From an uncultured Bdellovibrio sp. (GTDB lineage: Bacteria; Bdellovibrionota; Bdellovibrionia; Bdellovibrionales; Bdellovibrionaceae): a DNA stretch of 64,000 nt. The notes under the pieces were generated by a model. The model was not told where the DNA came from, ran no database searches, and worked only from the letters and a program-made list of their open reading frames with translations. The DNA is taken from contig CAWVRN010000001.1 in the NCBI GenBank assembly GCA_963932905.1, positions 507,391 through 571,390 of the forward strand. The letters are read 5' to 3'. This document shows, piece after piece, positions 1 to 64,000 of this stretch. Made by a program: the position numbers and the translations under genes. The first letter of the stretch is position 1; the number at the start of each line of letters is the position of its first letter.

Positions 1-334
1 AGCTAGAGATGCTGCCGTTTGCATTTTGGATAATTTCGCGAAGTGTGAAAAGTGGAGCATATTGAGCTGACTTTTTCTCTGCTTCGAAAATGATCTGAGT
101 TAACGTTGCGGCTGTGATGTCGTTTTTAGATTTGTTATCAATAACCATCACTTCTTCATTTGTGCGGATCATTTTAGCGATATCATCTAAAGTAACATAA
201 CAACTTTGTTGTGTGTCGTATAACTTACGATTTTGGTATCTTTTGATGATCTTAACTTTTGAGTTTGGTTTAGATAACCCTAAAGTTGATGTAGTGCTCA
301 TTGGAGCCTGGGTAGAATCGTTTTGACTGATCAT
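1..334 (-). CDS. PhaR-like (PHB_acc_N) DNA-binding protein, 3' end outside window
   Basis: Hand translation MISQNDSTQ...VKIIKRYQNRKLYDTQQSCYVTLDDIAKMI; IKRY.NRKLYDT motif; GGGAGG RBS upstream; absent from the ORF track. Confidence 0.8.
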   Translation of the reverse strand, partial: MISQNDSTQAPMSTTSTLGLSKPNSKVKIIKRYQNRKLYDTQQSCYVTLDDIAKMIRTNEEVMVIDNKSKNDITAATLTQIIFEAEKKSAQYAPLFTLREIIQNANGSISS

Positions 335-542
335 TTTGCCTCCCTTGGAAAAACCCCTTCAAATCAAATTGATAGGTAGGTTCGTATGACAAGGCGCAAA
401 CTAGCCGTGCCGCATAGGGCTGTCAAGCAATGTTGAAAAAAAAGTCACATATGCGCCGCAGAAATCTTTAATTAAGACCGGTTTTAAAGGGTTTTAGGTT
501 AGAAAACTCGATCTTTTTTTAAATTATTTTAGTTCTGGGGCT

Positions 543-569
543 TAAGTCTTACAGACGTTCATCCGAAAT
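543..569 (+). promoter_or_regulatory. Putative sigma28 (FliA) promoter
   Basis: TAAG-N15-TCCGAAAT, 34 nt upstream of the 604 start. Confidence 0.45.
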
Positions 570-603
570 AGAGAGTGTCGCCTAACTATTATCGGAGTGT
601 TTA

Positions 604-1029
604 GTGAAAACCAATGAAAATCAACAGCTTACAGGTTGGGATCTGGTAACATTGTTATCTTTGATCGTGTTAACTCTGGTTAGTTACGGCAGTTATTCAA
701 GACATATTTTCAGTTCAGAAAATATTTCATCGGATCAAATCAAAGCCGAGATTTTGGCCTATCAAGCGGCCCAGATTTTTCTGTTAAGAAATGTCGAGAA
801 AAAGACCTCACAGTCCAGAAACATCGCCTCGGAAAGTAGCTCTTCGGTCGTAACGTTGGGTGAAGACGCTAGTGGCAAGCCATATAAATTTCAAGTTGTT
901 CAGGACGGTAGGGATAACTACCGCGTGCTTTTATCCAACGAAACCGAGTCCGCCAATGACGGTTTGAAATCAGACGTCGAGATAAAAATCGACCTGTCAA
1001 AATCCCCGGAAATTGAGCCAGCGACCTAG
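604..1029 (+). CDS. Hypothetical membrane-anchored protein
   Basis: 141 aa, N-terminal hydrophobic helix, GGAG RBS, GTG start. Confidence 0.65.
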   Translation: MKTNENQQLTGWDLVTLLSLIVLTLVSYGSYSRHIFSSENISSDQIKAEILAYQAAQIFLLRNVEKKTSQSRNIASESSSSVVTLGEDASGKPYKFQVVQDGRDNYRVLLSNETESANDGLKSDVEIKIDLSKSPEIEPAT

Positions 1030-1096
1030 GTCCATTTTTTCCCATTTTATTCAAGCAATGTCTCACCAGCGCCGAAGTGTCTCATAGAGGTGCTAC

Positions 1097-2932
1097 ATGT
1101 TTAAGCGAATACTAGAGACAACAATTCTAAGCTTAGCAATTTTGATCTCTAGCTGTGCACATAAGGGAAGTTCATCGGATGGTTCCTACTACAAAGAGTC
1201 TTCTTATCGTGATGGTAATACGGCTCCCAAACAGTTTACACCGCCAGCGTTGTTAACAGAATCAGATAAAATGGATCCATTCTATGTGCGAACTCAAGCG
1301 GATTATCATTACTCATTAGGTGAAGCGTACTCTTTGGAAGGTCAAACTCAGAAGGCGGTTGAGTCATTTCAGACCGTGTTAGTTTACGATGCGAATTCAT
1401 CCAGTGTGAGAACGCGTTTAGCGAAAGAGTATCTGAAACTTGGACAAATCAACAAATCGATCGAGCAAGTTAAATTTGTCATAGAAAAAAACGGTGATAA
1501 CAAAGATGCACGATTATTATTGGCTGGTTTGTACACTACAATTCGTTCCTACCCACAAGCGATTGAACAATACGAATTTGTTTTAAATAAATACCCTGAC
1601 TACTACGAAGCTAATATTTACTTAGCGGCAGTGTATTCGGAAACTCAGCAGTACGAAAAATCAGTGAAATTGTTTGAAAAAGTATTGGTTTTACCAGACT
1701 ACGCAAACAAGCACCTGATTCACTATTACATTGGTAGAATCCGCGAGGAAGAAAATGCAGAGAAGAATTTTAAATTAGCGGAACAAAGCTATAAAAAATC
1801 AATGGAATTGAAACCAGAATTCGTGGACGCCGTGATAGCACTGGGTGCTTTGTATAAAAACCAAAAGCAAGATGCCAAAGCGATGGCTTTATATCAATCA
1901 TTCCAAAAGACTAAAGGGCCTAATGTTAAAATTGCAGAAATATTGTCACAAATGTACATCGAGCAACAAAAATTCGATGAAGCGTTTGAACAATTAGAAG
2001 TGTTAGAAGCGCAAACGGACGATCCGTTGGCAATCAAAGTAAGAATGGCACTTATCCTGATCGAAAAGAAAATGTTCGATCGAGCGATTGGGAAATTGGA
2101 AGAGATTCTAAGAATTGCGCCAGAGTCTGATAAAATTCGTTTCTACTTAGCGGCGGTTTACGAAGAAACTAAGAAAGATGAAATGGCGGTTAACCATTAT
2201 CTGAAAATTCAACCTTCAAGTCCTTTCTATGGCGAATCAATGGTTCACGCTGGCTATTTATTAAAAAATATAGGTCAGCTGGATAAAGCCGTAACCGTAT
2301 TGGCCAAAGCCTACGAAAATAAAAAGGACTATCCACAAATCTATGCGATGTATGCCTCGTTGTTGGATGAAGCTAAGGACTATAAAAAAGCACTTGAAGT
2401 TTTAGGTGTTGGTTTAGAGAAATACCCAGACAATGCTCAATTACATTTTTACTATGGAACTATTTATGATCGTACGGGTGATAAAGAAAAAGTTATCGCA
2501 AATATGCAGAAGGTGATCGAACTAGATCCAAATCATTCGCAAGGTTTGAATTATTTAGCATTCACTTGGGCAGAAATGGATAAAAATATGGACGAAGCGG
2601 AAAAATTAGCTCGCAGGGCGGTTACGCTGGATCCAGAAGATGGTTACATATTAGATACGCTAGGATGGATTCTGTTCAAGCGTGGTAACAAAAAAGAAGC
2701 GTTGAAGTTTCTTGAAGCCGCTAGCAAATTTCAACCAACTGTGGGAATTATTGCGGAACATTTAGGTGATATTTACCGTGATCTTTCAATGGTTGAAAAA
2801 GCTAAATCGATGTATAAAAAGGCATTTGATTTAGAAATCGATAAAAAGAAAGCCAAAGAATTGGAGCAGAAAATTCTAGCGATCGAAAATCAAGCCGTTC
2901 CAGAGCGTACTCCGGCCAGTATAGGGAAATAG
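1097..2932 (+). CDS. TPR-repeat lipoprotein
   Basis: Lipobox ISSC, many TPR repeats, LNYLAFTWAE and ILDTLGWI motifs typical of TPR proteins preceding lolB. Confidence 0.85.
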   Translation: MFKRILETTILSLAILISSCAHKGSSSDGSYYKESSYRDGNTAPKQFTPPALLTESDKMDPFYVRTQADYHYSLGEAYSLEGQTQKAVESFQTVLVYDANSSSVRTRLAKEYLKLGQINKSIEQVKFVIEKNGDNKDARLLLAGLYTTIRSYPQAIEQYEFVLNKYPDYYEANIYLAAVYSETQQYEKSVKLFEKVLVLPDYANKHLIHYYIGRIREEENAEKNFKLAEQSYKKSMELKPEFVDAVIALGALYKNQKQDAKAMALYQSFQKTKGPNVKIAEILSQMYIEQQKFDEAFEQLEVLEAQTDDPLAIKVRMALILIEKKMFDRAIGKLEEILRIAPESDKIRFYLAAVYEETKKDEMAVNHYLKIQPSSPFYGESMVHAGYLLKNIGQLDKAVTVLAKAYENKKDYPQIYAMYASLLDEAKDYKKALEVLGVGLEKYPDNAQLHFYYGTIYDRTGDKEKVIANMQKVIELDPNHSQGLNYLAFTWAEMDKNMDEAEKLARRAVTLDPEDGYILDTLGWILFKRGNKKEALKFLEAASKFQPTVGIIAEHLGDIYRDLSMVEKAKSMYKKAFDLEIDKKKAKELEQKILAIENQAVPERTPASIGK

Positions 2933-3044
2933 TCCCCGCTGCCGTTCAGTTTCAAAAATAACGAAACAATTTGTCTTATATATTAAGGATAGGTTGTTTC
3001 TTTTTTCTTGTTAAGATCGCAGATTGCTGAGTATTCTTTGAGCC

Positions 3045-3680
3045 ATGATGAAATGGTTTTCAATATTGATTCTAGTGTTGCCTCTATTAAATATTAGCTG
3101 TGCAATGAAAATGAAAAAAGACGGTTCTGATTCTTTAGGCGGTGATGAGCTTAAAGGAACGCCGATGAGTTGGGAAACCAAAGCCGCAATTCGGGACATT
3201 CGAAAAAACAAAACCAATCAAGTAACTATCGATATGGTTGCGATTAAAAATCAAAAATTGCGGTTGGAAGCTTCAGCTACATTGGGTTATCAAGTTGGTT
3301 CATTAGTTATGAGTCCAAATGAATTTATCGCGGTGATTTATCCGCATAAGAAAATTTTTAAGGGCCCACTGAATGAACGCAGTTTGGCCAAGACATTTAA
3401 TATTCCAATTCCGCCAACGGCTTTGTATGCTATTGCTTATGACGAGCCCATTCGTGGTTGGAAATGCCAGTTTGATGCGAACAAAGTTGTCAGTTTATGT
3501 GACGGCGGAGTTTCTAAAGTGGAATGGTTGAACAGGAAAGAAGGCTCCAAGCTGATTAAAATTTCGTCGGCGACAATTGAAATAACGTGGTTTTTCAAAG
3601 CGCCAGAGCCTAAAGAGTTAACTCCGGAATTATTTGTGGCTGAATTACCTAACGGTTATCAAGTTCAAGAACTTAAATAG
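3045..3680 (+). CDS. LolB-like outer-membrane lipoprotein
   Basis: Lipobox ISC, beta-rich, position after TPR gene, IPIP motif. Confidence 0.5.
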   Translation: MMKWFSILILVLPLLNISCAMKMKKDGSDSLGGDELKGTPMSWETKAAIRDIRKNKTNQVTIDMVAIKNQKLRLEASATLGYQVGSLVMSPNEFIAVIYPHKKIFKGPLNERSLAKTFNIPIPPTALYAIAYDEPIRGWKCQFDANKVVSLCDGGVSKVEWLNRKEGSKLIKISSATIEITWFFKAPEPKELTPELFVAELPNGYQVQELK

Positions 3681-3684
3681 TTTT

Positions 3685-4032
3685 CTAAGTTCGTTTTCTT
3701 TTCTTAAGAAAATTAAATAGAAATTTCAGAGTGGGCCAAAACACGATTGCCACCAACGCCCAGCCTGCAGTAACTCCAATTGAGGCTCCCGGCGTTCCTC
3801 CTAAATAAGCAATGCCCATCCCAATCACTGGCATTGGGAAAACGAACATAAAAAACAAGCTCAAAGCCGCCAATATTCCACATTGTATGTAGGGAATTGT
3901 CGCGGGGGTTGTTTTACGCCACCATTGAAATGCAAAGATGAGTGGAATCAGCATTCCGATAATCAATGTCGATATAAACTGAGCCGAAAAGACAGCTGCT
4001 GGAGTCCAAGTCATCATTATACTCTCGACCAT
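3685..4032 (-). CDS. Hypothetical membrane protein
   Basis: 115 aa with about 3 hydrophobic segments. Confidence 0.55.
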   Translation of the reverse strand: MVESIMMTWTPAAVFSAQFISTLIIGMLIPLIFAFQWWRKTTPATIPYIQCGILAALSLFFMFVFPMPVIGMGIAYLGGTPGASIGVTAGWALVAIVFWPTLKFLFNFLKKRKRT

Positions 4033-4282
4033 ATCGTTATTAGTTGTAAGCTAAATCGCATATGTTCATTCTAAAAACGATTTCAGTTACATAAGTCAAA
4101 GTTATACAAAAGATAAAAATCTCATTTAGACTCGACCAAGGGTTGGCTAAAATCAAATAATTGTGAAATTTCATTTATCAATTACTAACCTAAATCAAGT
4201 TTGGCATAATCTAAGTATAGAACCACTAGCAGCCATTTATCGAATGGTTGCCTGTTGTTCATTTGAATCCAGGGAGTGATTT

Positions 4283-6358
4283 ATGAGCGACAATATCAAT
4301 TTTAGTTCCATAGTTCAAAATTGGAAAAATACAAGCCAGACATCAAAGATGCATTGGTCAGGGACTCTGGACGAATACCTGAAAATGGTAAAACAAAATC
4401 CGAAAATTACTCGCAACGCCTTTCAACGTATGTACGACATGATCGTCGAATCGGGCAGCGAAAAATATATTGATTTCAAAAAAGAAGTTGTTCGCTATAA
4501 ATTCTTCGACGATGCAGCTAACAACGGTAAAGATGCCGTCTTTGGATTAGATATCATGTTGATGAAACTAGTGAACGTGCTTAAAGCCGCAGCGCTAGGT
4601 TACGGAACGGAAAAGCGCGTCATCCTTCTTCATGGCCCGGTGGGATCTGCAAAATCAACAGTGTGCCGTATGCTGAAAAAAGGTTTAGAGGCCTACTCTA
4701 AAACTGATAAAGGTGCTCTTTACACATTTGAATGGATTGACGAAAAAGAAGAACTAGATGGTTTGCTAGGTAAAGGCGTTCGTGCGTTTCCGAGTCCAAT
4801 GCATGAAGAGCCATTGTTATTGATCCCTGAAGAAATGCGCGCTCAATTGTGTGATGAAATTAATCGCGGACAAGATGGCGAATACCGCATGAAGATTGAA
4901 GGTGAGTTGTCACCGCCATCACGTTTCATTTTCAAAAGTCTAATGGATAGATACCAAGGCGATATCATGAAAGTATTCTCGCACGTTCGCGTACGCAGAA
5001 TGTTCCTTTCAGAAGCGGATCGTATCGGTATAGGTACATTCCAGCCGAAAGATGAAAAGAATCAAGATTCAACTGAATTAACTGGCGATATCAACTACCG
5101 TAAAATTGCTGAATACGGATCTGATTCTGACCCGCGCGCGTTCAACTTTGACGGCGAATTCAATGTGGCGAATCGTGGGATGATCGAATTCGTCGAGGTT
5201 CTAAAACTTGACGTAGCTTTCTTGTATGACCTATTAGGTGCTTCGCAAGAGCATCGCGTGAAGCCTAAGAAGTTTGCTCAGACGTACATTGATGAGGTGA
5301 TCATTGGTCACACGAATGAACCCGAGTATCGCCGTTTGCAAGATAACGAATTCATGGAAGCACTTCGTGATAGAACAGTGAAGATCGATATTCCGTATAT
5401 TACTCGCTGGAAAGAAGAAATTAATATCTATAAAAAAGATTTTAATTCTCAGCGCCTAAGAGGAATTTCGATTGCGCCACATACTATTGAAATGGCCGCA
5501 ATGTGGGCAATTCTAACTCGTTTAGAAAAGCCGAAGAAAGCTAACTTAACTCGTTTGCAGAAATTGAAACTATATAATGGTAAAACCCTTCCTAATTACA
5601 CGGAAGATAACGTTAAAGAATTGCGCAAAGAAACGGTTCGCGAAGGTTTAGAGGGTATTTCACCTCGTTACATTCAAGATAAGTTATCAAACGCAATCGT
5701 AAATGCTCAACAGAACAACAAGGGTTCCGTGAATCCGTTCATGGTGCTGATTGAACTAGAGAATGGTTTAAAAAATCACTCTTTGATTTCAAATGAAGAG
5801 TTGAAGTCGGATTATCGTGAATTAATTGGTGTTGTTAAGCAAGAATACGAAGAAATTATTAAAGGCGAAGTTCAACGTGCGATCAGTGCGGATGAAAGTG
5901 CCCTTCAACGACTATGCGCTAACTACATCGATAACGTAAAAGCGTTCACTCAAAAAGAACGTGTACGCAATCAGTTCACGGGCATGGATGAAGAGGCCGA
6001 CGAGCGTTTAATGAGATCTATCGAAGAAAAAATCGAAATTCCTGAATCTCGCAAAGACGATTTCCGTCGCGAGATCATGAATTACATCGGGGCCCTGTCA
6101 CTTGAAGGCAAGAAGTTCAATTACAAAATGAATGAACGTCTTCATAAAGCTTTAGAACTGAAATTATTTGAAGATCAAAAAGATAGTATCAAGTTAACAA
6201 GCTTAGTGAGCTCGGTCGTTGATAAAGATACACAAGAAAAAATTGAAATTGTTAAATCTCGTCTAATCAAGGATTTTGGTTACGATGAAATCTCGGCGAC
6301 AGATGTGTTACATTACGTAGCAAGTATCTTTGCACGAGGAGACGTAAAGAATAAGTAG
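4283..6358 (+). CDS. prkA: PrkA/YeaG family AAA+ serine protein kinase
   Basis: GPVGSAKS Walker [28 protein letters not shown]. Confidence 0.95.
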
Positions 6359-6363
6359 GAAAC

Positions 6364-7458
6364 ATGTCAATTAAAGAAGATCATTCACGGTTTCGAGATA
6401 TAGTTAAAGGTAAAGTTAAAGAGAACTTTAAGAAATATGTCTCGCAAGGTGAAATGATAGGGAAGCGAGAAGATGAATTCGTAAAGATTCCGCTGCCGTC
6501 TATTGACATTCCTAATTTCCGTTACGGCGCCAAACAACAGGGTGGCGTTGGTCAAGGTGAAGGTCAACAAGGTGAAGACGTCGGCGATCCTGGTCAGGGT
6601 CAGGGCGCTGCCGGCGATAAACCGGGTGAACATTTAGTCGAAGTCGAATTGTCCCTAGATGAATTAGCAGAAATCCTTGGCGAGAAATTGCAATTACCCA
6701 GGATCGAACCCAAGGGTAATAAAAACATCGACACAGTTAAGACTAAATACAACGGTCTTGCGCCAGTCGGACCCGAAGGTCTTCGTCAGTTTAAAAACAC
6801 TTACAAGCAAGCGTTGAAGCGTATGATTTCAAGCGGTTACTACGATCCGAAAGATCCTAAGATCGTTCCGATTCGTCGTGATTTTAGATATAAAACTTTC
6901 AAGAAGATCGTTCAGCCTCAAACTAAAGCCGTTGTCATTTATATGATGGACGTTTCGGGTTCGATGGGTGACGAGCAAAAAGAAATCGTTCGCTTGGAAA
7001 GTTTTTGGATCAACACGTGGCTCAAAAAACATTACAAGGGCCTTGAAACCCGCTTCATTATTCACGATGCGGCCGCCAAGGAAGTGGACGAGAATACTTT
7101 TTTTAGAACCAGTGAATCGGGTGGTACGTTAATTAGCTCGGCTTATAAGTTGGCGCAGCAGATTATCGAGGAAGATTATCCACCAAATGAATGGAACATT
7201 TATCCATTTCATTTCAGTGACGGCGATAACTGGAGTGGTGAAGATACGCGATTGTGCATAAAACTAATCCGTGAATTTTTCATCCCGAACACAAACGTGT
7301 TTTGCTACGGCCAGGTAGAAAGTAAATATGGATCTGGTCAATTTTTAAAAGATTTACAGAAAGAATTTCCGGAAAGTGAACAGGTGCTTCTAAGTCAGAT
7401 CGAAAACAGAGATAAGATTTTAGATTCAATTAAGGACTTTTTAGGAAAAGGAAAATAG
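6364..7458 (+). CDS. yeaH: YeaH/YhbH (DUF444) vWA-like protein
   Basis: [24 protein letters not shown] motifs; follows prkA. Confidence 0.93.
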
Positions 7459-8970
7459 ATGGCTAACTTAACTCCCGAATTAGAAGCAGAAAGAAAGAAA
7501 ATTTGCCAGATCGCTAAAGACGCGGGCCTGGACTGCTTTGAAACTATTTTTGAATTGATCACCTATGATCAAATCAATCAGTTCGCAGCTTTCGGAGGTT
7601 TTCCCGTAAGATATCCACACTGGAAGTTCGGGATGGAGTACGAGCACCTTTCAAAAAGTTACGAATACGGTTTATCTAAAATATACGAAATGGTTATCAA
7701 CACCGATCCCTGTTATGCCTATCTAATGGAAGGCAATATGATGATGGATCAAAAATTGGTGATGGCACACGTTTACGGCCATTGCGATTTTTTTAAAAAC
7801 AATGTTTGGTTTGGGAAAACAAATCGCAAAATGATGGACCAAATGGCGAACCATGCGACGCGCATTCGTCGTTACATAGATCGTTATGGTTTAGATCGCG
7901 TAGAAGAATTTATCGACACATGCTTAAGCTTAGAAAATTTAATCGATCGCTACAGCCCATACCAAGAGAAAAGCACAAAAGTAGAAGCTCCGGTGGAGGA
8001 TGAAGGCCGCAATGTTGAGCCAGGTATGTTGCGCGTAAATCGTCCGTATATGCGCGATTTTATCAATCCACCTGAGTTCGTAAAAGAACAAAAAAAGAAA
8101 CATGAAGAACAAGAACGTATGAAGCGCTCTAAATTTCCGGCTGAGCCAGAGAAAGATGTCCTGACGTTTTTGCTTAATTACGCTCCGCTAGAAGATTGGC
8201 AGCAAGATATTTTAAGTATCATTCGCGATGAAGCTTATTATTTCTCGCCGCAAGGTATGACTAAAACAATGAACGAAGGTTGGGCATCCTACTGGCATTC
8301 TAAATTGATGACGGAAAAAATTCTGCACGATTCAGAAATTATCGACTTTGCAGACCATCACTCGGGCACAATGGCGATGGCGCCGAATGGGTACAATCCC
8401 TACAAGGTGGGTATTGAATTATTCCGCGATATCGAAGATCGCTGGAACAAGGGTCAATTTGGTCGCGAGTGGGATCAATGTGATGACGTGAAAGAACGTA
8501 AACATTGGGATAAAAAGTTAGGCCTGGGTCGTCAAAAAATATTCGAAGTCAGAAAATTTTATAATGACGTAACGTTTATCGATGAATTCCTTACAGAAGA
8601 TTTTTGCGTGCGAAACAAGCTATTCGTGTACAAGTTCAATAAGCGCACAAATAAATTTGAAGTCGACACTCGAGATTTTAAAGCCATTAAAGCAAAACTT
8701 CTGTTCCACATGACTAATTTCGGGCAACCGATTATTAGAATTGAAGACGCGAATTTCGAAAATCGAGGCGAATTACTTTTAACTCACCTACACGAAGGCA
8801 TTGATTTACAACCGGATTTTATGAACGAGACTCTTAAAAACGTTCAAAAAATTTGGAGCCGACCGGTGAATTTGGTCACAGCGATGGAAGGCGAAGGTTT
8901 CCTTTACCGCTATGATGGAAAAGAGCTTCAGACCCATAAAATTCAGCCATTGCCTCAGCAGAAAGCTTAG
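7459..8970 (+). CDS. spoVR: SpoVR/YcgB family protein
   Basis: YPHWKFG, IYEMVIN, HVYGHCDFFKNN, TKTMNEGWASYWH. Confidence 0.95.
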   Translation: MANLTPELEAERKKICQIAKDAGLDCFETIFELITYDQINQFAAFGGFPVRYPHWKFGMEYEHLSKSYEYGLSKIYEMVINTDPCYAYLMEGNMMMDQKLVMAHVYGHCDFFKNNVWFGKTNRKMMDQMANHATRIRRYIDRYGLDRVEEFIDTCLSLENLIDRYSPYQEKSTKVEAPVEDEGRNVEPGMLRVNRPYMRDFINPPEFVKEQKKKHEEQERMKRSKFPAEPEKDVLTFLLNYAPLEDWQQDILSIIRDEAYYFSPQGMTKTMNEGWASYWHSKLMTEKILHDSEIIDFADHHSGTMAMAPNGYNPYKVGIELFRDIEDRWNKGQFGREWDQCDDVKERKHWDKKLGLGRQKIFEVRKFYNDVTFIDEFLTEDFCVRNKLFVYKFNKRTNKFEVDTRDFKAIKAKLLFHMTNFGQPIIRIEDANFENRGELLLTHLHEGIDLQPDFMNETLKNVQKIWSRPVNLVTAMEGEGFLYRYDGKELQTHKIQPLPQQKA

Positions 8971-8987
8971 TCTAGTCTTTGAGGTCT

Positions 8988-9350
8988 ATGTCCAATACGC
9001 GCACAGTCTATTCCACTGACCCTAAAGACAAGGTTAATTGCCCAGAATGTAAAAGAAACTTTACAGACTGCAAGTGCATGAAGCAAGATTTGGTAGATAC
9101 GTCCAAGATCACGGTCGTTCTTCGTTTAGAGAAGAACGGACGAGGTGGAAAAACAGTGACAATCATAGAAAAATTACCAAGAAACGAGACGTATTTGAAG
9201 GAGCTATGCCGGGAAATCAAGGCCAAATGCGCTTCTGGCGGGACTCACAGGCTGACGACGGATCAGGCGGTAATAGAGATACAGGGAGATAAACTGGAGA
9301 TAGTTAAAAAAATTTTGACGCAAAAGTTGATTAAATTTAAGGGCTTTTAA
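8988..9350 (+). CDS. yciH: Translation initiation factor SUI1/YciH
   Basis: VYSTD, GRGGKTVT, CASGGT, IEIQGD. Confidence 0.9.
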   Translation: MSNTRTVYSTDPKDKVNCPECKRNFTDCKCMKQDLVDTSKITVVLRLEKNGRGGKTVTIIEKLPRNETYLKELCREIKAKCASGGTHRLTTDQAVIEIQGDKLEIVKKILTQKLIKFKGF

Positions 9351-9429
9351 TGTAAAGTAAGCCAAAATTATTCCTTGTATAATTAAAGCTTTTGTATTTA
9401 AACACAGAGATAAACCTTAGGTAAACCAA

Positions 9430-10110
9430 ATGACTTTAAAGAAAAAAGTATTGATAGTGGACGATTACGAAGAAAGCTGCGCGCTTTTGAGTGAGATTCT
9501 CGAAGAGAGTTACGAGTGCTTAGCAACTCAAGAGAGTTCAAAAACATTCGAGCTTCTTGAAACGTTCAAGCCAAACTTAGTAATCCTTGATTATAAAATG
9601 CCGGGACTTTTAGGTGTTGATGTATGTGCGCAAATTCGCGCCAAAGAAGACACAAAATATATTCCTGTTGTATTCGTTTCTGGTGCCGCGACAGTGGAAG
9701 AAAAAATTCGCGCGTTTGAAATGGGTGCAGACGATTTCGTTTCTAAGCCATTTCATGTGAAAGAATTATTATTGCGCGTGAAACGTTTAGTAGATCGTGA
9801 AAATGAAGCGGTCAGCGAATTGGCAGCTTCAAATTTGAAAATGAATTTACTTTCACGTCGAGTTTATCTTGATGGTGTTGAAGTTCAATTAACTCCTAAG
9901 CAATTCGATATCTTAAAGCTTCTTGTGGGCGCGAAAAACAATCTGGTATCTCGCGAGAAGTTTCTGGAAGAGATCTGGGGTGATACCGAAGTCACATCTC
10001 GAAACGTAGATAGTCAGATCAATTATCTAAAACGTAAAATTGAAACCTTTAAAGGTAAAATATCAGCGGTACCAAGTCTTGGTTACCGACTGGATGTTCA
10101 AGAGGGCTAA
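9430..10110 (+). CDS. OmpR-family response regulator
   Basis: REC domain (DD, D, KPF) plus winged helix (LTPKQF, SRNVDSQI, GYRL). Confidence 0.92.
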   Translation: MTLKKKVLIVDDYEESCALLSEILEESYECLATQESSKTFELLETFKPNLVILDYKMPGLLGVDVCAQIRAKEDTKYIPVVFVSGAATVEEKIRAFEMGADDFVSKPFHVKELLLRVKRLVDRENEAVSELAASNLKMNLLSRRVYLDGVEVQLTPKQFDILKLLVGAKNNLVSREKFLEEIWGDTEVTSRNVDSQINYLKRKIETFKGKISAVPSLGYRLDVQEG

Positions 10111-10124
10111 TCGGCCATTTGACG

Positions 10125-10142
10125 GAGGGCCTCGGGGCCCTC
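10125..10142. terminator. Hairpin between convergent genes
   Basis: GAGGGCC-TCGG-GGCCCTC. Confidence 0.6.
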
Positions 10143-10166
10143 TTCGTTGTTTCTTATCGAAATACT

Positions 10167-10880
10167 TTATCTATAAGGTCTGGGAAGAAAACTAAATAAG
10201 GCGTTTAGCACGGGGTGAGTCCATCCGACAAAACCTACTATAAATACGAGCGCAATGAAGCCTAAGGGAATTCCGATCAGGATAAAGGCTTTAGCTATGC
10301 CGTGATTTGAGGGCGGTTTGGGCCAGTCGGGTCGTATAAAACCCAGCGTGATTTTGCCGGTAGGGGTGAGTTCCAAATTCCAAAAGAAACCGGCGCAAAC
10401 ATAGATAATGCCCGATAAAATCATATTCCCGTACCAGCGTGGGTTGTAAACACCGTCGCGTAGGATGAGGTAGCCGTCGTAAAACCAACTAAACGAAAAA
10501 AATGAAAATACGATCGCTAAATAGATATTAAGAATAGTCTCTTTGCCTCGTAGTGTACGCAGGATGATCCCGATAGCGAGCGGTCCAACTAAAAATGTGA
10601 AGAGGGACATTCCAAATCCTGAAATAATGTCCCAGCTTTCATCATCCGTCCAATAACCCGCTAATGAAACAAACAAGCCAGATAGGACAAATGTGACAAG
10701 CTTCCATTTTAAAAAAAGAAAATCAAAATACCCGGCCCACTGCTGCTGTAATTTTTTTCGATTGCGTACGTAGAGGGCAATACCCACGATCAACACGCAG
10801 ATCCAATTTATTAGATAGTTTCTCATGGTTGGATGGGTCAGGGGAATCCCGAGTTCTTCAGGTAAGTGTTTAATCAGCAT
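10167..10880 (-). CDS. Hypothetical multi-pass membrane protein
   Basis: 237 aa with several TM segments; overlaps tadA end. Confidence 0.7.
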   Translation of the reverse strand: MLIKHLPEELGIPLTHPTMRNYLINWICVLIVGIALYVRNRKKLQQQWAGYFDFLFLKWKLVTFVLSGLFVSLAGYWTDDESWDIISGFGMSLFTFLVGPLAIGIILRTLRGKETILNIYLAIVFSFFSFSWFYDGYLILRDGVYNPRWYGNMILSGIIYVCAGFFWNLELTPTGKITLGFIRPDWPKPPSNHGIAKAFILIGIPLGFIALVFIVGFVGWTHPVLNALFSFLPRPYR

Positions 10881-11391
10881 CGCTAACTTTCCTTTTATTT
10901 TTATTGCGTACGCGAAGTTCTTTGAAAAATGTTTTTAATAACACCGAGCTTTCATCCTTTAGTAGTCCCGTGCGCCACTTGGGTTGATGGTTGAGTCGCT
11001 TATCATCAAAAACTTGATAGAGGCTGCAGCAGGCACCGGCTTTTGGGTCTTCAGTGGCAATGTATACGTTATGCAGCCGTGCTTGAATGATCGCTCCTGA
11101 ACACATGAGGCAGGGCTCAAGCGTAATGTAAAGGTCACAATCCGTGAGTCTCCACGTTTTTAATTTTAAAGCGGCCTTTTGAATAACGATAAGCTCGGCA
11201 TGCAAGATAGGGTTGTTCTTGGATTCCTTTAAGTTGTAACCACGAGCGACCACTTTATCATCTTTTACGATGATGGCGCCGACAGGCACTTCGCCTTTAA
11301 TTTTGGCTTTATGGGCTTCTTTAAGGGCCAAGCCCATCCAATACGATGGGTCTTTGGCTCCTGAGGGTCGGGTTTTTAGGGTTTTGGGCAT
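10870..11391 (-). CDS. tadA: tRNA adenosine(34) deaminase
   Basis: GEVPVGA, HAE, TLEPCLMC, RLNH motifs. Confidence 0.92.
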   Translation of the reverse strand: MPKTLKTRPSGAKDPSYWMGLALKEAHKAKIKGEVPVGAIIVKDDKVVARGYNLKESKNNPILHAELIVIQKAALKLKTWRLTDCDLYITLEPCLMCSGAIIQARLHNVYIATEDPKAGACCSLYQVFDDKRLNHQPKWRTGLLKDESSVLLKTFFKELRVRNKNKRKVSDAD

Positions 11392-11513
11392 CGGTGCTCC
11401 TAGAAATATTGCATAGCATTAAAATCATATAAGTCAAAGTGTTTGCTAAAGGAAAGGGCTTTTGCTATTCCTCACGGTTTACTTACATGCATTTGAGAGG
11501 ACGGTGATTTTTA

Positions 11514-11708
11514 ATGCCATTTGTTAAACTTAGAGACGGTGAAAACTTTGAATCTGCTTTCAGAAAATTCAAAAAATCTTGTGAAAAAGCGGGTATCCTT
11601 TCAGAAGTAAAAAAACGCGAACATTTCGAAAAACCTAGCGTACGTTTGAAAAAGAAGTCTTTAGCTGCTCGTAAAAGAGCTCTTAAAAAAGCTAAAATGA
11701 GAGACTAG
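11514..11708 (+). CDS. rpsU: 30S ribosomal protein S21
   Basis: RKFKK...KREHFEKPS. Confidence 0.97.
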
Positions 11709-11737
11709 TCATCAGACTAAATAAACCAAAATAATGG

Positions 11738-11772
11738 GACAGCTAAGTTGAAAAACTTGGCTGTTTCTATTT
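11738..11772 (+). terminator. Intrinsic terminator/attenuator after rpsU
   Basis: GACAGCTAAGTT-GAAA-AACTTGGCTGTT followed by T-rich tract. Confidence 0.65.
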
Positions 11773-11812
11773 TAATGATCCAAACAAAACGTTATATCCC
11801 AGGGGTTCCTAA

Positions 11813-12262
11813 ATGGAAATTCGTGAAAAGTTAATGTCCGACATGAAAGACGCGATGAGAGCCAAAGACTCTGTAAAACTAGAAGCCATCCGTTTTTTGC
11901 AATCAGCAATCAAATACAAAGAAGTTGAAGTTCGTCCCAATGCTATAACAGCCGACGACGTACTTGGCGTAATTAAAAAATTAGTAAAACAAAGAAAAGA
12001 ATCTATCGAGCAGTTCAAGGCAGCCTCTCGCCAAGATCTAGTCGACAAAGAAACTCTAGAATTGAAAGTTTTAGAAGCGTATTTGCCGGCGCAAATGACC
12101 GCCGATCAAATTGCCGCTATCGTAACTGAAGTTATTGCCAAAACAGGCGCTAAATCCATTAAAGAAATGGGCATGGTGATGAAAGAAGTTATGGCCAAAA
12201 CCGCTGGAGCCGCGGATAACAAGACCGTGAGCGAAATTATTAAACAAAAGCTATCTGTTTAG
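11813..12262 (+). CDS. yqeY: GatB/YqeY domain protein
   Basis: MKDAMRAKD, KQRKESIEQF, YLPAQ, EMGMVM. Confidence 0.92.
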   Translation: MEIREKLMSDMKDAMRAKDSVKLEAIRFLQSAIKYKEVEVRPNAITADDVLGVIKKLVKQRKESIEQFKAASRQDLVDKETLELKVLEAYLPAQMTADQIAAIVTEVIAKTGAKSIKEMGMVMKEVMAKTAGAADNKTVSEIIKQKLSV

Positions 12263-12334
12263 ATAGCTTTTGCTGTTCTTTTTGGGCAAATGCCTTAATC
12301 TATTAGTACACACTTAAGACAGAGACAGGCGACG

Positions 12335-14317
12335 ATGAAGTTTTCTCAGGAATTTATTGATCAAGTTCAAGACGCTAATAATCTCGTCGATATTATTTCT
12401 CAATACACGCAGTTAAAACAGTCGGGATCGGGCTTGATGGGTCGCTGTCCCTTTCCAGATCACAAGGAAAAAACACCCAGCTTTTCTGTGTCGGAAGCCA
12501 AACAGGTTTATCACTGTTTTGGCTGTCAAAAGAGCGGAAATATTTTTACATTTTTAAATCAATATCAAGGTATGTCGTTCCCGCAATCGATGGAATACCT
12601 AGCCGATCGCGCCGGTATAGCCCTTCCGAAAGAGACTCAGGATTTTGACGACAAGAATGCTATTCGCAAAAAAGAAATTTTAAAATTAAACAAAACCGCA
12701 CTGAATTTTTTCAATAAAAATTTAGAGACGGCAGGAAAAGATCACCCTGTTCGTCAGTACATGAATAAACGTGGACTGACAGATGACATTATCAAAATGT
12801 TCCGCCTAGGTTGGTCGCTTCCAGAATGGGAAACTCTGGCAAATCATCTAAAATCATCAGGGCATTCTTTGGATTTGGCTGAAGAGGCGCGTTTAGTGAA
12901 ACGTAAATCTAAAGAATCGGGATTCTATGATATCTTCCGTGAACGTTTGATATTCCCTATCACAAACTCGATGGGCGACGTTTTGGCATTTGGTGGTCGT
13001 ATCCTGGCTCAGGGCGAGCCTAAATATTTGAACTCGCCCGAAACTCAGGTTTTTCAAAAAGGGAAAATATTTTACGGCTTAGAACAAACGGCCCGTTATA
13101 TTCGATCTCAAGATCAGATCATAATAGTCGAGGGCTACATGGATCTGATTTCCCTGTTTCAGAGTGGCATTCGCAATGCTGTGGCTACGATGGGGACGGC
13201 ACTGACCTCGGATCATGGGCGTGTTATCAAGCGTCTGACTCGTAATGTAGTTGTACTATTTGACGGGGATCGTGCGGGTAAAGAAGCCGCAGAACGCAGC
13301 CTGTCGCTGCTTTTAGAGCAAGACCTATATCCCCGAGGTTTGATCCTGCCGGACAACATGGACCCGGATGACTTTGTCAAAAGCCGAGGCGTCGGCGAGT
13401 TGAACCAGTTAATTGACCGTTCGCCTGACCTAATGAATCTAATATTTATGGAATGGTTAGTGGGATTTGGCGGAGAGCCAAGCGAGAAAATCCAGATCGC
13501 AAACAAGCTAAAGAAGGTTTTGGACGTTATCCCAGATCCTCAGTATCGAAAGCTTTATGTTGAACAGCTGGCTCCCATGATGGGAGTTGATAAAAATTGG
13601 TTGCGTGAAACCGTGTTAGCGAAGCCGTCTTCAGGGACTGCTCATCCACATCAGCAACCAATTCAAGCGCCTATTAGGCAAATCAAGCAGGAACCAAAGG
13701 TAACGTCAAATTCGGTGCCAAATGTTTCGAATGATCAAGTGAACTTCCCAGTGAAATCCGCTTCGAAAGTAGAGAAGCATTTGCTTTCGTTAGTTATCAA
13801 ATCTCGTGCCAATTTAGACTATTTTTTGGATCAGAATTTGGGTCAATACCTAGTGAATATCCCTATGAAAAATCTTTTCAAATTCATCGATCAACACTAT
13901 AGACAAAACCCTGAAAAGTTTGATAGGTTGACTAGTCTGTTAATAACTCAAATCGATGAACCGAACATTTTGTTTTTTAAGACCCCACAAGAAATTTGGA
14001 AGGGACAAAAAAAACAAACTGAAAAAGTCGACAAAGGTGACACAGATTGGGAATCGGTAGACGCGAATGATGGCAGCATCAACGAAGCAGAATCCGATTC
14101 AGCGAGTGAGTTCGACGAACAAAAAAAATTAGAGCTAGAAGCTAAATTTTTTAAGGACGCCGTCAAGCGAGTCAAAGAGGACTTTTTGAAAGAGAGATTG
14201 AAAACGATCTCCCACGAGCTAAAGGTGAGCGCAACACCAGAGAAACTCGAAGAGATGATGGCGATTCAAAAATCGCTTAAAGATCTCAAGGACAGTAAGG
14301 AAACCGCGCAGAGCTAG
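12335..14317 (+). CDS. dnaG: DNA primase
   Basis: CPFPDH..CFGC zinc finger, [21 protein letters not shown]. Confidence 0.97.
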
Positions 14318-14331
14318 AAACAGGGGAACGA

Positions 14332-16161
14332 GTGAAGTCAAACATACCCAATAAATCGAAAGAGCCAGTAAAAGTCCTTTCTCAAGCCGAACAAGAAGTA
14401 ATCATCAAAGAAGAAATTCAGCGATTTTTAAAAATAGCTAAAGAGAAAAAAGCTCTTACGATCGAAGAGATCAACGAGATCCTTCCTCCAGAAATTTTAT
14501 TACCAGTAGTTATCGATCAATTTATGCATGCTTTGGAAGCTCAAGGCGTAGTGATCACGGATCACTCTGAAATGGCAGCTAAAGAAGAAGGTGATTCTCC
14601 GTTCTTGTCAGATATCGACAAAGAGGAAGAAGAAGACGAAGACGCTGAAGAAAAAGCAGAAACTGAAGACGTTAAAGGTAATGACCCAGTTCGTTTATAC
14701 CTACGCAAAATGGGAAGTGTTTCATTATTAACTCGCGAGGGTGAAGTTGAAATCGCTAGACGTATCGAGAAAGGGGAACGTGAAATCGTTCGTGCGATCT
14801 TGATGTCACCATTAGGAACTTGGGAAATTATCAACTTAGGTAAGCGCCTTGACGAAGGCCGTATCAAAGTTAAATCGATCTTCCGTGGTTTGGAAGACGA
14901 AGATACTCAATACGATGAAAAAGAATACATCGACAAGATTCATGAATTAATCGGAACGGTAACAGTTTACCAAAACGACACTCGTGCATTCTTTGAAGTT
15001 TTAAGACAAGAAAATACACCCAACGACAAACGAAATGCGACGATGTCGGAACTTCGTGTGTTGAACGAAAAATTGATGCAAAATTTTGAATCCATCAATT
15101 TCAATCGTAAAACAATCAATCGTATTGTGATCAAATTCAAAAACTTAGTGAATCGCGTTTCTACATTAAGAAAACGTATCAAAGACGGCGTAGAAAGAAC
15201 AATGTCTAAAGATATCAACTCTCTTGTTGAGCGTTTGAAAGTGATTGAAGGAAACGAAAAAGAATTAACGAAAATGACTAAAGACACGGGTCTAAGCTAC
15301 CACCGCTTTAGATCTTACGTTGTTCAAGCTCAGGAAGCTGATGCTCGTTTAAAACGTCTAGATTCTGAAACGGAAATGACTTTCCGTTGGATTCAAGAAA
15401 CGTACACCGCTATCTGGAAAGGTGAGCGCGAGGCTGATGCAGCGAAGTCTGAACTTGTAGAAGCGAATTTACGTCTCGTAGTGTCTATTGCTAAGAAATA
15501 CACAAACCGTGGGTTGCAATTCCTAGATCTAATTCAGGAAGGTAACATCGGTTTGATGAAAGCCGTTGATAAGTTCGAGTATCGTCGTGGTTACAAATTT
15601 TCGACTTACGCGACTTGGTGGATTCGACAGGCGATCACGCGCGCTATCGCGGATCAGGCCCGTACAATTCGTATTCCAGTACATATGATTGAAACTATTA
15701 ATAAACTTGTTCGTACATCTCGCTATTTGATCCAAGAATTAGGTCGTGAGCCATTGCCAGAGGAAATCGCAGAAAAAATGGATATGCCTGTGGATAAAGT
15801 ACGCAAAGTTCTTAAAATTGCTAAAGAGCCAATCAGCTTAGAAACACCAGTGGGTGAAGAAGAAGATTCGCACTTGGGCGACTTTATCGAAGACAAAAAG
15901 GTTATTAATCCAGCAGAAGCGATTGTGAATTTGAACTTGGCGGAACAAACTCGTCGTGTTCTATCCACGTTAACAGCGCGTGAAGAGAAAGTGTTACGTA
16001 TGCGTTTCGGTATCGGTGAAGAGTCGGATCACACTTTGGAAGAAGTGGGCCAAGATTTCAACGTAACTCGTGAGCGTATTCGTCAGATTGAAGCCAAGGC
16101 ACTTCGCAAGCTTCGTCACCCAAGCCGCTCTAACAAGCTTAAAGCTTTCGTTGACGGATAA
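14332..16161 (+). CDS. rpoD: Primary sigma factor sigma70
   Basis: [39 protein letters not shown]. Confidence 0.98.
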
Positions 16162-16184
16162 ATTAGTATCTTTTAAATTTTAAT

Positions 16185-16211
16185 AGAACCTATCGCCAAC
16201 TGGTAGGTTCT
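16185..16211 (+). terminator. Hairpin after rpoD
   Basis: AGAACCTATC...GGTAGGTTCT stem, weak U tract. Confidence 0.45.
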
Positions 16212-16225
16212 TGAATTCCCAAGGC

Positions 16226-16302
16226 GGGGGTGTAGCTTAGTTGGTTAAAGCAATCGGCTCATAACCGATGGATCCGGGGTTCAAGTCCCTGCGCCCCTAC
16301 CA
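16226..16302 (+). tRNA. tRNA with CAT anticodon (tRNA-Ile2 or elongator tRNA-Met); ICE target
   Basis: Cloverleaf: acceptor GGGGGTG/CGCCCCT, anticodon arm ATCGG-CTCATAA-CCGAT, T loop TTCAAGT, encoded CCA; lacks initiator features; position after rpoD favours Ile2. Confidence 0.95.
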
Positions 16303-16323
16303 ATTTTATCGTTACCTGAACTT
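16273..16323. repeat. Left attachment junction (tRNA arm + CTACCA core + element arm)
   Basis: Core CTACCA 16297-16302; element arm TTACCTGAACTT 16312-16323 is the exact reverse complement of 61681-61692. Confidence 0.85.
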
Positions 16324-18101
16324 CTGATCGAGGAGTTCTGGTTTTCTCCAGCAGCACATTTTAAATTCTCACCCGCAGCTTCGGCTGCCGAATCAGGGAC
16401 CGTACCTGAGGATATCGCACGTCTTCTTTCATTCGCATTGGGAGCTGGGCGTTTTCGACGACCAAATGAAATAATGTTAGACTTATCATTTGAGTTTTCG
16501 CCTTGTGGCTCCACTTTAAGAGAAAAATCCCGATCTTCAGAGTTCGTCCAGAACGTAATTAAAAGCTCTGTTTGGGTCACAACGATCTCTTTTATAGTTC
16601 GTCGTAATAGTCGCTTACGCATGGCTGGCGTCGCCTTAGCCCAGCCCTGCATGCACCACCGGATTTGATTTTCTACGAATAGGGTTTGCTCTTTAAAGGC
16701 AAATGGGTCACTGGCTTTTGGATCAAGGGTTGATAAGTATTTCTCAAGGTCTTGCTTTTGTTTCGCAAGACGATTGAGTTCATCACTCGCCAGTTTCAGA
16801 GCATCTTCGCTTAATTGCATTCTAGATTGGTTTGTCCAAATCGAGGTAATGCGATTTTGAATGTCCTTAAGCTCTTTTTGTGTTCGATCAAATTCCGCAG
16901 CGCCGCCCTTTGTGTTTGCATCGGATTGTGATTTTAGAGTTTTTTCTAGATCATCAAAATATCCCTGAGTCATTAAAGCCGATCGCAATTCAGAAATCAC
17001 TTTTTCTTCCAGTTCGTCCGCATTCAAGCGTGGTCTTACGACTTTTAAATCTTTTGGACGACGCGAATAATGATAATATCTATGAATGGTTCCGCTACTT
17101 CCATGACCGGCTTGGCCGACAAGTGGTATTCCTGTAATTCCACAAGTCAGTATGCTCGTCAGAAGAAAAATGCGTTTTTCAGTTTTGGACATTCGTGTGC
17201 GTTCTCTCAGTGAAGCTTCTTCAAGTAAACTTTGAGCATCGAAAAATATCTTTTCATCTAAAATCGCAGGCCATGCGGCAGGAACAATTTGATATTTTTG
17301 CCAAGGCTTCAAGTGGGACGGGTCTTCATCCTTATAGACTTTATTTACTTCTCGTTTTCCGATGTACGCGATGTTTTCAATCAATGAACCTAAGCTTTGA
17401 TAATTCCAAATTGAATTTTGATTTTCTTTTTGTTTTGTGGAAGTTCGCTTAGGTCTAATTCCTAATTCGTTAAGCTTCGCTACCGCTTTCGCACGCGAGC
17501 CTTCATCCAAAAATATTTGAAATATTTTTTGAACGATTTGAACTTCGCTTTCATTTACCACAAGCAAACCTTTTTTGTCGGGATGTTTATCGTAACCCAT
17601 CGGAGCTGGGCCACCATTCACAAGACCGCGTAGTGCCCGTGAATGGCAATTCACTGCCACACGTTCACTTGTTTGCTCTCTTTCAAACTGACCTAAAATA
17701 ATAATGATATACACAAGCATGCGCCCAATCGGGGTGCTTGTATCAAACTGTTCTTTCATCGAAAGGTAACTTGCATGATGCTTTTCTAGTTCGTTAATAA
17801 GAGAGCAGAAATCCATCAAATTGCGTGAAAGTCGGGTTAAATCACTGACTAGAATTAAATTTATTTTCCCTTTGCGAACGTCAGACATTAGTTTTTGGTA
17901 AACAGGTCGATTCGTCGTTCCGGCGGATACGCCCTCTTCAACGTAAAACTCGACGATATTTCCCCAGTCAGCTTGTTGACGATTTTTATACTGCACAAAC
18001 TCATTGATTCTATATTTTTGCGAATCTAGCGATCCCTCAAAAACATTTACCTGATCTTCCGTTGATACTCTTATGTAGGCCCCAATCTTAAGCGACTTCA
18101 T
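16281..18101 (-). CDS. Large serine recombinase (integrase), integrated-state form; stop codon lies in the tRNA T loop
   Basis: YIRVST catalytic Ser, DLTRLSR, FEREQTSER, APMGY recombinase domain, zinc-ribbon-like segment, coiled coil. Confidence 0.95.
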   Translation of the reverse strand: MKSLKIGAYIRVSTEDQVNVFEGSLDSQKYRINEFVQYKNRQQADWGNIVEFYVEEGVSAGTTNRPVYQKLMSDVRKGKINLILVSDLTRLSRNLMDFCSLINELEKHHASYLSMKEQFDTSTPIGRMLVYIIIILGQFEREQTSERVAVNCHSRALRGLVNGGPAPMGYDKHPDKKGLLVVNESEVQIVQKIFQIFLDEGSRAKAVAKLNELGIRPKRTSTKQKENQNSIWNYQSLGSLIENIAYIGKREVNKVYKDEDPSHLKPWQKYQIVPAAWPAILDEKIFFDAQSLLEEASLRERTRMSKTEKRIFLLTSILTCGITGIPLVGQAGHGSSGTIHRYYHYSRRPKDLKVVRPRLNADELEEKVISELRSALMTQGYFDDLEKTLKSQSDANTKGGAAEFDRTQKELKDIQNRITSIWTNQSRMQLSEDALKLASDELNRLAKQKQDLEKYLSTLDPKASDPFAFKEQTLFVENQIRWCMQGWAKATPAMRKRLLRRTIKEIVVTQTELLITFWTNSEDRDFSLKVEPQGENSNDKSNIISFGRRKRPAPNANERRRAISSGTVPDSAAEAAGENLKCAAGENQNSSIRSSGNDKIGRGAGT

Positions 18102-18294
18102 CTAAAATCTCCTCTCGGATAACGGGACGACCTTTTCTCTGGCCAAGTAAAATAAGCTGACAGATAATTTCTTTCGCCTGGCTCATGCGAAGTTTTCCTT
18201 CCGGAGTTCTGTCATTTTCGAATCTTACTCTCACAATTAAATCCTTTGCCTTTGAAAAAGTGTCATCCGTTGTTGTTACAACTTTCAGACTCAC
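18088..18294 (-). CDS. Small protein overlapping int start, candidate directionality factor
   Basis: 68 aa, basic KGRP motif, coupled to int; function inferred from position only. Confidence 0.5.
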   Translation of the reverse strand: MSLKVVTTTDDTFSKAKDLIVRVRFENDRTPEGKLRMSQAKEIICQLILLGQRKGRPVIREEILDEVA

Positions 18295-18545
18295 TTAGAG
18301 CCTTTTCGTTTGGGTTTACTGAGCTCTGCACAATGATCTTTTAATTCTGTCAGCAGCTCTGATCTTTTTTTCTCGGGCCACTGATCTAAAATTCTCATGA
18401 TCGATTGAATCAATACGCTTGGCGTTCTAAAACCGCTTTCATAGTGATTCACTGGCAAGTAACTCGATAACCCAAATACTTCGGCAAGTTGCTTTTGCGT
18501 AAGCCCCATTTTTTCTCGTATTTCACGAAATTCTTTAGGCTTCAT
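18291..18545 (-). CDS. XRE-family HTH regulator
   Basis: IREKMGLTQKQLAEVFG...YESGFRTP. Confidence 0.85.
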   Translation of the reverse strand: MKPKEFREIREKMGLTQKQLAEVFGLSSYLPVNHYESGFRTPSVLIQSIMRILDQWPEKKRSELLTELKDHCAELSKPKRKGSK

Positions 18546-18964
18546 GCCGATTCCTTACTTTCTTCAACATTATCTATGATAATGTTTTGATTCAAGCTCT
18601 TTTTAGCTTTTTTCGCAGTTGGCTGTGGACCTGCGTCTAAAAATTCTTGCAGTAATAGTTCACGAATTGAATCTGGGATAACGCCAGTTTCTTTAATACG
18701 CTTCATTTTCACCTCCATCGCCGTTATAGGATCAAAAAACAATACCCTCATATCATGGATTTCTTTCTCAGTGCAGCTAGAAACGAAACGCATAATGATA
18801 TGTGACGCTAAATCTTGCTTCGTCGCTCGACCCGCATCAAATTTTTCGTCAATTCTATTTAACACCTCAACCAATGCTCTATCAGCTTCTTTAGAAATCG
18901 CAATTTTCGCCATATTTTCTTCATTTTTATTTTTTGTCTTTAGTTCCTTTTCTTCTTTATTCAT
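18542..18964 (-). CDS. Hypothetical ICE protein, possible relaxosome accessory protein
   Basis: GGAGG RBS before ATG 18964; KIAISKEA strand-helix pattern; next to hairpin. Confidence 0.55.
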   Translation of the reverse strand: MNKEEKELKTKNKNEENMAKIAISKEADRALVEVLNRIDEKFDAGRATKQDLASHIIMRFVSSCTEKEIHDMRVLFFDPITAMEVKMKRIKETGVIPDSIRELLLQEFLDAGPQPTAKKAKKSLNQNIIIDNVEESKESA

Positions 18965-19000
18965 AATTACACCTCCTATTTTTAATATTTTTTTTGTATT

Positions 19001-19104
19001 ACCCACCCAGTCTCGTCCCCCGGTTCCTGTCCACCTCCAATCAACTCGTTGGGTGGGGGTGGACAGGAAAAATCGTAGATTTAGGGGGACGAGACTGGGT
19101 GGGT
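19001..19104. repeat. 104-nt nested inverted repeat, candidate oriT
   Basis: 21-bp perfect outer arms 19001-19021/19084-19104; 16-bp inner arms 19024-19039/19054-19069 with one mismatch. Confidence 0.75.
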
Positions 19105-19135
19105 CGCATTTGTTTGATTTTGCTTTGTATTTTCA

Positions 19136-19951
19136 TCAGGCTGCTTCCTGCTTTTTTGTATTTTTTAAAGAGACGGCAGTCTCTTTATCGTCTCGGGAAA
19201 ACCTGAGCGGCTTGATTTCAAACTTCGTTAAAATCGTTAGCAAATTTTTAAACGTCATTTCTTGATCGTTAAAGCGTATATTTGTATTTAACCTCTCAGG
19301 ATCAAATTCAGTTATATTAAATAGACCTGGGACTCGTTTTTTATCCGCAAACGCTCTACCGCTAAATGACTGCCTAACAACGGCCTCGGCTGAATCAGAG
19401 TCACAGGCAAACAACATAACACTCACTTTTGAATATCCCAGATAAGCCAATGCAATCTTAGCATAACGTGACCGTGATTTTGTGGTGCGCTCAATTTCTA
19501 GTGAACATCGAACAGAACCGCCGGCGCTTGATCTTAAATCAAAAACCACATCGGGAATTTTTGGAACTTGCTCGCCACCTAAAATCGAAAATGCATCAAC
19601 TGGATTTCGCATAAGCTCATCTTCAAGCCAATACCTTGAAATTAGGTTTCGATTTTTGAGGGCCAAAATTATTCGAGCGGCGATGGCATCGTGTTCAATA
19701 TAAATTGATTGCCGCGCCGGTCTTGCTGCATCACCAGAAACATTTCGGCCTTTAGGTGTTAGGATTAAAACTTTGTCACTCGCATTTGAACGACGGAAAT
19801 GGCCGCATTCAACGAGCGAATTCCAATACCTAAATTTGTGAGCACGGCTCATTGGGCACATAAACTCAAAAAACAAGTCTTGTGTTAAAAAGCCCCACCG
19901 TGCGGCAAATTCACGTGCCTCTGACACAATATCATTTCGCCAATGCCTCAT
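19136..19951 (-). CDS. Replic_Relax/MOBC-like putative relaxase
   Basis: wHTH-like N-terminus (LTPKG), HD, PD...LEIERTTKS..RY nuclease-fold motif; downstream of the coupling protein. Confidence 0.7.
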   Translation of the reverse strand: MRHWRNDIVSEAREFAARWGFLTQDLFFEFMCPMSRAHKFRYWNSLVECGHFRRSNASDKVLILTPKGRNVSGDAARPARQSIYIEHDAIAARIILALKNRNLISRYWLEDELMRNPVDAFSILGGEQVPKIPDVVFDLRSSAGGSVRCSLEIERTTKSRSRYAKIALAYLGYSKVSVMLFACDSDSAEAVVRQSFSGRAFADKKRVPGLFNITEFDPERLNTNIRFNDQEMTFKNLLTILTKFEIKPLRFSRDDKETAVSLKNTKKQEAA

Positions 19952-20241
19952 GGGGCCACCTTTTCTTGACCCGCGATAGGGACAAGAACAAAATTTCCGA
20001 GTTCAATTTGGCCATCAACTAAACCGGCCTCGCGCCATTCTAAAATATAATTGGAACTCAATTTATCTTTTAGGCTATCAGGAATTTTAAAGTCTGATCC
20101 AATATTCACCTGACGGATTCTAACTTGGCAGCTTGTTGTACCGACTAAAACGGTCCTTGCTCCTTCAGGGTTTCCGCACTTTGGTTTGCTGGCACATGAT
20201 GCCAATAGACTCAATGAGATACACAAAATAAGTTTACTCAT
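19948..20241 (-). CDS. Small T4SS lipoprotein (VirB7/TraV-like)
   Basis: Lipobox LASC; inside transfer operon. Confidence 0.55.
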   Translation of the reverse strand: MSKLILCISLSLLASCASKPKCGNPEGARTVLVGTTSCQVRIRQVNIGSDFKIPDSLKDKLSSNYILEWREAGLVDGQIELGNFVLVPIAGQEKVAP

Positions 20242-21893
20242 GAAGCCTTCCTATTTTGTTCAGTCAAAATATGGCTCATGACGTTTTCTGGAGTATTCTG
20301 CGCTATCACCAGCGCTTCTTTATCCGTCTCGATTTTTTTGGCTATGCTTACCGGTTCTGATTTTTTTATTTTCGGAATAACTGGTTTATCCAAATCAAAG
20401 GATTTTTTAAACTTTAGCCGAATTGGTAGACTTCCTTTTTCGTGCGGTAGAATTAGAACAGCTTCACCGATACCCATTGTTTGTTTAAAGATGTTAGGAT
20501 GAAACTTGAATTCTTCAACATCACGCACCGATCCATCACCAGTCTTTTCTGAACCAAAAAGACTTTGCTTTTGCCGTTCGGTAACTTTTGATCCTTCGCA
20601 GGTGCCAATGACTTCTGAAAAATAGCTAGCCGACTCCGGCTCATTGGTTCGCATGAATACCTTTAAGTTGGAATTGGTCAGTATGGTATTCATGACGCCA
20701 TCACCAAGGGCCTTCAAATCACCAAGGGCTTGATGGGCAAACACAATTCCGACATTGGCACTTCGCGATTTATTTAAAAGTGTTACAAACCCCGGCGTTA
20801 GGTACTCCGTAAAATCATCCAGATAAACTGAAAAGAATTTCTGGCCTTGGTATTTCCCAAGATGCCTTGAGCCCACAGCGCTTTGTAAACACTGAAGAAT
20901 CATTTTCCCGGTGGCTTTACCAAGTGTTGGAATCTTTAGGGCCGGAAGTTGGCAGTATACGATTTCGCCGTTTTCAAGCGCCTGCTCAAGATTAATATCC
21001 GAGTTTTCGCTATTAAAAATACCAGCTGACTCACCAACAGTAAAACTTTGCAGCTGCGCAACTAAGCCGCTTGTTCTTTGTTCGCGCTCTTCGCGTGTTA
21101 GCTTTAGGAAATCTTTAGACCAGGATTGCAATCTTTCGTTTTTCGACTCTGCTGCTAGCTCTGATAATACCTTTTCATTCTTAAGACACTCAATGACCCG
21201 GTACGGAGTCGCTTTGATTTTCGACGCTTCTAAAATCATTAGACAATGCAGAAAAGCATCGTACTGAATGCTTTTAAAGTATTCGTTTTCAAAATTTAAG
21301 GCGTTAAATACGCGCTCGGCGACTTCTAAGACCGATCCACCAGATAGGGGATTGAATGTGTGACTGATGCCTACATTACAAATTGATAAAATCCGAATAT
21401 CCTGTTCGCGGTCGTGTTTTTTTGCATAAGCGTAGAGTTTATCCAATAGATTTGAATCTGATTTACCATCTATCATCAAGAGTCCTCGGCCCTTTTTGAT
21501 ATCATCAATTGCCCAAGGCAGAATTACAGACTCTGTTTTGCCTGCGTTAGTTGTGCCGACAACTTGGGTATGCATTCGTCTAAAGGTTTGCTTTATAAAA
21601 ACAGATTTACCTTTATCTGAAATCCCAGCATAAACGGCGTCTTCATTTTCCTTTGGTTTAATGACATCATTTTCGATATCTCTTTCTTCAAAAAGCGAAA
21701 GCCATTTTTTCTTTAGCTTAATGAAAGCAATTAGAATTACTGCTGTAATCAATAAGGCAATAGCTATGCGCCACTTAAAATAAAACATTACGATCTGGAA
21801 TTTGTATTTTAGCCAAAGAACAAAAATCCCGAGCGTAACAACCAGTATTAAAAATCCTCTATCTGTCATGTCTGATCGATTATTTTCACTCAT
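20238..21893 (-). CDS. Type IV coupling protein (VirD4/TraD-like)
   Basis: Two N-terminal TMs, GTTNAGKT Walker A, IDGK, VYLDDF Walker B, KSRSA..HQ. Confidence 0.9.
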   Translation of the reverse strand: MSENNRSDMTDRGFLILVVTLGIFVLWLKYKFQIVMFYFKWRIAIALLITAVILIAFIKLKKKWLSLFEERDIENDVIKPKENEDAVYAGISDKGKSVFIKQTFRRMHTQVVGTTNAGKTESVILPWAIDDIKKGRGLLMIDGKSDSNLLDKLYAYAKKHDREQDIRILSICNVGISHTFNPLSGGSVLEVAERVFNALNFENEYFKSIQYDAFLHCLMILEASKIKATPYRVIECLKNEKVLSELAAESKNERLQSWSKDFLKLTREEREQRTSGLVAQLQSFTVGESAGIFNSENSDINLEQALENGEIVYCQLPALKIPTLGKATGKMILQCLQSAVGSRHLGKYQGQKFFSVYLDDFTEYLTPGFVTLLNKSRSANVGIVFAHQALGDLKALGDGVMNTILTNSNLKVFMRTNEPESASYFSEVIGTCEGSKVTERQKQSLFGSEKTGDGSVRDVEEFKFHPNIFKQTMGIGEAVLILPHEKGSLPIRLKFKKSFDLDKPVIPKIKKSEPVSIAKKIETDKEALVIAQNTPENVMSHILTEQNRKAS

Positions 21894-22839
21894 ATTCATC
21901 ACCTCCATCTTGTAGTTTTAAAGAACCACTTAAAACAGCGTCACATTCAGTGCCTGTTTTAAGTTCGATCCATTCACGTTCTGCTTTTAATTTTTCGCCG
22001 TAAGACTGCGCGCGGGCTTGAGCCGTTGCAGCGACCGCTCCAAGGAGTCCGTTTTCAATGCCGCCCTTGGATCGCCCAAGAACATCTGTTTCCATTGAGC
22101 CTTGAGCAAGACCGCCAACAAAGGTCGTAATAATTTGACCGGCCGTATTCTTGACTCCATCTGAAAAGACTCGACCGATGACACCTGGCTGACCGTCTTT
22201 ACTTAAAGCACTGCCCGCGATCTTTCGAATTTTTCCACTGGGCAAAGATATCTGACTAAACCTAATCTGCGCTCGATCTGTGCCTTTTTGAAAGCTGGCC
22301 TCACCATAAAAACGAGTTCCCGCTGATAAACGCAATCCCGACTCAGTGACTGAATCTAGAATTAGCTCGGCTAACACGGGTACTGATTCCTGCGAAACAA
22401 TAACGTTATCAATTAATCGAAGCGGGAGTCTTTCACCAGCGCGAAGTTGAGTTTTAGCATTCTGACCACTTCCAACGATCATCGATGTATTGTAGTTCAC
22501 TTCATTTCCACCACGCGGAACCGAAAACGAATTGACCGGAGGCCCCCATAAATTTTGAGCTGAACTTGCTTGTGTGGATCTATCTGACGGAGAACTTGAG
22601 TCTTCGTTGGTCTTTGCTTTTTCAATTTTTTCTGTAAACTCAACAGGAACCTCTGTCGGTAAGATAAAAACAACAGAAATAAATAAAACTAAGCCGATGA
22701 CTGCCATATTCCGAAAGGCCTTGAAATTAAGATCCTTTTTCTGACTGACTTCATTTTCTTTAATAAAAATTGATTTTATTTTTAAAAAGAAATTTTTTAT
22801 CCCGCTAAAGATATTTTTTATTTTAGATATTACTTCCAT
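21886..22839 (-). CDS. VirB10/TrbI-like core protein
   Basis: TM, low-complexity linker, GTRFYGEA, RAQIRF, DGQPGVIG. Confidence 0.75.
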   Translation of the reverse strand: MEVISKIKNIFSGIKNFFLKIKSIFIKENEVSQKKDLNFKAFRNMAVIGLVLFISVVFILPTEVPVEFTEKIEKAKTNEDSSSPSDRSTQASSAQNLWGPPVNSFSVPRGGNEVNYNTSMIVGSGQNAKTQLRAGERLPLRLIDNVIVSQESVPVLAELILDSVTESGLRLSAGTRFYGEASFQKGTDRAQIRFSQISLPSGKIRKIAGSALSKDGQPGVIGRVFSDGVKNTAGQIITTFVGGLAQGSMETDVLGRSKGGIENGLLGAVAATAQARAQSYGEKLKAEREWIELKTGTECDAVLSGSLKLQDGGDEYE

Positions 22840-23540
22840 AACGCAACCTCGGAAATAGATATTGAATTCGTTTTTGAACCTTTCAATTCGACGCGAATGG
22901 GTTTTCCTTTAACCAGATCAGATCGTGCAATGGATACACCGATTTTAAGAGGTTTATCCATTGTTAATTTTGTACTTGATAAAAAAAGGCTATTAACAGT
23001 TTTTGAATTGTCACCTTGAAATACCCATACGTCTTCTGGTTTAATTGTCACAAACTCGTTTGGTTTTAGTTTCAGCGACAAATCAAGTAGAACAAAGTCA
23101 TATTGAGAAATACCAATTCGTTCAATTACTAAAATCAAACCGTTTGCATCGCTTGATTTTCCCGATTTCTGCCATCGTACTTGTGAATTTGCACCATCTC
23201 TGAATGACGACAGAATATATACAATATAGTCAGCCGAATCCTGGGTAAGAGTTTGGAGCCGAATATTGTATCGCTTTTTATCGGCCACCAGATATAAATT
23301 GGTTTTGGCACTTCCTCTAAGGGGCTTTATCGTCACAGCCTTATCAAGATATTCAATCTTGAATGCCGATTGATCACCAATGATTGCCGACTGAATGGTT
23401 TCCGGAAGCTGAATGATGGTTGCAATCCCAAGAGCCGTTCTCACTGTTAATATTTGATCGTCACTGTAAACAACTTTTCTTATGTGCGCCGACACACAAA
23501 GTGAAAAAACAGAAACTATGATAAATATAGAATACCTCAT
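22830..23540 (-). CDS. VirB9/TrbG-like core protein
   Basis: Signal peptide, TIIQLPETI..IIGD, IKP...TNL. Confidence 0.75.
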   Translation of the reverse strand: MRYSIFIIVSVFSLCVSAHIRKVVYSDDQILTVRTALGIATIIQLPETIQSAIIGDQSAFKIEYLDKAVTIKPLRGSAKTNLYLVADKKRYNIRLQTLTQDSADYIVYILSSFRDGANSQVRWQKSGKSSDANGLILVIERIGISQYDFVLLDLSLKLKPNEFVTIKPEDVWVFQGDNSKTVNSLFLSSTKLTMDKPLKIGVSIARSDLVKGKPIRVELKGSKTNSISISEVALWK

Positions 23541-24133
23541 CGCGCAGCCTCTTCAGTTTCTTTTGATATATAAACGCCCCAAGGATTCACGATGGTGCGA
23601 TCATCCGTGCCGAAGTGAAAAATGAGTTTCATTTCGGTTGCGGCTTTCAGATTATCAAACTCTGTAATACGATCAGCAAGAACCGTGACCTTTTTTTCTT
23701 TTAGATCAACAGTAATATTCTTTGGATAAACTCGCTGTTTCACTTTCTTTTCGCGAACAAATTTTTGCACTTCGAGCATTGATTTTTCAAAGGCTTGAAC
23801 CAATGACGGAACGACAAAAAACTTTGCTTTACCGAGGGATTCATTAATTGTTTTTTCATCCCAAGAGTATCGATAACTGACATATTCCTTAACCGCAGAT
23901 TCGATTTGAAGATCTGTGATTTTTGTTTCAACTTTTGCAACGGCGCCTGTGCTATCTAAAGCGATAACAAGCGGTCCTTGCTTCACAAGATAGAGCACAA
24001 GCAAAACTTGCAGGAACGTAATGGCAAGAAGGCCCCCGCAAAGATACTTAATATTAAAGTTTTCTGTGGCAAACTGCTGCATGGCTTTTGGGTAGAAACT
24101 CGTTTGTAGCGTGATTTTTTTATTTGTATTCAT
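23537..24133 (-). CDS. VirB8/TraK-like protein
   Basis: Single TM, C-terminal R...NPWGVYI. Confidence 0.7.
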   Translation of the reverse strand: MNTNKKITLQTSFYPKAMQQFATENFNIKYLCGGLLAITFLQVLLVLYLVKQGPLVIALDSTGAVAKVETKITDLQIESAVKEYVSYRYSWDEKTINESLGKAKFFVVPSLVQAFEKSMLEVQKFVREKKVKQRVYPKNITVDLKEKKVTVLADRITEFDNLKAATEMKLIFHFGTDDRTIVNPWGVYISKETEEAAR

Positions 24134-24147
24134 AATGACACCTCCTT

Positions 24148-25023
24148 CTAAGACCCTTTGGGTCTAAATGTTGATTGAATGTTTTGAAATTTCTGACTTG
24201 CATAAGATCTTGTATTTGAAATCATTTCGCGTGATACCTGATGAACAGTGGCAATTCGGGTCGGCAATGCCACGGCAGCTAGTGCCGCAGTAGTTCCAAT
24301 TGTTTGCGCGGTAGCCTGAACACCTTCGCCGATGAGGGATCGCACAATCATTGGAGTAAAAAGCATTGCAATAGCAATGACAAAGTTCATCACGATCAAA
24401 GTTAAATATGATCCATCAGTTTGATAGATGTTTCCAAATGAGAGTGATGTGAGCATTGCCGACATAATCGCCCATATCACCTTCCATAGCGCCACTTCTA
24501 TTAAGCCCTTATAAAGATTTGCTGTAATCCCTGCTGTTTTTGGAAAGACATAGCAGAGAATCATGAGCGGCGCGCAGACCGACAAAAGCACCCAATAAAA
24601 ATAATAAAGCGCAACTGTGATGTAGCGTGCGAGCAGCAAAAGCAAAAAGCTTCCAAAGCTGAGTATGGCCATAAAAAGATCATCAAATTTCAGAAGCAAC
24701 ACGTTTTTTGCGACCGCATAGCTTCTGGATTTTTCTTCTGCCATTCGCATGAAGGTTTCAATTCCAGACATATTGTCAATTTTAAGAGCGAGCCCGTCAC
24801 AAATATCTAGAATCAAATTTGAAACTTCTGGAAATGAAGCCAGCAGCAAAGCCGCAACGAACGATCTTTTTATAATGTCTGGATAATTTGAATCACCAGA
24901 TTTTAAATACCCAAACACTACTGAAAATAAAACAGCCACCGGCAGCATGATATAAAATAAATTACTCAGGCCGTGATGAAGGTCTTTAACTAGTGATCCT
25001 AAAACTTCTAGATTTGGAGTCAT
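24148..25023 (-). CDS. VirB6-like polytopic membrane protein
   Basis: Multiple TMs, position in T4SS operon. Confidence 0.7.
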   Translation of the reverse strand: MTPNLEVLGSLVKDLHHGLSNLFYIMLPVAVLFSVVFGYLKSGDSNYPDIIKRSFVAALLLASFPEVSNLILDICDGLALKIDNMSGIETFMRMAEEKSRSYAVAKNVLLLKFDDLFMAILSFGSFLLLLLARYITVALYYFYWVLLSVCAPLMILCYVFPKTAGITANLYKGLIEVALWKVIWAIMSAMLTSLSFGNIYQTDGSYLTLIVMNFVIAIAMLFTPMIVRSLIGEGVQATAQTIGTTAALAAVALPTRIATVHQVSREMISNTRSYASQKFQNIQSTFRPKGS

Positions 25024-25721
25024 TGGCCACCTCCGATTCTTGGCAGCCTTGTGTCCTTCGGAAGGCTGCCAAAGCCTCGGGATAGCCCCTGATAGTTTTC
25101 TTGGAAGTTTTGGGTCGCAAGTTTCTCTTTTCTAGTATCATAGGCCATATTTTGAGCCATGATTTTTAGCATTTGAGATTGCGTCCGCAGTAGCTGAGTC
25201 GAAACACCGATCAAAACCGCGAGTGCCTGATTCTGAAGTTTCCCGGCCCCTTGGGGACTAACCACTTGCGCATGAAACAAAATTTTATCTCGTTCGACAT
25301 CAACTTGGTCGGCGTAGTCGTACAAATTTCTGTTCATTGAAATGACTTCAGCAACGCTTTGATCTTGCGATCGCATAAGGTCTTCATCCATGCCGCTTGG
25401 AACAACTCCATACACCGATTGAAGAGCCCTTAGAACGGCATCAGCATTATTCAAATTACCATAGACCCCAGGGTTAAAATTGGGATTAATAATTCGAATC
25501 AAGTCAATGCCGCTCCTGACTCCCGCGTTTATGTCGCGCATGAGATCTAAAGTGTCCTTTCCGTTTTCAAGGACGTTTTTTAAAGTAATGACGGTCTGAA
25601 TGGCCTGAGCTAAGATTTGAGTCAGCACCACAACATCACCTCCGAAGAGGTCCGCTTTCGCGGATCTTGGGCCAATAAAAATTATCGCTGCAATTATCAT
25701 CGCAGAAAATTTATTTTTCAT
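25020..25721 (-). CDS. VirB5/TrbJ-like protein
   Basis: Signal peptide, helical Gln-rich, between virB4 and virB6. Confidence 0.6.
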   Translation of the reverse strand: MKNKFSAMIIAAIIFIGPRSAKADLFGGDVVVLTQILAQAIQTVITLKNVLENGKDTLDLMRDINAGVRSGIDLIRIINPNFNPGVYGNLNNADAVLRALQSVYGVVPSGMDEDLMRSQDQSVAEVISMNRNLYDYADQVDVERDKILFHAQVVSPQGAGKLQNQALAVLIGVSTQLLRTQSQMLKIMAQNMAYDTRKEKLATQNFQENYQGLSRGFGSLPKDTRLPRIGGGQ

Positions 25722-28189
25722 GACGCGACCGATTTTGAGAAATTTTGGTAGGCCACTCCAAATGGCGCAAGTTCGCTAGCTTTTATTAAGGCATCTTCTA
25801 ACGATAATCCATCCGACTTTAGCGATTCTAGAAACTGATTGTCGCGGGCATCTGATGTAGAAACCCAATATTCCAATGGTGATGGCTCGATACGAATAAC
25901 TTGCCTTGATTCACCCTCCATCAAAAAGCCTTCACTAAATTGACCTTTGCGCTGCTCAAGACTTTGTATCAATCGCAGTTCCTGGGAATTTAATTTTAAA
26001 GCGTCGCGCAGAACAGCGGTGTCGCCCTTTTGAAGCATGACAAGTTTTGTAGCTGTATTATTTAAAATCGCTGGTCCCATTCCGCTTGCAATAATCTCTT
26101 CCACGCCTTGGGTAATAAAAGTGATTCCGCTGCCAGTTTTCCTAAAGGTACGGGCTGCATATTCCATAAAGGAACTGGCCGCAGGACTCTTCAATAGGTC
26201 CCATGCCTCATCGAGCAAGACTCGTTTTGGAATGGTCCGCTCGGCTTCCACTTGTTCCAAAATAAAATTAGTCAGAATCAAAATCATCACAGATTGTAAA
26301 TCTGGATATTGCGATAGCCCCTTTAAATCAAAGGCAACGATTGGTCTATCCGCTTCAATTTTGCCAGCACCATCCAGCAACTTTCCATAAGGCGTTTTGC
26401 CGGTCCAAGGAAAAAGCATTTTACCAATGCGCTTCAAAGATTCGTCGTTATGGCTAAGACAATACTTAGACAAATCGGAAAGTTTTGGTGACCGCGCTTG
26501 ATTTTCACCACGAACTGAATCAAATACTGCTGTAAGTGCTGCTTCTAACTGGACACGGTCAAATCTGGATAATTTCTCGCCGCTATCAACGACCATTTGC
26601 TCAATCACACTAACAAGACTTTTAATGCGCTCGCCAGTTGGCGGAGCTGATGGGTCGCGAAGTTCAAATGGGTTAATGATATATTCGCCGGTGAGATTAA
26701 TTTCAAAATACTGACCGCCCAGAACTCGAGTCATTTTTTTGTAAGAGCCGCCGATGTCGATAATATACACCCTAGTGCCACGGGCTATTTGCTGAAGCAT
26801 TAAAAAATTGTTGGCAAAACTTTTTCCAGATCCGCTTGAACCTGTAACTAAAGCGTTAAAATTACTAAGCCTGGCCGAATAGGAATTCATTGAATATAAA
26901 GTCCCTAGTCTTGTTTTTAAGAGGCATACTGGTTTTTCATCACCAGTGGCCGCGCCAAAGAGTGGGAAAAAATCGACCAGATTGTTTGTTTTCAACTTTT
27001 TAGATCTTACCAAATTCACCGGTGCCAGCGGCAAATCTGATTTAAATACTTTCCATGCGCCCACGGTCTCTTGAATTCCTTCAGATCCACTGAGCGTTTT
27101 AAATTTAGCTAAGACTTCTTTTGTGTGAAGATTAAGCTTTCGAGCACCGGCTGCTGAATTTTCTTCGCGAATAACAATCATAAGTTGGGCTTGAAAAATT
27201 CTTTGCCCAGTTTCAATAATCTCACGAATCAAATCAGTCGTTTGCGATAGGCGCGATTCACTTTCTAAATCTGAAACCCTATTTCCACTGTTTGCTGATA
27301 GGGAGTGTGCCATTCGCCGCTTTTGGTCAAGCCCCTTCATTTCCTTTGATTGGTCGGGGACGTTGAATGACAAAAATAGTTCATACTTAAAAGGTAAAGC
27401 CAAAAAGCCACTCATCATTCCCGCAAATGTCATTTCCGGAAGTGTCTTAAGCGTTAGAACTCTAGTTTTTTGACTATCAAGAGTAAAGTCTTCTTGATCC
27501 AGCACCAAATCCCCAAAAACAAGTTGTTCTCGCGGTGAATTTCCCTCTATTGCAATACTATTGCAATTTACTTTTGGCGCACCAATTGAGGAAGACCGTT
27601 TAGGGTTCAGATAGCGGTACAATAAATTAATAAAATCATCTTTAGTCAATTCAGACGCTAAAAAACCAAGTGATGAAAGAGATCCTTTTGCGCCCTCTAG
27701 GGACTGCGACAAGGTTTGCAGCTGATCTTCGTATCCTTTTTCAAATTCAACTGAGAACTTTTTTGTTTGCCCTAATGAAAATGAATTTGGTTTTTGCCTC
27801 TGGCTGGTCTTTATAAAAAAGAATAATCTTGGCCTAAATAATTCTCCATCTTCAGTTTGTTTTAATAAAACATTCGATCTCTTTTGATCGAGCGCGCAAA
27901 GAAACTTATTCTCTGTCGTTAATAGATCGACATGCCTTTTAATGACGCCGCCAACATCAGAATCATTGACCACCATAAACTGAGCTGTAACACCTTCTGG
28001 TAAGGAGTTAGCAAATGAACGCAGTCCGAATGCAAGTTGATTGATACGAGCTTCATCGAAGCACTCAATATCTAACGGCAATAACTCTAATCCTGACGAA
28101 AGCGATCCATCGCAAAGAATCGCATGTGATACAGGTTTTGATTCAATTTCCCAAAACGGCAGTTGTTCGCATAATGATGCCTGGTTCAT
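25718..28189 (-). CDS. virB4: VirB4/TraC conjugation ATPase
   Basis: GSSGSGKS, IIDIGGSY, INPF, LLDEAW, ARTFRK, ITQ. Confidence 0.93.
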   Translation of the reverse strand: MNQASLCEQLPFWEIESKPVSHAILCDGSLSSGLELLPLDIECFDEARINQLAFGLRSFANSLPEGVTAQFMVVNDSDVGGVIKRHVDLLTTENKFLCALDQKRSNVLLKQTEDGELFRPRLFFFIKTSQRQKPNSFSLGQTKKFSVEFEKGYEDQLQTLSQSLEGAKGSLSSLGFLASELTKDDFINLLYRYLNPKRSSSIGAPKVNCNSIAIEGNSPREQLVFGDLVLDQEDFTLDSQKTRVLTLKTLPEMTFAGMMSGFLALPFKYELFLSFNVPDQSKEMKGLDQKRRMAHSLSANSGNRVSDLESESRLSQTTDLIREIIETGQRIFQAQLMIVIREENSAAGARKLNLHTKEVLAKFKTLSGSEGIQETVGAWKVFKSDLPLAPVNLVRSKKLKTNNLVDFFPLFGAATGDEKPVCLLKTRLGTLYSMNSYSARLSNFNALVTGSSGSGKSFANNFLMLQQIARGTRVYIIDIGGSYKKMTRVLGGQYFEINLTGEYIINPFELRDPSAPPTGERIKSLVSVIEQMVVDSGEKLSRFDRVQLEAALTAVFDSVRGENQARSPKLSDLSKYCLSHNDESLKRIGKMLFPWTGKTPYGKLLDGAGKIEADRPIVAFDLKGLSQYPDLQSVMILILTNFILEQVEAERTIPKRVLLDEAWDLLKSPAASSFMEYAARTFRKTGSGITFITQGVEEIIASGMGPAILNNTATKLVMLQKGDTAVLRDALKLNSQELRLIQSLEQRKGQFSEGFLMEGESRQVIRIEPSPLEYWVSTSDARDNQFLESLKSDGLSLEDALIKASELAPFGVAYQNFSKSVAS

Positions 28190-28509
28190 AATTCACCCCC
28201 TTTGTTAAATTTTCGATATTGAAAATCTTGTGAGTTGGCCGAGAAAACAGTTGGCGAGATAAGATGCTCAAAATAATGTTGCAGAAACTGATCAGGTTTT
28301 CCTTTCTTAAAGAAAAACAAAATCAAAAAGAGTCCAAGACTTGTTCCAAAAACCATTGGAATCTTCATCGAGGTCGATCCAAAAATTAAATTTTGAACTG
28401 ACAAATTTAAAAGCAAGATCAATACGTCTGACAGCTCCAGACCCAAAATTTTATTTTTTGTTTCTAGTGTTCTTGGGACCGATGAGGTCAATAGATTAAA
28501 ATCACTCAT
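28186..28509 (-). CDS. VirB3/TraL-like membrane protein
   Basis: Two TMs, KGKP motif, directly upstream of virB4. Confidence 0.65.
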   Translation of the reverse strand: MSDFNLLTSSVPRTLETKNKILGLELSDVLILLLNLSVQNLIFGSTSMKIPMVFGTSLGLFLILFFFKKGKPDQFLQHYFEHLISPTVFSANSQDFQYRKFNKGGEL

Positions 28510-28793
28510 TAGCGCACCGTCTGCGATATAAAATCAACAATCGCCTGTGCGCCAAAACCGATGATACTACCAAGAATCGCATACCACATATGCGTCTTGG
28601 CTTTTTCATTGCCGCTCATCAAACTAAAAGCCGCCCATGCAATTCCAATAATAGAAAGTGTCGGTAAAATAACTCGGGTCAATTTCGTCTGAATTCCCAT
28701 TAATGAAGACTCAACACTTGCAAGTCCAAGCTCTGGAACGATCAATAATGCTGCCGTCAGCATAAAAATAAATAAATATGATTTTCTGTTCAT
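28509..28793 (-). CDS. VirB2/TrbC-like pilin
   Basis: AGGAGG RBS, signal peptide plus two hydrophobic helices, IIGFGAQAIV. Confidence 0.8.
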   Translation of the reverse strand: MNRKSYLFIFMLTAALLIVPELGLASVESSLMGIQTKLTRVILPTLSIIGIAWAAFSLMSGNEKAKTHMWYAILGSIIGFGAQAIVDFISQTVR

Positions 28794-28818
28794 AAATGTA
28801 CCTCCTGTGTTAGTTGTT

Positions 28819-29232
28819 TTAAGATGCAAGGCTGTCCTCCAGTCCCTCTGATTTTTCCGGAAACAAGCAAAGGAAAATATTTTCTGGGATTAGCTGAATT
28901 CGTAGCGCAATAAAACTTCCAGCTAGTTTTCCTTCACCGATTCGATACCAGCTTGATTTCATTTCGCCTGTCGGTAATTGGTATTCTTCAAGACTGAGGA
29001 CAACGTACTTGGTATCATCATTGTCATCAGGCAGTATGAAATATTGAGTATTTGGGTGTGTGAATAGTTTAAGGCGAAATTTTTTAGATCCTGCTTTTAA
29101 ATACGCTACGCCAACGCTTTCACCTTCAATGACTTCACCTGATGAAGTCATTTCCCCAGTATAAACGCCATATTTTTCTGATTTACGAATAGGGATCACA
29201 TTACTAAATGAAAAATCGCTAGATTTATTCAT
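28819..29232 (-). CDS. Hypothetical beta-rich protein (DUF736-like ssDNA-binding candidate)
   Basis: Tandem VGVAY / WYRIGEG pattern, acidic tail. Confidence 0.4.
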   Translation of the reverse strand: MNKSSDFSFSNVIPIRKSEKYGVYTGEMTSSGEVIEGESVGVAYLKAGSKKFRLKLFTHPNTQYFILPDDNDDTKYVVLSLEEYQLPTGEMKSSWYRIGEGKLAGSFIALRIQLIPENIFLCLFPEKSEGLEDSLAS

Positions 29233-29480
29233 GCTGAAAACCTTTCCATTTCAAACATTTCAACGACATCCTCCGTCCAGCCACATTCTGAGCAGGTTAG
29301 ATAGCCGTTTTGAAAATCGGTAAGACCAGAACATTCTGGACAGCATTCACCATCATCAGGAGCACCAGATTTTTTAAAGTTAAGGTAACGTCGCTTTAAC
29401 GTCGGACTTGGTTTGCGACGCTCAATAAGTTCTCGTTCTGTGCGATAGATATCGCGCTTATCTTTTAAAGTTCTAGACAT
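29229..29480 (-). CDS. Small zinc-ribbon protein
   Basis: CPECSG...CSECGW; GGAGG RBS. Confidence 0.65.
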   Translation of the reverse strand: MSRTLKDKRDIYRTERELIERRKPSPTLKRRYLNFKKSGAPDDGECCPECSGLTDFQNGYLTCSECGWTEDVVEMFEMERFSA

Positions 29481-29689
29481 TAGAAATTCCTCCATTGGTT
29501 TTCTTCATGGGTTTTGCGAAATGGCTTTGACTCTAGTCGCTCCCAATCGCGTACGGTTAAATCAGCAGCTGAAAACGATTTTTTTAATCTTTCCCAAAAA
29601 CTGATAGGTTCGGCTTTCTCAAGCGTAACAAGCGACAGATTCAATTCCGGCTGAGCTTGGCTACTTTTAAATTTTTCTCTTGCATTCAT
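29480..29689 (-). CDS. Hypothetical first gene of transfer operon
   Basis: 69 aa, AGGAGG RBS, coupled to the next gene. Confidence 0.6.
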   Translation of the reverse strand: MNAREKFKSSQAQPELNLSLVTLEKAEPISFWERLKKSFSAADLTVRDWERLESKPFRKTHEENQWRNF

Positions 29690-29801
29690 AGATGCACCTC
29701 CTTGGTAATTTGTTAGTGAGTTCGTTCAACTGCGAACGACCTTTCACCTTTATAAATTGCAAGTTGGAGACATCTCGGGCGTGGCACGACCGAATTGGGA
29801 G

Positions 29802-29950
29802 CAAGTGATTGATTTGAAAATGAATTTTGGAATTTTTGTAAGTGAACGAATTCATGCAAGGGTGGCGAATGGTCGCCACCCTTGGTTTTCAAGAAGTATT
29901 GAATTTTTAATGTGTTAGCTTAAAAAACAAAGACTGGCGGGGTTCCGCCA
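29802..29950. promoter_or_regulatory. Putative enhancer region: two TGGCG-N6-CGCCA palindromes plus IHF box
   Basis: Palindromes 29863-29878 and 29935-29950; minus-strand AATCAATCACTTG at 29802-29814 fits WATCAANNNNTTR. Confidence 0.55.
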
Positions 29951-30004
29951 TGGTGGAACTTAAAATTTGCCAGTTAGTAGGAATAACGTTGAATTTGATT
30001 TTAG

Positions 30005-31561
30005 TTAGCGAACAACTATAGGGATTTCAGCGATCTGGCTTTTTGGAATTAAATAGACTCCGTATTGAATGCAGGACGCACGAACGTCATCATTGTCGAA
30101 GTGGCCAGTCACAAGGCACCTGATCGCGGCCTCAGGCATATCCTGAAGCCATTTAAGACCGGTGTCTCCGTCTCCCAAGTCGTAATCAAAAAGTAAAGTG
30201 CAATTGTCGGGTTCACTATCGATTTCGTGCTTGATAGGTAATAGCTCGTTGCCATGGCTCATGAACTTAGTTTGCTTTAGTAACTGGGTATCATCGAACT
30301 TCAATTGCCATAAAGCGCGCCCGGACTCTTGGTCATCAAGTACATATATTTTTGAGTCAGAATTAAATTTAAGTCGTGGCAAATACCATTTCGCTCGGTC
30401 ATTGACTGGTAGTCGTATTGTCAGAGTCGATCCTAAACCGAGGCTTGAATTAACTTCAATTGAACCACCCCACGCTGATAAGAATTCTTTCGCATGCCAA
30501 AGGCCGACACCAGTCCCATTTTTTTTGCCAAACGAAAAATCTTTATCGAAAATATTTGGTTGAATTTCTTTTGCAATCCCGCATCCAGTATCTGCAACAA
30601 TAATTTCAACTTCAGCTCCCAAATCTCTGCACCTGATATTGATTCGGCCAGCATTGTTCATTGCCTCTATTGAATTTGTAACTAAGTTTCCTAAAATGGA
30701 TCGCATCTCAACAGGAATATGAGTAGCCAAAGTCGATAAAATCATATCATCGATTTCAAAATGAAAATCAATTCCCTTTGGTACATATAAATCGAGCTCC
30801 CGTCGGGCCTGAACGAGAGTTCCATAAATGTCAGTTTTAGTTTGATCTGAAAGTTCCTCAGTTTTCGTATCGTCAAGTTTGGCAACTAAATCTTTTATTT
30901 GATTTATTGTAACCTGAAGCAAATCTTTATCTTTTGCCACACTAGACGGCAAGCGACCAGGAATTCGCATCAAAGCGGCCAGCGGAGTTCGTAAGTTATG
31001 TCGAACCTGGTGCGCTAGTTCGCTTTTAGCGACCTTTTTTTGTAGTTCGAGATCCCGATGAAACTGCTCGACCAATCGTTTTCTCATAAATCTGGTTTGG
31101 GGAATAGAAACCAGATTTAAAATTAACCAAATGAAAAATGCATAAGAAACAAATCTAAATCGTGAATACTCATAGATAATTGTATCGGCTGGTCCATCAC
31201 TTAGTTCGTTTGAAATTGTAGTTGAATATTCATCTGATGAAAACGCTTTCCAAAAAGTCTTTTTGCCTTCAAGTTCTGCGCTTGGTGGCAAAATGAATGA
31301 GCGATCAGGTACCGTAGATTTGTACCTGATACTTATAAATTTCGAAAGTCTTGCTTCTTGCAGAATCAAAGAGGTTTCTCGAAAATCACCAACTTTAACG
31401 AAACGAGACAACAGCTTAGTATTATCCTCAGCGACTGATTGAATATACAACGTATTAGAAATCAATGCCAACCCGAAAAAAATCAATAGGACCAAAGCAG
31501 ACACAACAATTTGCCGATTTTCAAAATCTTTAATTCTAGTCTCGGGAGTCATCGCAGTCAT
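30005..31561 (-). CDS. Hybrid sensor histidine kinase
   Basis: Two TMs, HNLRTPL H-box, NLVTNS, DTGCGI, GTGVGL, C-terminal receiver (LDD, FDYD, VTG, PK). Confidence 0.92.
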   Translation of the reverse strand: MTAMTPETRIKDFENRQIVVSALVLLIFFGLALISNTLYIQSVAEDNTKLLSRFVKVGDFRETSLILQEARLSKFISIRYKSTVPDRSFILPPSAELEGKKTFWKAFSSDEYSTTISNELSDGPADTIIYEYSRFRFVSYAFFIWLILNLVSIPQTRFMRKRLVEQFHRDLELQKKVAKSELAHQVRHNLRTPLAALMRIPGRLPSSVAKDKDLLQVTINQIKDLVAKLDDTKTEELSDQTKTDIYGTLVQARRELDLYVPKGIDFHFEIDDMILSTLATHIPVEMRSILGNLVTNSIEAMNNAGRINIRCRDLGAEVEIIVADTGCGIAKEIQPNIFDKDFSFGKKNGTGVGLWHAKEFLSAWGGSIEVNSSLGLGSTLTIRLPVNDRAKWYLPRLKFNSDSKIYVLDDQESGRALWQLKFDDTQLLKQTKFMSHGNELLPIKHEIDSEPDNCTLLFDYDLGDGDTGLKWLQDMPEAAIRCLVTGHFDNDDVRASCIQYGVYLIPKSQIAEIPIVVR

Positions 31562-32367
31562 TGATCACCGCTTATTTTTGAGACTTTGTACTTTGATATT
31601 TTTAGCGGAGCAGATTTCAAAATTGGGATATCAAAATAGTTTAATTCTACTGATACAAGATCCGGTAAAAAAGATTTGTGCAATTCATCTACTGAGATAG
31701 TGCCGAGCAAAGGGCTGATTTTTGATATGAATTCTCTAGAAATCTGCCATGGCACGCTTGAAACGGATTCATTAGGTCCATTTTTATTTTTTAACCAACA
31801 AAAACTCGGAATCGACTCTAAAAATGATCGTCGCTGCGAAGTTTCCATTGATTCTGACAGTGCAAAGCCAAAAGATATTCTCTCGGCATCTGAAATCTGA
31901 CAAACCAAACCAAATAGGCTATTTGGCGTTGCCATTTGAAAAAAACGGACTTCACAGTCTTTATTCATATCTAAAAAGCTATTGGGCGAAAGAATTTTAG
32001 ATTTTACTTCACGAAGTGGTATCTCATTCTCTAGATGCTCATTTAAATAAAATCTTTCTAAGGCTTCAAATTTTGCGTGAGATTCAGGGCAATGACTTCC
32101 GCCAGAAACCGCTAGTCCGATGGAATCAACACTTTTTGAGACACAAATGATTCTCTCAATACATTCAGCCACTGATTTTTCAAAGGCAATTTCACGATTA
32201 TCGTCAACGCCGCAACCCTCGATTTCAATTCCTTGCCAGGTAATCTTTGTGGAAAAATCAAATAATCCGGGTACAAGTTCGCCTGAACCTTTAAATTCTG
32301 TAAAGGTAGGTGCAAGCACGGATCGATTTAGATAAAGCCATGTGGCTAACGGAGTTTTATGCGCCAT
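31558..32367 (-). CDS. Compact YcaO-like protein
   Basis: GCG..A..KS.AECIER, SIGLAV..AKFEALER, third FG..SFLE motif; 269 aa, no C-terminal PxP. Confidence 0.65.
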   Translation of the reverse strand: MAHKTPLATWLYLNRSVLAPTFTEFKGSGELVPGLFDFSTKITWQGIEIEGCGVDDNREIAFEKSVAECIERIICVSKSVDSIGLAVSGGSHCPESHAKFEALERFYLNEHLENEIPLREVKSKILSPNSFLDMNKDCEVRFFQMATPNSLFGLVCQISDAERISFGFALSESMETSQRRSFLESIPSFCWLKNKNGPNESVSSVPWQISREFISKISPLLGTISVDELHKSFLPDLVSVELNYFDIPILKSAPLKISKYKVSKISGDQ

Positions 32368-33884
32368 AATTGATTATTTGCATAGAGTTCAGATAATTCG
32401 ATCTTCCATGGCTTTCTTACTAACGCTGCATAAGGCAGAGCCATCAATGGTACAACGGTTGGCCTAGTAAGAGCATCAAAATGCAGCTCCTTAAGTTTTT
32501 TGATTCGTTTTTCTTTGTCATCGGTAGCCATATAATGGGCTAGCCATTGCGCGCGATCATGTTTATTCAGACCCAGCACACCAGAATTGAGTGAATATGA
32601 AATAAGTCCTATGTCTTCCATAAAGCCAGTATCAGTGAATCCAATAAAAGCGTGCGGAGTGTCTTCAGGTTGAAGATCATTTTTGAAATCAGGAATATAC
32701 CCAATCAAACTCGCATCCACTTGTGGTAAAAGTTCTTTGATAGGAGTTGCCCATTCCTCGAGAGTGCCTCGGCGGATAATTCCAAGTTGAATTTTTTGAT
32801 TCGGTTCTGTTGTTTCGTTGTCTAATTCCATTTTAAAGCGATTTTGTTGCTCGGCATTTAGCCCACCCTCACTTAGGTTTGGAAAAAATTCAGACCGTTG
32901 CTCAACACCAGCAACTCCATTATATATTTTATTGAATGCGATTTGCATCTTTTTACCGATATAGCGTCGTTCTGCTGAACTAAATTCTTTTTCGCCTTTT
33001 TGGGTAAAAACTAAGACAAGCGTTCTAATTTTCATCGTCACTAGAAGGTCAGTATCTGAATTTTTTTGTGCAAAATTAATTACGTCCTCTGGCTTGGATG
33101 CATCTATTGTCGTAAGGTGATCTACAATCCCATTTGTAAAAGCAGCTAAACTATTAGTTCCAGATTTAAGATCCGTTGGAATAAAAAAGATTTTATTTGC
33201 AACATCGTCTGTTGCAAAATAATGATTTGGATTTTTTAGTAATTGAATTTTTCCATTTCCGTCGTCGCTATCAACTGAATAGGGGCCACTAGTTTCGCTA
33301 TAATTTATGATTTTAAGCGATATAGGATCAGCACTTGATTTTGGAATGATCGCAAAATCAATCGCCCCGAGCATTGGTAACAAAAATGATTTTTTACCTT
33401 TCGCATTTAGGAAAACTGAATTGCCCTCTTGTCTGATCCCAGGACATTCTTCTTCGGTAGATTTAATCACAATTCCTGGGCAGACTATATCTCGAAAATT
33501 TCCATGTGTGTTACCCGAAAGGACTAAAAGCCGTTTAAGAGAAAAAACAACATCAGTAGCGGTAATACTTTTTCCTGAAATAGTTTTAAGACTGTCTCTA
33601 ATAGTGAGTTTAAGTTCGTCACCAATCCATTCGACCTTTTCTGCTACGCCCGGCTCGACAGAGCCACTTGCTGAGATTTCAACAAGTGGCGAGTAAACAT
33701 TTTCCAAAAATATATATTCATAATCAAAATTTATATTAGTTGGCTCGTAGGCTGTTGACTTGAGTCGCACTGGAAATGCGACTCTTAGAGTTTTATTTTG
33801 TTGTTGTACTTTCATAGAAACAGCTCCTCCGAGCATCAGTAAAATAGATAGGACAATAATAGTTTTTATTTTATTTATTGTCAT
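32346..33884 (-). CDS. Orphan family-5 (OppA-like) solute-binding protein
   Basis: YSPLV, PGVAEK, ITATDVVFSL, TSGPY, L.KNPNHY; N-terminal anchor. Confidence 0.85.
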   Translation of the reverse strand: MTINKIKTIIVLSILLMLGGAVSMKVQQQNKTLRVAFPVRLKSTAYEPTNINFDYEYIFLENVYSPLVEISASGSVEPGVAEKVEWIGDELKLTIRDSLKTISGKSITATDVVFSLKRLLVLSGNTHGNFRDIVCPGIVIKSTEEECPGIRQEGNSVFLNAKGKKSFLLPMLGAIDFAIIPKSSADPISLKIINYSETSGPYSVDSDDGNGKIQLLKNPNHYFATDDVANKIFFIPTDLKSGTNSLAAFTNGIVDHLTTIDASKPEDVINFAQKNSDTDLLVTMKIRTLVLVFTQKGEKEFSSAERRYIGKKMQIAFNKIYNGVAGVEQRSEFFPNLSEGGLNAEQQNRFKMELDNETTEPNQKIQLGIIRRGTLEEWATPIKELLPQVDASLIGYIPDFKNDLQPEDTPHAFIGFTDTGFMEDIGLISYSLNSGVLGLNKHDRAQWLAHYMATDDKEKRIKKLKELHFDALTRPTVVPLMALPYAALVRKPWKIELSELYANNQLWRIKLR

Positions 33885-33891
33885 AAAAATT

Positions 33892-34197
33892 TTACTTAGT
33901 TTTAGCTTCAGACGCAGACGCAGCCCCAGGACCACCGCCAAAGCAAACTGTAGTTGGATGCACACCACCCCTTTGAATTTGACCCTCAGCTTCAAGTAAA
34001 CTCAAAATATCTTGATCAAAACTGACACACTGGTTTTCTGAAACACTCAGTGTTTTCGTTTCACCAAGTAGCTTAATCGCCCATGCGATTTGAGTAAGCT
34101 GAAGTGGAGTGAGTTTTTTTGCCTGGGCTTCATCAGCAAAGCTAGATGAGCCGATTCCCAACATTCCTGCAATCATGATTAATAACGTTTTTTTCAT
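33892..34197 (-). CDS. Small secreted protein, candidate signalling/RiPP precursor
   Basis: Sec signal (SFA|D), two Cys, C-terminal GGVHPTTVCFGGGPGAAS; ATGA overlap with activator gene. Confidence 0.65.
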   Translation of the reverse strand: MKKTLLIMIAGMLGIGSSSFADEAQAKKLTPLQLTQIAWAIKLLGETKTLSVSENQCVSFDQDILSLLEAEGQIQRGGVHPTTVCFGGGPGAASASEAKTK

Positions 34198-35585
34198 TCT
34201 TTTTCCCCCTGTAAAAGTTCACGTTTAAGTTCAATTCCATATTTTTTCATTTTTTCTCTGACAGTACTGCGACTGATATTCAGCAATCGTGAAGCTGCTG
34301 AAATCGATCCACTTTCTTCGATAGCTTTTAAAACTATATTTTTCTCATCTGCCATCTGTGTGAATTTTAAGGTTTCCAAATCCACTTTTTTTCTTGAAAC
34401 TAAATTTGGATCTTTTCGATCTTTAAGTAATTCAATTTCAAGATGCGGCCCATTTGAAAGGTTTGTCAAAAATCGAATACCGTGTTCAAGTTCCCTAACA
34501 TTGCCCGGCCAACTGAGTTTTTTAAGTTGATCAACAGATGATTCGAGCAGAATTAGTTCTCGGCCTTGTTCTAAGTTGGCTATTTTTAAAAAATGCTGCG
34601 CCAATATAGGAATATCTTCTGGGCGCTCGCGCAATGGTTTGATGTGAATTGGAAGCACGTTAAGCCTAAAGAACAAGTCTTCACGAAAAAGATTTCGCTC
34701 AATTAGATTTTCTAATGGTGCATTTGTCGCGGCAACAAGTCGAAAATCAACTTTTTTTGTTTCGTTAGAGCCTACAGGCATTATCGTTTTTTCTTGCAAC
34801 ACCCGAAGCAAACTTGCTTGCAAATGTTTTGGTAATTCACCGATCTCATCAAGAAATAGTGTCCCACCATTGGCGGCCTCAAAATATCCAGTTCGATCTT
34901 TCGCAGCACCAGTAAACGATCCTTTTTCATGGCCAAAGAGTTCACTCTCAAAGACACCGGCTGAAATGCTAGCAAGATTGACTGGGATGAATGGTTTATT
35001 TGCTCTTGAAGAGGCACTATGAATAGCTCTGGCAACTTTTTCTTTTCCGGTGCCCATTTCACCACGAATTAGAACTGTGTCATTAGATGGGCCAAATTTT
35101 AGAATAAGACGTGCAACCTCAGCCATAGCCTCGGATACTCCAATCATGCCAATTGATTCAATCAGCTTTTGATTGTCACTGTGACTAGAAATTGAAACAG
35201 GTTTCGTGCGTTTTTCAACTTCACGGCAAGCTCTGTGCAAAATACTTAACAATTTCGCCTCGCCTATATCCTTTTCAATAAAAAATACGGCACCAGACTC
35301 TAACGAGTCATTGTGCGCATCCACAGAGTCATCACCTGAGAGTCCAAGTACGGTAAGATTTGGATTATGTTCTTTTAATTTTTTAATTGTTTCTGGCCCT
35401 TTGACGTCGGGCATATGGTAGTCAATTAACGCAAGTGAAAATGGGATTAGTTTTTGCCTAACAATGGCAATGGCTTCATCGCCGCTTGAAACAGACTTCA
35501 CGAAAAAGCCTTCGTCTTCAAGAAAAGAACCCATGGCTTTTCTAAAAACTGCATCGTCATCGACCAAAAGGATATTGTGCTTCAT
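34194..35585 (-). CDS. NtrC-family sigma54-dependent response regulator
   Basis: REC, GEMGTGKE, ESELFGHEKGSFTGA, LFLDEIG, WPGNVREL, Fis HTH. Confidence 0.95.
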   Translation of the reverse strand: MKHNILLVDDDAVFRKAMGSFLEDEGFFVKSVSSGDEAIAIVRQKLIPFSLALIDYHMPDVKGPETIKKLKEHNPNLTVLGLSGDDSVDAHNDSLESGAVFFIEKDIGEAKLLSILHRACREVEKRTKPVSISSHSDNQKLIESIGMIGVSEAMAEVARLILKFGPSNDTVLIRGEMGTGKEKVARAIHSASSRANKPFIPVNLASISAGVFESELFGHEKGSFTGAAKDRTGYFEAANGGTLFLDEIGELPKHLQASLLRVLQEKTIMPVGSNETKKVDFRLVAATNAPLENLIERNLFREDLFFRLNVLPIHIKPLRERPEDIPILAQHFLKIANLEQGRELILLESSVDQLKKLSWPGNVRELEHGIRFLTNLSNGPHLEIELLKDRKDPNLVSRKKVDLETLKFTQMADEKNIVLKAIEESGSISAASRLLNISRSTVREKMKKYGIELKRELLQGEKE

Positions 35586-35597
35586 TCCGGCGCCCCC

Positions 35598-35696
35598 TCC
35601 GTAAATTCACATAAAACTACTATTACAAATACGGTGCCCAAACATTTTACAGATAATTAAGCATTAGACTTAATGTGATTGATCTGAATTTACGGA
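35598..35696 (-). promoter_or_regulatory. sigma54-like promoter inside a 12-bp inverted repeat overlapping the RBS
   Basis: TGGGCACCGTATTTGTA (minus, 35624-35640); TCCGTAAATTCA 35598-35609 / TGAATTTACGGA 35685-35696. Confidence 0.45.
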
Positions 35697-35781
35697 AGGC
35701 CAAAAATTGGGTAAAAAAATTGAAGAAAGTTCATGGTCAATATGCACCTGGTGTTGTTGAAACAAATTTTCCAATTACAGT

Positions 35782-36060
35782 TTATCCTAACAATATCTCT
35801 AAATCATAAACGGCGTAGTAGGTTGTACCGTTATCGAAAGAAACAATTCTTTCATTCTCTTCTTCAGTTGTAGCATGCTCAGACATCGCTATTTGCCAAG
35901 AAATAGGATTATTTGTTTTAAGTAATTCAACCGTATCAAATTTGCACCAAGCAACTTTGGTAGTTTCGGAATAACATTCCCGAACCATATCGGAAAAAGA
36001 TTCTTCTAAATCGACGAATACTAATTCAGTTTCAAGAATATGTTTGATTATCCATTCTAT
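35782..36060 (-). pseudogene. 5'-truncated paralog of 60289-60735
   Basis: EWIIKHILETEL..DLEESF..PISW..SFDNGTTYY aligns with DWIIEEILQLEL..DLSEAF..PISW..SFDNGSTYY; in-frame TGA just upstream, Cys-rich N-terminus missing. Confidence 0.75.
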
Positions 36061-36221
36061 TCAAAATTTTTCATTGCTGTGATTTTCAGAGACGTCTTTA
36101 TTATTTTAATATGATGATGAGAATTATGTATTTGGTTCAGAAAATGAACCATTTTTCTAAATATTCAATTCATAAACTGATCTAACATTTTTCGATAGTG
36201 TTGATTTAAAGAGATTATCAA

Positions 36222-36884
36222 TCATAAACTTTCTTCGTCACTAACTTTTAGTTCTAGCCCCGAAATCAAAACATCAAATGTTGACTTAGTATCATCACCG
36301 TCGATACTCAGCCAGATTGCGATTGCTTCAATTGGTTTCTGAAATTGAAAATCATAGGCAAATGGACCCGAATGTTTTACTTCAGCAAAAAATTCTTCAT
36401 GAAATAAGTCTGATGCGGGATGTGTTCTGATTTTACCGACCTGCTGAGTGTTCTGCGTGACATTAAAAAAGTGAACGGAGTCAATACCAATTCCATCTTC
36501 AACTTGTTCATACAGATTCTTAACCCATTGAGCAGCAATCATTTTTTTGAAACCTGAAAGTTTCTTTTCGCCCGGAATTACAAACCCCAACCTTAAAGGA
36601 TAATCGTCAAATCCCTTTTCACCTTGCAGAGAGGGATTTGTGATCTTCGGTAGGCCTTTAAATTCGCCGCGGATCTTAAAACCTACAAATTTAGTTTTCG
36701 ATTTTAGAGGAAAGATGAGTGGACCAGCTGAATTTTTGACTTTAACATATAATCCACCGGGTGAGACTGCGGTTTCATTTTTAGGGACGCCAGAAAATTT
36801 TTCAGTTTTCCATTCTGTCAGATTATTTGTGGGAATTACGATAGCCGCAAATAAAAATGACTGGAAGCTCTTGGTCCAATTCAT
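36222..36884 (-). CDS. DUF3047-like exported protein
   Basis: NSAGPL, EKGFDDYPLR, IAIWLSIDGDDT motifs; last gene of ars operon. Confidence 0.6.
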   Translation of the reverse strand: MNWTKSFQSFLFAAIVIPTNNLTEWKTEKFSGVPKNETAVSPGGLYVKVKNSAGPLIFPLKSKTKFVGFKIRGEFKGLPKITNPSLQGEKGFDDYPLRLGFVIPGEKKLSGFKKMIAAQWVKNLYEQVEDGIGIDSVHFFNVTQNTQQVGKIRTHPASDLFHEEFFAEVKHSGPFAYDFQFQKPIEAIAIWLSIDGDDTKSTFDVLISGLELKVSDEESL

Positions 36885-37555
36885 TCAAGCGTCCTTATCC
36901 ACTCAATAAGGTTCATCTGCGGGTGTAGTAAAATATTTTTGTTTGAAGACAAACGCAAAAGATCCTCAACAGTGTCGATGTCGAAATTCTTTTCAATCTT
37001 TTCAATGCCACCAAATTTCTCGAGCGCGGATTCCAACTGCTGAGCGGTTTGAGCCGAGCTGTATTCAACTTGCGTCCAAACGTCTTTTTCTAACGGCTTG
37101 CTTCCTCCAAAAAAATAAAACCCGCCATCAAATGTCTCTCCAATTATGAATTTCTCGTTTCGCCATTTTTTCGTTAGATTGAGTCCATTGAGTAATTCAG
37201 AAGTCGGTATATGGGGCGAGTCTGCCCCCATAAAAGTCACATATTCATACTGATCTATAAGTTTATCGTAAACTGTGTGAAGTCGCTCTCCGAGGCTGCC
37301 TTCTCCTTGAAAAACCGTACCTAAATCCTTCCAGCGATTCGAATCAAGTCCTTGGAGCTCAGCTACCGCCCAGACTAGATCCAGTTGATCTTTCAGCTCG
37401 AATCTCACATGACATGCAAGTGCAGCAGTTGCATCGAGCGCTTGATTATAAAACTGAAGTGCTTTTGCTTTGCCGATACCTTGTGCAAGCCGCGTTTTCA
37501 CTGGCGAGAATTCAGGTGTTTTAACGAAAATAGCAAGAACTCCTTTAGTCCTCAT
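36881..37555 (-). CDS. DUF2064/TIGR04282 CofC-like transferase
   Basis: IFVKTP..VKTRLA, QGEGSLGERL, GADSP, DGGFY, DIDTVEDL. Confidence 0.88.
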   Translation of the reverse strand: MRTKGVLAIFVKTPEFSPVKTRLAQGIGKAKALQFYNQALDATAALACHVRFELKDQLDLVWAVAELQGLDSNRWKDLGTVFQGEGSLGERLHTVYDKLIDQYEYVTFMGADSPHIPTSELLNGLNLTKKWRNEKFIIGETFDGGFYFFGGSKPLEKDVWTQVEYSSAQTAQQLESALEKFGGIEKIEKNFDIDTVEDLLRLSSNKNILLHPQMNLIEWIRTLE

Positions 37556-38250
37556 CGTGACCTGCCATTCCGAATCAGTTTGATCAACTCTGGAAGAGCT
37601 TGACGAAAAGTTAGGACAATATGGCGAGACGTCGTTTGTGACCATCCCCGCAAAGCATATTTCCTAGAGCTGGTCTTCAAACCATTTCCCACGCAATGAA
37701 TAGGAATTCCTTTTTGATGGGCTTTCCAAATGAACAAATGGTCTTCACCGTAAGAAACGACTTCATCAAAACCACCTAAAGTCAAAAAAGTTCTTTTTGA
37801 AAGACAAAATCCCTGATCGCCAAATGGTAGGCGTAAAACTCGGGATCGAATCCATCCTCCGATTTCATTGAGAGACATTAACTTTGAACCATCGTTCAAA
37901 AACCTTAGATTAAAAAATAAAATTTGGCTTGAATATTTCACAATTGCCATCTTCAAATTCTTAATGCCAAGGGTTGATAATCTTGAGTCGCAGTGTAGAA
38001 AAAAGAGGCTTTCATTTTTTGCTTCTTTGGCACCCAGATTAAGTTGCTTAGCTCTGCCAGGGCTTGATTGAATCCAGCGACAAGTGGCGACAATTTTAAA
38101 ACGGGAAACTTCGCTTTCACAATCAGATTTTGTATTGTTCTGAAAAACAAAAATAATTTCATCATCATGATCAAGAGAACGCAAATCAGGGAGAAGACTC
38201 TTCCAAGACTCGTCTTTATTTCCTACTGGAATGATCACTGAAATTTCCAA
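37552..38250 (-). CDS. GT2 glycosyltransferase (TIGR04283-like)
   Basis: ISVIIP, GRAKQLNLGA, FLHCD, PFGDQG, GGF..ED, TSSRKY. Confidence 0.88.
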   Translation of the reverse strand: MEISVIIPVGNKDESWKSLLPDLRSLDHDDEIIFVFQNNTKSDCESEVSRFKIVATCRWIQSSPGRAKQLNLGAKEAKNESLFFLHCDSRLSTLGIKNLKMAIVKYSSQILFFNLRFLNDGSKLMSLNEIGGWIRSRVLRLPFGDQGFCLSKRTFLTLGGFDEVVSYGEDHLFIWKAHQKGIPIHCVGNGLKTSSRKYALRGWSQTTSRHIVLTFRQALPELIKLIRNGRSR

Positions 38251-38252
38251 AA

Positions 38253-39098
38253 TTATTCCTTTAGAAAGGCAAGAATTTGCCTTTGCTCATGAGACAAAAC
38301 AGATTCCTTAGTCATCACTGCAAATTTTAATGCTGAATGACAACTGCATTCAGTGTGATTGCTTTCGTGCTCAACGACTTTCTTTAACAAGGACTGCACT
38401 CGGCTAATGTTTTTTCCATAAAGTTCAATGACTTTTTCTACCGATGCATGTTGGGAGGGATCATCAAGCCAACAATCGTAATCTGTAGCGACAGCGATTG
38501 TGCAATAGCAGATCTGTGCCTCTCGAGCTAAGAAGACTTCAGGAACATTGGTCATTCCCACTAGGTCGCATCCTGCTTGACGTAAAAATAGACTCTCCGC
38601 TCGAGTTCCAAGTCTTGGCCCCTCAACGCATGCGTAAGTTTTCGATTCATGAATGCGGATATCGGTCTGTCGAGAACAATCTTGAATTGTTTTAGACAAA
38701 GTCGCACAGCTCGGCTGCGCTGTCGATATATGGGCTACCAGACCTTGACCAAAAAAGCTTCCAATTCTACGACCTCTAGTCCAATCAAAGTACTGAGAGG
38801 GCATTGCAAGGTCTCCAGGATGGACCTCTTCTCTTAAGCTTCCAACGGCTGAAACACTTATGATTTGTCTGACACCGACCGTTTTTAGAGCCCATATATT
38901 TGCTCTGTAATTAATTTCGGAAGGTAAAATTTGATGATCACTGCCGTGTCTTGGTAAAAAGGCTATTTTAATTCCTGAAAGCTCTCCTATTAGAATATTG
39001 GCAGAAGGCGCACCAAATGGTGTTTCGATACTGCGACTCGAAACATTACTGATTCCATCAATTTTATAGAGTCCTGTGCCGCCAATAATTCCGATCAT
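38253..39098 (-). CDS. mtnP: S-methyl-5'-thioadenosine phosphorylase family
   Basis: IGIIGGTG, LPRHG, NYRANIWAL, EGPR..TRAES, VGMT.VPE..LARE, TDYD. Confidence 0.93.
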   Translation of the reverse strand: MIGIIGGTGLYKIDGISNVSSRSIETPFGAPSANILIGELSGIKIAFLPRHGSDHQILPSEINYRANIWALKTVGVRQIISVSAVGSLREEVHPGDLAMPSQYFDWTRGRRIGSFFGQGLVAHISTAQPSCATLSKTIQDCSRQTDIRIHESKTYACVEGPRLGTRAESLFLRQAGCDLVGMTNVPEVFLAREAQICYCTIAVATDYDCWLDDPSQHASVEKVIELYGKNISRVQSLLKKVVEHESNHTECSCHSALKFAVMTKESVLSHEQRQILAFLKE

Positions 39099-39766
39099 GA
39101 TTTCTCCTTGAGCTGTGATTCGCCAAAAACAAAGGCTTCAATCGAAGCAAAAATGAAAACTGCAAGAATTTGTGCAGCGATGTACCCAGCAATGCTATGA
39201 GGGGCGATACCTGCAAAAGTATTTGTAAAAGATCTGGCAATAGTAACTGCCGGGTTTGCAAATGACGTTGAGGAAGTGAACCAATATGCACCCGTGATAT
39301 AACTTGCAACACCAAGAGCAGTTTTAGAAGGGTTAAACTTCACAAAGCCGACAATAGTAAAGAGAAGCCCGATTGTTGCAATAAATTCGGAGGCCATTTG
39401 AGGCAAACCATTTCGTGCGTGAGTTGATAATTGAAAGATGGGAACTTCAAAAATGAAATGCACGATGATGATTCCAAGAAGACTTCCAATTACTTGAGCC
39501 GCGATGTAAGAAATCCACAACGGAGTTTTAAGATCGCCACGAATTTTAAAATAGGTGCTTACGGCAGGATTAAAATGCGCGCCTGAAATCGGCCCAAATA
39601 TTGATATGAGAATAAAAAGACCGGCACCCGTAGCGATTGCGTTCGCCAACAACGCAATCGCAGCATTACCCGCAGCCAGCTTTTCGCCCATGATACCGGA
39701 ACCAACCACTATAATAATTAAAAACATTGTGCCGATAAACTCTGAAATAACCCGACGCTTTTCCAT
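39095..39766 (-). CDS. MIP aquaporin, arsenic-associated AqpS type
   Basis: SGAHFNPAVS and YWFTSSTSFANPAVT. Confidence 0.9.
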   Translation of the reverse strand: MEKRRVISEFIGTMFLIIIVVGSGIMGEKLAAGNAAIALLANAIATGAGLFILISIFGPISGAHFNPAVSTYFKIRGDLKTPLWISYIAAQVIGSLLGIIIVHFIFEVPIFQLSTHARNGLPQMASEFIATIGLLFTIVGFVKFNPSKTALGVASYITGAYWFTSSTSFANPAVTIARSFTNTFAGIAPHSIAGYIAAQILAVFIFASIEAFVFGESQLKEKS

Positions 39767-39779
39767 ATTGAATGTCCAC

Positions 39780-40829
39780 CTAACAGCATGCGCCCGCGCC
39801 AGCTGGAGAGCTAGCAACAGGAGTGGGACCACAATCGAACAAGCCCATGTGATTTGATTTTTCGCCGACGACTTTAAAGTGATCTTTGTACCAAGTCTTA
39901 GAAATCATATCCGACGTGTTTCCGCATACGAGCATCGGCTTACCAGTTTGAAAGAGGTGGTGGTCATCTAGCATAAATGAATGTGGACGATCCGGAACGG
40001 TTCCCAAGTAATAGGCCACCTGTCCAAAGTCCTCGCACCGGTCTTCTAAATCTAACTTGAAAGCTCTGAAAGTAATTGAAGTAAATTCGATCATTCCGAT
40101 TTTTTTTGTGATTTCCGGATCGTTCAATGAAATCTGGCTGCTTGAAATAACTCGAAAATCATTGCAGCCAATCTTCGCGAGAAGTCTTCGAAAATCTTCC
40201 TTGTAAAGTGCGCCACCAAGGCATTCCCCAAGAAGTGCCGGATCGGTCGCTAGATTTTGTGGAACTCTTCGGCTTGCAAAGACATCACTGAAATAGAGCT
40301 CGCCACCTGGCTTCAATACTCTAAAAATTTCCGAAAAAACCCGCGACTTGTTAGGTGACAGATTAGTCACACAATTTGAAACAACTAGATCTATTGAGTT
40401 TGACTTTACACCTGCTGTTTCAAGATCTTCGATGTATCCTTTTAAGAATTTAACGTTAGACTTTTGATATTTGAATTTCTCGCGGTGGTAATCGATATGT
40501 CTGTTGGCGACAGCTAACTGCTCGTCAGTCATATCAACACCGATAACCTGTCCGAGTTCTCCAACCAACTTAGACAGAATATAAACATCACGACCGGCAC
40601 CACAACCTAGATCAAGAACAGTCCGACCTTGAAGCGAAGGTGGAAATGGGCTGCCACAGCCGTAAAATTTCTCGTTTACCTCGGGGTGAATTTCGGAAAC
40701 AATCTTTCTAACCTCCATAGGCAGAGATTCGGCGGTACAGCACGCGGATGTCATTAGATCCGCGTTTGTTTTTAATACTTTCCCGTAATAATTTTTTACT
40801 GATTCTAAAGTTGAAAATTCATTGCTCAT
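39780..40829 (-). CDS. arsM: Arsenite S-adenosylmethionine methyltransferase
   Basis: TSACC, FYGCG, VLDLGCGAG, GVDMT, VSNCVTNL, LGECLGGA, CED, VCGNT, C-terminal CC. Confidence 0.9.
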   Translation of the reverse strand: MSNEFSTLESVKNYYGKVLKTNADLMTSACCTAESLPMEVRKIVSEIHPEVNEKFYGCGSPFPPSLQGRTVLDLGCGAGRDVYILSKLVGELGQVIGVDMTDEQLAVANRHIDYHREKFKYQKSNVKFLKGYIEDLETAGVKSNSIDLVVSNCVTNLSPNKSRVFSEIFRVLKPGGELYFSDVFASRRVPQNLATDPALLGECLGGALYKEDFRRLLAKIGCNDFRVISSSQISLNDPEITKKIGMIEFTSITFRAFKLDLEDRCEDFGQVAYYLGTVPDRPHSFMLDDHHLFQTGKPMLVCGNTSDMISKTWYKDHFKVVGEKSNHMGLFDCGPTPVASSPAGAGACC

Positions 40830-40854
40830 GTTTTTTCCTTTCAAAAAATATTCG

Positions 40855-41814
40855 CTATACCAATGCGCCACCACAAGAGCTTCCGGCTCCGGCAGTGCAG
40901 GCGTAACAGTGGTTTGCAAAAGTAATTGGTTTATTTTCTAGTTCATTAAATGAATTCAAGTCCCATACTGTTTTTCGTCCAGCGCCAAGAGGCAGTTCGA
41001 GCATTTGATTGAAGTCGCAATCAAATATTTCACCGTCCCAAGCTACCGACACAAGACTTCGGCACATGATTCCCTTAGCTGCTGTGGGATTAAAACTATT
41101 TGCCAGTAACTCCATATATTCTGAGAGTTTGCCCGAGCGTTCGAGGTCTTTAAGAAAGCGTTTAATAGGCATATTTGTGATGGTGTATAGTTCATTAAAT
41201 TCGATATCAAACAACTCTTTCAGCTCAGCTTTATAATCCTGTTTTAATTTTTCCTGCGAGGGCGGCAAAAATGGACCCGTCGGATTGTAGACAAGATCCA
41301 GTTTCAGATTTGAATCTGTTTTTCCATATCCCAATTTATTGAAAAGCTTGAGCGCCTCGATACTTTTATCGAAAACACCTCGGCCACGTTGCTGTTCAAC
41401 ATTCTTTTTGGAATAACAAGGCAGCGAGGCCACAATATGAACTCCATTTTCTTTTAGAAAATAAGCGGTCTCTTCCTGACCTGGCTCGTAAAGAACCGTC
41501 AAATTACAGCGATCAATAACTTGTTTATTTAGCTTTCGGGCGGCAATAACTAAACGACGAAAATGTGGATTGAGTTCTGGTGCGCCACCCGTTAGATCAA
41601 CCGTGTGAATCGTCTCCGAATTCTCGAGAAGATCAATAATTCGATCGACAGTAGCTGACTCCATATTTTCAGTTCGCTTAGGACCAGCTTCAACATGGCA
41701 ATGATGGCAAGCCAAATTACACAGACGGCCAATATTTATTTGCAATATTTCAACAGGTGTCCGATTTAATTTTAGACCAGCTGTTGATAAAGATTCAGTA
41801 AATGTTTTCATCAC
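40855..41814 (-). CDS. arsS: Arsenosugar biosynthesis radical SAM protein (DUF3641)
   Basis: CNLACHHC, DLTGGAPE, ASLPCY, NMPIKRF, DCDFNQML, HCYACTAGAGSSCGGAL. Confidence 0.93.
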   Translation of the reverse strand: MMKTFTESLSTAGLKLNRTPVEILQINIGRLCNLACHHCHVEAGPKRTENMESATVDRIIDLLENSETIHTVDLTGGAPELNPHFRRLVIAARKLNKQVIDRCNLTVLYEPGQEETAYFLKENGVHIVASLPCYSKKNVEQQRGRGVFDKSIEALKLFNKLGYGKTDSNLKLDLVYNPTGPFLPPSQEKLKQDYKAELKELFDIEFNELYTITNMPIKRFLKDLERSGKLSEYMELLANSFNPTAAKGIMCRSLVSVAWDGEIFDCDFNQMLELPLGAGRKTVWDLNSFNELENKPITFANHCYACTAGAGSSCGGALV

Positions 41815-41928
41815 AAGACTCCTCTTGAAGCCGCAAAGGCCAAAAAGGACCTTGCCAATGAAATTGCTATAACCATGCGTCTATCCTTACTCTACATTCG
41901 AGCACTCGTATTTGTGCTATATTTGATA

Positions 41929-41955
41929 AGTGAAGAATTAGATCAATTTCTTACA
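41929..41955 (-). promoter_or_regulatory. ECF-type promoter P1 (arsS operon)
   Basis: TGTAAG-N17-CACTTATC. Confidence 0.7.
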
Positions 41956-41961
41956 AAAAAT

Positions 41962-41988
41962 CGTAAGAAAATTAAATGTAAGTACACT
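41962..41988 (+). promoter_or_regulatory. ECF-type promoter P2 (AhpD-like gene)
   Basis: CGTAAG-N17-CACT. Confidence 0.65.
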
Positions 41989-42011
41989 CACATGGGACAA
42001 GGAGCTGTCAA

Positions 42012-42485
42012 ATGAAGTTAAACGAAGTCTATAATCTTATTGAGGCCGAAAGAGGTGGTCTTGCTGCGATTCATACCTCTTTCTCAGAATTCCCAGAAGG
42101 AATTATGGCCCATTACCAATTCTACAAATCAATCATGCTGCAAGATGGGCTACCGCTTGAAAGAGCAGACAGGGAGTATTTGGCTGTGGAAGTAAGCAAA
42201 GCCAATGCATGTCCGTACTGCATCGCACATCATGCCGAAGCATTAAAAAACACCAAGACTAAGGTCGATAAACACAGGTCCCAGGTGCTTGCGTCACTTG
42301 CCGATACGTTAACAAGGACGCCATGGAAAACTTCGGTTTTACATTCTGAGTTTTTGGGAAATGGTTTTTCGGAAGGTCAATGGCAACATGCTATTATGGT
42401 CGTCTCATACTTCAACTTTGTTAACCGTTGTGCTCACGCGAAAGGCTTAGAGATAGAGTCTGACTATGAATCAACCTGTTTGTAA
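42012..42485 (+). CDS. AhpD/CMD-like peroxidase-related protein (YnjA-like)
   Basis: RE.LAV.VS..NACPYCIAHH, YFNFVNR. Confidence 0.85.
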   Translation: MKLNEVYNLIEAERGGLAAIHTSFSEFPEGIMAHYQFYKSIMLQDGLPLERADREYLAVEVSKANACPYCIAHHAEALKNTKTKVDKHRSQVLASLADTLTRTPWKTSVLHSEFLGNGFSEGQWQHAIMVVSYFNFVNRCAHAKGLEIESDYESTCL

Positions 42486-42518
42486 TGTATGGAAAACGAT
42501 ATCTCAAACTATAATTCA

Positions 42519-43148
42519 TCATTCAATTAAAACTTTATGGGAATCAACGGGTACATCCTCGACATCATGGGTTACGATTATGCAGGGAATTGCTCGTTGT
42601 TTCATTTCCATAAAAACTAGATCACGAAAATTCACCCTTAACGACTTATCCAGTTTCGAAAATGGCTCATCCAACAAGATCAATTCGGGGTTTGACAAAA
42701 CTGCCCTTAATACGCTGACTCGTGAACGTTGGCCACCAGACAATGTGGATGGCATACGATCAAAAAAATTAACCAGACCTGCATCTTTTAATGACTTTTC
42801 AATAATTAATTTTCGAGCCAATCGTTCTCGCGGTTCTTTCATGCCAAACAATAAATTTTCTCCAACACTAAAATGTGGAAACAGTAAATCATCTTGGTAA
42901 AGAATGCCGACTTTGCGCTTCGAAATTTCTAGCAGATCAATTCTTTTATCCTCCAGATAAAGCTCTCCAGACGCTTGAATTGTCGGAGCCAAGGACCCAA
43001 CAATATAGCTAAGCAAGCTACTTTTTCCGCTACCACTGGCTCCCATCACAGCCAATACTTCACCAGGTTTTACTTCAAATGAGAGATTTTGAAAAAGTGA
43101 TTTATCCTTTATGCTTATTGAAACATTGATAGCTCTAAATACCGACAT
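42519..43148 (-). CDS. ABC ATPase, YnjD-like
   Basis: GASGSGKS, QDDLLFPH, LSGGQ, LLDEPFSKLD, VTHD. Confidence 0.9.
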   Translation of the reverse strand: MSVFRAINVSISIKDKSLFQNLSFEVKPGEVLAVMGASGSGKSSLLSYIVGSLAPTIQASGELYLEDKRIDLLEISKRKVGILYQDDLLFPHFSVGENLLFGMKEPRERLARKLIIEKSLKDAGLVNFFDRMPSTLSGGQRSRVSVLRAVLSNPELILLDEPFSKLDKSLRVNFRDLVFMEMKQRAIPCIIVTHDVEDVPVDSHKVLIE

Positions 43149-44741
43149 TTAAACCTTCTCTTTCGCAAGTTTTCCGGAAACAAAAAATACAATGGCTGGA
43201 ATTAAAATTTGTAGGATTCCGAAGACACCCATCCACTTTCTGTTTTCTCCACTAGCAGCAACGACCATTTGTGTCGTTAAAGTTTCAACTCGACCGCCTC
43301 CGATGAAAACAGTGGGTAAGTATTGAGCTATACTGACCGCAAATCCGACTGAAAACGCTGTAAGAATCCCACTCAGTAACATACGAACTCTAATAGTAAG
43401 AAAAAACTTTAAAACACTTTGCCCAAGGCTTAAAGAAGTGACTTTGTATCGTTCATCAAACTTCATAAATTGGCTTTTCAAAATAATAAACACATAAGGA
43501 AAAACCAAGAGCAAGTGAACATAAAACACTGCTACTAACGAGCTTGGTTTAAAGCTTGAGGATAGAAACACATCAAATCCAAATAATAAAGGAACGATAG
43601 GAAAAACTGGTACAAATAAAATAGGAATCATTAGCCAATCTTTAGTCGCCCTTCTGTCCCACTCAAGCCATATCAATCCCACACAAGTCGCCATCATACT
43701 TGATAAAAATGCCAAGATGACTGTTGTCGATATTTGAGAGAAAATACTTTTTATACCATAAACGAAATTTTCATATGTGAAACTCGAAGGAATGATATTA
43801 GGAAAAACCCATTCGTCTGCAACTGCCCATAAACCAAGAACCACTAAAGGTACAAATAGAAGAAAAAAATAAAATCCCAGAATAGTTTTCCGAAAACAAA
43901 TAGACTCAGACCTAATTGGCCACCTTAAGCGAATCTTCAACGCAAAAGAGAAAACCTTGCCGATTAATTCCCAAATTAAAATGACTAAAACCAGCATAAC
44001 TAAAATGTGTAAGCTTCCCAAAACACTTTTCATTTGGTTATCCACATCTGCACTCTGAAAAAACTCCCACAAAACAACGGAAAATGGTGGTGGATTTGTG
44101 GGAGCTAAAACCATTGCCAAATCAACAACACTGAGCGAATAAGCAATTACAATCCATATCGGATAGCGCAGTGACTGCAATAGCCTGGGCCATAGAACAT
44201 AACTCCAATATGTAAAGTCAGTATGACCAAAGCTTTGTGAAACAATCAATTCTGGTTCATTTTTTTTATCAGTTATTGACGGCAGCAAAACAAAAACTAA
44301 AAATAGACTTTCCTTAAGCGCAAGCGTGAGTGAAAAACTCAATGCCCAAGGATCTCGATCCATTCCATAAAATGGAATATCAGAAAAAATTGACCAAACT
44401 CTTGAAAGAAGACCCGATGGTGAAATTAAAAAAAGAACGCCAGAAAAAAACGCCAAATGTGGAACAGATAGAAAAAAGGAAATAAATCGCTGAGGGTTGT
44501 GATTTCGAAAACTAAATATTGCATAGCCGACAAAAAAAGAAATTAAAACACCCACAACAGTGCTCACGACTCCTACTGAAAGAGATACAAGACTTGCCGC
44601 CTTTAAATAGGGTGTCCAGTAGGTTGCCAGCGCCTGGGGATCAGAAAATAAATGAATCACAGAGCCAGAGAAATAAAATAATGATGCAAACAATGGAAGA
44701 AAAAATATAATTAGCACTGATAACCGTGAAAAAGTCCGCAT
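43149..44741 (-). CDS. ABC permease, YnjC-like
   Basis: Two permease halves; VPHLAF, YSLSVVD, PTNPP, FAVSIAQYLPT. Confidence 0.85.
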   Translation of the reverse strand: MRTFSRLSVLIIFFLPLFASLFYFSGSVIHLFSDPQALATYWTPYLKAASLVSLSVGVVSTVVGVLISFFVGYAIFSFRNHNPQRFISFFLSVPHLAFFSGVLFLISPSGLLSRVWSIFSDIPFYGMDRDPWALSFSLTLALKESLFLVFVLLPSITDKKNEPELIVSQSFGHTDFTYWSYVLWPRLLQSLRYPIWIVIAYSLSVVDLAMVLAPTNPPPFSVVLWEFFQSADVDNQMKSVLGSLHILVMLVLVILIWELIGKVFSFALKIRLRWPIRSESICFRKTILGFYFFLLFVPLVVLGLWAVADEWVFPNIIPSSFTYENFVYGIKSIFSQISTTVILAFLSSMMATCVGLIWLEWDRRATKDWLMIPILFVPVFPIVPLLFGFDVFLSSSFKPSSLVAVFYVHLLLVFPYVFIILKSQFMKFDERYKVTSLSLGQSVLKFFLTIRVRMLLSGILTAFSVGFAVSIAQYLPTVFIGGGRVETLTTQMVVAASGENRKWMGVFGILQILIPAIVFFVSGKLAKEKV

Positions 44742-45871
44742 TAATCTTTCGTTCCAGTCCCGTACCGCTTAAGCCATTCATCTTGAAGATACTTGACCCA
44801 GCAAGCATGTGGTTCTGGGATAAGAGGCCCCTTTAAGACTTTTAACGGAAATTTAGAACGATCAGATTCACTGAGCTTTCCTATGTCGAGCACAGTCGGG
44901 TCGCCCCAGAGATCAATATCAGATTTGGAAATTTGAGCTTGGATTGAAATTAGGTGATTTATCCAAAGTAGCGCAGCGTCCTTATTCTTTGCATTAAAAG
45001 GAATCGACAAAAAGTGAACGTTTCCGATACCACCTTTCTTAAATGTTAGTGACTCAGAATTTTTTGGAATTTCCTTTTTCTTTACCAATGAATCCGACTC
45101 CATCGGATTAAAACTCAACGAATATAATATTTCTTTATCTAAAAGCATTTGATGCATTTTTTGTACTGAAAGTGGAAACGCAGTTCCCTTGCGCCATAAT
45201 TGGGGGTGAAATTTATCCAAATAGGTCCATAGCGGCTTTGATAATTTTTCCATGTCGACATTATCACAGGATTTCTGAAACTCTTGATGTTTCTTAGATA
45301 AATCCATAAGTATTTGCTTCAAAAAAGTAACGCCATGAAATTGCGGAGGTTTGACATAAGTCATCTTACCTGGTGTCTTTTTAGCCAATTCTAGAAGTTC
45401 CAAAGCTGATGTCGGAAGTGATGAAGTACGGTCTTTATCCCAAATAAAAACAAATTGGGCTTTTCCCCATGGAATTTCAAATCCCTCGACGGGTACATTG
45501 AAATCAAACTTATAGTCGGGATCTTCAGAATTAATGTTTTTGTAATTTGCAACTTTGGTAGAAATTGGTCCGAAAAGCAGTCCTTGATTTTTTAGCGCCG
45601 CAAAGTTTTCACCATTGACCCAGAGAACATCGACAGAACCTTGACTTAGGTTTTTGGCGGATTTTTCTGCTGCAATTTTTTTTATGACCGGTTGGTAGTC
45701 TGACACCTTTACATGAATAACTTTGATCCCAGTTGATTTTTCAAATTCGGCGCTTTGATTTTGAATGTACTGGTTAATTTTCTCGTTACCTGCCCAGGCA
45801 TTAAAGTAGACAACTTTTTCGGCAGCAAAAATATTTAAAGATAAAAAAATTAAAAAAAATAGAAAATGCAT
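44741..45871 (-). CDS. ABC substrate-binding protein, YnjB-like
   Basis: VYFNAWAG, WVNGENF, PWGKAQF, GNVHFLSIPFNA, WGDPTV. Confidence 0.88.
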   Translation of the reverse strand: MHFLFFLIFLSLNIFAAEKVVYFNAWAGNEKINQYIQNQSAEFEKSTGIKVIHVKVSDYQPVIKKIAAEKSAKNLSQGSVDVLWVNGENFAALKNQGLLFGPISTKVANYKNINSEDPDYKFDFNVPVEGFEIPWGKAQFVFIWDKDRTSSLPTSALELLELAKKTPGKMTYVKPPQFHGVTFLKQILMDLSKKHQEFQKSCDNVDMEKLSKPLWTYLDKFHPQLWRKGTAFPLSVQKMHQMLLDKEILYSLSFNPMESDSLVKKKEIPKNSESLTFKKGGIGNVHFLSIPFNAKNKDAALLWINHLISIQAQISKSDIDLWGDPTVLDIGKLSESDRSKFPLKVLKGPLIPEPHACWVKYLQDEWLKRYGTGTKD

Positions 45872-45872
45872 T

Positions 45873-46469
45873 TTACAACTCTCTTTTTGCTAAAATTAAC
45901 CGTGCTATAACAGTGACAATCAGAATTAAAATCCAAACGCGGGCTAAGAATATAATATATTCCGGAAAAATGAGAAACAGCGTATAGGCAATTCCAGTTT
46001 CGCCACCTTCAGCGATCCCAGACGCTAGTCGAAGTCCGCGATTGTTTTGAGTTGGAATATTCATTTTATCTTGCAGATTACCTAATGACAAAGCTCCCGT
46101 GATACAAAGTACATAAAGCAAAAGTATAATGGACCACAAACTTTGTAATTCCGGAAATGCAAAGTTAAAGCCGATAATCATTGCGGAGTAGGCAGCCATA
46201 TCAGATAAAATATCAAGTTGAGCACCAAAGTGACTACTTTGATTCGTTTTTCGAGCATAAATTCCATCGGTACCATCTAAAAGTCTTCCGAGCCACCAAA
46301 CTGCAATAGCCGGCACGAACATTTCTCTTGCGACAAGGAAGGCTGCGATAATTCCAAATCCTAATCCCAAAAGGGTCACAGAATTTGGAGTCAATCCTAG
46401 CGCTTTATAAAGCCGAAGCAGTGGATCAACGAATTTTGGTAGTTTTGCGCGAAATGGTTCATCAATCAT
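45873..46469 (-). CDS. CDP-alcohol phosphatidyltransferase, YnjF-like
   Basis: TPNSVT, DGTDGIYAR..S.FGA.LD..SD, EGGET. Confidence 0.9.
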   Translation of the reverse strand: MIDEPFRAKLPKFVDPLLRLYKALGLTPNSVTLLGLGFGIIAAFLVAREMFVPAIAVWWLGRLLDGTDGIYARKTNQSSHFGAQLDILSDMAAYSAMIIGFNFAFPELQSLWSIILLLYVLCITGALSLGNLQDKMNIPTQNNRGLRLASGIAEGGETGIAYTLFLIFPEYIIFLARVWILILIVTVIARLILAKREL

Positions 46470-46552
46470 AATTAAATCCTACAGAAAACTAAATCATAAC
46501 ACCATCGGCGTGACAATAGAAACACCGACTCGCAGCGCGAGCAAATCAGCTT

Positions 46553-48700
46553 CTAGGTTCTTCGCCACGCATGGAACTTCCTTAAAATATTTAGAGCAAA
46601 CTGCGGCGCGTTTTGTTTTTTCCAAACGCCTGCGGCGTATTTATTGGCCTCACTCAATGTGGGATAAATATGAATTGTCCCAAGTATTTTATTAAGTCCC
46701 AACCCATACTTCATAGCTGTTACGTATTCGGCAATGATGTCGCCTGCGTGATGACCGACAATTGTGACACCTAGAATTCGATCACTTCCAGGAACAGTGA
46801 GCACTTTGACAAATCCGTGGGCTTCGCTGTCAGCAATGGCCCGATCAAGGTCATCTATTCCGTACTTCGTCATCTCAAAATCAATATTTTTTTCTTTTGC
46901 TTCAATTTCGTTAAGTCCAACTCGTGCAACTTCAGGATCGGTGAATGTGCACCAAGGGATTACTCGGTAATCCACTTTGAAGGATTTAAAGGGACTGAAC
47001 AGTGCATTCACTGCCACATACCAAGCTTGGTGAGCTGCTGTGTGAGTAAATTGATACGGTCCCGTGACATCGCCACAAACATAAATATTTGGAAAATTGG
47101 TTGTCCGTAAAAATTCATCCGCGATAACAGCTCCTCGTCCAGATATCTCAACACCAAGTTCTTCCAACCCAAATCCGGTCACGTTAGCGCGTCGACCCAA
47201 CGCTAATAAAATTTGATCAAACTCAATGGCAACTTCTTTTCCAGCTGTTTCACAAATTAATCGCGTCAAGCCCGAGGTACTCTCAATTCGAAGGGCCTTG
47301 TGAGATGTTAAAACTTGTACGCCTTCATTTCGAAAAGAGTCTGTCACGACTTCAGACACATCGACATCTTCCCTAGCCATAATTCGATTCGACATTTCTA
47401 CTAAAGTGACATGAGTTCCAAGCCGAGCAAAAGACTGCGCTAACTCACAGCCGATGGGGCCACCACCTAATACAACGAGTTTCTTAGGTTGCTCGCGAAG
47501 ATTCCAAATATTGTCCGAAGTGAGCGGCCTAATTAATTCGAGGCCCGGGATCTTGGGAACAAGTGGTCGTGCGCCCGTCGCAACGACAATATTTTTTGTC
47601 GTCAATACTTTCCCATTCACCTTCACTTCATAGGGCGAGAGAATTTGCGCTTCACCCGTGATGCATTCGACGCCAAGACTTGAGTAACGTTCTATGGAAT
47701 CATGTGGTTCGATTTCTTGAATTACTTTTTGAACTCGCTCCATAACTTTTGAAAACTGAAGCTTGGAGGCTATGGGCTCCAATCCAAATTCTCTGGATCG
47801 TCGAAAATAATTATATATTTTCGACGTCCGAATGAGGGCTTTACTTGGAACGCACCCTGTATTGAGGCAATCGCCGCCCATTTTGTGCTTTTCAATCAGA
47901 GCGACTTTGGCTTTCACCGCTGACGCAATATAAGCAGAGACAAGTCCGGCAGAACCGCCGCCAATTACAACCATGTTATATTCGAACTTTGATGGTTTTT
48001 TATATTTTCGAAGATGTTTTCGTGATTTGAAATATCCAATCAACCATTTCGAAAGAAGTGGCAAAATTCCAAGAAGTGAAAATGAAATCAAAAGACCGGG
48101 ACTTAAAATTCCTTTAAGGCTATCAATTTTTGAGATTTCGGTTCCTGCATTAACATAGACAAACGTACCCGGTATCATCCCAATTTGACTAACTAAAATA
48201 AACCTCCACACAGAAAGTTGAGTCAGACCCATGACAAGGTTCACTAGAAAAAAGGGAAACGCTGGAATAAGTCTCAATGTGAATAAATAGAATGATCCTT
48301 CATTTTTTAACCCTTGATTGATCGCGCTCATTCGTTCCCGAAAACGACGTTCGGCAGATTGTCTAAACAGATATCGCGCGCCCAAGAATGAAAGTGTCGC
48401 CCCTAGTGTGGAGGCTACTGAGGCTATGATTGTACCATAAAACAGTCCGAATATTGCTCCAGATGCTAAAGTTAAGATCGTTGCACCCGGGATCGAAAGG
48501 GCCGTCACGATGACATACCCAAGACCAAAAATGAGGCTTACCAAAATAGGATGGTTTGAAAATTGAGCGTTCAAAAGCTCCTGATTCTTTTTTAGGCTAG
48601 CTAGCGTCAAATATGATCCGGCGCCAGTCGTAAAGTAAATAGTAACTAGCAACAGAATCAATGCTACTAAAAGGAATCTCATATTGATATGTCGCCGCAT
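46553..48700 (-). CDS. TVP38/DedA membrane domain fused to MerA/Lpd-like FAD disulfide oxidoreductase
   Basis: LRLIPAFPFFLVN VTT motif; GGGSAG, GGDCLNTGCVPSK, GGGPIG, HIYPT. Confidence 0.9.
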   Translation of the reverse strand: MRRHINMRFLLVALILLLVTIYFTTGAGSYLTLASLKKNQELLNAQFSNHPILVSLIFGLGYVIVTALSIPGATILTLASGAIFGLFYGTIIASVASTLGATLSFLGARYLFRQSAERRFRERMSAINQGLKNEGSFYLFTLRLIPAFPFFLVNLVMGLTQLSVWRFILVSQIGMIPGTFVYVNAGTEISKIDSLKGILSPGLLISFSLLGILPLLSKWLIGYFKSRKHLRKYKKPSKFEYNMVVIGGGSAGLVSAYIASAVKAKVALIEKHKMGGDCLNTGCVPSKALIRTSKIYNYFRRSREFGLEPIASKLQFSKVMERVQKVIQEIEPHDSIERYSSLGVECITGEAQILSPYEVKVNGKVLTTKNIVVATGARPLVPKIPGLELIRPLTSDNIWNLREQPKKLVVLGGGPIGCELAQSFARLGTHVTLVEMSNRIMAREDVDVSEVVTDSFRNEGVQVLTSHKALRIESTSGLTRLICETAGKEVAIEFDQILLALGRRANVTGFGLEELGVEISGRGAVIADEFLRTTNFPNIYVCGDVTGPYQFTHTAAHQAWYVAVNALFSPFKSFKVDYRVIPWCTFTDPEVARVGLNEIEAKEKNIDFEMTKYGIDDLDRAIADSEAHGFVKVLTVPGSDRILGVTIVGHHAGDIIAEYVTAMKYGLGLNKILGTIHIYPTLSEANKYAAGVWKKQNAPQFALNILRKFHAWRRT

Positions 48701-48721
48701 AAATTCTCCTCGAGATCTATT

Positions 48722-48748
48722 AGTGACAAAGGACCTTCAAAACTTACA
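48722..48748 (-). promoter_or_regulatory. ECF-type promoter P3 (reductase-ynj operon)
   Basis: TGTAAG-N17-CACTAATAG. Confidence 0.7.
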
Positions 48749-48818
48749 CTTTGCCCCGTATTTTTTAATATGTAAACATTTGGTCAGTGCGTATCAGTGA
48801 GTAGCTGGTGACTTAAAG

Positions 48819-48845
48819 TGTAAGAATTCGAGTCTAAATTTCACT
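48819..48845 (+). promoter_or_regulatory. ECF-type promoter P4 (DUF547 operon)
   Basis: TGTAAG-N17-CACTTATC. Confidence 0.7.
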
Positions 48846-48888
48846 TATCAGATCAGATGCCATTCATAGCCCGAACGAGGTATTAGTT

Positions 48889-49665
48889 ATGATCAATTCA
48901 ATAAAATCAGTATTTTTAGCAGGCACCTTTGCTCTTTTTGGGTGGAATCAAGCCATGGCCTTTGATCACAGTCATAGTGGTTGGAATGAAATCGTAAAGA
49001 GATCAGTAACCTGGACTCATTCAGCATCAGCGGTGAATTATAAAGATCTTAAGTTAAATTCTAAAGCCCTCGATCAATATCTTAAAGAACTTTCCAACGT
49101 TAAGAGTTCCGATTTTGAACGTTGGACTCGCGACCAACAGCTCGCATTTTTAATCAATGCGTACAATGCATGGACCGTAAAATTGATTCTAGAAAACTAT
49201 CCAGTGAAATCAATCAAGGACATTGGTGGGATCTTTTCAAGTCCCTGGAAGCAGAAATTCTTTAAACTTTTCGATGCAGAAACCAGTCTTGATTGGATCG
49301 AGCATGAAAAAGTGAGGCCCACGTACAAAGAGCCCCGAATTCATTTTGCCCTTGTATGCGCTTCTATTGGATGCCCCGGACTTCGCGCTGAGGCCTTCGT
49401 AGCTGAGAAATTGAATCAACAACTTGATGATTCCACAAAGCAATTTTTAAATGATTCTTCAAGAAATCATTATGACCTAGCAAATAAAGAATTAGCCTTA
49501 AGCTCCATCTTCAAGTGGTATAAAGACGACTTTGTGAAAGCAAAAGGCTCTGTCCAAGCTTTTATTTTTCCTTATATGGAATCACTCAAAAGTGAGAATT
49601 TAAGTTCCGTTCAAAAGTTTTCCATCAAATATCTAGAATACAACTGGTCTTTAAATGAAAAGTAA
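48889..49665 (+). CDS. DUF547 exported protein
   Basis: AFLINAYNA, EPRIHFALVCASIGCP, LSSIFKWY..DF, YNWSLN. Confidence 0.9.
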   Translation: MINSIKSVFLAGTFALFGWNQAMAFDHSHSGWNEIVKRSVTWTHSASAVNYKDLKLNSKALDQYLKELSNVKSSDFERWTRDQQLAFLINAYNAWTVKLILENYPVKSIKDIGGIFSSPWKQKFFKLFDAETSLDWIEHEKVRPTYKEPRIHFALVCASIGCPGLRAEAFVAEKLNQQLDDSTKQFLNDSSRNHYDLANKELALSSIFKWYKDDFVKAKGSVQAFIFPYMESLKSENLSSVQKFSIKYLEYNWSLNEK

Positions 49666-50734
49666 AACCGTAGTTCTAGTTGGAAGTGGTCACGCTCATC
49701 TTGAAATATTAAAAGCACTGACGTTTAAAGAGATTGTAGATCACCGATTTATTCTCATATCGCCAAGTCGCCAGACCTACTATTCCGGCTTAATCCCGTG
49801 CCTCATTAAGGGAGAAATCGAAGAGAGAGGTTTAACAATCAATTCTGCGGATTTTGCAGAATCTAAAGGATTTAAATTTATTCAAGACGAAGTTCAATCG
49901 GTGGATCAAACAAACAAAGCATTGACATTGAAGTCAGGTGATAAAATAGATTTTGATTTGCTGTCGATCAACGTCGGTGGGACTCCGACTTTAATCCCAT
50001 CAGATGCTCCTTTCAAAACAGTCTATTTGCGGCCATTCGATGAATTCATGCCGAAATGGAGGGAAGTTCAAAGAATTTGTAGTGCCTGCGTAAATCCTAG
50101 ATTTGTCGTTGTGGGTGGTGGGGCTGCAGCCGTGGAAGTTGCGGCCAGCCTAAGAATACGACTTAATAAAAATCAGGCAAAAAATAGCGAAGTTCATATA
50201 GTATCTAAAGGCGCAAGGCTCTGCGAGAACTACTCCGAAAAAATTTCGGAACAAATCAAACAATCACTTTTAAAAAGAGGTATCAAAATTCATCTCAATG
50301 AACCAGTGAGCCAAATTCATCAAAAGACCATCATGTTACGTCAGAGTGGAGATTTACAGTTCGATTCCATTTTTATAGTCACACCCACGCAGCCATCCGA
50401 AATATTCTCTGGGAAAATGGATTCTAAACTGCGACTATCTCGATGTATCTTCGCAGCCGGAGATGGAACTGAAATGGCCGATTATCCAAATCTTCCTAGA
50501 TCCGGGGTAATCGCCGTTCATCAAGGGCGTCATCTTGTCAAAAACATCAGAAATTCACTACTAGATTTAGAGCTGTTTGACTTCAAATTTAGAGTTAAGC
50601 ACCTTAATATACTCATCACCGGAGAAAATTCAGCCCTCCTCGTGTGGGGAAATTTTAGCTTAGAAGGCAAGTGGCCACTTAGACTCAAAAATTGGATAGA
50701 TCAGCGGTATATTTCGAGCTTTGAAAAGAATTAA
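49655..50734 (+). CDS. FAD-dependent oxidoreductase (similar to N-terminal domain of SelD fusions)
   Basis: VLVGSGHAH, YSGLIP, VGGGAAAVE, FAAGD, PRSGVIAVHQG, LKNWIDQRY. Confidence 0.8.
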   Translation: MKSKTVVLVGSGHAHLEILKALTFKEIVDHRFILISPSRQTYYSGLIPCLIKGEIEERGLTINSADFAESKGFKFIQDEVQSVDQTNKALTLKSGDKIDFDLLSINVGGTPTLIPSDAPFKTVYLRPFDEFMPKWREVQRICSACVNPRFVVVGGGAAAVEVAASLRIRLNKNQAKNSEVHIVSKGARLCENYSEKISEQIKQSLLKRGIKIHLNEPVSQIHQKTIMLRQSGDLQFDSIFIVTPTQPSEIFSGKMDSKLRLSRCIFAAGDGTEMADYPNLPRSGVIAVHQGRHLVKNIRNSLLDLELFDFKFRVKHLNILITGENSALLVWGNFSLEGKWPLRLKNWIDQRYISSFEKN

Positions 50735-50763
50735 TAATGCGGCGATTGCCAGTGTTTCATCAA

Positions 50764-51012
50764 TTATTTTAATACCAACTCTCCAGATTCGATTTTAGAT
50801 ATCATATCAGTGTAGCCACCAACGAACAGATCATTCACAAAGATAAGGGGCACTGTTCTGTGTCCGGTTTTCTCTTTGATTTTGTCAATTTCGGAAAACT
50901 TATTCGTAAGATCAATTTCATCAAAATCTAGTCCATTCTCTGCAAAATATGATTTCGCTCGGACACAATAGGGACAAAACTTTGTAGAATAGATTTTAAT
51001 TTTTGATTTCAT
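50764..51012 (-). CDS. grxC: Glutaredoxin 3-like
   Basis: CPYC, TVPLIF, VGGY. Confidence 0.88.
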   Translation of the reverse strand: MKSKIKIYSTKFCPYCVRAKSYFAENGLDFDEIDLTNKFSEIDKIKEKTGHRTVPLIFVNDLFVGGYTDMISKIESGELVLK

Positions 51013-51126
51013 AGAATCTCCTGGGAGGATAGAAGTAATTCACTATTTTTTGCTTCACTTAAAATCGGAAAATTCAAGATTTAATGATGTTTCAGTAACG
51101 TGATTTAGATAGTTGCCATGCTTTAT

Positions 51127-51172
51127 AAAAACAGGGGACTTTTCCGCAAAAACAGAATTATTAAAAGTCCCC
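51127..51172 (-). terminator. Intrinsic terminator
   Basis: GGGGACTTTT/AAAAGTCCCC arms, T tract on minus strand. Confidence 0.55.
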
Positions 51173-51208
51173 AAAAATTTTTTGATGTAGAACTAAACTT
51201 TTACAAAT

Positions 51209-51739
51209 CTACTTAAGTTCAGTATTAACTTCTGGCTGAGTTAAATGATTTATATAGTTTGATAAAGTCTTAATCGAAACAATCAGCATCACTTCCAAAA
51301 TATTTTGCTGAGTAAAACCTGATTTTAGGAATTTCTCTTGATCTGCCAAAGTTAATCGTCCGCGCTCTTTAACAACCAGGCGTACAAAATCAACTAGCGC
51401 CTTATCTTTAGAATTCGCAATCTCTTTTCCTTCAGATAATGCAAGTAGAGTCTCTAAATTTGCACCTTTCATTTTTCCAATGGCCTTATGAGCTTTAATG
51501 CAAAATTCGCATTTATTTTCAACACTGACAGCCATCAATGCGACCTGCTGATCAGAAACTGAGAAACTAGTCTTTGATACAAGTTCATTAAGTTGCAAAT
51601 AAGCTTCAATCGTCGTTGGCGCTTCAGCCATGTATTCAAACATCGTTGGCACAAATCCGAACGCAGCTTTAATCCCTGTTAAAAGTGGTCGACTTGCAGC
51701 TGGTGCTGATTCAAGTGTGTGTTTTATAAATAATCCCAT
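51209..51739 (-). CDS. CMD/AhpD family protein
   Basis: FGFVP, N.CEFCIKAH, KTLSNYINH. Confidence 0.85.
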   Translation of the reverse strand: MGLFIKHTLESAPAASRPLLTGIKAAFGFVPTMFEYMAEAPTTIEAYLQLNELVSKTSFSVSDQQVALMAVSVENKCEFCIKAHKAIGKMKGANLETLLALSEGKEIANSKDKALVDFVRLVVKERGRLTLADQEKFLKSGFTQQNILEVMLIVSIKTLSNYINHLTQPEVNTELK

Positions 51740-51759
51740 TTTATTCTCCTTAGTTGTAA

Positions 51760-52494
51760 TTATTGAGCAGCCTCAATAATTGTTTTCGTAACTTTATTTG
51801 TATGTGTGACGTGTGGACTATGACTACTATCAACAGTCATAATTTTAGATTTTGCCCGTTCAGCCATAAATTTCTGAACTTCTGGAAGCAGTGCTTTGTC
51901 TTTTTGTGTTAATAGGTACCAAGATTTAATTTGTGACCACGCTGGTTTACCCATCGGCTCAGCAAAAATAGATCCTGATATCGGACGTTGAGATGCAGCT
52001 AAAACCAAAGCTTTATGGTTTGAAGCTTCATTTATCAAAATCTCTCTATATTTTTCGTTTTTAATATAGATAGAACCAGTTTCATCTGGCTGTAGTGCTT
52101 CATTAATTGGAGCTAGTTCAAATTTATTGATTAATTGACCTAATTGTTCTGTTTCATCAGGAGCAAATGCAGCAATATAGACTAATGATTTTACATTTGA
52201 TTTTCCAAAGGCCGCCTGAGTAATGACAGCCCCTCCATAGGAGTGCCCAACCAATACTACCTGTTTTTCTTTAGCAATAACCTTCTGAGTATTGTCTACA
52301 TCTTCTTTAAGACTTACTAAGTTATTTTGAAGTGCGATAACTTTATAACCTTTTTTAATTAGCTGGGATGTGACTTTGTTCCAAGATGATCCATCTTCAA
52401 ATGCACCATGGACTAACACCACCGTTGGCAGCTCAGTCGCATAAGTTAATGCAGACGTTAATAGTATATGTATCAGTATTATAATTTTTTTCAC
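51760..52494 (-). CDS. Exported alpha/beta hydrolase
   Basis: LVHGAF, GHSYGG, SSHSP; signal peptide. Confidence 0.88.
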   Translation of the reverse strand: MKKIIILIHILLTSALTYATELPTVVLVHGAFEDGSSWNKVTSQLIKKGYKVIALQNNLVSLKEDVDNTQKVIAKEKQVVLVGHSYGGAVITQAAFGKSNVKSLVYIAAFAPDETEQLGQLINKFELAPINEALQPDETGSIYIKNEKYREILINEASNHKALVLAASQRPISGSIFAEPMGKPAWSQIKSWYLLTQKDKALLPEVQKFMAERAKSKIMTVDSSHSPHVTHTNKVTKTIIEAAQ

Positions 52495-52596
52495 AGAAAA
52501 CTCCTTTTTTGTTAATTGCCTATTAAAGACATGATATAGTAATTAAAATGCACTTAAAATGCTTTAAAAAGCTTTTTACATCCTTTAAAGGACAAT

Positions 52597-53481
52597 ATGG
52601 ATGCACTATCTAAAATTTTAAACTTGCTTAATCTGGATGTAGATATTTATCATAACGCCAAAATTTGCGGTAACTGGCAAATCAATGAGAAACATTTGGG
52701 GCAAACTTGCTTTCATGTTGTGACATCAGATCGATGTCGATTAAACATCCCGCCAAAACTCACGACAGATCTTGTTTATGGGGATCTTATTATTTTTCCA
52801 AAAGAAATAAAGCACAGTATGCTACCCACAACTCGAGAAACAGCAAAACCAAAAATTTTTTCATTTAACAGCGAAAGTAAACTTAACAGCACTGGTTTAC
52901 TCTGTGCTGATATACGCTTTGCACATCGTGGAAGTGAATCTATTTTAAATATTTTACCTGAGTATATCATATTTCGATACTCTGAAATTAAAGGTTGGAT
53001 GCAGCCTATTTTAGAACTTATTATTTACGAAAATATGAAACAAAACTCTTTAGGACAAAAAGCAAAATTAAATAAACTCGCAGAATTAATTTTTTTAAAC
53101 GCCCTTGGTGACTATATTTCTATTCCACAAAAAAAAGGGCACTTTATGAATGTTCTTTCTGATTCAAGTCTTTATCCCATTGTTTCTGCTGTAGTTGATA
53201 AACCTGAATTTAATTGGGATTTAGATTCAATGGCGGCCTGTGGCCATATTTCTAGATCATCGCTCCTGCAAAAGTTTCGAAAGATTGGAAACACTACACC
53301 TATGCAATTTTTATCTTGGTGGCGGCTGCAAAAGTCTTGGACTTTACTCAATTCGGGCACAAATGTTGACCAAGCTAGTTACTCGGTTGGTTATCAGTCG
53401 TTATCTGCATTTAATAAAGCTTTTAAGGATTTTTTTGGCCAAACACCTGGATCAGTAAAGAATGAAAAAAAAATGTTGTAA
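52597..53481 (+). CDS. AraC-family regulator with cupin_6 domain (RclR-like)
   Basis: MDALS, FHVV, LLCA, SRS..F..TPMQFL..WR, VGYQS..AF.KAFK. Confidence 0.88.
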   Translation: MDALSKILNLLNLDVDIYHNAKICGNWQINEKHLGQTCFHVVTSDRCRLNIPPKLTTDLVYGDLIIFPKEIKHSMLPTTRETAKPKIFSFNSESKLNSTGLLCADIRFAHRGSESILNILPEYIIFRYSEIKGWMQPILELIIYENMKQNSLGQKAKLNKLAELIFLNALGDYISIPQKKGHFMNVLSDSSLYPIVSAVVDKPEFNWDLDSMAACGHISRSSLLQKFRKIGNTTPMQFLSWWRLQKSWTLLNSGTNVDQASYSVGYQSLSAFNKAFKDFFGQTPGSVKNEKKML

Positions 53482-53615
53482 ACTCCTAGTCGCTCGAAAA
53501 CTTCATATTGAAATTGTGGACTAAAAGAACCTTTTCAGTATGCTCTTAATATGGAGCTATGGGACTGATTTTTACTACTCTCAAGACTCAATAGAGTCTT
53601 CTCGCCTAAAGCCAA

Positions 53616-53867
53616 CTACTGGCCTGAATTTCCAGACTTTTTAGCATTTTGAATGATTTTATTTTCTAGGTCACGAACGTGTTCTGGGTCAGTTTTTGTT
53701 ATATTTCGAAAATTTTGTCGCAATTGAATGGCGATCGCTTTTAATTGCTTGGAATAGGCCGAACAGTGCTTACACATGAAAAGATGCGCTCGAAGCTCAA
53801 GTTTTTGACTAAACTTGAGTTCTTGATCTGAGGACATAATATGAACGATCTCTTTACAGGATAACAT
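53616..53867 (-). CDS. Zinc-finger (ZAS) anti-sigma factor
   Basis: MLSCKE...HLFMCKHC (HxxxCxxC). Confidence 0.85.
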   Translation of the reverse strand: MLSCKEIVHIMSSDQELKFSQKLELRAHLFMCKHCSAYSKQLKAIAIQLRQNFRNITKTDPEHVRDLENKIIQNAKKSGNSGQ

Positions 53868-54457
53868 TATTTTATTTCCACTTTTCTTTCGATGCATTCT
53901 CTCAAGCGATTTTTTGCTCGAAAAAGAAGGACACCTAGATTAGTGTTAGTTACGTCCAAAATCTTACAAATTTCAGGCATTTCTAAGTCTTCAACCTCTC
54001 GAAAGCAAAACGCTGCCCTTTGATTGACTGGTAAGTGCTCTATACAGTCTTGAATGACCTGTAGGCTTTGAATAGACTCGACGAAGCGGTCTGGTGCAAT
54101 AGGTGGCTTAGCCCAAGAGCCATGTTGGCTAAACCGATCCGCCAATACCTCATCAATCGGATCATGATTGTCGTTTTTTCTGTTCTCGCGTTTAAATTCA
54201 CGGGATTTATTAATTAGAATTCCGAACAGAAAGGTCTTTAATTGCGACCTTCCCTCAAATGTGTGGACCACTTCAAAAAAAGTAGCCCAAACCGATTGAA
54301 CAAGATCATCTGCCTGCTGCGTCCTAAAACCAAGACTCAAGGCTCCCTTAAGCAACATTTCAGTGTATTGCTTAACAATACCTTCGATGGCTTCCCAATT
54401 TTGAGAGCGAAATGCGGCTAATATTTCAGGTGTTGTAGATAATCCCGGCGTTGTCAT
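53867..54457 (-). CDS. ECF sigma factor
   Basis: ADDLVQ, FEGRSQLKTFLFGIL, LP..QR.AF..RE, EIC.IL..NLGVLLFRAK.RLR. Confidence 0.9.
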   Translation of the reverse strand: MTTPGLSTTPEILAAFRSQNWEAIEGIVKQYTEMLLKGALSLGFRTQQADDLVQSVWATFFEVVHTFEGRSQLKTFLFGILINKSREFKRENRKNDNHDPIDEVLADRFSQHGSWAKPPIAPDRFVESIQSLQVIQDCIEHLPVNQRAAFCFREVEDLEMPEICKILDVTNTNLGVLLFRAKNRLRECIERKVEIK

Positions 54458-54639
54458 TTCGTACAATGTACACATATTAACATTATTTTGGCAAGTTTTT
54501 GAGTGAAAACAAAAATCTCCTAGATGCAATCGAGACGCGCTGTCTAGTTCTTACAAGATCTTTTAACATCTACGATGCATATGAGTCAGTAATCGCTAAC
54601 TTTTTACTTAAATAGTTAACGCTCGAACGAACATAAATA

Positions 54640-54686
54640 CGTCACTAATAGAAATTAATTTTAAAAATTAGTTTCTATTAGTGACG
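54640..54686. terminator. Long inverted repeat after 54704 gene
   Basis: CGTCACTAATAGAAA...TTTCTATTAGTGACG. Confidence 0.5.
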
Positions 54687-54703
54687 AAATATTTGAGACG
54701 GTC

Positions 54704-55210
54704 TTAATTACAAGTAACTGTAGCTAAAACATCAGGGCCAACCTGGTATCCAACATGATATCCGATTCCGATATTTAAAATGATTGGACCGACTTCATTC
54801 TCGGTTTGAGCCAATTGTGGAATTGAAAGTGTTTCGCCACCAGCCCATTGAGCATTCGAGTAATCTAGTTTGCTAGCTGCTTCCGATGTTGAGAAAATAA
54901 ATACTCGAGAAGATGTTCTTAATGGTAACCGAGGTTTATCTTGATTCTGCTGAGAAAGTTCAATTGAAAAAAAATCTTTACCTATTTGCGTAACTAAAGT
55001 TAATGACTCAGTCTTATTGGGAAAATGTCTTACCTTCTTAATGATGGATTCCGCATGAGCAGTTTGACCATTTTCCTGATACGAAACTTCACAATTTTTA
55101 ACATCGCTCAATTTAACATCAGAAGTTTGAAACAAATTTACATCAGCACTTGCGACAGGCAAGTAAGATGAAGAAATCACGAGACCAAGTAAGATAGTTC
55201 TTTTTAACAT
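54704..55210 (-). CDS. Hypothetical secreted protein
   Basis: AGGAG RBS, signal peptide ending ASA. Confidence 0.65.
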   Translation of the reverse strand: MLKRTILLGLVISSSYLPVASADVNLFQTSDVKLSDVKNCEVSYQENGQTAHAESIIKKVRHFPNKTESLTLVTQIGKDFFSIELSQQNQDKPRLPLRTSSRVFIFSTSEAASKLDYSNAQWAGGETLSIPQLAQTENEVGPIILNIGIGYHVGYQVGPDVLATVTCN

Positions 55211-55610
55211 AAAAGCTCCTTTAGTATATTGAATCGAATTAATGATCGATTGCTTATAGTATAAGTGCATATTCGAACCGAAATATTACAGATTTATTTT
55301 TTATCTGCAGAATTTTTTTAAAATTATTATTTATCGACAGCTTTTTTGTAAATTTAAGACTGGTGAACTTCAGATTTGGCTTAGTTTACGGATGTAAAAA
55401 TTACAGGTTATAACCTCTTTTTCAATAATTGATTTTCTAAATTGTTTTTTATAACTTCATTTTGAAACCAAATAATAAATCGAGTGTTGGAGCAGCTTTC
55501 ATCAACCTCTAATTGGCCAACCGACTAATGTGAGTAAGTTCATTAAAAAAATTTTCGGTACAATATAAAACTAAGTAGTGACTAGAAGAAGCTGCCTGCC
55601 GAAAGTGTGG

Positions 55611-55949
55611 TTAAAAAATTAATGTTTTGTCGGACCAACAGGTCCAGTCTGCTACTTCATCCAAGGTGCCTCTTTTAACTCCGCTTATTAGCTGCGAAAC
55701 AGAAATTATTCGAGCATCTAGACAGGAACCACAAGTACTAATCTCGCAATTTTGCTTTAAAATATTTTCGATAAGTGATTGAGTTGATTTTAAGTTGGTT
55801 TCTGAGTCTTGCTTCGCACACAGTACGCCATCGCCAAAAAAATAAACTTTAACTACTGCATTTTCAATTCTAGACAAAGAGTTTGCTAATCGCAGTCCAT
55901 TATAACTTTTTTCGTTCAAGCCTTCATTGAAGATAAAAAGATACTTCAT
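55611..55949 (-). CDS. DsrE/YchN family sulfur-relay protein
   Basis: SYNGLRLA, FFGDGV.CA, CGSCLDAR. Confidence 0.85.
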   Translation of the reverse strand: MKYLFIFNEGLNEKSYNGLRLANSLSRIENAVVKVYFFGDGVLCAKQDSETNLKSTQSLIENILKQNCEISTCGSCLDARIISVSQLISGVKRGTLDEVADWTCWSDKTLIF

Positions 55950-55964
55950 TTTTTTGATCCTTTG

Positions 55965-56999
55965 CTAAATTGATTGTTTTTGGATTTGTTTTCCACATTG
56001 CAGATTTGCGGGTACAGCTTCATCTATTTTTTTTGGTTTTGGTAACTTAAGATTGTCCATAATTTTAATAAAATCTTCTTTTTCTTTTTTATTTGAAATT
56101 CTTGAATTTAATCTTTTCTCATCGACAATTGTTGTATGAGTAAAACCATTGTAGTCGTGTCCAGGAAAAACTTTTGTATTATCTGGCAACGTATAGAGTT
56201 TGTTGTGAATACTATCAAATAATTCTGATGATGATCCATTTTGAAAATCCGTGCGCCCAGCAGACCTAATTAATAGAGTATCCCCTGTGAAAACTGACCC
56301 TGCACAGAAAAAACTTAAACTTTCGCTAGTATGACCAGGGGTTTCTAAAACTTTGATTGTGAATCGGCCAAACTTAATTTCCTGACCATCTATTAGTTCA
56401 AGATCAGCACAGCAAACACCAGCTTTTTTACTCACGCCAGATTTAGCACCAGTCTGTTTTTTAATTTTACTGCTTCCAGTGATATGATCCGCATGAAGAT
56501 GTGTATCAAGAATATAGAGTAATTCTAAATTTAAGTCTTCAATGAGTCTCAAATCTCTATCGACAGTTTCCAGAACTGGATCAATCAGAACGGCCTCACG
56601 GGTTATTTTATCAGCTAATAAATATGTGTATGACGAAGATTCTTTTTCAAATAACTGATGAATCATAATTTCGTTTTGTTGATGATTTGTAAGATCAATA
56701 TTTTTTTGAATCCAAGAATAATATCCTCCTTCTAGGGGTAGAGATGTCCTTCCAATTTCATTAAGTATAGTTGCTGCTCGGTCTGATCTGCCTCCGCCTT
56801 TACCACAGTAGGTTACAATCAGATTATTGGATTGGATGATGTCATGCTTTTTACTTAATTCTTCTACGGGAATATGAATTGCTCCATAAATATGTCCATT
56901 CTGAAATTCTTCTAAATTTCGAATATCAAGAACTGTGACATTGTTATTTATCATTAGCTGCAATAAAATTTCTGCTGAAATTGTTTTTAATTGGTTCAT
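55965..56999 (-). CDS. Rhodanese-persulfide dioxygenase (ETHE1-like) fusion
   Basis: LDIR..GHI..YCGKGGGRS; SSSYTYLL, THLHADH, TPGHT, GRTDFQ, PGHDY. Confidence 0.9.
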   Translation of the reverse strand: MNQLKTISAEILLQLMINNNVTVLDIRNLEEFQNGHIYGAIHIPVEELSKKHDIIQSNNLIVTYCGKGGGRSDRAATILNEIGRTSLPLEGGYYSWIQKNIDLTNHQQNEIMIHQLFEKESSSYTYLLADKITREAVLIDPVLETVDRDLRLIEDLNLELLYILDTHLHADHITGSSKIKKQTGAKSGVSKKAGVCCADLELIDGQEIKFGRFTIKVLETPGHTSESLSFFCAGSVFTGDTLLIRSAGRTDFQNGSSSELFDSIHNKLYTLPDNTKVFPGHDYNGFTHTTIVDEKRLNSRISNKKEKEDFIKIMDNLKLPKPKKIDEAVPANLQCGKQIQKQSI

Positions 57000-57006
57000 T
57001 ATAATC

Positions 57007-58248
57007 CTATTTTTTTAAAGTTTCAGACATGCGTATTGAAACTACTACACCAGATAAAAATGTGATAAGCCCTACAAGGCCAATTGCAGCTCCAAGCCCA
57101 AAAAAATCTGCTACAATGCCTGAAATAATTGCGCCAATCGCATATCCAGAATCACGCCAAAATCGATACACACCCACAGATGAAGCCCTCCAACTTGGGT
57201 GAGCCACATCACCAATGGCAGCCAACAACGTTGGATATACCATGGCTGTTCCAACTCCTAACAGCACACCACCAATCGCATACCCAAAAATTGAATCAGA
57301 AAATAAAGTAAACATAATTCCTACAGCCTGAACCCACATACCCCAAGCAATAAGACCTTTACGTCCTAACGAATCAGAGAGATGTCCTGTCCAAAGCTGA
57401 CTCAACCCCCATGTTGCGGGATAAATAGCTGCTAGCCAGCCAATTTTTTCGATACCCAGTCCGTGAGAATCATATAGGATCGGAAAAAGTCCCCAGGCCA
57501 TGCCATCATTTAAGTTATTCACAAAGCCAGCTTGTGTGACGGATGATAAATTTTTATCATTAAATGTAGTTTTTAAAAAAATTTCTTTTTGAGTAAGATT
57601 TTTTTCTGAATGGTTTTGGTTAGGTGTTTGAAGTGATTCGTGACTAACATGATGTTTAGTTTCTTTCACCATAAATAAACTCATTAGCAAACCGAGTACA
57701 ACGTAAACAATTCCTAGATAAAAAGGTTCTGGCCTCAAAGAATAATTACTTGCGATGTATCCTGTAGCAAGAGCTGAACTAGCCACAGCAAAATAGCCTG
57801 CAAATTCATTAAATCCCATGGCTAGTCCTCTTTTAGTTGGACCAACCAAATCAATTTTCATAATCACAGTGGTTGACCATGTTAATCCTTGGCTAATTCC
57901 TAGAAATAAATTTGCAACAAGTACCCAAGACCAACTGGGAGCCCACATTAATAAAAAAGGCACCGGAATAGCAAAAAGCCACCCCAGTATAAGAATGTTT
58001 TTCCGACCATAATGATCAGACCAACGACCTGCTAAATAATTGGTGATAGCTTTTGTGAAACCAAATACGACAATAAATGATAAAATGGCTGATTTGACTA
58101 CAAGGTGAAATTCTTTTTCAGCAATCTGAGGTAAAATACTTCGTTCAAGTCCTATCATCGCACCAACAAAAGCATTCACGATAACTAATAGAGTAAATTG
58201 ATACCAATTTTCTTTAAGTCCCAACTGTAAAATTTTTTTTGAATTCAT
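57007..58248 (-). CDS. MFS transporter
   Basis: Multi-TM pattern, G..SD..GRK in both halves, NNLNDGMAWG, GVYRFWRD. Confidence 0.88.
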   Translation of the reverse strand: MNSKKILQLGLKENWYQFTLLVIVNAFVGAMIGLERSILPQIAEKEFHLVVKSAILSFIVVFGFTKAITNYLAGRWSDHYGRKNILILGWLFAIPVPFLLMWAPSWSWVLVANLFLGISQGLTWSTTVIMKIDLVGPTKRGLAMGFNEFAGYFAVASSALATGYIASNYSLRPEPFYLGIVYVVLGLLMSLFMVKETKHHVSHESLQTPNQNHSEKNLTQKEIFLKTTFNDKNLSSVTQAGFVNNLNDGMAWGLFPILYDSHGLGIEKIGWLAAIYPATWGLSQLWTGHLSDSLGRKGLIAWGMWVQAVGIMFTLFSDSIFGYAIGGVLLGVGTAMVYPTLLAAIGDVAHPSWRASSVGVYRFWRDSGYAIGAIISGIVADFFGLGAAIGLVGLITFLSGVVVSIRMSETLKK

Positions 58249-58249
58249 T

Positions 58250-58918
58250 TTATACAACTTTCTTTGCTTCAAGAGGGAGCCCATGAGAAGCCCACTCATG
58301 AACGCCATCTTTGATGAATGAAGCTTTAAACCCCTTTTTTCGTAGCAATTCGACAGCCTCTTTTGCAAAAAAACAATAAGGTCCTCTGCAATAAGCCACT
58401 ATCTCTGTTTTTTTAGAAAATTGGCGAAGCTCTGTATTCAATAGAGAGAGTGGAACAGAAATGGAATACGGTATGTGTGACGTATTGTATTCATCAATAG
58501 GACGTACATCTAAGAGAATTAAATCTCCAGCTTTAGCTTTCGCTAAGAGTTGTTTTCGATTTTGAATTTCAAATAGCAAAGACTCATTGAAAATTTCTGA
58601 AGTTATTTTTTGAATTTCATTAAAGTTATTCTCACTAAAAAGTCTTAGTTTGTAAACAAAATCAATAATTTCTTTATTTGGTATAAAATAATACACATAT
58701 TTTCCATCACGTCTTGATTCAACTAAATGTGCAGCTTTAAGCTCTTTAAGTTGTGCGCTCGCATTTTTAATTCCTAAATCTGCTTCTTCCGCCAATTTTT
58801 CAACTGACTTTTCACCCTGACTAAGAAGATCTAAAATTTCAATTCTTTTAGGACTAGAAAGTGCTTTTGTTGCTCTTGCGATTTGTTCGTATATGGCATT
58901 TTTTATCTGTCTTTTCAT
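58250..58918 (-). CDS. ArsR/SmtB regulator with rhodanese domain
   Basis: KALSSPKRIEIL..SVE.LA..ASAQLKEL; DVRP..EY..HIP, YCRGPYC. Confidence 0.9.
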   Translation of the reverse strand: MKRQIKNAIYEQIARATKALSSPKRIEILDLLSQGEKSVEKLAEEADLGIKNASAQLKELKAAHLVESRRDGKYVYYFIPNKEIIDFVYKLRLFSENNFNEIQKITSEIFNESLLFEIQNRKQLLAKAKAGDLILLDVRPIDEYNTSHIPYSISVPLSLLNTELRQFSKKTEIVAYCRGPYCFFAKEAVELLRKKGFKASFIKDGVHEWASHGLPLEAKKVV

Positions 58919-58925
58919 GTCTAAC

Positions 58926-58945
58926 ATTCTAACGAATATTAGAAC
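58926..58945. promoter_or_regulatory. Candidate ArsR operator
   Basis: TTCTAA-N6-TTAGAA palindrome just upstream of the start. Confidence 0.5.
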
Positions 58946-59006
58946 ATAATGCAATAAATTTAAAAAAGCCGTGCAAATATTGGATATTACTATTGTAATT
59001 TTAAAA

Positions 59007-60137
59007 CTAAGAGTAAAAGTTCAACTTTTTAAGTGAATATATGACTTCATGAACTTCATCTAAGGTTGTTGTTGTTCCCAATGAAAATCTAATCGCGCCA
59101 AGAGCAATTCTGGAATCGATATTCATAGCCTTTAAAACTGGTGAGATTGTATCATGACCAGAATGGCAGGCAGATCCAGTTGACGCTGCCAAATTTGGTA
59201 ATTTAGATAAAATCTGATTTCCACTTCGATCGACAAAAGATATATTTAAGGTATTTGGTAGGCAGCGATGAATATGCCCATTTCTAACGATTTTATCTCC
59301 AAATTCCACTTTAAGCAATTCCCACATTTTATCTCTTAATTGTGATACTTCAGTCATGTTGTTTGATACTGTGTTAATTGCTAATTTAGCAGCTTCTCCC
59401 ATCGCTATGCTGAGTAGTATATTTTCTGTTCCAGCTCGTTGTCCCATCTCATGACCAGCACCTTGTATTAGTGGATCTATGATCACATTTTTACGAATGA
59501 ATAGAGCGCCAATGCCCTTAGGAGCATATAATTTGTGTCCTGCAATTGAAAGCAAATCAACCCCAAGTTTTTTAACATCAATTTTCACTTTTCCGACAGA
59601 TTGAGCAGCATCAGTATGTAAATTAATTTTGGCGACTTTGGTAATTTCTGCTATTTCCTCAATTGACTGCAATGTCCCAACTTCATTATTTGAATGCATA
59701 ATTGAAACCAAAATAGTGTCTTTACGAAGTGCATTTTGAACGTCCCTAGGATTTATAAGACCATAAGAATCCACAGGTAAATAGGTAATATCAGCTCCAA
59801 ATTTTTTTAGATAATCACAAGGATTTTTTATCGCCGGATGCTCTATGGCTGAAGTAACAATATGTTTCCCTTTTTGCATATTAGCAAAAAAAATACCCTT
59901 GATAGCATGATTGTTTGATTCGCTACCACCACTGGTAAAATAAATTTCTTCCGGTGAGCAGTTGATAAGGTCTGCAACTTGCTGTCTTGAGTTTTCGAGT
60001 TGTGCTTTAAATGGTGAACCGGCCCAATGTTGACTAGATGGATTGCCTATTAGGACATCCAAATTTCTAGTTAGAGATTCTTTAACTTCCTGAGCTATTG
60101 GTGTACTTGCATTAAAATCGAAATAAAGGTTTTTCAT
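59007..60137 (-). CDS. Cysteine desulfurase (IscS/NifS family)
   Basis: YFDFNAST, FTSGGSESNN, EH, DAAQ, AGHK, GSACH. Confidence 0.93.
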   Translation of the reverse strand: MKNLYFDFNASTPIAQEVKESLTRNLDVLIGNPSSQHWAGSPFKAQLENSRQQVADLINCSPEEIYFTSGGSESNNHAIKGIFFANMQKGKHIVTSAIEHPAIKNPCDYLKKFGADITYLPVDSYGLINPRDVQNALRKDTILVSIMHSNNEVGTLQSIEEIAEITKVAKINLHTDAAQSVGKVKIDVKKLGVDLLSIAGHKLYAPKGIGALFIRKNVIIDPLIQGAGHEMGQRAGTENILLSIAMGEAAKLAINTVSNNMTEVSQLRDKMWELLKVEFGDKIVRNGHIHRCLPNTLNISFVDRSGNQILSKLPNLAASTGSACHSGHDTISPVLKAMNIDSRIALGAIRFSLGTTTTLDEVHEVIYSLKKLNFYS

Positions 60138-60288
60138 TTCAATTATAGTATATTTAAATGAAAAGAAATACAAATAGCTTGGTTCTGATTGCGAAAAAAT
60201 AGATTTTAAAAAAATTGCAGAGATCTTTGATGGGACTTGATAAATTCTCTTAGTTTATTACTTGCAACTTATTTGTGACGATCTAAAT

Positions 60289-60735
60289 TCAATCTAGGTC
60301 TTCAACCAAAACTTCTACGTCATGAGTCCAGTAATAAGTGCTTCCATTGTCGAACGAGATAATATTACCTTCTGTTTCTTCTGCAGACTCGTATTCTGAC
60401 TGAGCACATTCCCAAGAAATCGGATCTTGATCTTTCATCACGGTTATTGCGTTTAAGGTCATCCAGCCAACGGTGATAGTTTCACTTTCAAGAGTTGAAC
60501 GAACAGACTCTTCAAAAGCTTCAGATAAATCTATAGGGGATAATTCTAATTGTAAGATTTCTTCAATGATCCAATCTAAGCCATACTCGCAGCCATTTTC
60601 AGTGACCCGCATGAGCTCATCACTATGACATTTATTGCAAACTCCATTTGGACATCCTTGATAGCAGGTGTAGCAAAATGGTTTTGATCGAATAAGGGCT
60701 AATTTTTCAAGTTTTGATTTTAATTCTGTGTTCAT
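60289..60735 (-). CDS. Hypothetical acidic protein with N-terminal CxxC/CxxC
   Basis: PFCYTCY..C..CNKCHSD; AGGAG RBS. Confidence 0.75.
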   Translation of the reverse strand: MNTELKSKLEKLALIRSKPFCYTCYQGCPNGVCNKCHSDELMRVTENGCEYGLDWIIEEILQLELSPIDLSEAFEESVRSTLESETITVGWMTLNAITVMKDQDPISWECAQSEYESAEETEGNIISFDNGSTYYWTHDVEVLVEDLD

Positions 60736-60741
60736 AAAATT

Positions 60742-60968
60742 TCTCCTGTTTTTATTTGTGAGCCGCTCTTGTTTCAGCGACCTCTACACCTACGGCTGAG
60801 AGGTCCGAGGAGTCAGGTGAAAGCAAAGTGCAGTCAAATTCTTAAGATCCGACCAAGCAAGGCGGCATGAGGTGTGATAATTTTGAAAAAATTGGCGCAT
60901 CCTCAATGCGAAGGATCTGGCTCGAAGAATTTTATGAAACGTGCGCCAAATTTAAAGCAAACAGGAGA
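60742..60968. other. Nested inverted-repeat leader (candidate ssDNA promoter or structured RNA)
   Basis: TCTCCTGTTT/AAACAGGAGA closing arms plus several internal stems. Confidence 0.45.
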
Positions 60969-61016
60969 TTTGAATACGAAATCTATCGGCTTGAATTTTT
61001 GGTCTTAGTTACAGGC

Positions 61017-61211
61017 CTACTTTGACTTAACTTTTACATGAGAGGACTCGTGGCTGAAAAATCTAGGACTACCCCAAGTAGATGAGCGTGAATCATAAAT
61101 CGCTTTAGCTTGGGCTTTCCAAACCCAATTTTGAAATTGATCTAAATTTCCTGTTGCTGCGTATAACAATACAATCGCAGCTACCCACGCCATTAATTTA
61201 TCTAAGTTCAT
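61017..61211 (-). CDS. Small hypothetical membrane protein
   Basis: GGAGG RBS, hydrophobic helix, overlaps end of 61198 ORF. Confidence 0.6.
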   Translation of the reverse strand: MNLDKLMAWVAAIVLLYAATGNLDQFQNWVWKAQAKAIYDSRSSTWGSPRFFSHESSHVKVKSK

Positions 61212-61707
61212 ATTTACCTCCACTTTTCAGAATGACCGATTTGTTTTCAAATCGATTGATAATTTTGACAATTGAATTTCGATTCCATTTTTGAGCACAT
61301 CTAGGTCTTATTTTTTTCTCGTTTAAGCTGTCAGCGATGCGATTCGGATTAGTACCACTTTTCCATAGCTCATGAATCAGTTGGAGATTCACAAACTCTC
61401 TCGGATCGGGAATAACTTGGCCCTGAAAGAAACAGAAACCAAAATATGGTGCTGCATTTGTCTTGGCTGAATCTCGTATTGCAGTTGAAAAAGGTGCAGG
61501 AATACTAGATCTGATTCTAACGCCAGCCTTTACCAGAGCAGATCTTATAGTCGTTTTTGGCTTTCCAGTCTGCTTTGCTATATCTGATAAAGATAGCCCA
61601 TTGCTGTAAAGGTCCACCAAATTTTCGAAAACTCTTTGCCTTTCGGCGCCAGAAAACGTAGTCTTTCTGTGGACTTGTGAAAGTTCAGGTAAGTAGTGAT
61701 TCCCGCT
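61198..61707 (-). CDS. Start-less HTH + recombinase-domain module; predicted C-terminus of the integrase after excision
   Basis: Open from the att core to the stop at 61198; LYSNGLSLSDIAKQTG HTH; APYFGF..IHELW..IADSLNEKKIRPR..WNRNSI resembles the integrase recombinase domain; in-frame TAG at 61717-61719, no SD. Confidence 0.8.
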   Translation of the reverse strand, partial: SGNHYLPELSQVHRKTTFSGAERQRVFENLVDLYSNGLSLSDIAKQTGKPKTTIRSALVKAGVRIRSSIPAPFSTAIRDSAKTNAAPYFGFCFFQGQVIPDPREFVNLQLIHELWKSGTNPNRIADSLNEKKIRPRCAQKWNRNSIVKIINRFENKSVILKSGGKYELR

Positions 61708-61716
61708 ACCATTTTT
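61681..61716. repeat. Right attachment junction (element arm + core)
   Basis: AAGTTCAGGTAA 61681-61692, core CTACCA 61706-61711. Confidence 0.85.
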
Positions 61717-61816
61717 CTAGATATTGAAATCATTGATAAATTCCTAATGCCAAAATCAAGGTATTCGAACCATTCATGTCGGTTTGAGTTTTTGCTAATT
61801 GAAAACTTGAGTTTTT

Positions 61817-61841
61817 AAATACAATGGGTTACATTGTATTT
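61817..61841. promoter_or_regulatory. TA operon operator palindrome
   Basis: AAATACAATG-N5-CATTGTATTT abutting the brnT ATG. Confidence 0.6.
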
Positions 61842-62043
61842 ATGGTCATTGTTTGGGATGAAAAGAAAGCCAAATCAAATTTAACGAAGCACGGTGTTAG
61901 TTTTGAGGAGGCGCAAACAGTTTTCTTTAAAGTTAAATCTTTTAGTAGTTGTTTATGCATATAAACATCACGATGAGATTCGAATAGTCTCTGCTCGAAA
62001 GGCCACAAAGAAGGAGGCTAAATTTTATGAAGAAAGAATATGA
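61842..62043 (+). pseudogene. brnT: BrnT toxin pseudogene (internal deletion and frameshift)
   Basis: MVIVWDEKKAKSNLTKHGVSFEEAQTVF in one frame, LLVVVY..IRIVSARKATKKE in another. Confidence 0.8.
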
Positions 62044-62275
62044 TTTTTCTAAAGGAAAAGTACGCAAATCACCAATTGCTGATCCTAAGGCGACAAAAGT
62101 GCAAACAAGTATTCGCATGGACTTCGAAGTTATGGAATGGGCCCAAAAAGAAGCGGAAAAGCTGGGCGTTGGATATCAAACTTTTCTTAATATGAAACTA
62201 AAGGAAATAATGAATAAGCCCTCCATTGAGGAGCGTGTAGATCTTCTTGAAAAGAAAATTCTTAAGCGCGCTTAG
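62027..62275 (+). CDS. brnA: BrnA-family antitoxin
   Basis: MKKEYDFSKG, SIRMD, GYQTFLN. Confidence 0.85.
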   Translation: MKKEYDFSKGKVRKSPIADPKATKVQTSIRMDFEVMEWAQKEAEKLGVGYQTFLNMKLKEIMNKPSIEERVDLLEKKILKRA

Positions 62276-62296
62276 AGATATGATCTGAGGTCAATT

Positions 62297-62965
62297 ATGG
62301 CAAAGAAAGTTAGCAAGAAGGTCACAACAGTCCGTGAACATCCTATGCACGTTCCCGTTAGTGAAAAAAATCCAACAGGAATTACGATCAGAGATCAACA
62401 TGAAAGGCGTTTAAAAGGGACTTATCTTGACTCAGGTGAAATAGAAGACGTTTTTAAAAATTATGATAAGAATAGTATAGTTTACCCGACTAAAAATAAA
62501 CTGACTCAACCTAATAGTGACAAATACGACGATGCAATTGCAGTGTGGTGCGATTACTTCAACAAAAAATTTAATACCAACCCACCCTTGGAACCAAACG
62601 TAGTTAAAGCCTTATTTGCAAGTGAATCAGATTTCAAAGTGGATCCGAAAAACCCTAGCGCTACGGGCATAGCTCAGATTACACCCGAGACTCTAAAGGC
62701 CTTACAAGATCCTAATGGTGAGGTGAAGGAGTTCGTTTTTAAAAATATTAGGAAGAAAGATTTAAAAAATCCAGATGTTGCAATTCCTATGGCTATTAGA
62801 TGGTTATCACGCAAAAAAAGATTAGCTGAAGGAAAACTGGGGCGAGCAGTAACTGCTGAAGAAATTATTTTAGAGTATAAAGGTCTTTTAAAAAGCAAAA
62901 GTGAATTTAAAGAAAAAGCTATTAAAAAATTCAGGAAAGAATATGGTAAGCTTACTGAAAAATAA
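62297..62965 (+). CDS. SLT/lysozyme-like transglycosylase domain protein
   Basis: VKAL..SES.F...ATGIAQI; no signal peptide. Confidence 0.7.
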   Translation: MAKKVSKKVTTVREHPMHVPVSEKNPTGITIRDQHERRLKGTYLDSGEIEDVFKNYDKNSIVYPTKNKLTQPNSDKYDDAIAVWCDYFNKKFNTNPPLEPNVVKALFASESDFKVDPKNPSATGIAQITPETLKALQDPNGEVKEFVFKNIRKKDLKNPDVAIPMAIRWLSRKKRLAEGKLGRAVTAEEIILEYKGLLKSKSEFKEKAIKKFRKEYGKLTEK

Positions 62966-63452
62966 ATATTCGATTATTATTTTACTTTTTTTATCTCTGA
63001 ATGGTTGCGTTACTTCACTATATTCTGCCGGTAAACCAAATGCACTTGGAACGGATATACAAGTCACTCCGGATAGAATCATCACAGAATGTGAGTTTAT
63101 TACAGATTATGATGGCGACCGCAAAAGTCCCTATGGTTTCATGATACACATTTTAGACTTACAAAATACCGTGCTAACTGTCAGTAATGGGGTTGTCCTT
63201 GAAAAAGAAGATTGTTTAGAAAGGCAAACCACGGCAGATAAGATTATTAAAAATGCCCAGATCGTTACTGTGAGAGGTCGTGGAGATGCAGAAACTCCTA
63301 TCATTAAGGAAGAGTTTAAGCACACCTTCAAAAAGCACGGAACTTATTTTAGTAACGGCCGTAGCCTCAATTTTCTAGCTATTTGGAATGATAAAGGGGA
63401 GTGTCATAGCGGATTTAAAGGGGAAGATGATCCATGTCCACATCATCCCTAG
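62943..63452 (+). CDS. Hypothetical lipoprotein
   Basis: Lipobox LNGC; overlaps SLT gene end. Confidence 0.65.
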   Translation: MVSLLKNKYSIIILLFLSLNGCVTSLYSAGKPNALGTDIQVTPDRIITECEFITDYDGDRKSPYGFMIHILDLQNTVLTVSNGVVLEKEDCLERQTTADKIIKNAQIVTVRGRGDAETPIIKEEFKHTFKKHGTYFSNGRSLNFLAIWNDKGECHSGFKGEDDPCPHHP

Positions 63453-63464
63453 CTTACTTTTGAG

Positions 63465-63887
63465 TCAATACAATCGGGCAATTTCCTTTAAATTCGGTTT
63501 TTCTTTCTTCCACTGAACCTTGTAAACACGTCCTATGCTTAATTCGGTTGGTTCGATTACAATAGCGTCGGGCCTACCAATTTTTCCTATAAGCGAACCG
63601 GAGATCGACAGATTCTGGTTCAAACCATCTGCCGCTAAACGAGAGCGGCGACGAAACTCCAAATTATCGGCAGACGAATCGATATCGGCAGCCTTAGGTT
63701 GCGGATTCGATCCGTCACGTGCGTCAGCACTCAACCAAAACACAACCTTCATCTTATCCTTGGTCACGATAATTCTCTTGATGGCGCGTCTTAAAAGACG
63801 TTTCTTCGGGGTATTAGTCGCCTTTGACCATCCCTTAATTAGATCTTTTATATTCTCTTTAGCGAACTTCACTTGATCCTTAACCAA
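63465..63887 (-). pseudogene. Relic C-terminal fragment of a related LSR reading through an attP-like site
   Basis: GWSKAT..KRLLRRAIK.IIVT..FW and NQNLSI.GS..KIGR match the 16281 integrase. Confidence 0.8.
63550..63599. repeat. attP-like site of a second element
   Basis: GGTTCGATTA / TAAGCGAACC arms centred on CT 63574-63575 of CCTACCAATTTT. Confidence 0.7.
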
Positions 63888-64000
63888 TGTTTACCAGCAG
63901 GCCAGTGTATCGGAACTTGCTAGTGTAACTGGAAGCGCTAAAGTGTTTAGACAAGCGCAAGTTAAAGGTAATTCAAAGATTAACAAAGACACACAAGTAG
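63886..64000 (+). pseudogene. Start-less hexapeptide-repeat (LbH-like) fragment
   Basis: NVYQQASVSELASVTGSAKVFRQAQVKGNSKI; in-frame TGA at 63874, no start. Confidence 0.35.

Follow-up and report, generated by a model that had tools for sequence, protein, structure and literature searches.

The question raised by this locus is whether an integrating element can cut its own integrase gene on entering the chromosome, and so encode one enzyme when integrated and another when excised. The window analysed is the whole stretch of 64,000 nucleotides of a Bdellovibrio-family genome, to which all positions refer. It probably carries an integrative conjugative element of about 45.4 kb (16.3-61.7 kb), inserted at the tip of a tRNA-Met gene by its own large serine recombinase with attP inside its own coding sequence, so that integration splits int and a 770-aa protein can come only from the circle. 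The target tRNA-Met(CAT) was located by ARAGORN at 16226..16302 on the plus strand. The dnaG-rpoD-tRNA left flank is kept in eight of nine genus relatives; seven of them lose homology at 16303-16307, the exception being G173, which has the same int and runs on. Pfam searches placed conjugation (type IV secretion) genes at 20238..29232 on the minus strand (coupling protein, TrbI, CagX/VirB9, VirB8, VirB4/TraC and TrbC pilin), and these genes with their VirD4-type coupling protein sit between the att sites, that is, inside the element. A scan of 47 ORFs at E <= 1e-4 returned no relaxase family, several ORFs being left without assignment; the ORF at 19139-19951 gave a faint MobC-like match (E 0.008). 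An Xre/MqsA-type HTH gene (18291..18545, minus strand, Pfam), a candidate regulator, is situated directly upstream of int.

The integrated form of int (16281..18101, minus strand) was analysed by its ORF and Pfam and encodes 606 aa consisting of a large serine recombinase, a linker and five tRNA-antisense codons. Residues 8-159 form the resolvase-type catalytic domain (Resolvase PF00239, E 2.5e-31), followed by the Recombinase domain at residues 185-295 (PF07508, E 2.5e-15). Residues 313-373 showed a weak match to Zn_ribbon_recom (PF13408, 19.6 bits against a cut-off of 25.3), residues 402-486 gave weak coiled-coil-type matches only, and the nearest NCBIfam model was CcrB with a score far under its cut-off. 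The gene reads antisense into tRNA-Met, the last 22 nt of which lie under the ORF; the tail runs ...GNDKIG and then passes through the five tRNA-antisense codons to stop at a TGA within the T-loop. The low-complexity linker or tail (residues 520-601; 16299..16544, minus strand, from the translation) is open up to the core. In comparison with G173, dN/dS was 0.04 for residues 95-519 and 0.31 for the linker, where 73 of 82 positions agree.

The other end of the element holds the start-less C-terminal module of int (61198..61707, minus strand), which comprises 169 aa and a stop and was characterised by its ORF, Pfam and fold comparison. A head (residues 1-19) is followed by an HTH (about 20-60; 61528-61650) and by a second recombinase-domain fold (about 84-163; 61219-61458), and an in-frame TAG at 61717-61719 lies directly outside the frame. 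Pfam returned HTH_58 (6.1e-6) and Recombinase (4.7e-5). Residues 84-163 superposed on the recombinase domain of the SPbeta integrase with Z 9.7 and an rmsd of 2.2 A over 77 residues, and on those of the Bxb1 and LI integrases with Z 7.7 and 6.2. The dN/dS across the module was 0.05-0.10. A small ORF of 64 aa with an N-terminal hydrophobic helix (61017..61211, minus strand; ORF and profile searches) begins with an ATG that overlaps the module end and has GGAGG upstream; it matched no known family. At 21 of the 25 module loci examined, a homologous small ORF overlaps the module stop or lies directly against it, and this conserved arrangement backs the earlier proposal that excision would place the small ORF under the int transcript.

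The two ends share the core TGGTAG. At attL (16297..16302, minus strand) it is the antisense of tRNA nt 71-76, with the central AG placed at 16298-16297 (CT on the plus strand) by the dyad centre, and at attR (61706..61711, minus strand) the sequence has its central AG at 61707-61706. The dyad comprises the left attP half-site AGTTCAGGTAAC (16311..16322, minus strand) inside the int tail's coding sequence and the right half-site (61682..61693, plus strand), an inverted copy with one mismatch to the 12-mer, within that of the module head. When the ends were joined in silico, the best dyad centre was the AG of TGGTAG, flanked by an inverted repeat that is perfect over 12 bp, the next best of the 32 dyad centres tried giving a run of 4. 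This attP dyad indicates that the int end and the module end of the element are cognate, beyond chance. Both attP halves carry GAAC at +20. The first T of TGGTAG is the third codon base at both junctions (phaseL = phaseR = 2), and therefore joining anywhere in the shared core gives 601 + 169 = 770 codons. A metagenome contig is 98.6% identical over the int tail, with its point of divergence immediately after 16297, and the homology of the module to G161, G172 and G086 stops at 61716/61715. The initial annotation had described int from 18101 to 16281 and a start-less frame from 61707 to 61198 with the same core and codon phase, and the coordinates and frames were recovered as described; the crossover it had placed at CT on the plus strand is in accordance with the dyad centre.

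In the mechanism proposed here, the large serine recombinase would insert the element at the tRNA-Met tip through an attP within its own coding sequence. The AG of TGGTAG, antisense to tRNA positions 72-71, would be the crossover dinucleotide, and the 12-bp half-sites would double as coding sequence, for the integrase tail on one side and the module head on the other. Because the half-sites lie within coding sequence, integration would cut the int gene. The integrated copy would then produce the 606-aa enzyme, in which the canonical domains (the zinc ribbon by a weak match) are followed by a junk tail from the tRNA, and the last 169 codons (head, HTH and second recombinase-type domain) would be stranded start-less 45 kb off with the overlapping small ORF. 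The 770-aa protein and int-driven transcription of the small ORF would be possible only from the excised circle. Excision may be the work of the short form, perhaps aided by a directionality factor, while the long form may be made in the freshly transferred circle, where its extra DNA-binding domains may serve integration or circle-specific regulation; the gene split would turn the function of the long form off automatically once the element is chromosomal. The initial annotation had tentatively put forward a similar division of roles, with integration by the long form and excision by the short one. It is also possible, as a tentative proposal, that the directionality switch resides in DNA topology with no separate factor: the circle-only 770-aa enzyme would capture the tRNA gene and integrate by means of its extra HTH and second recombinase domain, integration would leave a 606-aa enzyme that is excision-biased or excision-only, and the coupled small membrane protein would be switched by the same event. 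If true, module swapping would be a natural route to retarget among at least six tRNA species.

Among the alternatives, the one that survives best accepts the gene split and gives the module a regulatory rather than a recombinational role, the HTH of the circle-only fusion reporting the excised state and switching transfer or maintenance genes along with the co-expressed small membrane protein. The HTH does resemble generic transcription-factor domains (Fis, DeoR and LsrR, Z 5-6), the coupled small ORF is without recombination-related signature, and all canonical integrase domains appear to be present already in the short form. The fold of the second domain, however, is specifically that of the recombinase domain, the part bound to att half-sites in the solved structures of integrases with DNA. 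Neither half-site copies nor a repeated operator were found elsewhere in the window beyond chance (8 matches against 3.7 expected, with 8 reached by 6 of 100 shuffles), which also speaks against a regulon of this kind, and the regulatory role is considered rather doubtful.

The split itself was analysed further across the bacterial family, where the layout is kept over at least six tRNA targets and in 94 of 182 genomes. In the genome of the window, all eight full-length paralogous integrases are convergent to a tRNA 3' end and open into the tRNA (Met x2, Gln, Arg x2, Val, His and Asp), and none of seven module paralogs has a consistent start. Seventeen integrase/module pairs on the same contig and strand were compared; besides those of the window and C22, 15 came from other genomes, and all together they amount to only about seven independent target and phase classes. 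The int ORF is open into the tRNA in all 17. The core codon phase is equal at both ends, with the module frame open from the core, in 16 (12 by automatic scoring, G109:C2 on inspection by hand and three with manual cores); the exception, G063:C1, has a 1-nt frameshift in the head. For frames that read through the core, chance agreement would be about 1/2 and not 1/3, because the core closes one of three frames (TGG TAG, TGG TGA). The tRNA-Arg elements include both phase classes, and module phase tracks int phase. Of the 17 reconstructed attPs, 16 have their best dyad centre at bases 5-6 of TGGNNN, with repeat runs of 4-15 bp, and G170:C81 is without the common centre. The frame conservation across attP that the initial annotation proposed looking for in related genomes was thus present in 16 of 17 pairs; together with the dyad symmetry of the reconstructed attP, it supports the earlier claim of an attP inside int.

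GAAC stands at +15 on the tRNA side in 17/17 pairs and at +20 in eight right and 11 left attP halves of the 17. In the LI integrase, the accessible part of the source describes a zinc-ribbon-domain motif that is shifted by 5 bp between attP and attB and lies nearer the centre in attB (PMC3783163), and the +15 against +20 spacing is, to that extent, the same attB/attP offset. One of the half-sites is the invariant tRNA T-loop, which suggests a way for a single integrase lineage to shift from one tRNA target to another.

These comparisons bear on a second alternative, in which the module is an ordinary separate gene, such as a regulator or directionality factor, whose translation would begin at an internal start like TTG 61620 while the element is integrated, its continuity with int being incidental. 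Public gene calls do give most relatives as proteins of 150-230 aa, a TTG/GTG pair occupies residues 30-31 in the window module and its closest relatives, and the junction itself makes an ATG in the phase-1 tRNA-Arg subgroup. However, TTG 61620 is the sole candidate start in the module and is not kept beyond the close relatives; no start-codon position is conserved among the 25 module heads compared, two of which lack ATG, GTG and TTG altogether. The 29 codons upstream of the TTG (head codons 1-29) evolve under purifying selection like the rest, with dN/dS 0.07 and 0.10 at dS 0.62 and 0.97. In-frame stops stand 3-5 codons outside the core at many module loci. Upstream sequence was long enough at 53 metagenome module loci; going upstream from the match, an in-frame stop comes within 148 codons at 52 of them, and the remaining one is fused. 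With module phase equal to int phase in 16 of 17 pairs, a separate gene is very unlikely, and the start-less head under purifying selection, the shared phase and the lack of a conserved start instead bear out the claim that excision would fuse int in frame to the HTH/recombinase-domain module. The gene-split reading would also explain why about half of the bacterial family's genomes contain orphan 'recombinase family' ORFs without a start: they would be marks of element ends and of old integration arrays at tRNA genes.

The circular form was searched for directly. No cognate circle junction (attP) or empty attB was seen in the assembly, where each junction occurs once, and assembled contigs of public runs, in which rare circles could not show, gave no cognate attP. 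Public fused ORFs of 736-788 aa were considered as attP forms and rejected where DNA was examined, being chimeric junctions of tandem arrays. Ten long ORFs, some of them not module fusions, could be evaluated; none has a strong dyad at a TGGNNN core, and hence none is a cognate attP. An array setting was directly evident for G109:C16, G174:C46 and G025:C1, while the long forms P0004 and P0005 are known from protein sequence only. Overlapping ends were found in none of the four contigs carrying long fused ORFs, and no circular contig was found. The flank beyond 61716 was likewise rejected as plain host DNA, since remnants of older elements are present there. It starts with an int-less stretch outside the element (61717..63572; Pfam and homology) holding a BrnA/CopG-like ORF, an SLT transglycosylase ORF and one unassigned ORF, and a homologue of this stretch adjoins a different module in G174:C3. 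The 5'-truncated tail of a second integrase type (63465..63887, minus strand, by homology) crosses the TTGGTAGG core at 63573-63582 and continues 36 codons into the stretch, whereas in G172:C69 the tail (96% identical) reads straight into tRNA-Met; the crossing is an older array junction. Decayed element copies are common among relatives. In G173, int is 97% identical and the best module match 38%; in G086, the module is 92% identical with no integrase at E <= 1e-40; in G172, a 5'-truncated int lies 6 kb from the module.

The least probable alternative, that the split is real but a dead end of decaying islands past excision, with the long ORFs as accidental chimeras of tandem pile-ups at tRNAs, would fit the absence of the cognate dyad from those ten ORFs, the frequent arrays and remnants (window included) and the lack of a circular contig, but it is opposed by strong purifying selection on int, module and head between genomes, by cognate half-sites that in different subfamilies still form inverted repeats, perfect over as much as 15 bp, where decay would erode them, by the apparently intact conjugation gene set of the window element and by the breadth of the layout in the family.

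No published serine integrase with attP in int and a detached-domain layout was found in the literature searched, and the nearest precedents, taken by analogy, are Mx8 and integration-dependent immunity. For the IntP/IntX forms of myxophage Mx8, the available text of the source reports attP in the integrase coding sequence, with integration giving a new 3' end and altered protein properties (PMC6070905). The present element is alike in that the attP core lies inside the int ORF and the C-terminus would be changed by integration, as the junctions imply. The Mx8 Int, in contrast, is a tyrosine recombinase with a short C-terminal stretch exchanged, whereas a large serine recombinase (resolvase-type catalytic domain) here has two folded DNA-binding domains and a coupled ORF detached, and is not an Mx8-type member. 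In SSV1-type archaeal integrases, also tyrosine recombinases, integration partitions the gene, the intact gene is known only from the circle and the split is not known to leave a complete enzyme; the integrated copy here appears to keep every canonical domain. In the immunity of BPs-group mycobacteriophages, the gene cut is that of the repressor, not a recombinase, and a short tail is lost. The accessible part of the literature on this group describes an attP inside coding sequence and a product that depends on integration state (PMC4557955). The element here differs in that the recombinase gene is cut and DNA-binding domains are detached.

With phiC31, Bxb1, LI/A118 and SPbeta, the integrase shares the order of Resolvase and recombinase domain, and where these enzymes continue with a zinc ribbon with coiled coil it gives a sub-cut-off zinc-ribbon match and weak coiled-coil-type matches; short att sites, dyad half-sites round a central dinucleotide and an outer motif offset by 5 bp between attP and attB are likewise common to the canonical large serine integrases. 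To our knowledge, the canonical enzymes do not have attP placed inside int, no exception having come up in the literature searched, and we know of no common fold by which RDFs could be recognised. Serine integrases are prized as simple one-way tools in which a separate protein determines direction. An engineered Int-RDF fusion is described in the available portion of one report (PMC5737554), and no natural state-dependent Int fusion was found in print. A recombination event by which the enzyme itself gains or loses two DNA-binding domains would link enzyme form to DNA state in a new manner, and the 606-aa and 770-aa proteins would be a ready-made pair for the effect of the extra domains on site choice and direction. 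In contrast to the canonical large serine integrases, the family described here has tRNA tips as its targets and possesses a second recombinase domain.

The integrase gene int was located on the minus strand from 18101 to its TGA at 16283-16281 (606 aa), with the last 22 nt lying antisense to the 3' end of tRNA-Met(CAT) (16226-16302, plus strand), the only tRNA identified by ARAGORN in the window. The int tail reads ...GNDKIG, followed by five tRNA-antisense codons and a stop inside the T-loop. At the opposite end of the element, the frame termed the module (61707->61198, minus strand) is open for 169 codons, contains no start and is bounded by an in-frame TAG at 61717-61719. The core TGGTAG is present at both junctions with T as the third codon base at each; the coordinates, the frames and the sum of 601 + 169 = 770 residues given in the initial annotation were right. 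The Pfam search assigned Resolvase and Recombinase domains and a zinc ribbon below threshold to Int, while the start-less frame gave HTH_58 and a partial Recombinase domain. The low-scoring zinc-ribbon region, Int residues 313-373 (about 16983-17165), apparently has one cysteine against several in relatives such as the fused database protein P0002, and the metal site of Int may be degenerate.

The boundaries of the element were confirmed from outside on both sides. The dnaG-rpoD-tRNA-Met flank is kept in 8 of the 9 genomes of the genus, and the flank homology ends at 16303-16307 in seven of these 8 and continues in G173, where the same integrase is present. On the right, module copies from three other genomes (92-99% identical) lose their homology to the window at 61716/61715.

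A six-base repeat by itself is weak proof of cognate ends, and therefore the attP signature of a serine integrase was sought. The scripted join of the element-side sequences gave an attP with a perfect 12-bp inverted repeat, whose copies (16311-16322 and 61682-61693) each lie 12 nt away from a centre on the AG of TGGTAG; the runner-up among the 32 dyad centres tried had a run of 4. The crossover had been proposed at CT on the plus strand, and the dyad centre agrees with it, being AG on the minus strand. This centre corresponds to tRNA positions 72-71, so that the element replaces only a few bases at the very 3' end of the tRNA. No additional half-site copies of arm type above chance were detected in the window.

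The layout was compared over the bacterial family. The own genome contains 8 full-length paralogous integrases, all convergent to a tRNA 3' end and all open into the tRNA, the targets being Met twice, Gln, Arg twice, Val, His and Asp; its 7 module paralogs share no consistent start. Of the 182 genomes of the family, 94 carry the module and 82 the integrase. Wherever a module lay 25-54 kb from an integrase, on a single contig and on the same strand, the two were collected as a pair, which gave 17 pairs (15 from other genomes, the window and contig C22 of the own genome). Twelve were scored automatically and G109:C2 by manual look (core with one mismatch); in three the cores were placed manually, the tRNA being masked, cut by the contig end or truncated. 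The module on C41 and the integrase on C5 of the own genome were rejected as a pair, since their phases differ and they belong to different subgroups.

The earlier proposal of an attP inside int with in-frame fusion on excision is supported by these pairs. The integrase ORF continues into the tRNA or a tRNA remnant in 17/17, the module can be read from the core onwards in the codon phase of the integrase in 16/17 (in G063:C1 the first residues of the module, its head, carry a 1-nt frameshift), and the best dyad centre of the reconstructed attP falls on the same two bases in 16/17, with inverted repeats of 4-15 bp (the best dyad differs in G170:C81). Because one of the three frames is closed by the core, phase agreement by chance is nearer 1/2 than 1/3, and the 17 pairs reduce to some seven independent classes; codon phase is thus a strong argument only when combined with the other evidence. 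Among the tRNA-Arg(TCT) elements both possible phases are present and the module phase tracks that of the integrase in each, a co-variation that comes nearest to a compensatory change.

The tRNA side of the site was found to be uniform, with GAAC of the T-loop at +15 from the centre in all 17 pairs. In the attP halves GAAC lies at +20 in 8/17 on the right and 11/17 on the left, the window having it in both. The shift from +15 to +20 matches the 5-bp offset between attB and attP of the zinc-ribbon-domain motif of LI integrase, as described by Rutherford et al. (PMC3783163). An invariant tRNA feature serving as one attB half-site would explain the spread of the lineage over many tRNA species. 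The junction peptide is set partly by the DNA site: the GTTC/GAAC half-site motifs occupy fixed codon positions (16299-16544 in the window and the tails of the 8 paralogs), and this produces residues that recur across subfamilies, G-S or S-S-G in tails and P-E-L or P-E-F in heads.

The translation of the module head was analysed by comparing the window with the module copies of G172 and G086 (about 85% nucleotide identity). For the 29 codons preceding the sole candidate start, TTG 61620, dN/dS was 0.07 and 0.10 at dS of 0.62 and 0.97, similar to 0.05-0.06 for the remainder, which indicates that the head is read as protein. The 25 heads of the near subfamily share no start-codon position, and ATG, GTG and TTG are all absent from two of them. 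Upstream of the match, the frame ran off the locus in 12 of 65 metagenome loci, met an in-frame stop within 148 codons in 52 and was fused in 1; in the near subfamily this stop often lies merely 3-5 codons beyond the core. Translation from int across the junction is the simplest route to the module protein.

An alignment of 28 modules revealed conservation of the HTH and of a block that aligns with the start of a recombinase domain; against the integrase's own recombinase domain this block aligned weakly, at 29% identity. The AlphaFold model of the module had a mean pLDDT of 73.7, with 84-95 in its two domains. In the structure comparison, residues 84-163 superposed on the recombinase domains of three integrases, those of SPbeta (Z 9.7; 77 residues at rmsd 2.2 A), Bxb1 (Z 7.7) and LI (Z 6.2), and residues 17-64 were a generic HTH. 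The only match in the PDB sequence search was 2lvs, to the HTH part, and Foldseek returned nothing at E <= 0.001 for the model. The final codons of the module contain, after a GGAGG, the start of a small ORF (61017-61211) that encodes 64 aa with a hydrophobic N-terminus; no family for it was found in Pfam, NCBIfam or the protein atlas. A homologue overlaps or abuts the module at the same place in 21 of 25 module loci, so that the stranded unit comprises the head, the HTH, the recombinase domain and the coupled small gene.

The circle form, the predicted excised element with the joined attP, was sought in sequence data. The own assembly holds each junction once and no attP or empty attB contig, and none of the 19 public runs present as assembled contigs had half of the sampled words. 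Four public runs were compared; among them, a 428-nt contig matches the int tail at 98.6% identity up to 16297, where it departs for its remaining 72 nt, and a 2611-nt contig extends into int from a point within the tRNA 3' end (16278). Long fused proteins of 769, 758 and 736 aa occur in databases, and relatives have open frames of 747-788 aa. These were rejected as proof of the circle form, as the cognate dyad was found in none of the 10 evaluable long ORFs (G172:C100, with masked bases, being excluded); none of the four contigs tested that carry such ORFs was circular. P0002 is an array junction and shares a 178-kb contig with tRNA-Met in G174, and in G109:C16, G174:C46 and G025:C1 a second, complete integrase further along reads into the tRNA. 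The long ORFs examined are junctions of different elements stacked in tandem. They are not the circle form, but they show that tail and head phase is kept compatible even between subfamilies.

The right flank of the window contains remnants of other elements. An integrase-less stretch beyond the element (61717-63572; BrnA/CopG-like antitoxin-like protein, SLT transglycosylase and unknown ORFs) is followed by the 5'-truncated tail of a second-type integrase (63573-63887, the last 100 or so codons). Its frame crosses the core TTGGTAGG at 63573-63582 and stays open for 36 more codons; the contig stops at 64000, 113 nt past this remnant. The same tail runs directly into tRNA-Met in G172, and the integrase-less stretch adjoins a different module in G174; with the remnants, these arrangements identify tRNA-Met as an accretion site. 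Decay is common elsewhere, with an integrase without a close module in G173, a module without integrase in G086 and a truncated pair in G172. Modules also occur in runs of two to four at 2-30 kb spacing with no integrase between (G074:C91, 72.9-90.1 kb; G025:C1, 1057-1102 kb; also G070:C13, G153:C57, G134:C10 and L154/L156), and these are either decayed arrays preferentially keeping module ends or small integrase-less units movable in trans. In the own genome, C33:33074-33676 (minus strand) holds a second-type integrase tail remnant fused in frame to a module, with an internal TAA, via the core TTTGGTAGC; it is a fossil array junction. Several contigs of this genome (C4, C18, C22, C5 and C58) begin or stop only a few hundred bases away from a module or integrase (for instance, module at 159 in C22 and 100 nt from the end in C4; integrase at 950 in C5), the assembly apparently being interrupted at these repeated element ends.

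The cargo of the element (29.6-60.2 kb) includes a sigma-54 two-component pair, ABC transporters and a cluster of radical-SAM/DUF3641, methyltransferase, aquaporin and phosphorylase genes. Also present are an oxidoreductase resembling mercuric reductase, which is fused to a VTT domain, and a sulfur gene cluster (rhodanese, DsrE and cysteine desulfurase) accompanied by an ArsR-type regulator. None of the 47 ORFs scanned at E <= 1e-4 matched a relaxase family.

From the sequence evidence, integration very probably splits int and confines the full gene and the coupled ORF to the circle. The integrated 606-aa form would retain all canonical domains and presumably excises, being the only integrase that the element can make before excision, perhaps together with a putative directionality factor; the 770-aa form would be the product of a newly transferred circle. 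The most likely role of the added DNA-binding domains, held with moderate confidence, is in integration or site capture, and the main alternative is a regulatory role of the module. That the two forms constitute a factor-free direction switch is a tentative suggestion and the most interesting of the possible outcomes.

Neither a serine integrase with attP within its own gene nor an account of these elements of the Bdellovibrio family was found in the literature searched, subscription journals lying outside its coverage. The principle is known from SSV-type integrases. It is also seen in the Mx8 integrase, with attP inside its gene (PMC6070905), and in integration-dependent immunity, where the gene product depends on integration (PMC4557955); the Mx8 enzyme is a tyrosine integrase, whereas a serine integrase is involved here. 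The principle itself is already known; the present case differs in that integration would detach two folded domains together with a coupled gene, on a conjugative element.

Follow-up and report, generated by a model that had tools for sequence, protein, structure and literature searches.

An integrative conjugative element (ICE) has probably been inserted by its own large serine recombinase (LSR) into a tRNA-Met gene in the 64-kb stretch of DNA analysed here, which we call the window. In the explanation that we consider likely, exchange takes place at C71-T72 of the tRNA, an outer domain of the recombinase reads the T-loop box with a 5-bp shift between attP and attB, the core of the site selects which tRNA is used and attP lies inside the integrase reading frame. 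This explanation is drawn from sequence comparisons, and the features to which it refers are collected in Table 1. tRNA genes are classic landing sites of tyrosine integrases, and the T-loop box is present in every tRNA gene.

Table 1. Positions of the target gene, the attachment sites and the genes of the element in the window
Feature	Position	Strand	Basis
tRNA-Met(CAT), target gene (attB left half and core)	16226..16302	+	ARAGORN, sequence
T-loop box GTTCAAGTC (tRNA G53-C61), which forms positions 19-11 of the left half-site of attB; proposed attB motif of the zinc-ribbon domain (ZD)	16279..16287	+	sequence, offset scan, position rule in the passages of PMC3783163 on the integrase model
LSR, 606 aa when integrated; convergent with tRNA-Met	16281..18101	-	ORF and Pfam
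attL core CTACCA (tRNA nt 71-76); inferred crossover dinucleotide C71-T72 at 16297-16298	16297..16302	+	dyad symmetry, bounds from second insertion site
P' half-site: 9-nt spacer, then arm TTACCTGAACTT at 16312-16323; GAAC at +16 to +19 after CCA	16303..16323	+	
Small HTH_3/MqsA-like ORF next to the LSR; candidate regulator	18291..18545	-	Pfam
Type IV secretion/conjugation block	20238..28829	-	Pfam
Coupling protein (TraG/VirD4-like)	20238..21908	-	Pfam
TrbI/VirB10	21886..22839	-	Pfam
CagX/VirB9	22830..23540	-	Pfam
VirB8	23537..24133	-	Pfam
VirB4/TraC	25718..28189	-	Pfam
TrbC/VirB2 pilin	28509..28829	-	Pfam
Cargo region	30005..60735		Pfam/PHROGs
LSR C-terminal module severed by integration: HTH_58 and partial Recombinase, open frame of 168 aa from P arm	61198..61704	-	
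P arm AAGTTCAGGTAA; GTTCA at half-site positions 24-20	61681..61692	+	
attR core CTACCA, 13 nt after P arm	61706..61711	+	
B' flank: 1.8 kb left over from the right end of an older element of a different type	61712..63540		Pfam and congener comparison
Second LSR gene, 3' part, cut by contig end	63465..64000	-	
Intact second attP (GGTTCGATTA ... CCTACCA ... TAAGCGAACC), same geometry, inside 3' end of second LSR gene	63548..63600	+	

The target is the sole tRNA gene that ARAGORN detects in the window, and it lies just downstream of an rpoD-like open reading frame (14332-16161). Its T-loop word, GTTCAAGT at 16279-16286, corresponds to tRNA G53-T60. The 12-mer of the P arm has two exact copies in the window, at 16312-16323 and 61681-61692, in inverted orientation; with up to one mismatch there are four matches versus 0.34 expected, and four or more were found in none of 100 shuffles. 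This 12-bp inverted repeat brackets a 45,409-bp element that carries one copy of CTACCA at each end. When attP is rebuilt from the left half of attR and the right half of attL, it measures 12+13+6+9+12 = 52 bp; each arm lies 13 nt from the CT, which puts the dyad axis between C71 and T72. Copies of the tRNA end were also sought blindly along the contig and ranked by dyad symmetry; this returned the same right end, 45,409 bp off, with 13 of 17 positions symmetric versus 10 of 17 for the runner-up. A preliminary description of this DNA had proposed a 52-bp attP with perfect 12-bp arms centred on CT; its arithmetic is right, and the blind search arrived at the site that it named. The central CT is non-palindromic, and a serine integrase needs a non-palindromic central dinucleotide for crossover.

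The distance from the start of GTTC to the C of this CT is 23 nt in attP but 18 nt in the tRNA, and the arm word GTTCAGGT is identical to GTTCAAGT at seven of eight positions, so our recount agrees with the distances and the arm match given in the preliminary description. The description had also predicted that the right arm of attB lacks a symmetric motif, and positions +10 to +14 after CCA indeed read ATATT where YGAAC would be expected. A mirrored YGAAC at these positions was absent from all six right flanks inspected by eye. The exact rebuilt attP had no match in a scan of viral contigs, and no free form of the element was seen there. The 21 public runs listed are available only as assembled contigs. 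In the contigs of four of them, a circle junction was absent, as was a tRNA running directly into TTTTTCTAG; such contigs are presence-only data with no bearing on excision.

The position of the crossover can be bounded by comparing insertions. tRNA position 70 is G on the P side, C in the tRNA-Met of the window and A in the second tRNA used by the same element type, and an A at +1 after CCA accompanies the element into two different tRNA genes. Because position 70 differs between the P side and the tRNAs and the +1 A travels with the element, exchange is placed within nt 71-76. In an independent study, one metagenome contig changes from the second tRNA to the element exactly at 16297. The crossover had been predicted to lie inside CTACCA, and two independent insertions bound it there; within these limits, we infer from the dyad axis that C71-T72 is the cleavage dinucleotide. 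The earlier proposal that the element resupplies ACCA also holds, as the last nucleotides, (T)ACCA, are restored and the tRNA is whole.

By its gene content, window 16303-61711 is a 45.4-kb ICE and not a prophage, because type IV secretion genes are present and phage structural genes are absent. Capsid, portal, terminase and tail families had no match among 50 ORFs compared with PHROGs (E<=1e-5), and this result, together with the type IV secretion set, rules out the prophage reading. No relaxase family was found among the 45 element ORFs put to Pfam, and several ORFs within 19136-29495 are without a match. The cargo is of a regulatory, transport and sulfur- or arsenic-type character. It comprises a histidine kinase, a sigma-54 response regulator, a methyltransferase, a radical-SAM DUF3641 protein and a MIP channel; ABC transporter parts, a ribonucleotide-reductase-like protein, DsrE and a rhodanese/metallo-beta-lactamase protein; and an MFS transporter, an ArsR-rhodanese protein and a cysteine desulfurase.

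On the basis of its domains, the 606-aa protein encoded beside attL is a large serine recombinase. It has a Resolvase domain (PF00239, E 2.5e-31, residues 8-159) and, after this catalytic domain, a Recombinase domain (PF07508, E 2.5e-15, residues 185-295), and residues R11, S13 and T14 are invariant in an alignment of seven LSR paralogues. The zinc-ribbon domain PF13408, which many homologues carry, scores 19.6 bits here, below the Pfam cut-off of 25.3, and two zinc-ribbon cysteines kept in six paralogues are Thr and Val in this protein. The final codons of the LSR cross attL into the tRNA antisense, with the stop codon inside the T-loop, and reading across attL into the tRNA antisense is true of all tRNA-adjacent relatives.

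Related recombinases are found beside many other tRNA genes. The genome (58 contigs) contains nine further LSR genes. Seven of these lie against the 3' end of a tRNA gene and converge on it as in the window (Gln, second Met, Arg-TCT, Arg-TCG, Val, His and Asp); one of the remaining two lies on a 2-kb contig and the other has no tRNA nearby. Searching one genome per species with the seven-paralogue alignment yielded 80 related loci, labelled Bdellovibrionota-type, Oligoflexia or unclassified metagenome-assembled genomes, with a few under other labels. The sites observed are integrated products and intact attP sites. A convergent tRNA follows the LSR directly at 49 of the 80 loci, the tRNA-adjacent loci span 19 tRNA species, and two more loci, L106 and L113, have the 3' end of tmRNA as their site. 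Among the 31 related loci with no called tRNA, several stop at contig ends or have tRNA-like or tmRNA ends missed by ARAGORN. A palindrome search for an intact attP downstream of these 31 returned no clear site, and a later position-weight scan of them found three attP sites. A large serine-integrase family occupies tRNA genes here.

The P' arms at these tRNA genes share a motif at a fixed distance. GAAC stands exactly at +16 to +19 after CCA in 26 of 57 tRNA-adjacent P' arms, and no other single position has it in more than four; it is missing from +16 to +19 in the other 31, and the Gln, Arg-TCT and some Met subfamilies have GCAA(N) at this place instead. Control tRNAs of the genome show GAAC at the arm position in two of 26 cases. 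One of these exceptions lies beside a decayed LSR; the other is 124 nt from a contig end and has the same P'-type flank, with no LSR in the remaining contig. Overall, the half-site is present at 10 of the 34 tRNA genes detected in the genome and at none of the remaining 24 controls. In 11 of the 57 loci (Pro, Gly, Arg-ACG and Arg-TCG), nt 71-72 are palindromic (CG or GC), which would be awkward for a serine integrase if the crossover sits there too.

To compare arms with targets, 45 non-redundant arms (12 of the 57 were dropped as near-duplicates) were read as left half-sites against their own tRNAs at 19 offsets. Agreement was 4.73 of 10 matches at +5 versus 1.76-3.58 at the 18 other offsets, and the same scan of 26 control tRNA flanks was flat (2.19-2.85). 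In the passages of Rutherford et al. (2013; PMC3783163) on the Listeria innocua LI/A118-family model, the ZD motif occupies attP positions 16-24 and attB positions 11-19, a shift of 5 bp. For the left (tRNA) arm, the attP/attB offset of 5 bp claimed in the preliminary description is supported by a single peak at +5 and by positions that agree with the LI integrase model, the outer motif of attB being 5 bp further in than that of attP. The right arm shows no such motif. Wherever both arms are known, that is, in four elements of this genome and in the intact second attP, the dyad centre lies 5 nt before the tRNA end.

In the logo of the 45 arms, G24 occurs in 28, T23 in 35, T22 in 38, C or T at position 21 in 25 and 16, and G20 in 37. 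In all four arms with A at position 20, the tRNA has A57, but where the arm has G the tRNA has G in 15 cases and A in 7. The two positions therefore covary only weakly, and the loci are related to one another. P arms are known for ten sites. Five of them have GTTC(R) at positions 24-20 (the window element, the second attP of the window, the Val element, a congener attR and L086), two have four of the five letters (L083 and L126) and three deviate, with arms of the TTGC or TTTCG type (Gln, Asp and one congener site). The letters tracked across the family are only GTTC(R), 5-6 bp and often GGTTCG; the rest of the seven-of-eight match is particular to the window element.

A second insertion of nearly the same element serves as a natural test of specificity. 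The L049 element is 98.1% identical to window 16303-22101 over 5.8 kb and has the same P' arm. Its target is a tRNA(CAT) that is identical to the window tRNA-Met at 54 of 77 positions and has an unrelated flank. The two targets share GGTTCAAGTCC and CTACCA, and between these (nt 63-70) two of eight nucleotides agree. Because a near-identical element uses tRNAs that differ at six of eight inner positions, sequence reading of the inner arm is disfavoured. Nucleotides 63-70 are evidently not read by sequence, and the T-loop box and the core are what both have in common.

In the mechanism that we propose, the LSR would recombine an attP of about 52 bp with the tRNA-Met gene at C71-T72, and the element would supply (T)ACCA anew, which would leave the tRNA whole. 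The zinc-ribbon domain would read GTTCA at attP positions 24-20 and, as the left-arm motif of attB, T-loop G53-R57 at positions 19-15. The core and its immediate surroundings (nt 71-76) would select which tRNA is used, and the motif-less right arm of attB would be tolerated as found. A zinc-ribbon reading of the T-loop box appears most likely because the geometry fits the 5-bp outward attP shift of serine integrases; the contacts between particular domains and bases are those that we infer from this geometry. The idea of the preliminary description that the LSR reads the conserved T loop is supported: the family-wide pattern and the L049 targets speak for it, within limits set by the TTGC and TTTCG arms of some subfamilies and by the sub-threshold zinc ribbon. 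The logic suggested by these comparisons is that one domain may read the universal T-loop box at the host-site spacing while a few acceptor-end bases choose the tRNA. If true, this would explain the spread of one family over at least 19 tRNA species and tmRNA. Serine integrases are used as genome-insertion tools, and the family would then offer a natural series of such enzymes with related, predictable targets.

We also considered that the GTTCG-type arm is the preferred outer motif of this clade and that its likeness to the T loop is fortuitous. The enzyme would then find tRNA genes by their acceptor-end core and by inner contacts of its recombinase domain, and its outer domain would bind the tRNA arm loosely or in another register. 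Consistent with this, the shared stretch is only 5-6 bp, arm position 20 is mostly G whatever the tRNA, subfamilies with TTGC-type arms still target tRNAs and the right arm of attB works without a motif. However, the one sharp peak among 19 offsets falls at exactly the published ZD shift, and the two tRNAs of the L049-type element, which have diverged over nt 63-70 yet share the T-loop box, speak against sequence reading of the inner arm. We regard a fortuitous likeness as unlikely.

It is very improbable that the arm motifs are by-products of protein coding, with a conserved peptide holding GTTC/GAAC in the LSR frame. The P' arm is coding, a Gly/Ser-Ser dipeptide recurs in the tails, and conservation at positions 29-32, which is confined to P', may be at the protein level. 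However, the arms, being in opposite orientation, encode different peptides and have the same DNA word at mirror positions, the surrounding tail is of low complexity and poorly conserved, and the two arms of L086, which are mosaic between types, both keep GTTC(R) at 24-20. Least credible of all is that the arms are decayed remains of a tRNA 3' segment once captured by the element, as happens in the attP of tyrosine integrases, and have no role. Islands of tyrosine integrases carry long tRNA copies, and tandem accretion is evident at this tRNA-Met. However, the match to the tRNA is limited to 6-7 bp at the core, the box lies 5 bp out of place and recurs in inverted orientation on the other side, unlike a relic, and none of 51 element ORFs put to Pfam or PHROGs (six of them to PHROGs alone) matched a tyrosine integrase.

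A further feature, absent from the preliminary description, is the location of attP within the integrase gene. The LSR frame stays open across the P arm into an ORF at 61198-61620, and rebuilding attP brings this detached module into one frame with the LSR. In the integrated state, the detached frame is stopped four codons upstream of the core, and its first start codon is a TTG at 61620. When attP was rebuilt by script for the four elements of the genome with both ends known, the LSR grew from 606 to 770 aa in the Met element of the window, from 591 to 768 aa in the Gln element, from 636 to 764 aa in the Asp element and from 622 to 676 aa in the Val element. Because these four LSRs are only 25-43% identical, an open frame by chance is unlikely. 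Unsplit LSR proteins of 718-788 aa exist elsewhere: P0003 is unsplit at 769 aa, P0004 is unsplit at 736 aa and 73% identical to the window LSR over 557 residues, and P0005 is a 581-aa fragment. The unsplit open frames of L083 (784 codons), L086 (788) and L126 (750) each contain an attP of the same geometry. Among the best 120 homologues, two have at least 700 aa and most have 560-610 aa, and the detached module is recorded 23 times as a copy standing on its own. By these comparisons, integration truncates an integrase of about 770 aa to 606 aa and leaves a module of about 165 aa, resembling an HTH and a recombinase domain, at the far end of the element.

In Pfam, the detached module matches HTH_58 (6e-6) and the first half of the Recombinase domain (5e-5). 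Its AlphaFold model (mean pLDDT 73.9) has a three-helix HTH, a disordered linker and a beta-hairpin with helices. With this model as the query, Foldseek returned nothing at E<=0.001; the top rows were serine-integrase-DNA complexes (E 7e-3 to 5e-2), which may be taken as weak agreement with Pfam. A complex prediction of LSR residues 300-530 with the C-terminal module scored 0.01 (mark 0.32). In the database protein P0126, the tail of one LSR type is joined to the module of another.

Severing a folded DNA-binding module could be a means of directionality control without a separate factor. We put forward, tentatively and with more doubt than confidence, that the gene acts as a switch. The excised circle alone would encode the form of about 770 aa, whose module would serve integration, for example by gripping the right arm of attB, which lacks a motif, or a flanking site, and the integrated form would be the 606-aa core enzyme with or without the detached module. 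Directionality would then be set in part by the state of the gene, the family could retarget by changing little beyond the core, as the box read by the outer domain is common to all tRNA genes, and tandem neighbours could exchange C-terminal modules.

Individual features of this system have counterparts among known integrases. As in the LI/A118 model of the passages cited above, attP is short, with inverted half-sites and a 2-bp centre, and the outer motif reaches out to position 24 in attP and to 19 in attB. Unlike in that model, the T-loop box common to tRNA genes serves as the attB motif here and is found on a single arm, the integrase frame contains attP and the zinc ribbon is without two Cys ligands. 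For the Roseburia phage Shimadzu, Cornuault et al. (2019; bioRxiv 10.1101/575076) describe, in their passages on this phage, an att site within the LSR gene, different C termini in the free and integrated states and a second copy inserted in a tRNA. The window element is similar in that its integration site is inside the LSR gene and the C termini differ accordingly. However, Shimadzu is a phage of a gut Firmicute in which, according to these passages, only the last ~20-22 aa change, whereas here an ICE of a Bdellovibrionota-type bacterium loses a folded DNA-binding module of ~165 aa; the same passages contain no T-loop or offset analysis.

The ssrA islands of Dehalococcoides, in the sections of McMurdie et al. 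(2011; PMC3146451) that deal with them, use a CcrB-like serine recombinase, DsiB, to target the tmRNA gene, and a 20-bp repeat is embedded in the recombinase gene. The window element shares with them a recombinase beside attL, a tRNA-like 3' end as target, tandem accretion and a repeat within the gene. It differs from the DsiB/DsiA type described there in having a 6-7-bp core at nt 71-76, a single LSR and a type IV secretion system. No second small serine recombinase of the DsiB/DsiA type lies beside the LSR, whose neighbours are the HTH_3/MqsA-like ORF and an ORF without a Pfam match. In streptococcal ICEs with rumA-targeting serine integrases, as presented in the relevant passages of Ambroset et al. 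(2016; PMC4701971), one repeat likewise lies inside the gene of a single serine integrase, and integration swaps the 3' ends of target and integrase. Those ICEs thereby alter a protein-gene target, whereas the window element restores its tRNA and detaches a whole domain module.

In the Islander database paper, Hudson et al. (2015; PMC4383910) state that no serine integrases were known that target tRNA genes. The window element resembles the tyrosine-integrase islands of that work in using a tRNA 3' end, in restoring the gene and in tandem accretion, and differs from them in enzyme family and in having no long tRNA copy in attP. According to a search listing, the word tRNA is absent from the main text of Durrant et al. 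(2022). In the literature outside subscription journals and supplements, we found no published T-loop or 5-bp rule and no loss of a folded integrase module.

The region to the right of the element records earlier insertions at the same gene. In the remnant at 61712-63540 are a broken BrnT, a BrnA, a lipoprotein-like ORF and an SLT transglycosylase. The same remnant is found at 91% identity in a congener, behind the attR of a different element, where a P arm, a core and a terminator close it off; in the window it runs up to the intact second attP. The empty site predicted in the preliminary description (..CTACCATTTTTCTAG) needs correction, as it would join the tRNA to this remnant of an older element and not to naive chromosome. 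We considered reading the right flank as an in-register P' arm of the older element, in which case TGAAA is one base off. The second LSR is 96% identical over 155 nt to an LSR at the tRNA-Met of another congener, and it is possible that the intact second attP in the chromosome reflects a tandem copy or an assembly join. At the same tRNA-Met, five congeners have half-sites of other LSR types and a sixth has the type of the window element; in one further congener a terminator comes straight after CCA and the site looks empty. Judged from these comparisons, the tRNA-Met gene is a hotspot with tandem accretion, and metagenome contigs carry more element types behind it.

LSR-type half-sites directly 3' of the CCA were found at 10 of the 34 tRNA genes detected in the source genome (contigs C1, C5, C9, C11, C12, C22, C43, C44 and C45), eight of which are accompanied by an LSR gene and one by a decayed LSR, with the last lying at a contig end. 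Use of RNA gene 3' ends by this LSR family extends to the tmRNA gene, the 3' end of which (..GGGGGTTCGATTCCCCCCACCTCCACCA) is the site of two family members (L106 and L113), with the P' geometry unchanged. Across the family, nucleotides 71-72 read CG or GC in 11 of 57 tRNA-adjacent loci, at tRNA-Pro, tRNA-Gly, tRNA-Arg-ACG and tRNA-Arg-TCG genes. If the crossover is centred as in the first element, the dinucleotide at these loci would be palindromic. We also found a second conserved word, GGTC/GGTTC-like, at half-site positions 29-32, 8 bp outside the first arm word and on the P' side only; it could be conserved for the protein sequence it encodes, or it could serve as an additional binding site.

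The zinc ribbon of the first element's LSR (gene 16281-18101) lacks two cysteines that are present in six paralogues, at approximately residues 320-360. CGITG replaces the CGECG of the paralogues, and valine occupies the position of their later cysteine. The same two cysteines are absent from P0004, its closest unsplit relative.

To the right of the element lies a 1.8-kb remnant (61712-63540) that matches positions 1034-3296 of a congener locus (L002) at 91%. The congener copy terminates with a P arm, core and terminator. In the window, an intact second attP lies 1.8 kb from the first element's attR; it is enclosed by another LSR gene, near the 3' end of that gene. This attP is unrecombined in the chromosome; a tandem copy is one possible explanation, and an assembly join is another. 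The N-terminal part of one database protein, P0126, matches the tail of the window's second LSR type, and its remainder matches the detached module of the first element; this composition would be expected of a protein encoded across a hybrid junction in a tandem array.

Features at the right end of the window
Feature	Window positions	Comment
BrnT, broken	61824-61964	part of 1.8-kb remnant
BrnA	62027-62275	part of 1.8-kb remnant
SLT transglycosylase	62297-62965	part of 1.8-kb remnant
Lipoprotein-like ORF	62901-63452	part of 1.8-kb remnant
Second LSR gene, 3' end	63465-64000	continues past contig end
Second attP, intact	63548-63600	GGTTCGATTA ... CCTACCA ... TAAGCGAACC

Cargo of the first element, at 38253-41814 and 55611-60173, comprises a phosphorylase, a MIP channel, a SAM methyltransferase, a radical-SAM DUF3641 protein, DsrE, a rhodanese/metallo-beta-lactamase, an ArsR-rhodanese and a cysteine desulfurase, which suggests arsenic or sulfur chemistry.

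Follow-up and report, generated by a model that had tools for sequence, protein, structure and literature searches.

Why should a gene for a YcaO-fold protein lie inside a two-component sensor operon, beside conjugative transfer genes, in an uncultured Bdellovibrio sp.? The original prediction, made from the letters of the DNA, was that a modified peptide pheromone, sensed by a binding protein and a kinase, activates sigma-54-dependent transfer. We analysed the whole stretch of 64,000 nucleotides (hereafter the window) and found all five ORFs of the proposed cassette again at their predicted coordinates. They are tightly coupled on the minus strand, with junctions that are overlaps of 4, 22 and 4 nt or a 7-nt gap:

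35624..35639, minus strand: sigma-54-type promoter element GGGCAC-N5-TTGTA, ~35 nt upstream of the regulator ATG
34194..35585, minus strand: NtrC-type response regulator/sigma-54 activator, 463 aa (Pfam, NCBIfam)
33892..34197, minus strand: 101-aa precursor of a small secreted protein whose C-terminal Cys (C85) is conserved; possible substrate of the YcaO and possible signal
32346..33884, minus strand: orphan OppA/NikA-class periplasmic solute-binding protein (SBP), 512 aa from Met38 (SBP_bac_5; longest ORF to 33995)
31558..32367, minus strand: minimal YcaO-fold protein (mini-YcaO), 269 aa, cytoplasmic (fold and profile searches)
30005..31561, minus strand: hybrid sensor histidine kinase, 518 aa, with two hydrophobic segments, H-box, HATPase_c and C-terminal receiver

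The cassette does lie directly upstream of a transfer operon, 316 nt from the start of a gene run in which transfer families were identified. No ABC permease or ATPase gene was present among the ORFs scanned (16-39 kb of the window), and the SBP is therefore an orphan, as had been proposed. Within the phylum, the mini-YcaO occurs in 132/401 Bdellovibrionota genomes, with an SBP upstream and a kinase downstream in 26 of 29 loci. The synteny search that had been suggested for the cassette thus recovered a conserved unit; since the gene order recurs in 15/15 related loci where DNA was available, as well as across the phylum, the arrangement is far beyond chance. The genome holding the window contains four copies. 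In relatives too, the gene just ahead of the SBP gene can be a small ORF whose start resembles a signal peptide. Identity between the window and its closest relative, L002, is 89% for the regulator, 70-94% for the transfer proteins, 76% for the SBP, 74% for both kinase and precursor, and 57% for the YcaO. At one deep locus, L052, a transposase adjoins an inverted SBP gene.

The SBP matches Pfam SBP_bac_5 (5.9e-10, 39.2 bits against a cut-off of 32.4), as anticipated, whilst its NCBIfam matches are weak and confined to NikA/OppA, the best being of the nickel-binding NikA type (E 3.7e-4, 19 bits against a cut-off of 600). Its start is most likely Met38 (33884) and not 33995 as first given, because relatives align from residues 34-44 onward; from Met38 the gene does not overlap the peptide gene. 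In the kinase, Pfam detected HATPase_c (2.1e-21) and HisKA at just E 0.043, and no receiver domain in the C-terminus. The term hybrid is nonetheless right, by fold only: the C-terminal 125 aa were modelled as a receiver domain (pLDDT 92.7), receiver domains such as CKI1 and Spo0F make up nearly all of the best Foldseek rows (TM 0.64-0.71), and the DD, D, T and K positions are invariant. The regulator carries Response_reg (1.2e-21), Sigma54_activat (1.5e-65), AAA_lid_14 and HTH_8 domains and a readable GSFTGA loop. It falls under every NCBIfam equivalog cut-off, the best match being ntrC (357.7 bits against 558.6), with LuxO also among the matches below cut-off (1.2e-89).

The promoter element ahead of the regulator gene is the single match within the window to GGCAY-N5-TTGWA, the sigma-54 promoter consensus. 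It has a T in place of the -12 C, and is kept in 13/13 aligned relatives and in C22, a divergent paralogue of the cassette in the same genome. In 10/14 deep loci, canonical versions, e.g. TGGCACGCTGGTTGCT, precede the regulator gene by 18-66 nt, and rpoN is present. As this putative promoter sits upstream of the cassette itself and not of the transfer operon, it points to autoregulation.

Could the 269-aa protein be a functional YcaO? Neither Pfam, even at E 10, nor NCBIfam returned anything for it; the proposed identity is unreadable from such family scans, yet it stands by fold and profile searches. The AF2 model (pLDDT 88.5) has the YcaO 6ci7 as its best Foldseek match (E 4.6e-8) and aligns by VIA-align to the Methanopyrus (M. 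kandleri) YcaO over 239 aa (Z 16.9, rmsd 3.7); the best 14 VIA-align rows are all YcaO-domain proteins, and the next, unrelated row has Z 7.6. The A2 family profile matches the solved YcaOs MJ1094 (5.6e-13), McbD (2.6e-8) and TruD (1.8e-4), and among 32 distant relatives, hand-picked from 150 listed, 29 match Pfam YcaO at E<=1, 25 of them above cut-off. In the suggested check of the ATP-site glutamates, E68, E71, E101 and E104 (the Mg/ATP glutamates), along with R105, are invariant in 35 sequences, in which R72 and E184 are at least 90% conserved. These models and alignments argue that the protein, which has no signal peptide by eye, is a compact YcaO fold with its metal/ATP glutamates kept.

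In common with McbD, LynD/TruD, the thioamide-forming YcaOs of M. jannaschii and M. kandleri and E. coli YcaO, to which its fold corresponds over 229-252 residues (Z 14-17), the mini-YcaO retains both ExxER helices and, in addition, the third conserved Glu. E101 aligns to McbD E167, a Mg-coordinating Glu whose loss nearly abolishes activity, and S82 to McbD T148, a position where Ser/Thr is typical of RiPP-associated YcaOs (PMC6395948, in excerpt). Unlike known YcaOs (~360-780 aa), the protein is without ~120 residues of the usual domain, a direct Pfam match and a C-terminal Pro-rich tail, and its gene lies in a two-component sensor operon, not a biosynthetic cluster. Moreover, the cassette has no E1-like/RRE or TfuA partner and no dehydrogenase, and Pro187 occupies the position of McbD Q264, where the Q264A change strongly reduces activity (PMC6395948, in excerpt). 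These differences from canonical cyclodehydratases count against the signalling module proposed below.

The presumed substrate has no family match in Pfam, NCBIfam or PHROGs. By eye, its K-rich N-terminus and hydrophobic segment up to ...FA/DE form a Sec signal, and the precursor is predicted to be of Sec type with a mature protein of roughly 70-80 aa, with no obvious short pheromone of the kind envisaged. Nor is its C-terminus ...HPTTVCFGGGPG, as had been stated, since AASASEAKTK comes after it in the translation. A 70-80-aa periplasmic protein would cross the outer membrane with difficulty, a point against a diffusible pheromone, barring further trimming. Both C57 and C85 are kept without exception in 13 close relatives, whilst distant relatives keep the C-terminal Cys only, often as the penultimate residue (ICW, ICF, RCY, ICM, ICE, ICY). 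This Cys lies 12-13 residues downstream of a conserved Gly, a G-x12/13-Cys tail found in 12/19 loci by script and in two more by eye (L065, L069); L058, L060, L064, L066 and L068 yielded no precursor-like ORF bearing this motif. Docking of YcaO and precursor scored 0.44, against 0.00 for the best of three controls, with runs sharing at least 38% of contacts and a partner pLDDT of at least 43. The docking mark is attained by 116/157 solved complexes and 2/215 mismatched pairs, and the range at or below 0.60 holds just 18 of the 157 solved complexes plus both passing mismatches; the modelled pairing was graded as weak support.

An unlikely but serious alternative is that the cue sensed by SBP, kinase and sigma-54 regulator comes from outside, for instance as peptides or fragments of cell wall from prey or recipients. 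The YcaO would then leave the precursor unmodified and act on or regulate either the kinase or the regulator, whether by ATP-dependent modification or as an ATP-sensing partner, and the small secreted protein would assist or inhibit the SBP in the periplasm. SBP co-receptors of kinases are common (TorT-TorS, LuxP-LuxQ, ChvE-VirA, AioX-AioS), and here the YcaO and kinase genes are always adjacent, with a 4-nt overlap in the window. Whole-protein YcaO substrates also exist, such as ribosomal protein uL16, which is thioamidated by E. coli YcaO (PMC13063428, in excerpt). Moreover, the deep loci L052 and L054 retain regulator, YcaO and kinase genes with no precursor gene found, L054 also being without an SBP gene, and on this account the YcaO may serve the kinase rather than the peptide. 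However, L052 looks rearranged, given its transposase and inverted SBP gene, the precursor gene with its fixed-spacing C-terminal Cys co-occurs with the YcaO in 14/19 loci across deep divergence, and the docking score, though weak, exceeds all three controls.

We consider it very improbable that the precursor is a metal-binding RiPP resembling the bufferins, its Cys-derived heterocycle chelating a metal and the NikA-like SBP passing the metal-peptide complex on to the kinase, so that metal stress and not cell density is sensed. Bufferins are Sec-exported periplasmic RiPPs of ~60-70 aa whose modified Cys bind copper (PMC11626156, in excerpt); they soften the earlier caveat that a Sec signal is atypical for a YcaO substrate, and they share with the cassette a Sec signal on a long precursor and, as predicted for the cassette, a small product with Cys-derived modification that stays in the periplasm. 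The weak NikA-type match of the SBP fits as well, but it is far under any family cut-off. A single Cys is conserved across the precursor family, the scanned loci have no metal-resistance or transport genes beside the cassette, and the cassette is associated with transfer genes and mobile elements. It also differs from bufferins in its enzyme, YcaO and not MNIO/DUF2063, and in being coupled to a sensor, not to copper homeostasis (PMC11626156, in excerpt). The least probable explanation is an autoinduced antimicrobial RiPP used by the mobile element against competitors: thiazole/oxazole-modified microcins classically pair a YcaO with an adjacent Cys-containing precursor, and the predicted autoregulation would suit this reading, but in the loci scanned neither the cassette nor its neighbours include an export ABC transporter, leader protease, immunity gene or dehydrogenase, only one Cys is modifiable, and maturation would give a periplasmic protein of 70-80 aa. 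Such autoinduction would be like that of nisin through NisK/NisR.

How, then, is the cassette connected to transfer? The relevant features downstream of the kinase gene are:

29935..29950, no strand assigned: palindrome 1, TGGCGG-N4-CCGCCA, also a terminator-like hairpin after the kinase gene
29863..29878, no strand assigned: palindrome 2, TGGCGA-N4-TCGCCA, at a distance of 72 nt from palindrome 1; possible binding site of a regulator
29802..29814, minus strand: IHF-like candidate site AATCAATCACTTG, between the palindromes and the transfer operon
29749..29762, minus strand: TTGCAATTTATAAA block, conserved; possible core promoter for the transfer operon
20238..29689, minus strand: transfer operon (Pfam and NCBIfam), gene order kept in related loci
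16226..18101: left end of the element, tRNA-Met (16226-16302, plus strand) abutting a large serine recombinase (16281-18101, minus strand)

The transfer operon opens with three small ORFs of 69, 88 (zinc ribbon) and 137 aa and also encodes TrbC pilin, TraL, TraC/VirB4, a 233-aa ORF, VirB6, VirB8, VirB9, VirB10 and the coupling protein. The tRNA was found with ARAGORN and the recombinase has Resolvase and Recombinase domains; no flanking direct repeat of at least 14 nt was found within the window, leaving the right end of the element undefined. The palindrome motif has two matches in the window against 0.12 expected, both between cassette and transfer operon, as a pair kept in 10/10 transfer-linked loci. 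It also occurs ~225 nt upstream of the regulator gene in 10/12 related loci. There is none upstream of the window's own regulator gene, and palindrome 1 may be a terminator only; both points count against the module proposed below. The CACTTA core of the IHF-like site, assigned on the IHF consensus (WATCAANNNNTTR), is kept in aligned loci, as is TTGC(A/T)(A/T)T(T/C)TA upstream of the operon. The TTGCAATTTATAAA block was ruled out as a canonical sigma-54 promoter, having no GG at the -24 distance. No canonical -24/-12 promoter precedes the transfer operon, and the claim of sigma-54-dependent transfer genes is not supported in that form, the sigma-54-type promoter preceding the cassette instead.

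Transfer genes lie near the cassette, within the fetched DNA, in 8/15 and 8/20 loci. In C22 the cassette is inverted and shares with the transfer operon a 700-nt intergenic region that contains three palindromes. Recurrent synteny and the common TGGCGG-N4-CCGCCA palindrome thus appear to tie cassette to transfer, whilst the 7/15 and 12/20 loci without nearby transfer genes count against the transfer-control reading; to this extent the predicted link holds in part.

Parts of the cassette recall known systems. The three-component sensors LuxP-LuxQ-LuxO, AioX-AioS-AioR and TorT-TorS combine periplasmic binding protein, hybrid kinase and sigma-54 regulator, as does the cassette with its orphan SBP, membrane kinase with C-terminal receiver and NtrC-type activator. 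Unlike them, it has an OppA/NikA-class SBP, encodes its presumed ligand and modifying enzyme, and has no Hpt gene that we could see. In Firmicutes, peptides control conjugation of pCF10 (PrgZ with cCF10/iCF10) and ICEBs1 (PhrI-RapI), where again a mobile element encodes a Sec-type secreted precursor, with an OppA-like binding protein in pCF10, and transfer genes are gated by the signal. The Firmicutes peptides carry no modification, enter via Opp and are read by cytoplasmic receptors, whereas the cassette has no permease, a membrane kinase as likely reader, a YcaO and a Gram-negative predator host. Agr AIP, ComQXPA and nisin NisRK are modified-peptide autoinducers with two-component readers; they too unite precursor, modifying enzyme, kinase and regulator in one autoregulated unit, in which the regulator diverges more slowly than enzyme, precursor and sensor, but with other chemistry and enzyme family, and without Sec export, SBP co-receptor or sigma-54 output. 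The statement that no such system has been described agrees with the literature searched, itself of incomplete coverage, in which we found none.

In summary, the cassette was confirmed as observed and its interpretation was borne out in part only. We tentatively propose, as a reading that falls a little short of probable, a five-component signalling module. In the cytoplasm, the minimal YcaO would use ATP to activate the backbone amide beside the C-terminal Cys of the precursor, most likely giving a thiazoline at the (I/V)-Cys bond. The precursor would be exported via Sec and lose its signal peptide, and the periplasmic active form would be the 70-80-aa protein or a further trimmed one. The orphan OppA-like SBP would bind the modified tail and, by way of the short periplasmic loop, dock on the hybrid kinase, which would set the phosphorylation state of the NtrC-type activator. 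The activator could then drive the cassette's own sigma-54-type promoter, giving positive feedback, and may influence the adjacent type IV secretion/transfer operon via the TGGCGG-N4-CCGCCA sites, with read-through in the window as a second route. Quorum sensing and control of conjugation are what we infer from this arrangement: the signal may pass from cell to cell, as quorum sensing or donor self-recognition, or report on the cell's own periplasm only. Taken together, the cassette looks like an undescribed kind of candidate peptide signalling, which would be carried on integrative conjugative and other mobile elements of Bdellovibrionota.

All five genes of the predicted operon were found, tightly coupled, on the minus strand at 30005-35585. 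They belong to a putative integrative element whose features are as follows.

34194-35585, minus strand: NtrC-type regulator (REC, Sigma54_activat E 1.5e-65, HTH_8)
33892-34197, minus strand: 101-aa ORF, the precursor, without a family in Pfam or NCBIfam
32346-33995 (longest ORF), minus strand: SBP_bac_5 protein, the SBP (39.2 bits against a cut-off of 32.4)
31558-32367, minus strand: 269-aa ORF, the mini-YcaO, without a family in Pfam or NCBIfam
30005-31561, minus strand: kinase (HATPase_c E 2.1e-21)
19136-19951: conserved 271-aa ORF between coupling protein and recombinase, without a Pfam or PHROG family
18542-19006: conserved 154-aa ORF in the same interval, without a Pfam or PHROG family
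16226-18101: left element end, with tRNA-Met directly after rpoD and a 606-aa large serine recombinase abutting the tRNA-Met

The five cassette ORFs are closely packed, with start and stop codons overlapping by 4, 22 and 4 nt. Met38 (33884), 7 nt past the precursor stop, is the probable start of the SBP, since relatives align from residues 34-44 onward only. By its SBP_bac_5 domain it falls into the cluster C / family 5 class (OppA, DppA, NikA), and scans of the ORFs in the window's element and in related loci turned up neither an ABC permease nor an ATPase gene, in keeping with the orphan OppA-like protein that had been described. The transfer operon begins 316 nt downstream, opens with three small ORFs and encodes a TrbC pilin, TraL, TraC/VirB4, VirB6/8/9/10 and a coupling protein (Pfam, NCBIfam). 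Of the parts expected of an ICE, T4SS genes, a T4CP, a serine recombinase and a tRNA-Met were identified. Its left end adjoins dnaG-rpoD (tRNA by ARAGORN), and the junction of tRNA-Met and serine recombinase is probably the integration site. Neither Pfam nor PHROGs revealed a relaxase in the element, and therefore the 271-aa or the 154-aa ORF might be its relaxase. There were no words of ≥10 nt common to the tRNA end and 35.5-37 kb, nor did any tRNA-region word of ≥14 nt recur in the window, and the right boundary was not found. A 68-aa ORF without a family (35782-35988) lies upstream of the regulator gene; its homologues are found close to the cassettes of L004 and L011 and at further sites of the genome holding the window (C1:567.7 kb, C33). 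The PrkA - DUF444 - SpoVR trio at 4283-8970 on the plus strand represents ordinary chromosomal context. By its named relatives, the window comes from a Bdellovibrio-like organism.

The 269-aa protein is, by sequence profile and structure model, a minimal YcaO. Single-sequence searches were uninformative: Pfam was blank even at E 10, as were NCBIfam (E 0.01) and PHROGs, and a PDB search returned no match. A glycerol dehydrogenase matched by the close-family profile (E 0.96) was set aside as a chance match. We identified 40 close relatives of 147-471 aa, and an exhaustive search at E ≤1e-3 gave 195 cluster representatives, mostly of 256-342 aa among the matches listed. A model built from 24 sequences (pLDDT 88.5, pTM 0.86) had the Methanopyrus kandleri YcaO as its top Foldseek match (E 4.6e-8), and VIA-align superposed 239/269 residues at Z 16.9 and 3.7 Å rmsd. 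Ranks 1-14 were all YcaO domains (Mk, Mj, LynD, MusD, McbD, E. coli YcaO and TruD), the first non-YcaO fold being a dsRBD at Z 7.6. Moreover, the Atlas structure row read 'YcaO-like family protein' (TM 0.85), with clusters from Verrucomicrobiota and Pseudomonadota also among the Atlas rows, and a broader profile of 35 sequences matched the solved YcaOs MJ1094 (5.6e-13), McbD (2.6e-8), TruD (1.8e-4) and Mk YcaO (1.4e-3). When 32 distant relatives, hand-picked out of 150 listed, were compared with Pfam YcaO (PF02624), 29/32 matched at E ≤1 and 25/32 scored above the gathering score. The YcaO fold of the original prediction is therefore upheld.

The ATP-site glutamates singled out there are also retained: E68, E71, E101 and E104 were invariant across the 35 sequences, as was R105, while R72 and E184 reached 90% conservation or more. 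By the HMM alignment, E101 corresponds to McbD E167 and S82 to McbD T148; Pro187 takes the place of McbD Q264, a departure from canonical YcaOs. McbD E167 is an Mg-coordinating Glu without which hardly any heterocycle is formed, and RiPP-associated YcaOs typically have Ser/Thr at the T148 position (PMC6395948). Conservation of the metal site argues that the mini-YcaO is an enzyme. It had been cautioned that this YcaO is short and may be non-catalytic; short it is, with about 120 residues missing relative to a canonical YcaO, but the retained metal/ATP glutamates speak against the second point and activity is predicted. A Pro-rich C-terminal tail is a general motif of azoline-forming cyclodehydratases. 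The mini-YcaO C-terminus (...KYKVSKISGDQ) is neither conserved nor Pro-rich, and this hallmark is absent; in McbD, P394/P396 form such a tail reaching into the active site. No E1-like/RRE, TfuA or FMN dehydrogenase partner was found among the cassette and neighbouring ORFs of the window and related loci.

We then considered the small secreted protein as a candidate substrate. Its real C-terminal end is ...HPTTVCFGGGPGAASASEAKTK, longer than the end originally given. It had no family in Pfam, NCBIfam or PHROGs and no usable Atlas match. The 13 close versions share a K-rich hydrophobic N-terminus ending A-x-A/D, by eye a putative Sec signal, a conserved and probably helical middle, and a more variable tail. 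Two Cys residues are invariant among these 13; a distant paralogue within the window's genome retains just the C-terminal one. In a survey of 19 loci (18 deep-branching plus this paralogue), a signal-peptide-like ORF ending G-x12/13-Cys was located by script directly upstream of the SBP gene in 12/19, and by eye in two further loci (L065, L069). Many of these precursors have a penultimate Cys (ICW, ICF, RCY, ICM, ICE, ICY). L058, L060 and L066 have tails with Cys but without the G-x12/13 spacing, and no convincing candidate was found in L064 or L068. A single invariant Cys at a fixed distance from the end of a conserved helix is the appearance expected of a leader/core substrate of a backbone-modifying enzyme. 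Gene position, helix-G-x12/13-Cys and variable tail all fit a RiPP precursor, with the SBP gene separating the precursor gene from the YcaO gene. When the mature precursor was docked to the YcaO, the score was 0.44 (best control 0.00), graded 'weak support' by the tool; its mark was reached by 116/157 solved complexes and 2/215 mismatches, and passing scores of ≤0.60 came from just 18 of the 157 solved complexes and from both of the mismatches that passed. Contact agreement between docking runs was at least 38% and partner pLDDT at least 43. A Sec signal had been called atypical for a YcaO substrate; the signal-like start stands, and its atypicality is softened by the bufferins, which are established as Sec-exported RiPP precursors of this size (PMC11626156).

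No precursor gene was found in the cassettes of L052 and L054. This favours an alternative in which the small protein acts as an accessory in the periplasm while the YcaO serves the kinase or the regulator, a reading that accommodates less readily the G-x12/13-Cys precursors of the survey and that we regard as rather unlikely. A bufferin-like metal sensor appears improbable, and an autoinduced antimicrobial slightly more so.

The sensor components agree with what had been predicted. In Pfam the kinase has a HATPase_c domain (76.8 bits) and a weak HisKA match (E 0.043), and its last 125 residues gave no receiver with Pfam (best E 0.19) or a PDB sequence profile (E about 1). Modelled as a receiver domain (pLDDT 92.7), this stretch was recognised by fold search alone: the top Foldseek rows were almost all receiver domains (CKI1, DesR, Spo0F). 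Across 10 sequences, the DD, D, T and K residues typical of receivers do not vary. On the basis of this modelled fold and these residues, the protein is a hybrid histidine kinase. The regulator combines REC, a sigma-54 AAA+ domain and a Fis-type HTH with a GSFTGA loop, which we take to be of the GAFTGA type; with rpoN present in the same genome (C2, 220.5 bits) and a sigma-54-type promoter, it has the features of an NtrC-type enhancer-binding protein. It fell below every NCBIfam equivalog cut-off and is therefore not NtrC, LuxO or AtoC proper.

The cassette is widely conserved. Its order, regulator-precursor-SBP-YcaO-kinase, was kept wherever the contig allowed in 15 related loci from species genomes. 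A phylum search returned 29 new loci, each inspected with 1.5-kb flanks, and in 26/29 the YcaO gene was flanked by an SBP gene on its upstream side and a kinase gene on its downstream side (one had the SBP alone and two had regulator-YcaO-kinase). Across Bdellovibrionota, 132/401 sampled genomes carried the mini-YcaO. The genome holding the window has four cassette copies: that of the window, a complete element on contig 22, and a near-identical, distant pair on contigs 30 and 56. It also has at least 5 further TraL/TraC/VirB6-type transfer clusters (C1:360-365 kb, two places on C3, C12 and C22), the cassette lying beside transfer genes only in the window's and the contig 22 elements. Relative to the closest locus, L002, identity was 89% for the regulator, 70-94% for the transfer proteins, 76% for the SBP, 74% for both kinase and precursor, and 57% for the YcaO, whose divergence is concentrated in its C-terminal half. 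A kinase divergence confined to the sensor was ruled out, the differences from L002 being spread along the protein. Metatranscriptome contigs from three wastewater runs of two studies, 90-99% alike, cover parts of all five genes (29400-35800), and were not counted as evidence of expression owing to possible DNA carry-over. DNA metagenome contigs from groundwater, freshwater, wastewater and biofilm contain up to 66% of the sampled words from 29400-35800.

About 35 nt upstream of the regulator start lies a GGCAY-N5-TTG(T/A) element, the sole such match in the window. It is kept in 13/13 aligned sequences and in the contig 22 copy, and near-perfect sigma-54 promoters occur at the corresponding position in 10/14 deep loci (e.g. 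TGGCACGCTGGTTGCT). Given this conservation upstream of the regulator gene, the cassette is very probably sigma-54 dependent and autoregulated. The predicted sigma54-dependent transfer was not supported: the sigma-54-type promoter lies before the cassette, and no canonical counterpart precedes the transfer operon. With ≤2 mismatches allowed, the consensus matched 27 times where 27.1 were expected, and within the element only the pre-regulator match was convincing. GG-N10-G[CT] scans of nine loci revealed no conserved site, the transfer operon having no conserved GG at -24, and five deep loci scanned before the transfer operon gave three marginal matches (8-9/11 positions), about chance level. 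What precedes the operon is a conserved TTGC(A/T)(A/T)T(T/C)TA block and AATCAATCACTTG, an IHF-like site by its consensus. A GGCAC-like block downstream of this site was rejected by eye as a -24 element owing to its variable distance to the conserved TTGC. Upstream of the first transfer ORF, at 29700-29745 on the minus strand, all aligned loci have a conserved leader with hairpin potential (AAGGTCGT...GAACG) followed by an invariant AAGGAGGTGCAT ribosome-binding region.

A 16-nt palindrome, TGGCGG-N4-CCGCCA, occurs twice in the window against 0.12 expected, both times in the interval from the kinase gene to the transfer operon. Such pairs occupy this interval in 10/10 transfer-linked loci, and in 10/12 related loci the regulator gene is preceded, at a distance of about 225 nt, by a single palindrome; none is present at that place in the window, where the 68-aa ORF is found. 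The contig 22 copy has its cassette in inverted orientation to the transfer operon, and all three palindromes lie in a 700-nt region common to both. This palindrome links cassette and transfer operon, and the regulator is the obvious candidate to bind it. Palindrome 1, the first of the window's pair, is also terminator-like. The predicted linkage of cassette and transfer operon was seen in part of the loci only: transfer genes lay within the fetched DNA of 8/15 close loci and 8/20 deep loci (homologues of the window's operon in 7/20, a TraU/TraK-type system in one more), and the remaining loci were without them in that span. Other cassettes occupy island-like settings, with restriction-modification genes, DarT-Macro, transposases and recombinase fragments; in three distant genomes (L052, L054, L063) the setting is the dnaG-rpoD site, beside an SNF2 helicase gene. 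At L014:12366-13556, a DarT - Macro (DarTG-like) pair interrupts the junction of kinase gene and transfer operon, and this junction in other loci holds restriction-modification genes, DUF218 or transposases. Because the insertions are so varied, the junction looks like a hot spot for cargo.

Taken together, folds, motifs, conservation and the promoter and palindrome sequences lead us to infer the following interactions and chemistry. The YcaO would modify the amide beside the conserved Cys, a thiazoline being the most economical guess, and Sec would export the modified precursor. The SBP would present the product to the hybrid kinase, and the regulator, acting on its own sigma-54 promoter, would complete a positive feedback and also influence the transfer genes via the palindromes; in the window, read-through may contribute. 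We put this chain forward tentatively, as a possibility falling somewhat short of probable. The stronger proposal is a peptide pheromone private to conjugative elements of Gram-negative bacteria: the minimal YcaO would modify the backbone at the C-terminal Cys of a Sec-exported precursor, and the signal, released and possibly trimmed, would be read by the element-encoded OppA-like protein with the hybrid kinase and switch on cassette and transfer through the sigma-54 activator. This proposal is unlikely, a shade more so than the YcaO serving the kinase or regulator. A diffusible pheromone requires trimming or an outer-membrane exit route, and we saw no evidence of either. On the pheromone reading, since YcaO, precursor and sensor diverge quickly and one genome holds four cassettes, co-resident elements may each have a 'pherotype' of their own by which self and non-self donors are told apart.

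The sensor half of the cassette can be likened to the known sensor systems LuxPQ-LuxO or AioXSR, and its logic resembles that of Agr, ComQXPA and nisin autoinduction. The SBP is reminiscent of PrgZ, the element-borne OppA homologue of pCF10. The export route of the precursor resembles that of the bufferins (PMC11626156). A literature search that took in few of the subscription journals gave no report of a YcaO coupled to such a sensor circuit, in line with the original prediction that no similar system has been described.

If it works as a YcaO, the mini-YcaO would be the smallest working form of the family, at about 270 aa and without a partner protein. If the circuit is true, this would be the first role of a YcaO in signal transduction, as opposed to antibiotic or cofactor biosynthesis. 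With its five genes, a single predicted promoter and a single candidate operator, the module is compact and testable, and if the mechanism is as proposed it may yield orthogonal peptide-sensor pairs for synthetic biology. Known cases of peptide-based control of conjugation are nearly confined to Firmicutes. A counterpart among Gram-negative predators, present in about a third of the sampled Bdellovibrionota genomes, would offer a new view of how mobile elements time their transfer.

Follow-up and report, generated by a model that had tools for sequence, protein, structure and literature searches.

Which enzymes carry an arsenosugar beyond the adduct made by the radical SAM enzyme ArsS? The question is raised by an operon in a 64,000-nucleotide stretch of DNA from an uncultured Bdellovibrio sp. 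(the window; assembly GCA_963932905.1, contig CAWVRN010000001.1), and we found no paper in the literature showing any step after ArsS. From the sequence, we lean towards reading the locus of this predatory-type bacterium as an acquired arsenosugar island in which ArsM, ArsS, an MTA phosphorylase (MTAP), a DUF2064 protein and a GT2 glycosyltransferase would act in that order, perhaps followed by a CDP-alcohol transferase. The cluster thereby supplies candidate enzymes for the later stages in the making of arsenic sugars and arsenic lipids.

A coupled operon beside an ICE-like backbone

Seven minus-strand open reading frames were confirmed at positions 36222-41814, encoding ArsS, ArsM, a MIP-family channel, MTAP, GT2, DUF2064 and a distant DUF3047-like protein (ORF7). 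With the most plausible start codon taken for each gene, the junctions from arsS to ORF7 measure 25, 13, -4, 2, -4 and -4 nt, and such tight spacing justifies the word "coupled" that the first-pass annotation had applied to this gene set.

The first gene, arsS (40855..41811, minus strand), has a likely ATG start at 41811 and a Shine-Dalgarno sequence, AGAGGAG, upstream. Its product scores 457.5 bits against the TIGR04167 equivalog (cut-off 300), combines Radical_SAM (PF04055) with a C-terminal DUF3641 domain (PF12345) and carries the CX3CX2C cluster motif as C-NLA-C-HH-C. ArsM (39780..40829, minus strand, likely ATG start at 40829) aligns full-length with solved structures (best 5evj, E 1.9e-113, then 4fr0, E 3e-101), while scoring under every NCBIfam ArsM cut-off (NF008823, 186 vs 263; NF038099, 106.8 vs 400). 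Four Cys-bearing motifs, SAC, GCG, SNCV and GECL, align with those of solved ArsM, and some of their cysteines are presumably arsenic-binding. Given this strong homology to characterised enzymes, ArsM would convert As(III) to dimethylarsenite, onto which ArsS would place the 5'-deoxyadenosyl group of SAM, yielding 5'-deoxy-5'-dimethylarsinoyl-adenosine (DDMAA); PMC13598754 describes DDMAA formation from SAM as the known chemistry of ArsS. The third gene (39095..39766, minus strand) encodes a 223-aa channel with two NPA boxes (NPAV twice in the translation; PF00230, 85.1 bits, cut-off 25), which would let in As(OH)3 and/or glycerol. It forms a 718-bp insertion relative to a colinear locus (L120) and is present also in one relative, G220; no MIP homologue was found across 80 arsS loci.

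The cluster directly follows an ICE-like backbone (16226..28829) in which a tRNA-Met gene and a large serine recombinase accompany T4SS genes (VirD4/TraG, TrbI, VirB9/CagX, VirB4/TraC and TrbC pilin); a recombinase beside a tRNA gene together with a T4SS set is what one expects of an integrative conjugative element. Positions 26017-35752 are colinear at 72-76% with one congener contig, and congener similarity ends at about 36060. The contig stops at the end of the window, before the far end of the element, and a search of the assembly for repeats of the tRNA 3' end gave no match. The cluster itself was found in none of nine congeners and recurs in another genus at 89% nucleotide identity. The earlier description of the operon as mobile is supported by its ICE-like context and patchy distribution, and the cluster is probably a horizontally acquired arsenosugar-type biosynthetic island, the cargo of an integrative conjugative element.

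The phosphorylase and its linkage

What would an MTAP-family nucleoside phosphorylase do in such an operon? We infer that the product of the fourth gene (38253..39098, minus strand, its ATG overlapping the MIP stop codon) would use phosphate to cleave DDMAA, releasing adenine and 5-deoxy-5-dimethylarsinoyl-alpha-ribose-1-phosphate. The best-surviving alternative, which we regard as unlikely, is that it is an ordinary MTA/5'-deoxyadenosine phosphorylase, clearing inhibitory 5'-deoxyadenosine from abortive SAM cleavage by ArsS or serving as the plain MTAP of the cell, and that the adenine of DDMAA is removed by another enzyme or never. The protein does pass the TIGR01694 equivalog cut-off (294.6 bits, cut-off 274.85), as an ordinary enzyme should, but the genome already has an MTAP of its own (C1:294398-295123), 42% identical to the operon copy and orthologous to the single MTAP of all nine congeners. 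The operon protein is 91-94% identical to operon copies of other genera and families, and 13 of 15 arsS-linked MTAPs fall into one clade of the tree (SH-aLRT 98). Judged by these comparisons, the operon MTAP is an imported second copy and the host copy is vertically inherited. Elsewhere the ordinary function finds more room: of the 10 other genomes with a linked MTAP that were examined, 8 have no further MTAP-family gene, and there the linked copy could be the housekeeping enzyme. Against a role in clearing 5'-deoxyadenosine, productive ArsS turnover would give DDMAA and methionine rather than 5'-deoxyadenosine, a point that draws partly on PMC13598754 and partly on our own reasoning.

The substrate pocket offers no shortcut to the answer. 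Pocket positions were mapped by alignment onto the 4GLF pocket walls described in PMC3561333; in the loop GPR-F-S, the operon MTAP has Leu163-Gly164 and 13/13 clade members have Leu-Gly, whereas the other MTAPs compared have Phe (28/28) and Ser (27/28), and the clade shows Thr, Tyr and Phe changes in two more pocket loops. The Leu-Gly signature is found at 9/30 loci with no arsenic genes nearby, one of which adjoins mtnA. Because arsS is absent from 5 of the 30 clade genomes and mtnA adjoins one Leu-Gly copy, the change is not arsenic-specific, and both circumstances speak for an ordinary phosphorylase.

Gene linkage cuts both ways. In 11 of 80 arsS loci, drawn from Bdellovibrionota, Myxococcota, Alpha- and Gammaproteobacteria, and in 3 of 8 loci of same-order relatives, MTAP immediately follows arsS or the arsS-arsM pair. 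The other 69 of the 80 have no adjacent MTAP, again as an ordinary enzyme would allow, and at these loci no other recurrent PNP_UDP_1 gene turned up in the 150 of their 156 neighbouring ORFs that were checked; the closest locus by ArsS (L008), also without an adjacent MTAP, retains GT2-DUF2064-ORF7. In the reverse test, run on the best 30 MTAP matches across 401 genomes of the phylum, arsenosugar-cluster genes stood within 1.5 kb of MTAP in 21. The co-occurrence analysis proposed in the first-pass annotation bore out the association, with arsS in 25/30 MTAP-clade genomes vs 42/371 others. MTAP and arsS are on separate contigs in eight genomes, of which seven keep the full MTAP-GT2-DUF2064 trio at the locus and one (G352, locus L168) shows only GT2 and MTAP. 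Across these eight genomes MTAP is linked more closely with the transferases than with the radical SAM enzyme, which an ordinary phosphorylase would not lead one to expect. Indeed, MTAP precedes GT2/DUF2064 and directly follows arsS or arsM in many unrelated genomes.

A proposed route from sugar phosphate to riboside

If the imported MTAP does release an arsenosugar phosphate, the next two genes could process it. The small, TIGR04283-like GT2 (37552..38250, minus strand) has TIGR04283 as its best family match, at 165 bits, yet under the cut-off of 182 (PF00535, 23.7). The DUF2064 protein (36881..37555, minus strand, its ATG overlapping the GT2 stop codon) has a CofC-like nucleotidyltransferase fold, exceeds the PF09837 cut-off (43.7 bits vs 25.8) and falls short of that of TIGR04282 (117.5 vs 134). 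An arsenosugar role for the pair is not new, since NCBIfam already names both families as arsenosugar enzymes (TIGR04283, TIGR04282). The names "arsenosugar biosynthesis glycosyltransferase" (TIGR04282, TIGR04283) are also used in a published genome annotation.

In the order that we propose, DUF2064 would convert 5-deoxy-5-dimethylarsinoyl-alpha-ribose-1-phosphate to an NDP-sugar, and an inverting GT2 would pass the sugar on to an acceptor alcohol, glycerol for instance, to form a beta-riboside. Inversion by GT2 from an alpha-NDP-sugar would account for the beta-riboside configuration of arsenosugars, and a CofC-like fold suits activation of a phosphate monoester; NDP-ribofuranose donors are unusual. 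Could GT2 and DUF2064 instead work without any NDP-arsenoribose? We consider this rather improbable in each of its three forms: GT2 might transglycosylate straight from DDMAA or ribose-1-phosphate; DUF2064 might activate the acceptor, for example as a CDP-alcohol for the CDP-alcohol transferase; or both might belong to a membrane-lipid system with the DedA-MerA, DUF547 and DUF3047 genes. Such schemes draw on the uncharacterised state of 3cgx, the solved relative of the DUF2064 protein (E 2e-11), on the weak matches that are all GT2 has to solved GT2 enzymes, and on the recurrence of DedA-MerA, DUF547, CDP-alcohol transferase and fatty-acid-hydroxylase-family genes around the clusters. Lower-scoring TIGR04283-like genes also occur in 4/32 arsS-negative relatives; GT2 matches of at least 139 bits are found in 8/9 arsS-positive relatives vs 0/32 arsS-negative ones, GT2 and arsS occurring together in all nine. 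Counting against these schemes, the MTAP-GT2-DUF2064 order is conserved with its stop/start overlaps, and the fusions seen in 6/80 arsS loci, in either gene order, join precisely GT2 and DUF2064, besides the suitability of the CofC-like fold. The phosphorylase, nucleotidyltransferase and GT2 chain of the first-pass annotation is therefore upheld in part: gene order, the imported MTAP and the fusions fit it, but the many arsS loci with no adjacent MTAP and the clade members without arsS do not.

The last gene, ORF7 (36222..36884, minus strand, its ATG overlapping the DUF2064 stop codon), had been labelled DUF3047. The label rests on its family, PF11249 being matched by 13 of 22 members (best E 1.6e-5); the protein itself has no Pfam or NCBIfam match even at E 10. 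The ESM Atlas lends some further support, with a feature score of 0.98 against clusters that carry PF11249 on about 21% of members. The AF2 model (pLDDT 91.5) is a beta-sandwich resembling carbohydrate-binding modules (Z 9-10.5), and by this likeness ORF7 may bind the sugar.

The first-pass annotation had also taken the lack of arsR, arsC and acr3 to favour biosynthesis. None is indeed among the operon genes, but this counts for little, Acr3 and ArsC being encoded outside the operon: contig C3 carries Acr3 with an LMW-PTP-type ArsC-like gene. Although ArsM and the MIP channel could alone methylate and release arsenic, a detoxification device only, exporting methylated arsenic through the channel and leaving the other genes with no arsenic role, is very improbable, given that ArsS passes its equivalog cut-off, that Acr3 and ArsC serve detoxification from elsewhere in the genome and that seven translationally coupled genes move jointly between genera at 89% identity.

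Island neighbours and known systems

Among the neighbours is a 198-aa CDP-alcohol phosphatidyltransferase (45873..46469, minus strand; PF01066, 49.7 bits, cut-off 22), in which D-G-x2-A-R-x8-G-x3-D-x3-D, which we take to be the signature of these enzymes, is complete. It reaches no NCBIfam equivalog cut-off (at best 59 bits vs 180), and its subfamily is rare, occurring in 10/401 genomes, in seven of which it is 3.8-13.6 kb from arsS; in some relatives its neighbours are DUF2064, PHO4 and fatty-acid-hydroxylase-family genes. What is new here is that this rare enzyme travels with arsenosugar clusters; this, together with its position as the eighth gene of the operon in G220, suggests that the pathway ends in an arsenosugar phospholipid. 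We tentatively raise the possibility, itself doubtful, that the island makes arsenosugar phospholipids and that the transferase is the missing synthase, joining CDP-diacylglycerol to glycerol arsenoriboside. If true, heterotrophic, partly predatory bacteria with a mobile island would be one source of the arsenolipids of natural waters.

Between this gene and the operon lie an AhpD/CMD-like protein with a CPYC motif (42012..42485, plus strand, divergent from arsS; PF02627; TIGR01926 64 bits, under cut-off), with homologues in the islands of G046, G044 and G220, and a minus-strand ABC importer (42519..45871: ATPase 42519-43148, permease 43149-44741, binding protein 44741-45871, the last scoring 412.8 bits against NF008633). 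The same importer module adjoins the CDP-alcohol transferase in G044 and is missing from G220. Family matches identify, further out, a DedA/VTT membrane domain fused to a MerA-like flavoprotein disulfide reductase (46553..48700, minus strand), with homologues in 31/80 arsS loci and in 5/8 arsS loci of relatives; a plus-strand pair (48889..50734) of a DUF547 protein (48889-49665) and a TIGR03169-like pyridine nucleotide-disulfide oxidoreductase (49655-50734), kept beside the island in G038, G046, G044 and G220; and a second AhpD/CMD-like protein (51209..51739, minus strand), with homologues in the G046, G044, G038 and G220 islands. A plausible task for the DedA-MerA fusion, the second disulfide oxidoreductase and the pair of CxxC AhpD-like proteins is to hold arsenic or thiols in the reduced state.

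How does this assembly compare with known systems? Its first two enzymes are those of the ArsM/ArsS arsenosugar pathway of Synechocystis sp. PCC 6803, reportedly the subject of Xue 2019 and Cheng 2021, and arsS, DUF2064 and GT2 have the NCBIfam arsenosugar set (TIGR04167, TIGR04282, TIGR04283) as best family matches. Unlike that pathway and set, the operon adds MTAP, the MIP channel, the DUF3047-like protein and the linked CDP-alcohol phosphatidyltransferase; GT2, DUF2064 and ArsM are under NCBIfam cut-offs, and the cluster adjoins an ICE backbone in a non-photosynthetic host of Bdellovibrionales type. The CDP-diacylglycerol-dependent head-group synthases (PgsA, PssA, PIP synthase) share PF01066 and the full motif with the island enzyme, which differs as a rare subfamily found mostly beside arsenosugar genes. 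The operon MTAP likewise passes TIGR01694 with methionine-salvage MTAP (MtnP; solved relatives 4glf, 1v4n and 1cb0), and its phosphate, ribose and base motifs align, but it is a second copy within an arsenic operon, in a clade with Leu-Gly for Phe-Ser. Further parallels are HpnH/HpnG, for the hopanoid side chain, and MqnE with MTAN, in the futalosine route, where a radical SAM enzyme adds 5'-deoxyadenosyl to a substrate and a PNP_UDP_1-superfamily enzyme then takes adenine off the adduct; here, by contrast, the substrate would be arsenical, the phosphorylase is a trimeric-type MTAP, and a nucleotidyltransferase-fold protein and a glycosyltransferase follow.

A fully coupled operon on a transferable island

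Seven open reading frames on the minus strand fill 36222-41814, encoding ArsS, an ArsM homologue, a MIP channel, an MTAP-family nucleoside phosphorylase (MTAP; 38253..39098), a small GT2 glycosyltransferase, a DUF2064 protein and a last product, ORF7. The operon and coupling proposed in the first-pass annotation are real: with the best start codons the junctions measure 25, 13, -4, 2, -4 and -4 nt, and a Shine-Dalgarno-like sequence precedes each gene. Promoter and terminator scans of 35500-42600 returned sites no commoner than in shuffled sequence, or nothing usable, and a search for RNA evidence listed none for the operon. In the family scan ArsS scored 457.5 bits against TIGR04167 (cut-off 300), and the phosphorylase reaches 294.6 bits with TIGR01694 (cut-off 274.85). 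The GT2 and DUF2064 proteins fall below the cut-offs of TIGR04283 (165 bits versus 182) and TIGR04282 (117.5 versus 134), and the ArsM homologue below every NCBIfam ArsM cut-off; the latter aligns with the solved ArsM structure 5evj (E 1.9e-113), cysteine motifs included. The MIP channel has two NPA boxes. A classical Acr3 and an ArsC-like gene are found on contig C3, away from the operon.

The DUF3047 label previously given to ORF7 comes from its relatives: family scans matched ORF7 itself to nothing at thresholds as loose as E 10, but 13 of 22 sampled members of its family (about 100 proteins, most without a name) match DUF3047 weakly, and ESM Atlas groups ORF7 with clusters bearing this domain. 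Its AF2 model is a β-sandwich (pLDDT 91.5) with a generic likeness to carbohydrate-binding modules (Foldseek TM 0.3-0.45, VIA-align Z <=10.5). The fold searches matched only generic β-sandwiches or carbohydrate-binding modules and yielded no catalytic assignment.

The operon had also been called mobile. The island is clearly transferable, whereas its placement inside an integrative and conjugative element (ICE) of the source genome (4.55 Mb, 58 contigs) is probable, contig C1 stopping where the window stops. ArsS occurs in none of nine same-genus genomes (83-99% complete), in 2/15 genomes from other genera of the family and in 6/16 other genomes of the order; among the best 80 of at least 584 ArsS relatives, the nearest locus comes from a Bdellovibrionales MAG. 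The whole operon is present in a genome of another genus (G220; 89.3% identity across 5641 nt), together with flanking AhpD-like, DedA-MerA, DUF547 and oxidoreductase genes. A genome from another family (G038) is colinear at 74-83% and misses only the MIP gene, which is therefore a 718-bp insertion.

Upstream in the window lie a tRNA-Met gene (16226-16302), a large serine recombinase (16281-18101) whose 3' end overlaps it, and type IV secretion (T4SS) genes for VirD4, TrbI, VirB9, VirB4 and TrbC pilin (20238-28829). Related copies of this ICE-like backbone (16226-28829; 65-76% identity) occur several times in the source genome and in congeners. Similarity to congeners, through the T4SS, kinase and sigma-54-regulator block, reaches about 36060; from there to about 50150 nothing similar was found in them. 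Recombinase or T4SS homologues were absent within ~20 kb of the copies in G220 and a further genome, G096, so the ICE backbone is not common to these, and a search of the assembly found no copy of the tRNA-Met 3' end as an attachment repeat. Contig C41 of the source genome holds another copy, 80-90% identical, of the stretch 50153-54586, which spans genes for an AhpD-like protein, an α/β hydrolase, an AraC regulator and a sigma factor besides part of the oxidoreductase gene. Short multi-copy repeats at the end of C1 (63466-64000), found at 80-97% identity on several contigs of the source genome and in congeners, probably caused the assembly break. A sulfur/persulfide-type cluster occupies 55611-60173 (DsrE-like, rhodanese/metallo-β-lactamase-fold fusion, MFS, ArsR-type HTH-rhodanese fusion and class V aminotransferase), and a three-gene set of PrkA, DUF444 and SpoVR-like proteins lies outside the mobile region at 4283-8970.

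A second phosphorylase and its pocket

The source genome encodes two MTAP-family proteins sharing 42% identity, plus one PNP; in each of the nine congeners the only MTAP is orthologous to the non-operon copy (C1:294398-295123). In a tree of 41 MTAP sequences this host copy groups with those of congeners (95% identity), and the operon copy, 91% identical to that of the G038 operon, belongs to a clade (SH-aLRT 98) holding 13 of the 15 arsS-linked sequences, from several phyla. The other two group with free myxobacterial MTAPs, a placement which suggests that MTAP was recruited to arsS loci a second time.

Of the best 80 loci from at least 584 ArsS relatives, 11 have an MTAP gene after arsS or arsS-arsM, as do 3/8 loci of same-order relatives. 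In the reverse test, taking the best 30 MTAP matches among 401 phylum genomes, 21 have arsS, arsM, GT2 or DUF2064 within 1.5 kb. The co-occurrence analysis called for at first pass shows an association: arsS is present in 25/30 MTAP-clade genomes versus 42/371 of the remainder, ratios that overstate it because kin are not independent. MTAP and arsS sit on separate contigs in eight genomes, seven of which retain a complete MTAP-GT2-DUF2064 trio, with GT2 and MTAP alone seen in G352 (locus L168). To look for another adenine-removing enzyme around the 69 MTAP-less arsS loci, we scanned 150 of the 156 ORFs that lie within 3.5 kb on the same strand and encode 200-420 aa (six at locus L084 were left out); PF01048 was not among the families common to at least two of these neighbours.

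All members of the 13-member clade carry Leu163-Gly164, where the 28 other MTAPs have Phe at the first position (28/28) and Ser at the second (27/28); the clade also has Thr126, Arg162, Phe189, Tyr/Phe227 and, usually, an inserted Pro214. Mapped by HMMER alignment to RsfP/4GLF, Leu163 and Gly164 correspond to F179 and S180 (loop P177-R182), Thr126 to M139 (in the neighbouring subunit's V134-A140 loop) and Tyr227 to L242, all of which PMC3561333 describes as walls or contacts of a cleft equated with the MTA pocket. The idea that Leu-Gly marks a new specificity was rejected by the reverse test: 28/30 clade loci carry the signature, 9/30 lack arsenic genes within 1.5 kb, 5/30 genomes lack arsS, and mtnA is the neighbour of a Leu-Gly copy at L169 and of a Phe-Gly copy at L184. 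Since the signature extends beyond arsenic loci in this way, the clade probably still handles MTA.

By-product salvage by MTAP is the main rival to a biosynthetic role. It is weakened on two counts, as the host already has an MTAP of its own and the MTAP-GT2-DUF2064 trio persists independently of arsS.

Transferases and the wider island

GT2 and DUF2064 genes are each found in 28 of the 80 arsS loci, and are fused, in both orders, in six. Among 41 relatives, a TIGR04283-like gene scoring at least 139 bits is present in 8/9 arsS-positive and 0/32 arsS-negative genomes. NCBIfam names already link both families to arsenosugar synthesis, and are used in PMC13077682. Only one DUF2064 relative has a solved structure, which comes from structural genomics and is uncharacterised; a literature search with most subscription journals outside its reach turned up nothing on DUF2064. 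Another TIGR04283-like GT2, with lower scores (96-103 bits), was seen at G044:C3:133948-134646, G046:C43:21516-22223 and G046:C77:2029-2736; in the first and last cases two small ORFs come after it, with the CDP-alcohol transferase near.

In the window, a CDP-alcohol phosphatidyltransferase of 198 aa (45873-46469, minus strand) has a complete signature motif. Its subfamily (E <=1e-30) occurs in 10/401 phylum genomes, seven of which have arsS (base rate 67/401), always on the same contig and 3.8-13.6 kb away; the three in which arsS was not found count against the link. In G220 the gene overlaps the end of ORF7 as an eighth operon gene, and G209 and G108 share the arrangement DUF2064, PHO4, CDP-alcohol transferase and a fatty-acid-hydroxylase-family gene. 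Elsewhere it adjoins DedA-MerA, a concentrative nucleoside transporter (L199, L198 and L200, in G425, G341 and G338) or an inosine-uridine nucleoside hydrolase (L153, in G044), the latter two neighbours hinting that an arsenic nucleoside may be transported or hydrolysed. Among the 150 ORFs scanned near arsS, six (L008:8859-10001 and one at each of five other loci) encode PHO4-family phosphate transporters that adjoin it, and the clusters seem to recruit differing arsenic entry routes, PiT at the PHO4 loci and MIP in the operon. The DedA-MerA fusion lies beside arsS in 31/80 loci, and DUF547, a TIGR03169-like oxidoreductase and two AhpD-like proteins, one with a CPYC motif, recur in relatives' islands.

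A candidate route beyond DDMAA

In aquatic food webs, arsenosugars and arsenosugar phospholipids rank among the major arsenic species. The literature searched holds assignments for ArsM and ArsS only and none after DDMAA (5'-deoxy-5'-dimethylarsinoyl-adenosine, the ArsS product); we found no publication tying the phosphorylase, DUF2064 or the CDP-alcohol transferase to arsenosugar synthesis, most subscription journals being beyond the search. ArsM and ArsS chemistry as far as DDMAA is shown by homology. From there, we posit that the MTAP paralogue would phosphorolyse DDMAA, DUF2064 would perform NDP activation of the sugar, and GT2 would transfer it with inversion to give a β-riboside, with phosphatidyl transfer as an optional last step. 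Arsenosugar phospholipids are described in a preprint (10.1101/2021.03.22.436501) as abundant marine arsenolipids with a proposed bacterial source, non-photosynthetic bacterial producers being raised there as a hypothesis; the locus, too, points to such bacteria as producers.

The gene set at this locus is compact, mobile and fully coupled, and holds candidates for adenine removal, sugar activation, aglycone transfer and lipid head-group attachment. With a candidate for each step, and the host MTAP as an internal control for the operon copy, the question of the later steps becomes directly testable. Radical adenosylation followed by adenine removal by a PNP-superfamily enzyme is known from HpnH/HpnG and from MqnE/MTAN, two systems which stand as precedents for the proposed MTAP step after ArsS.
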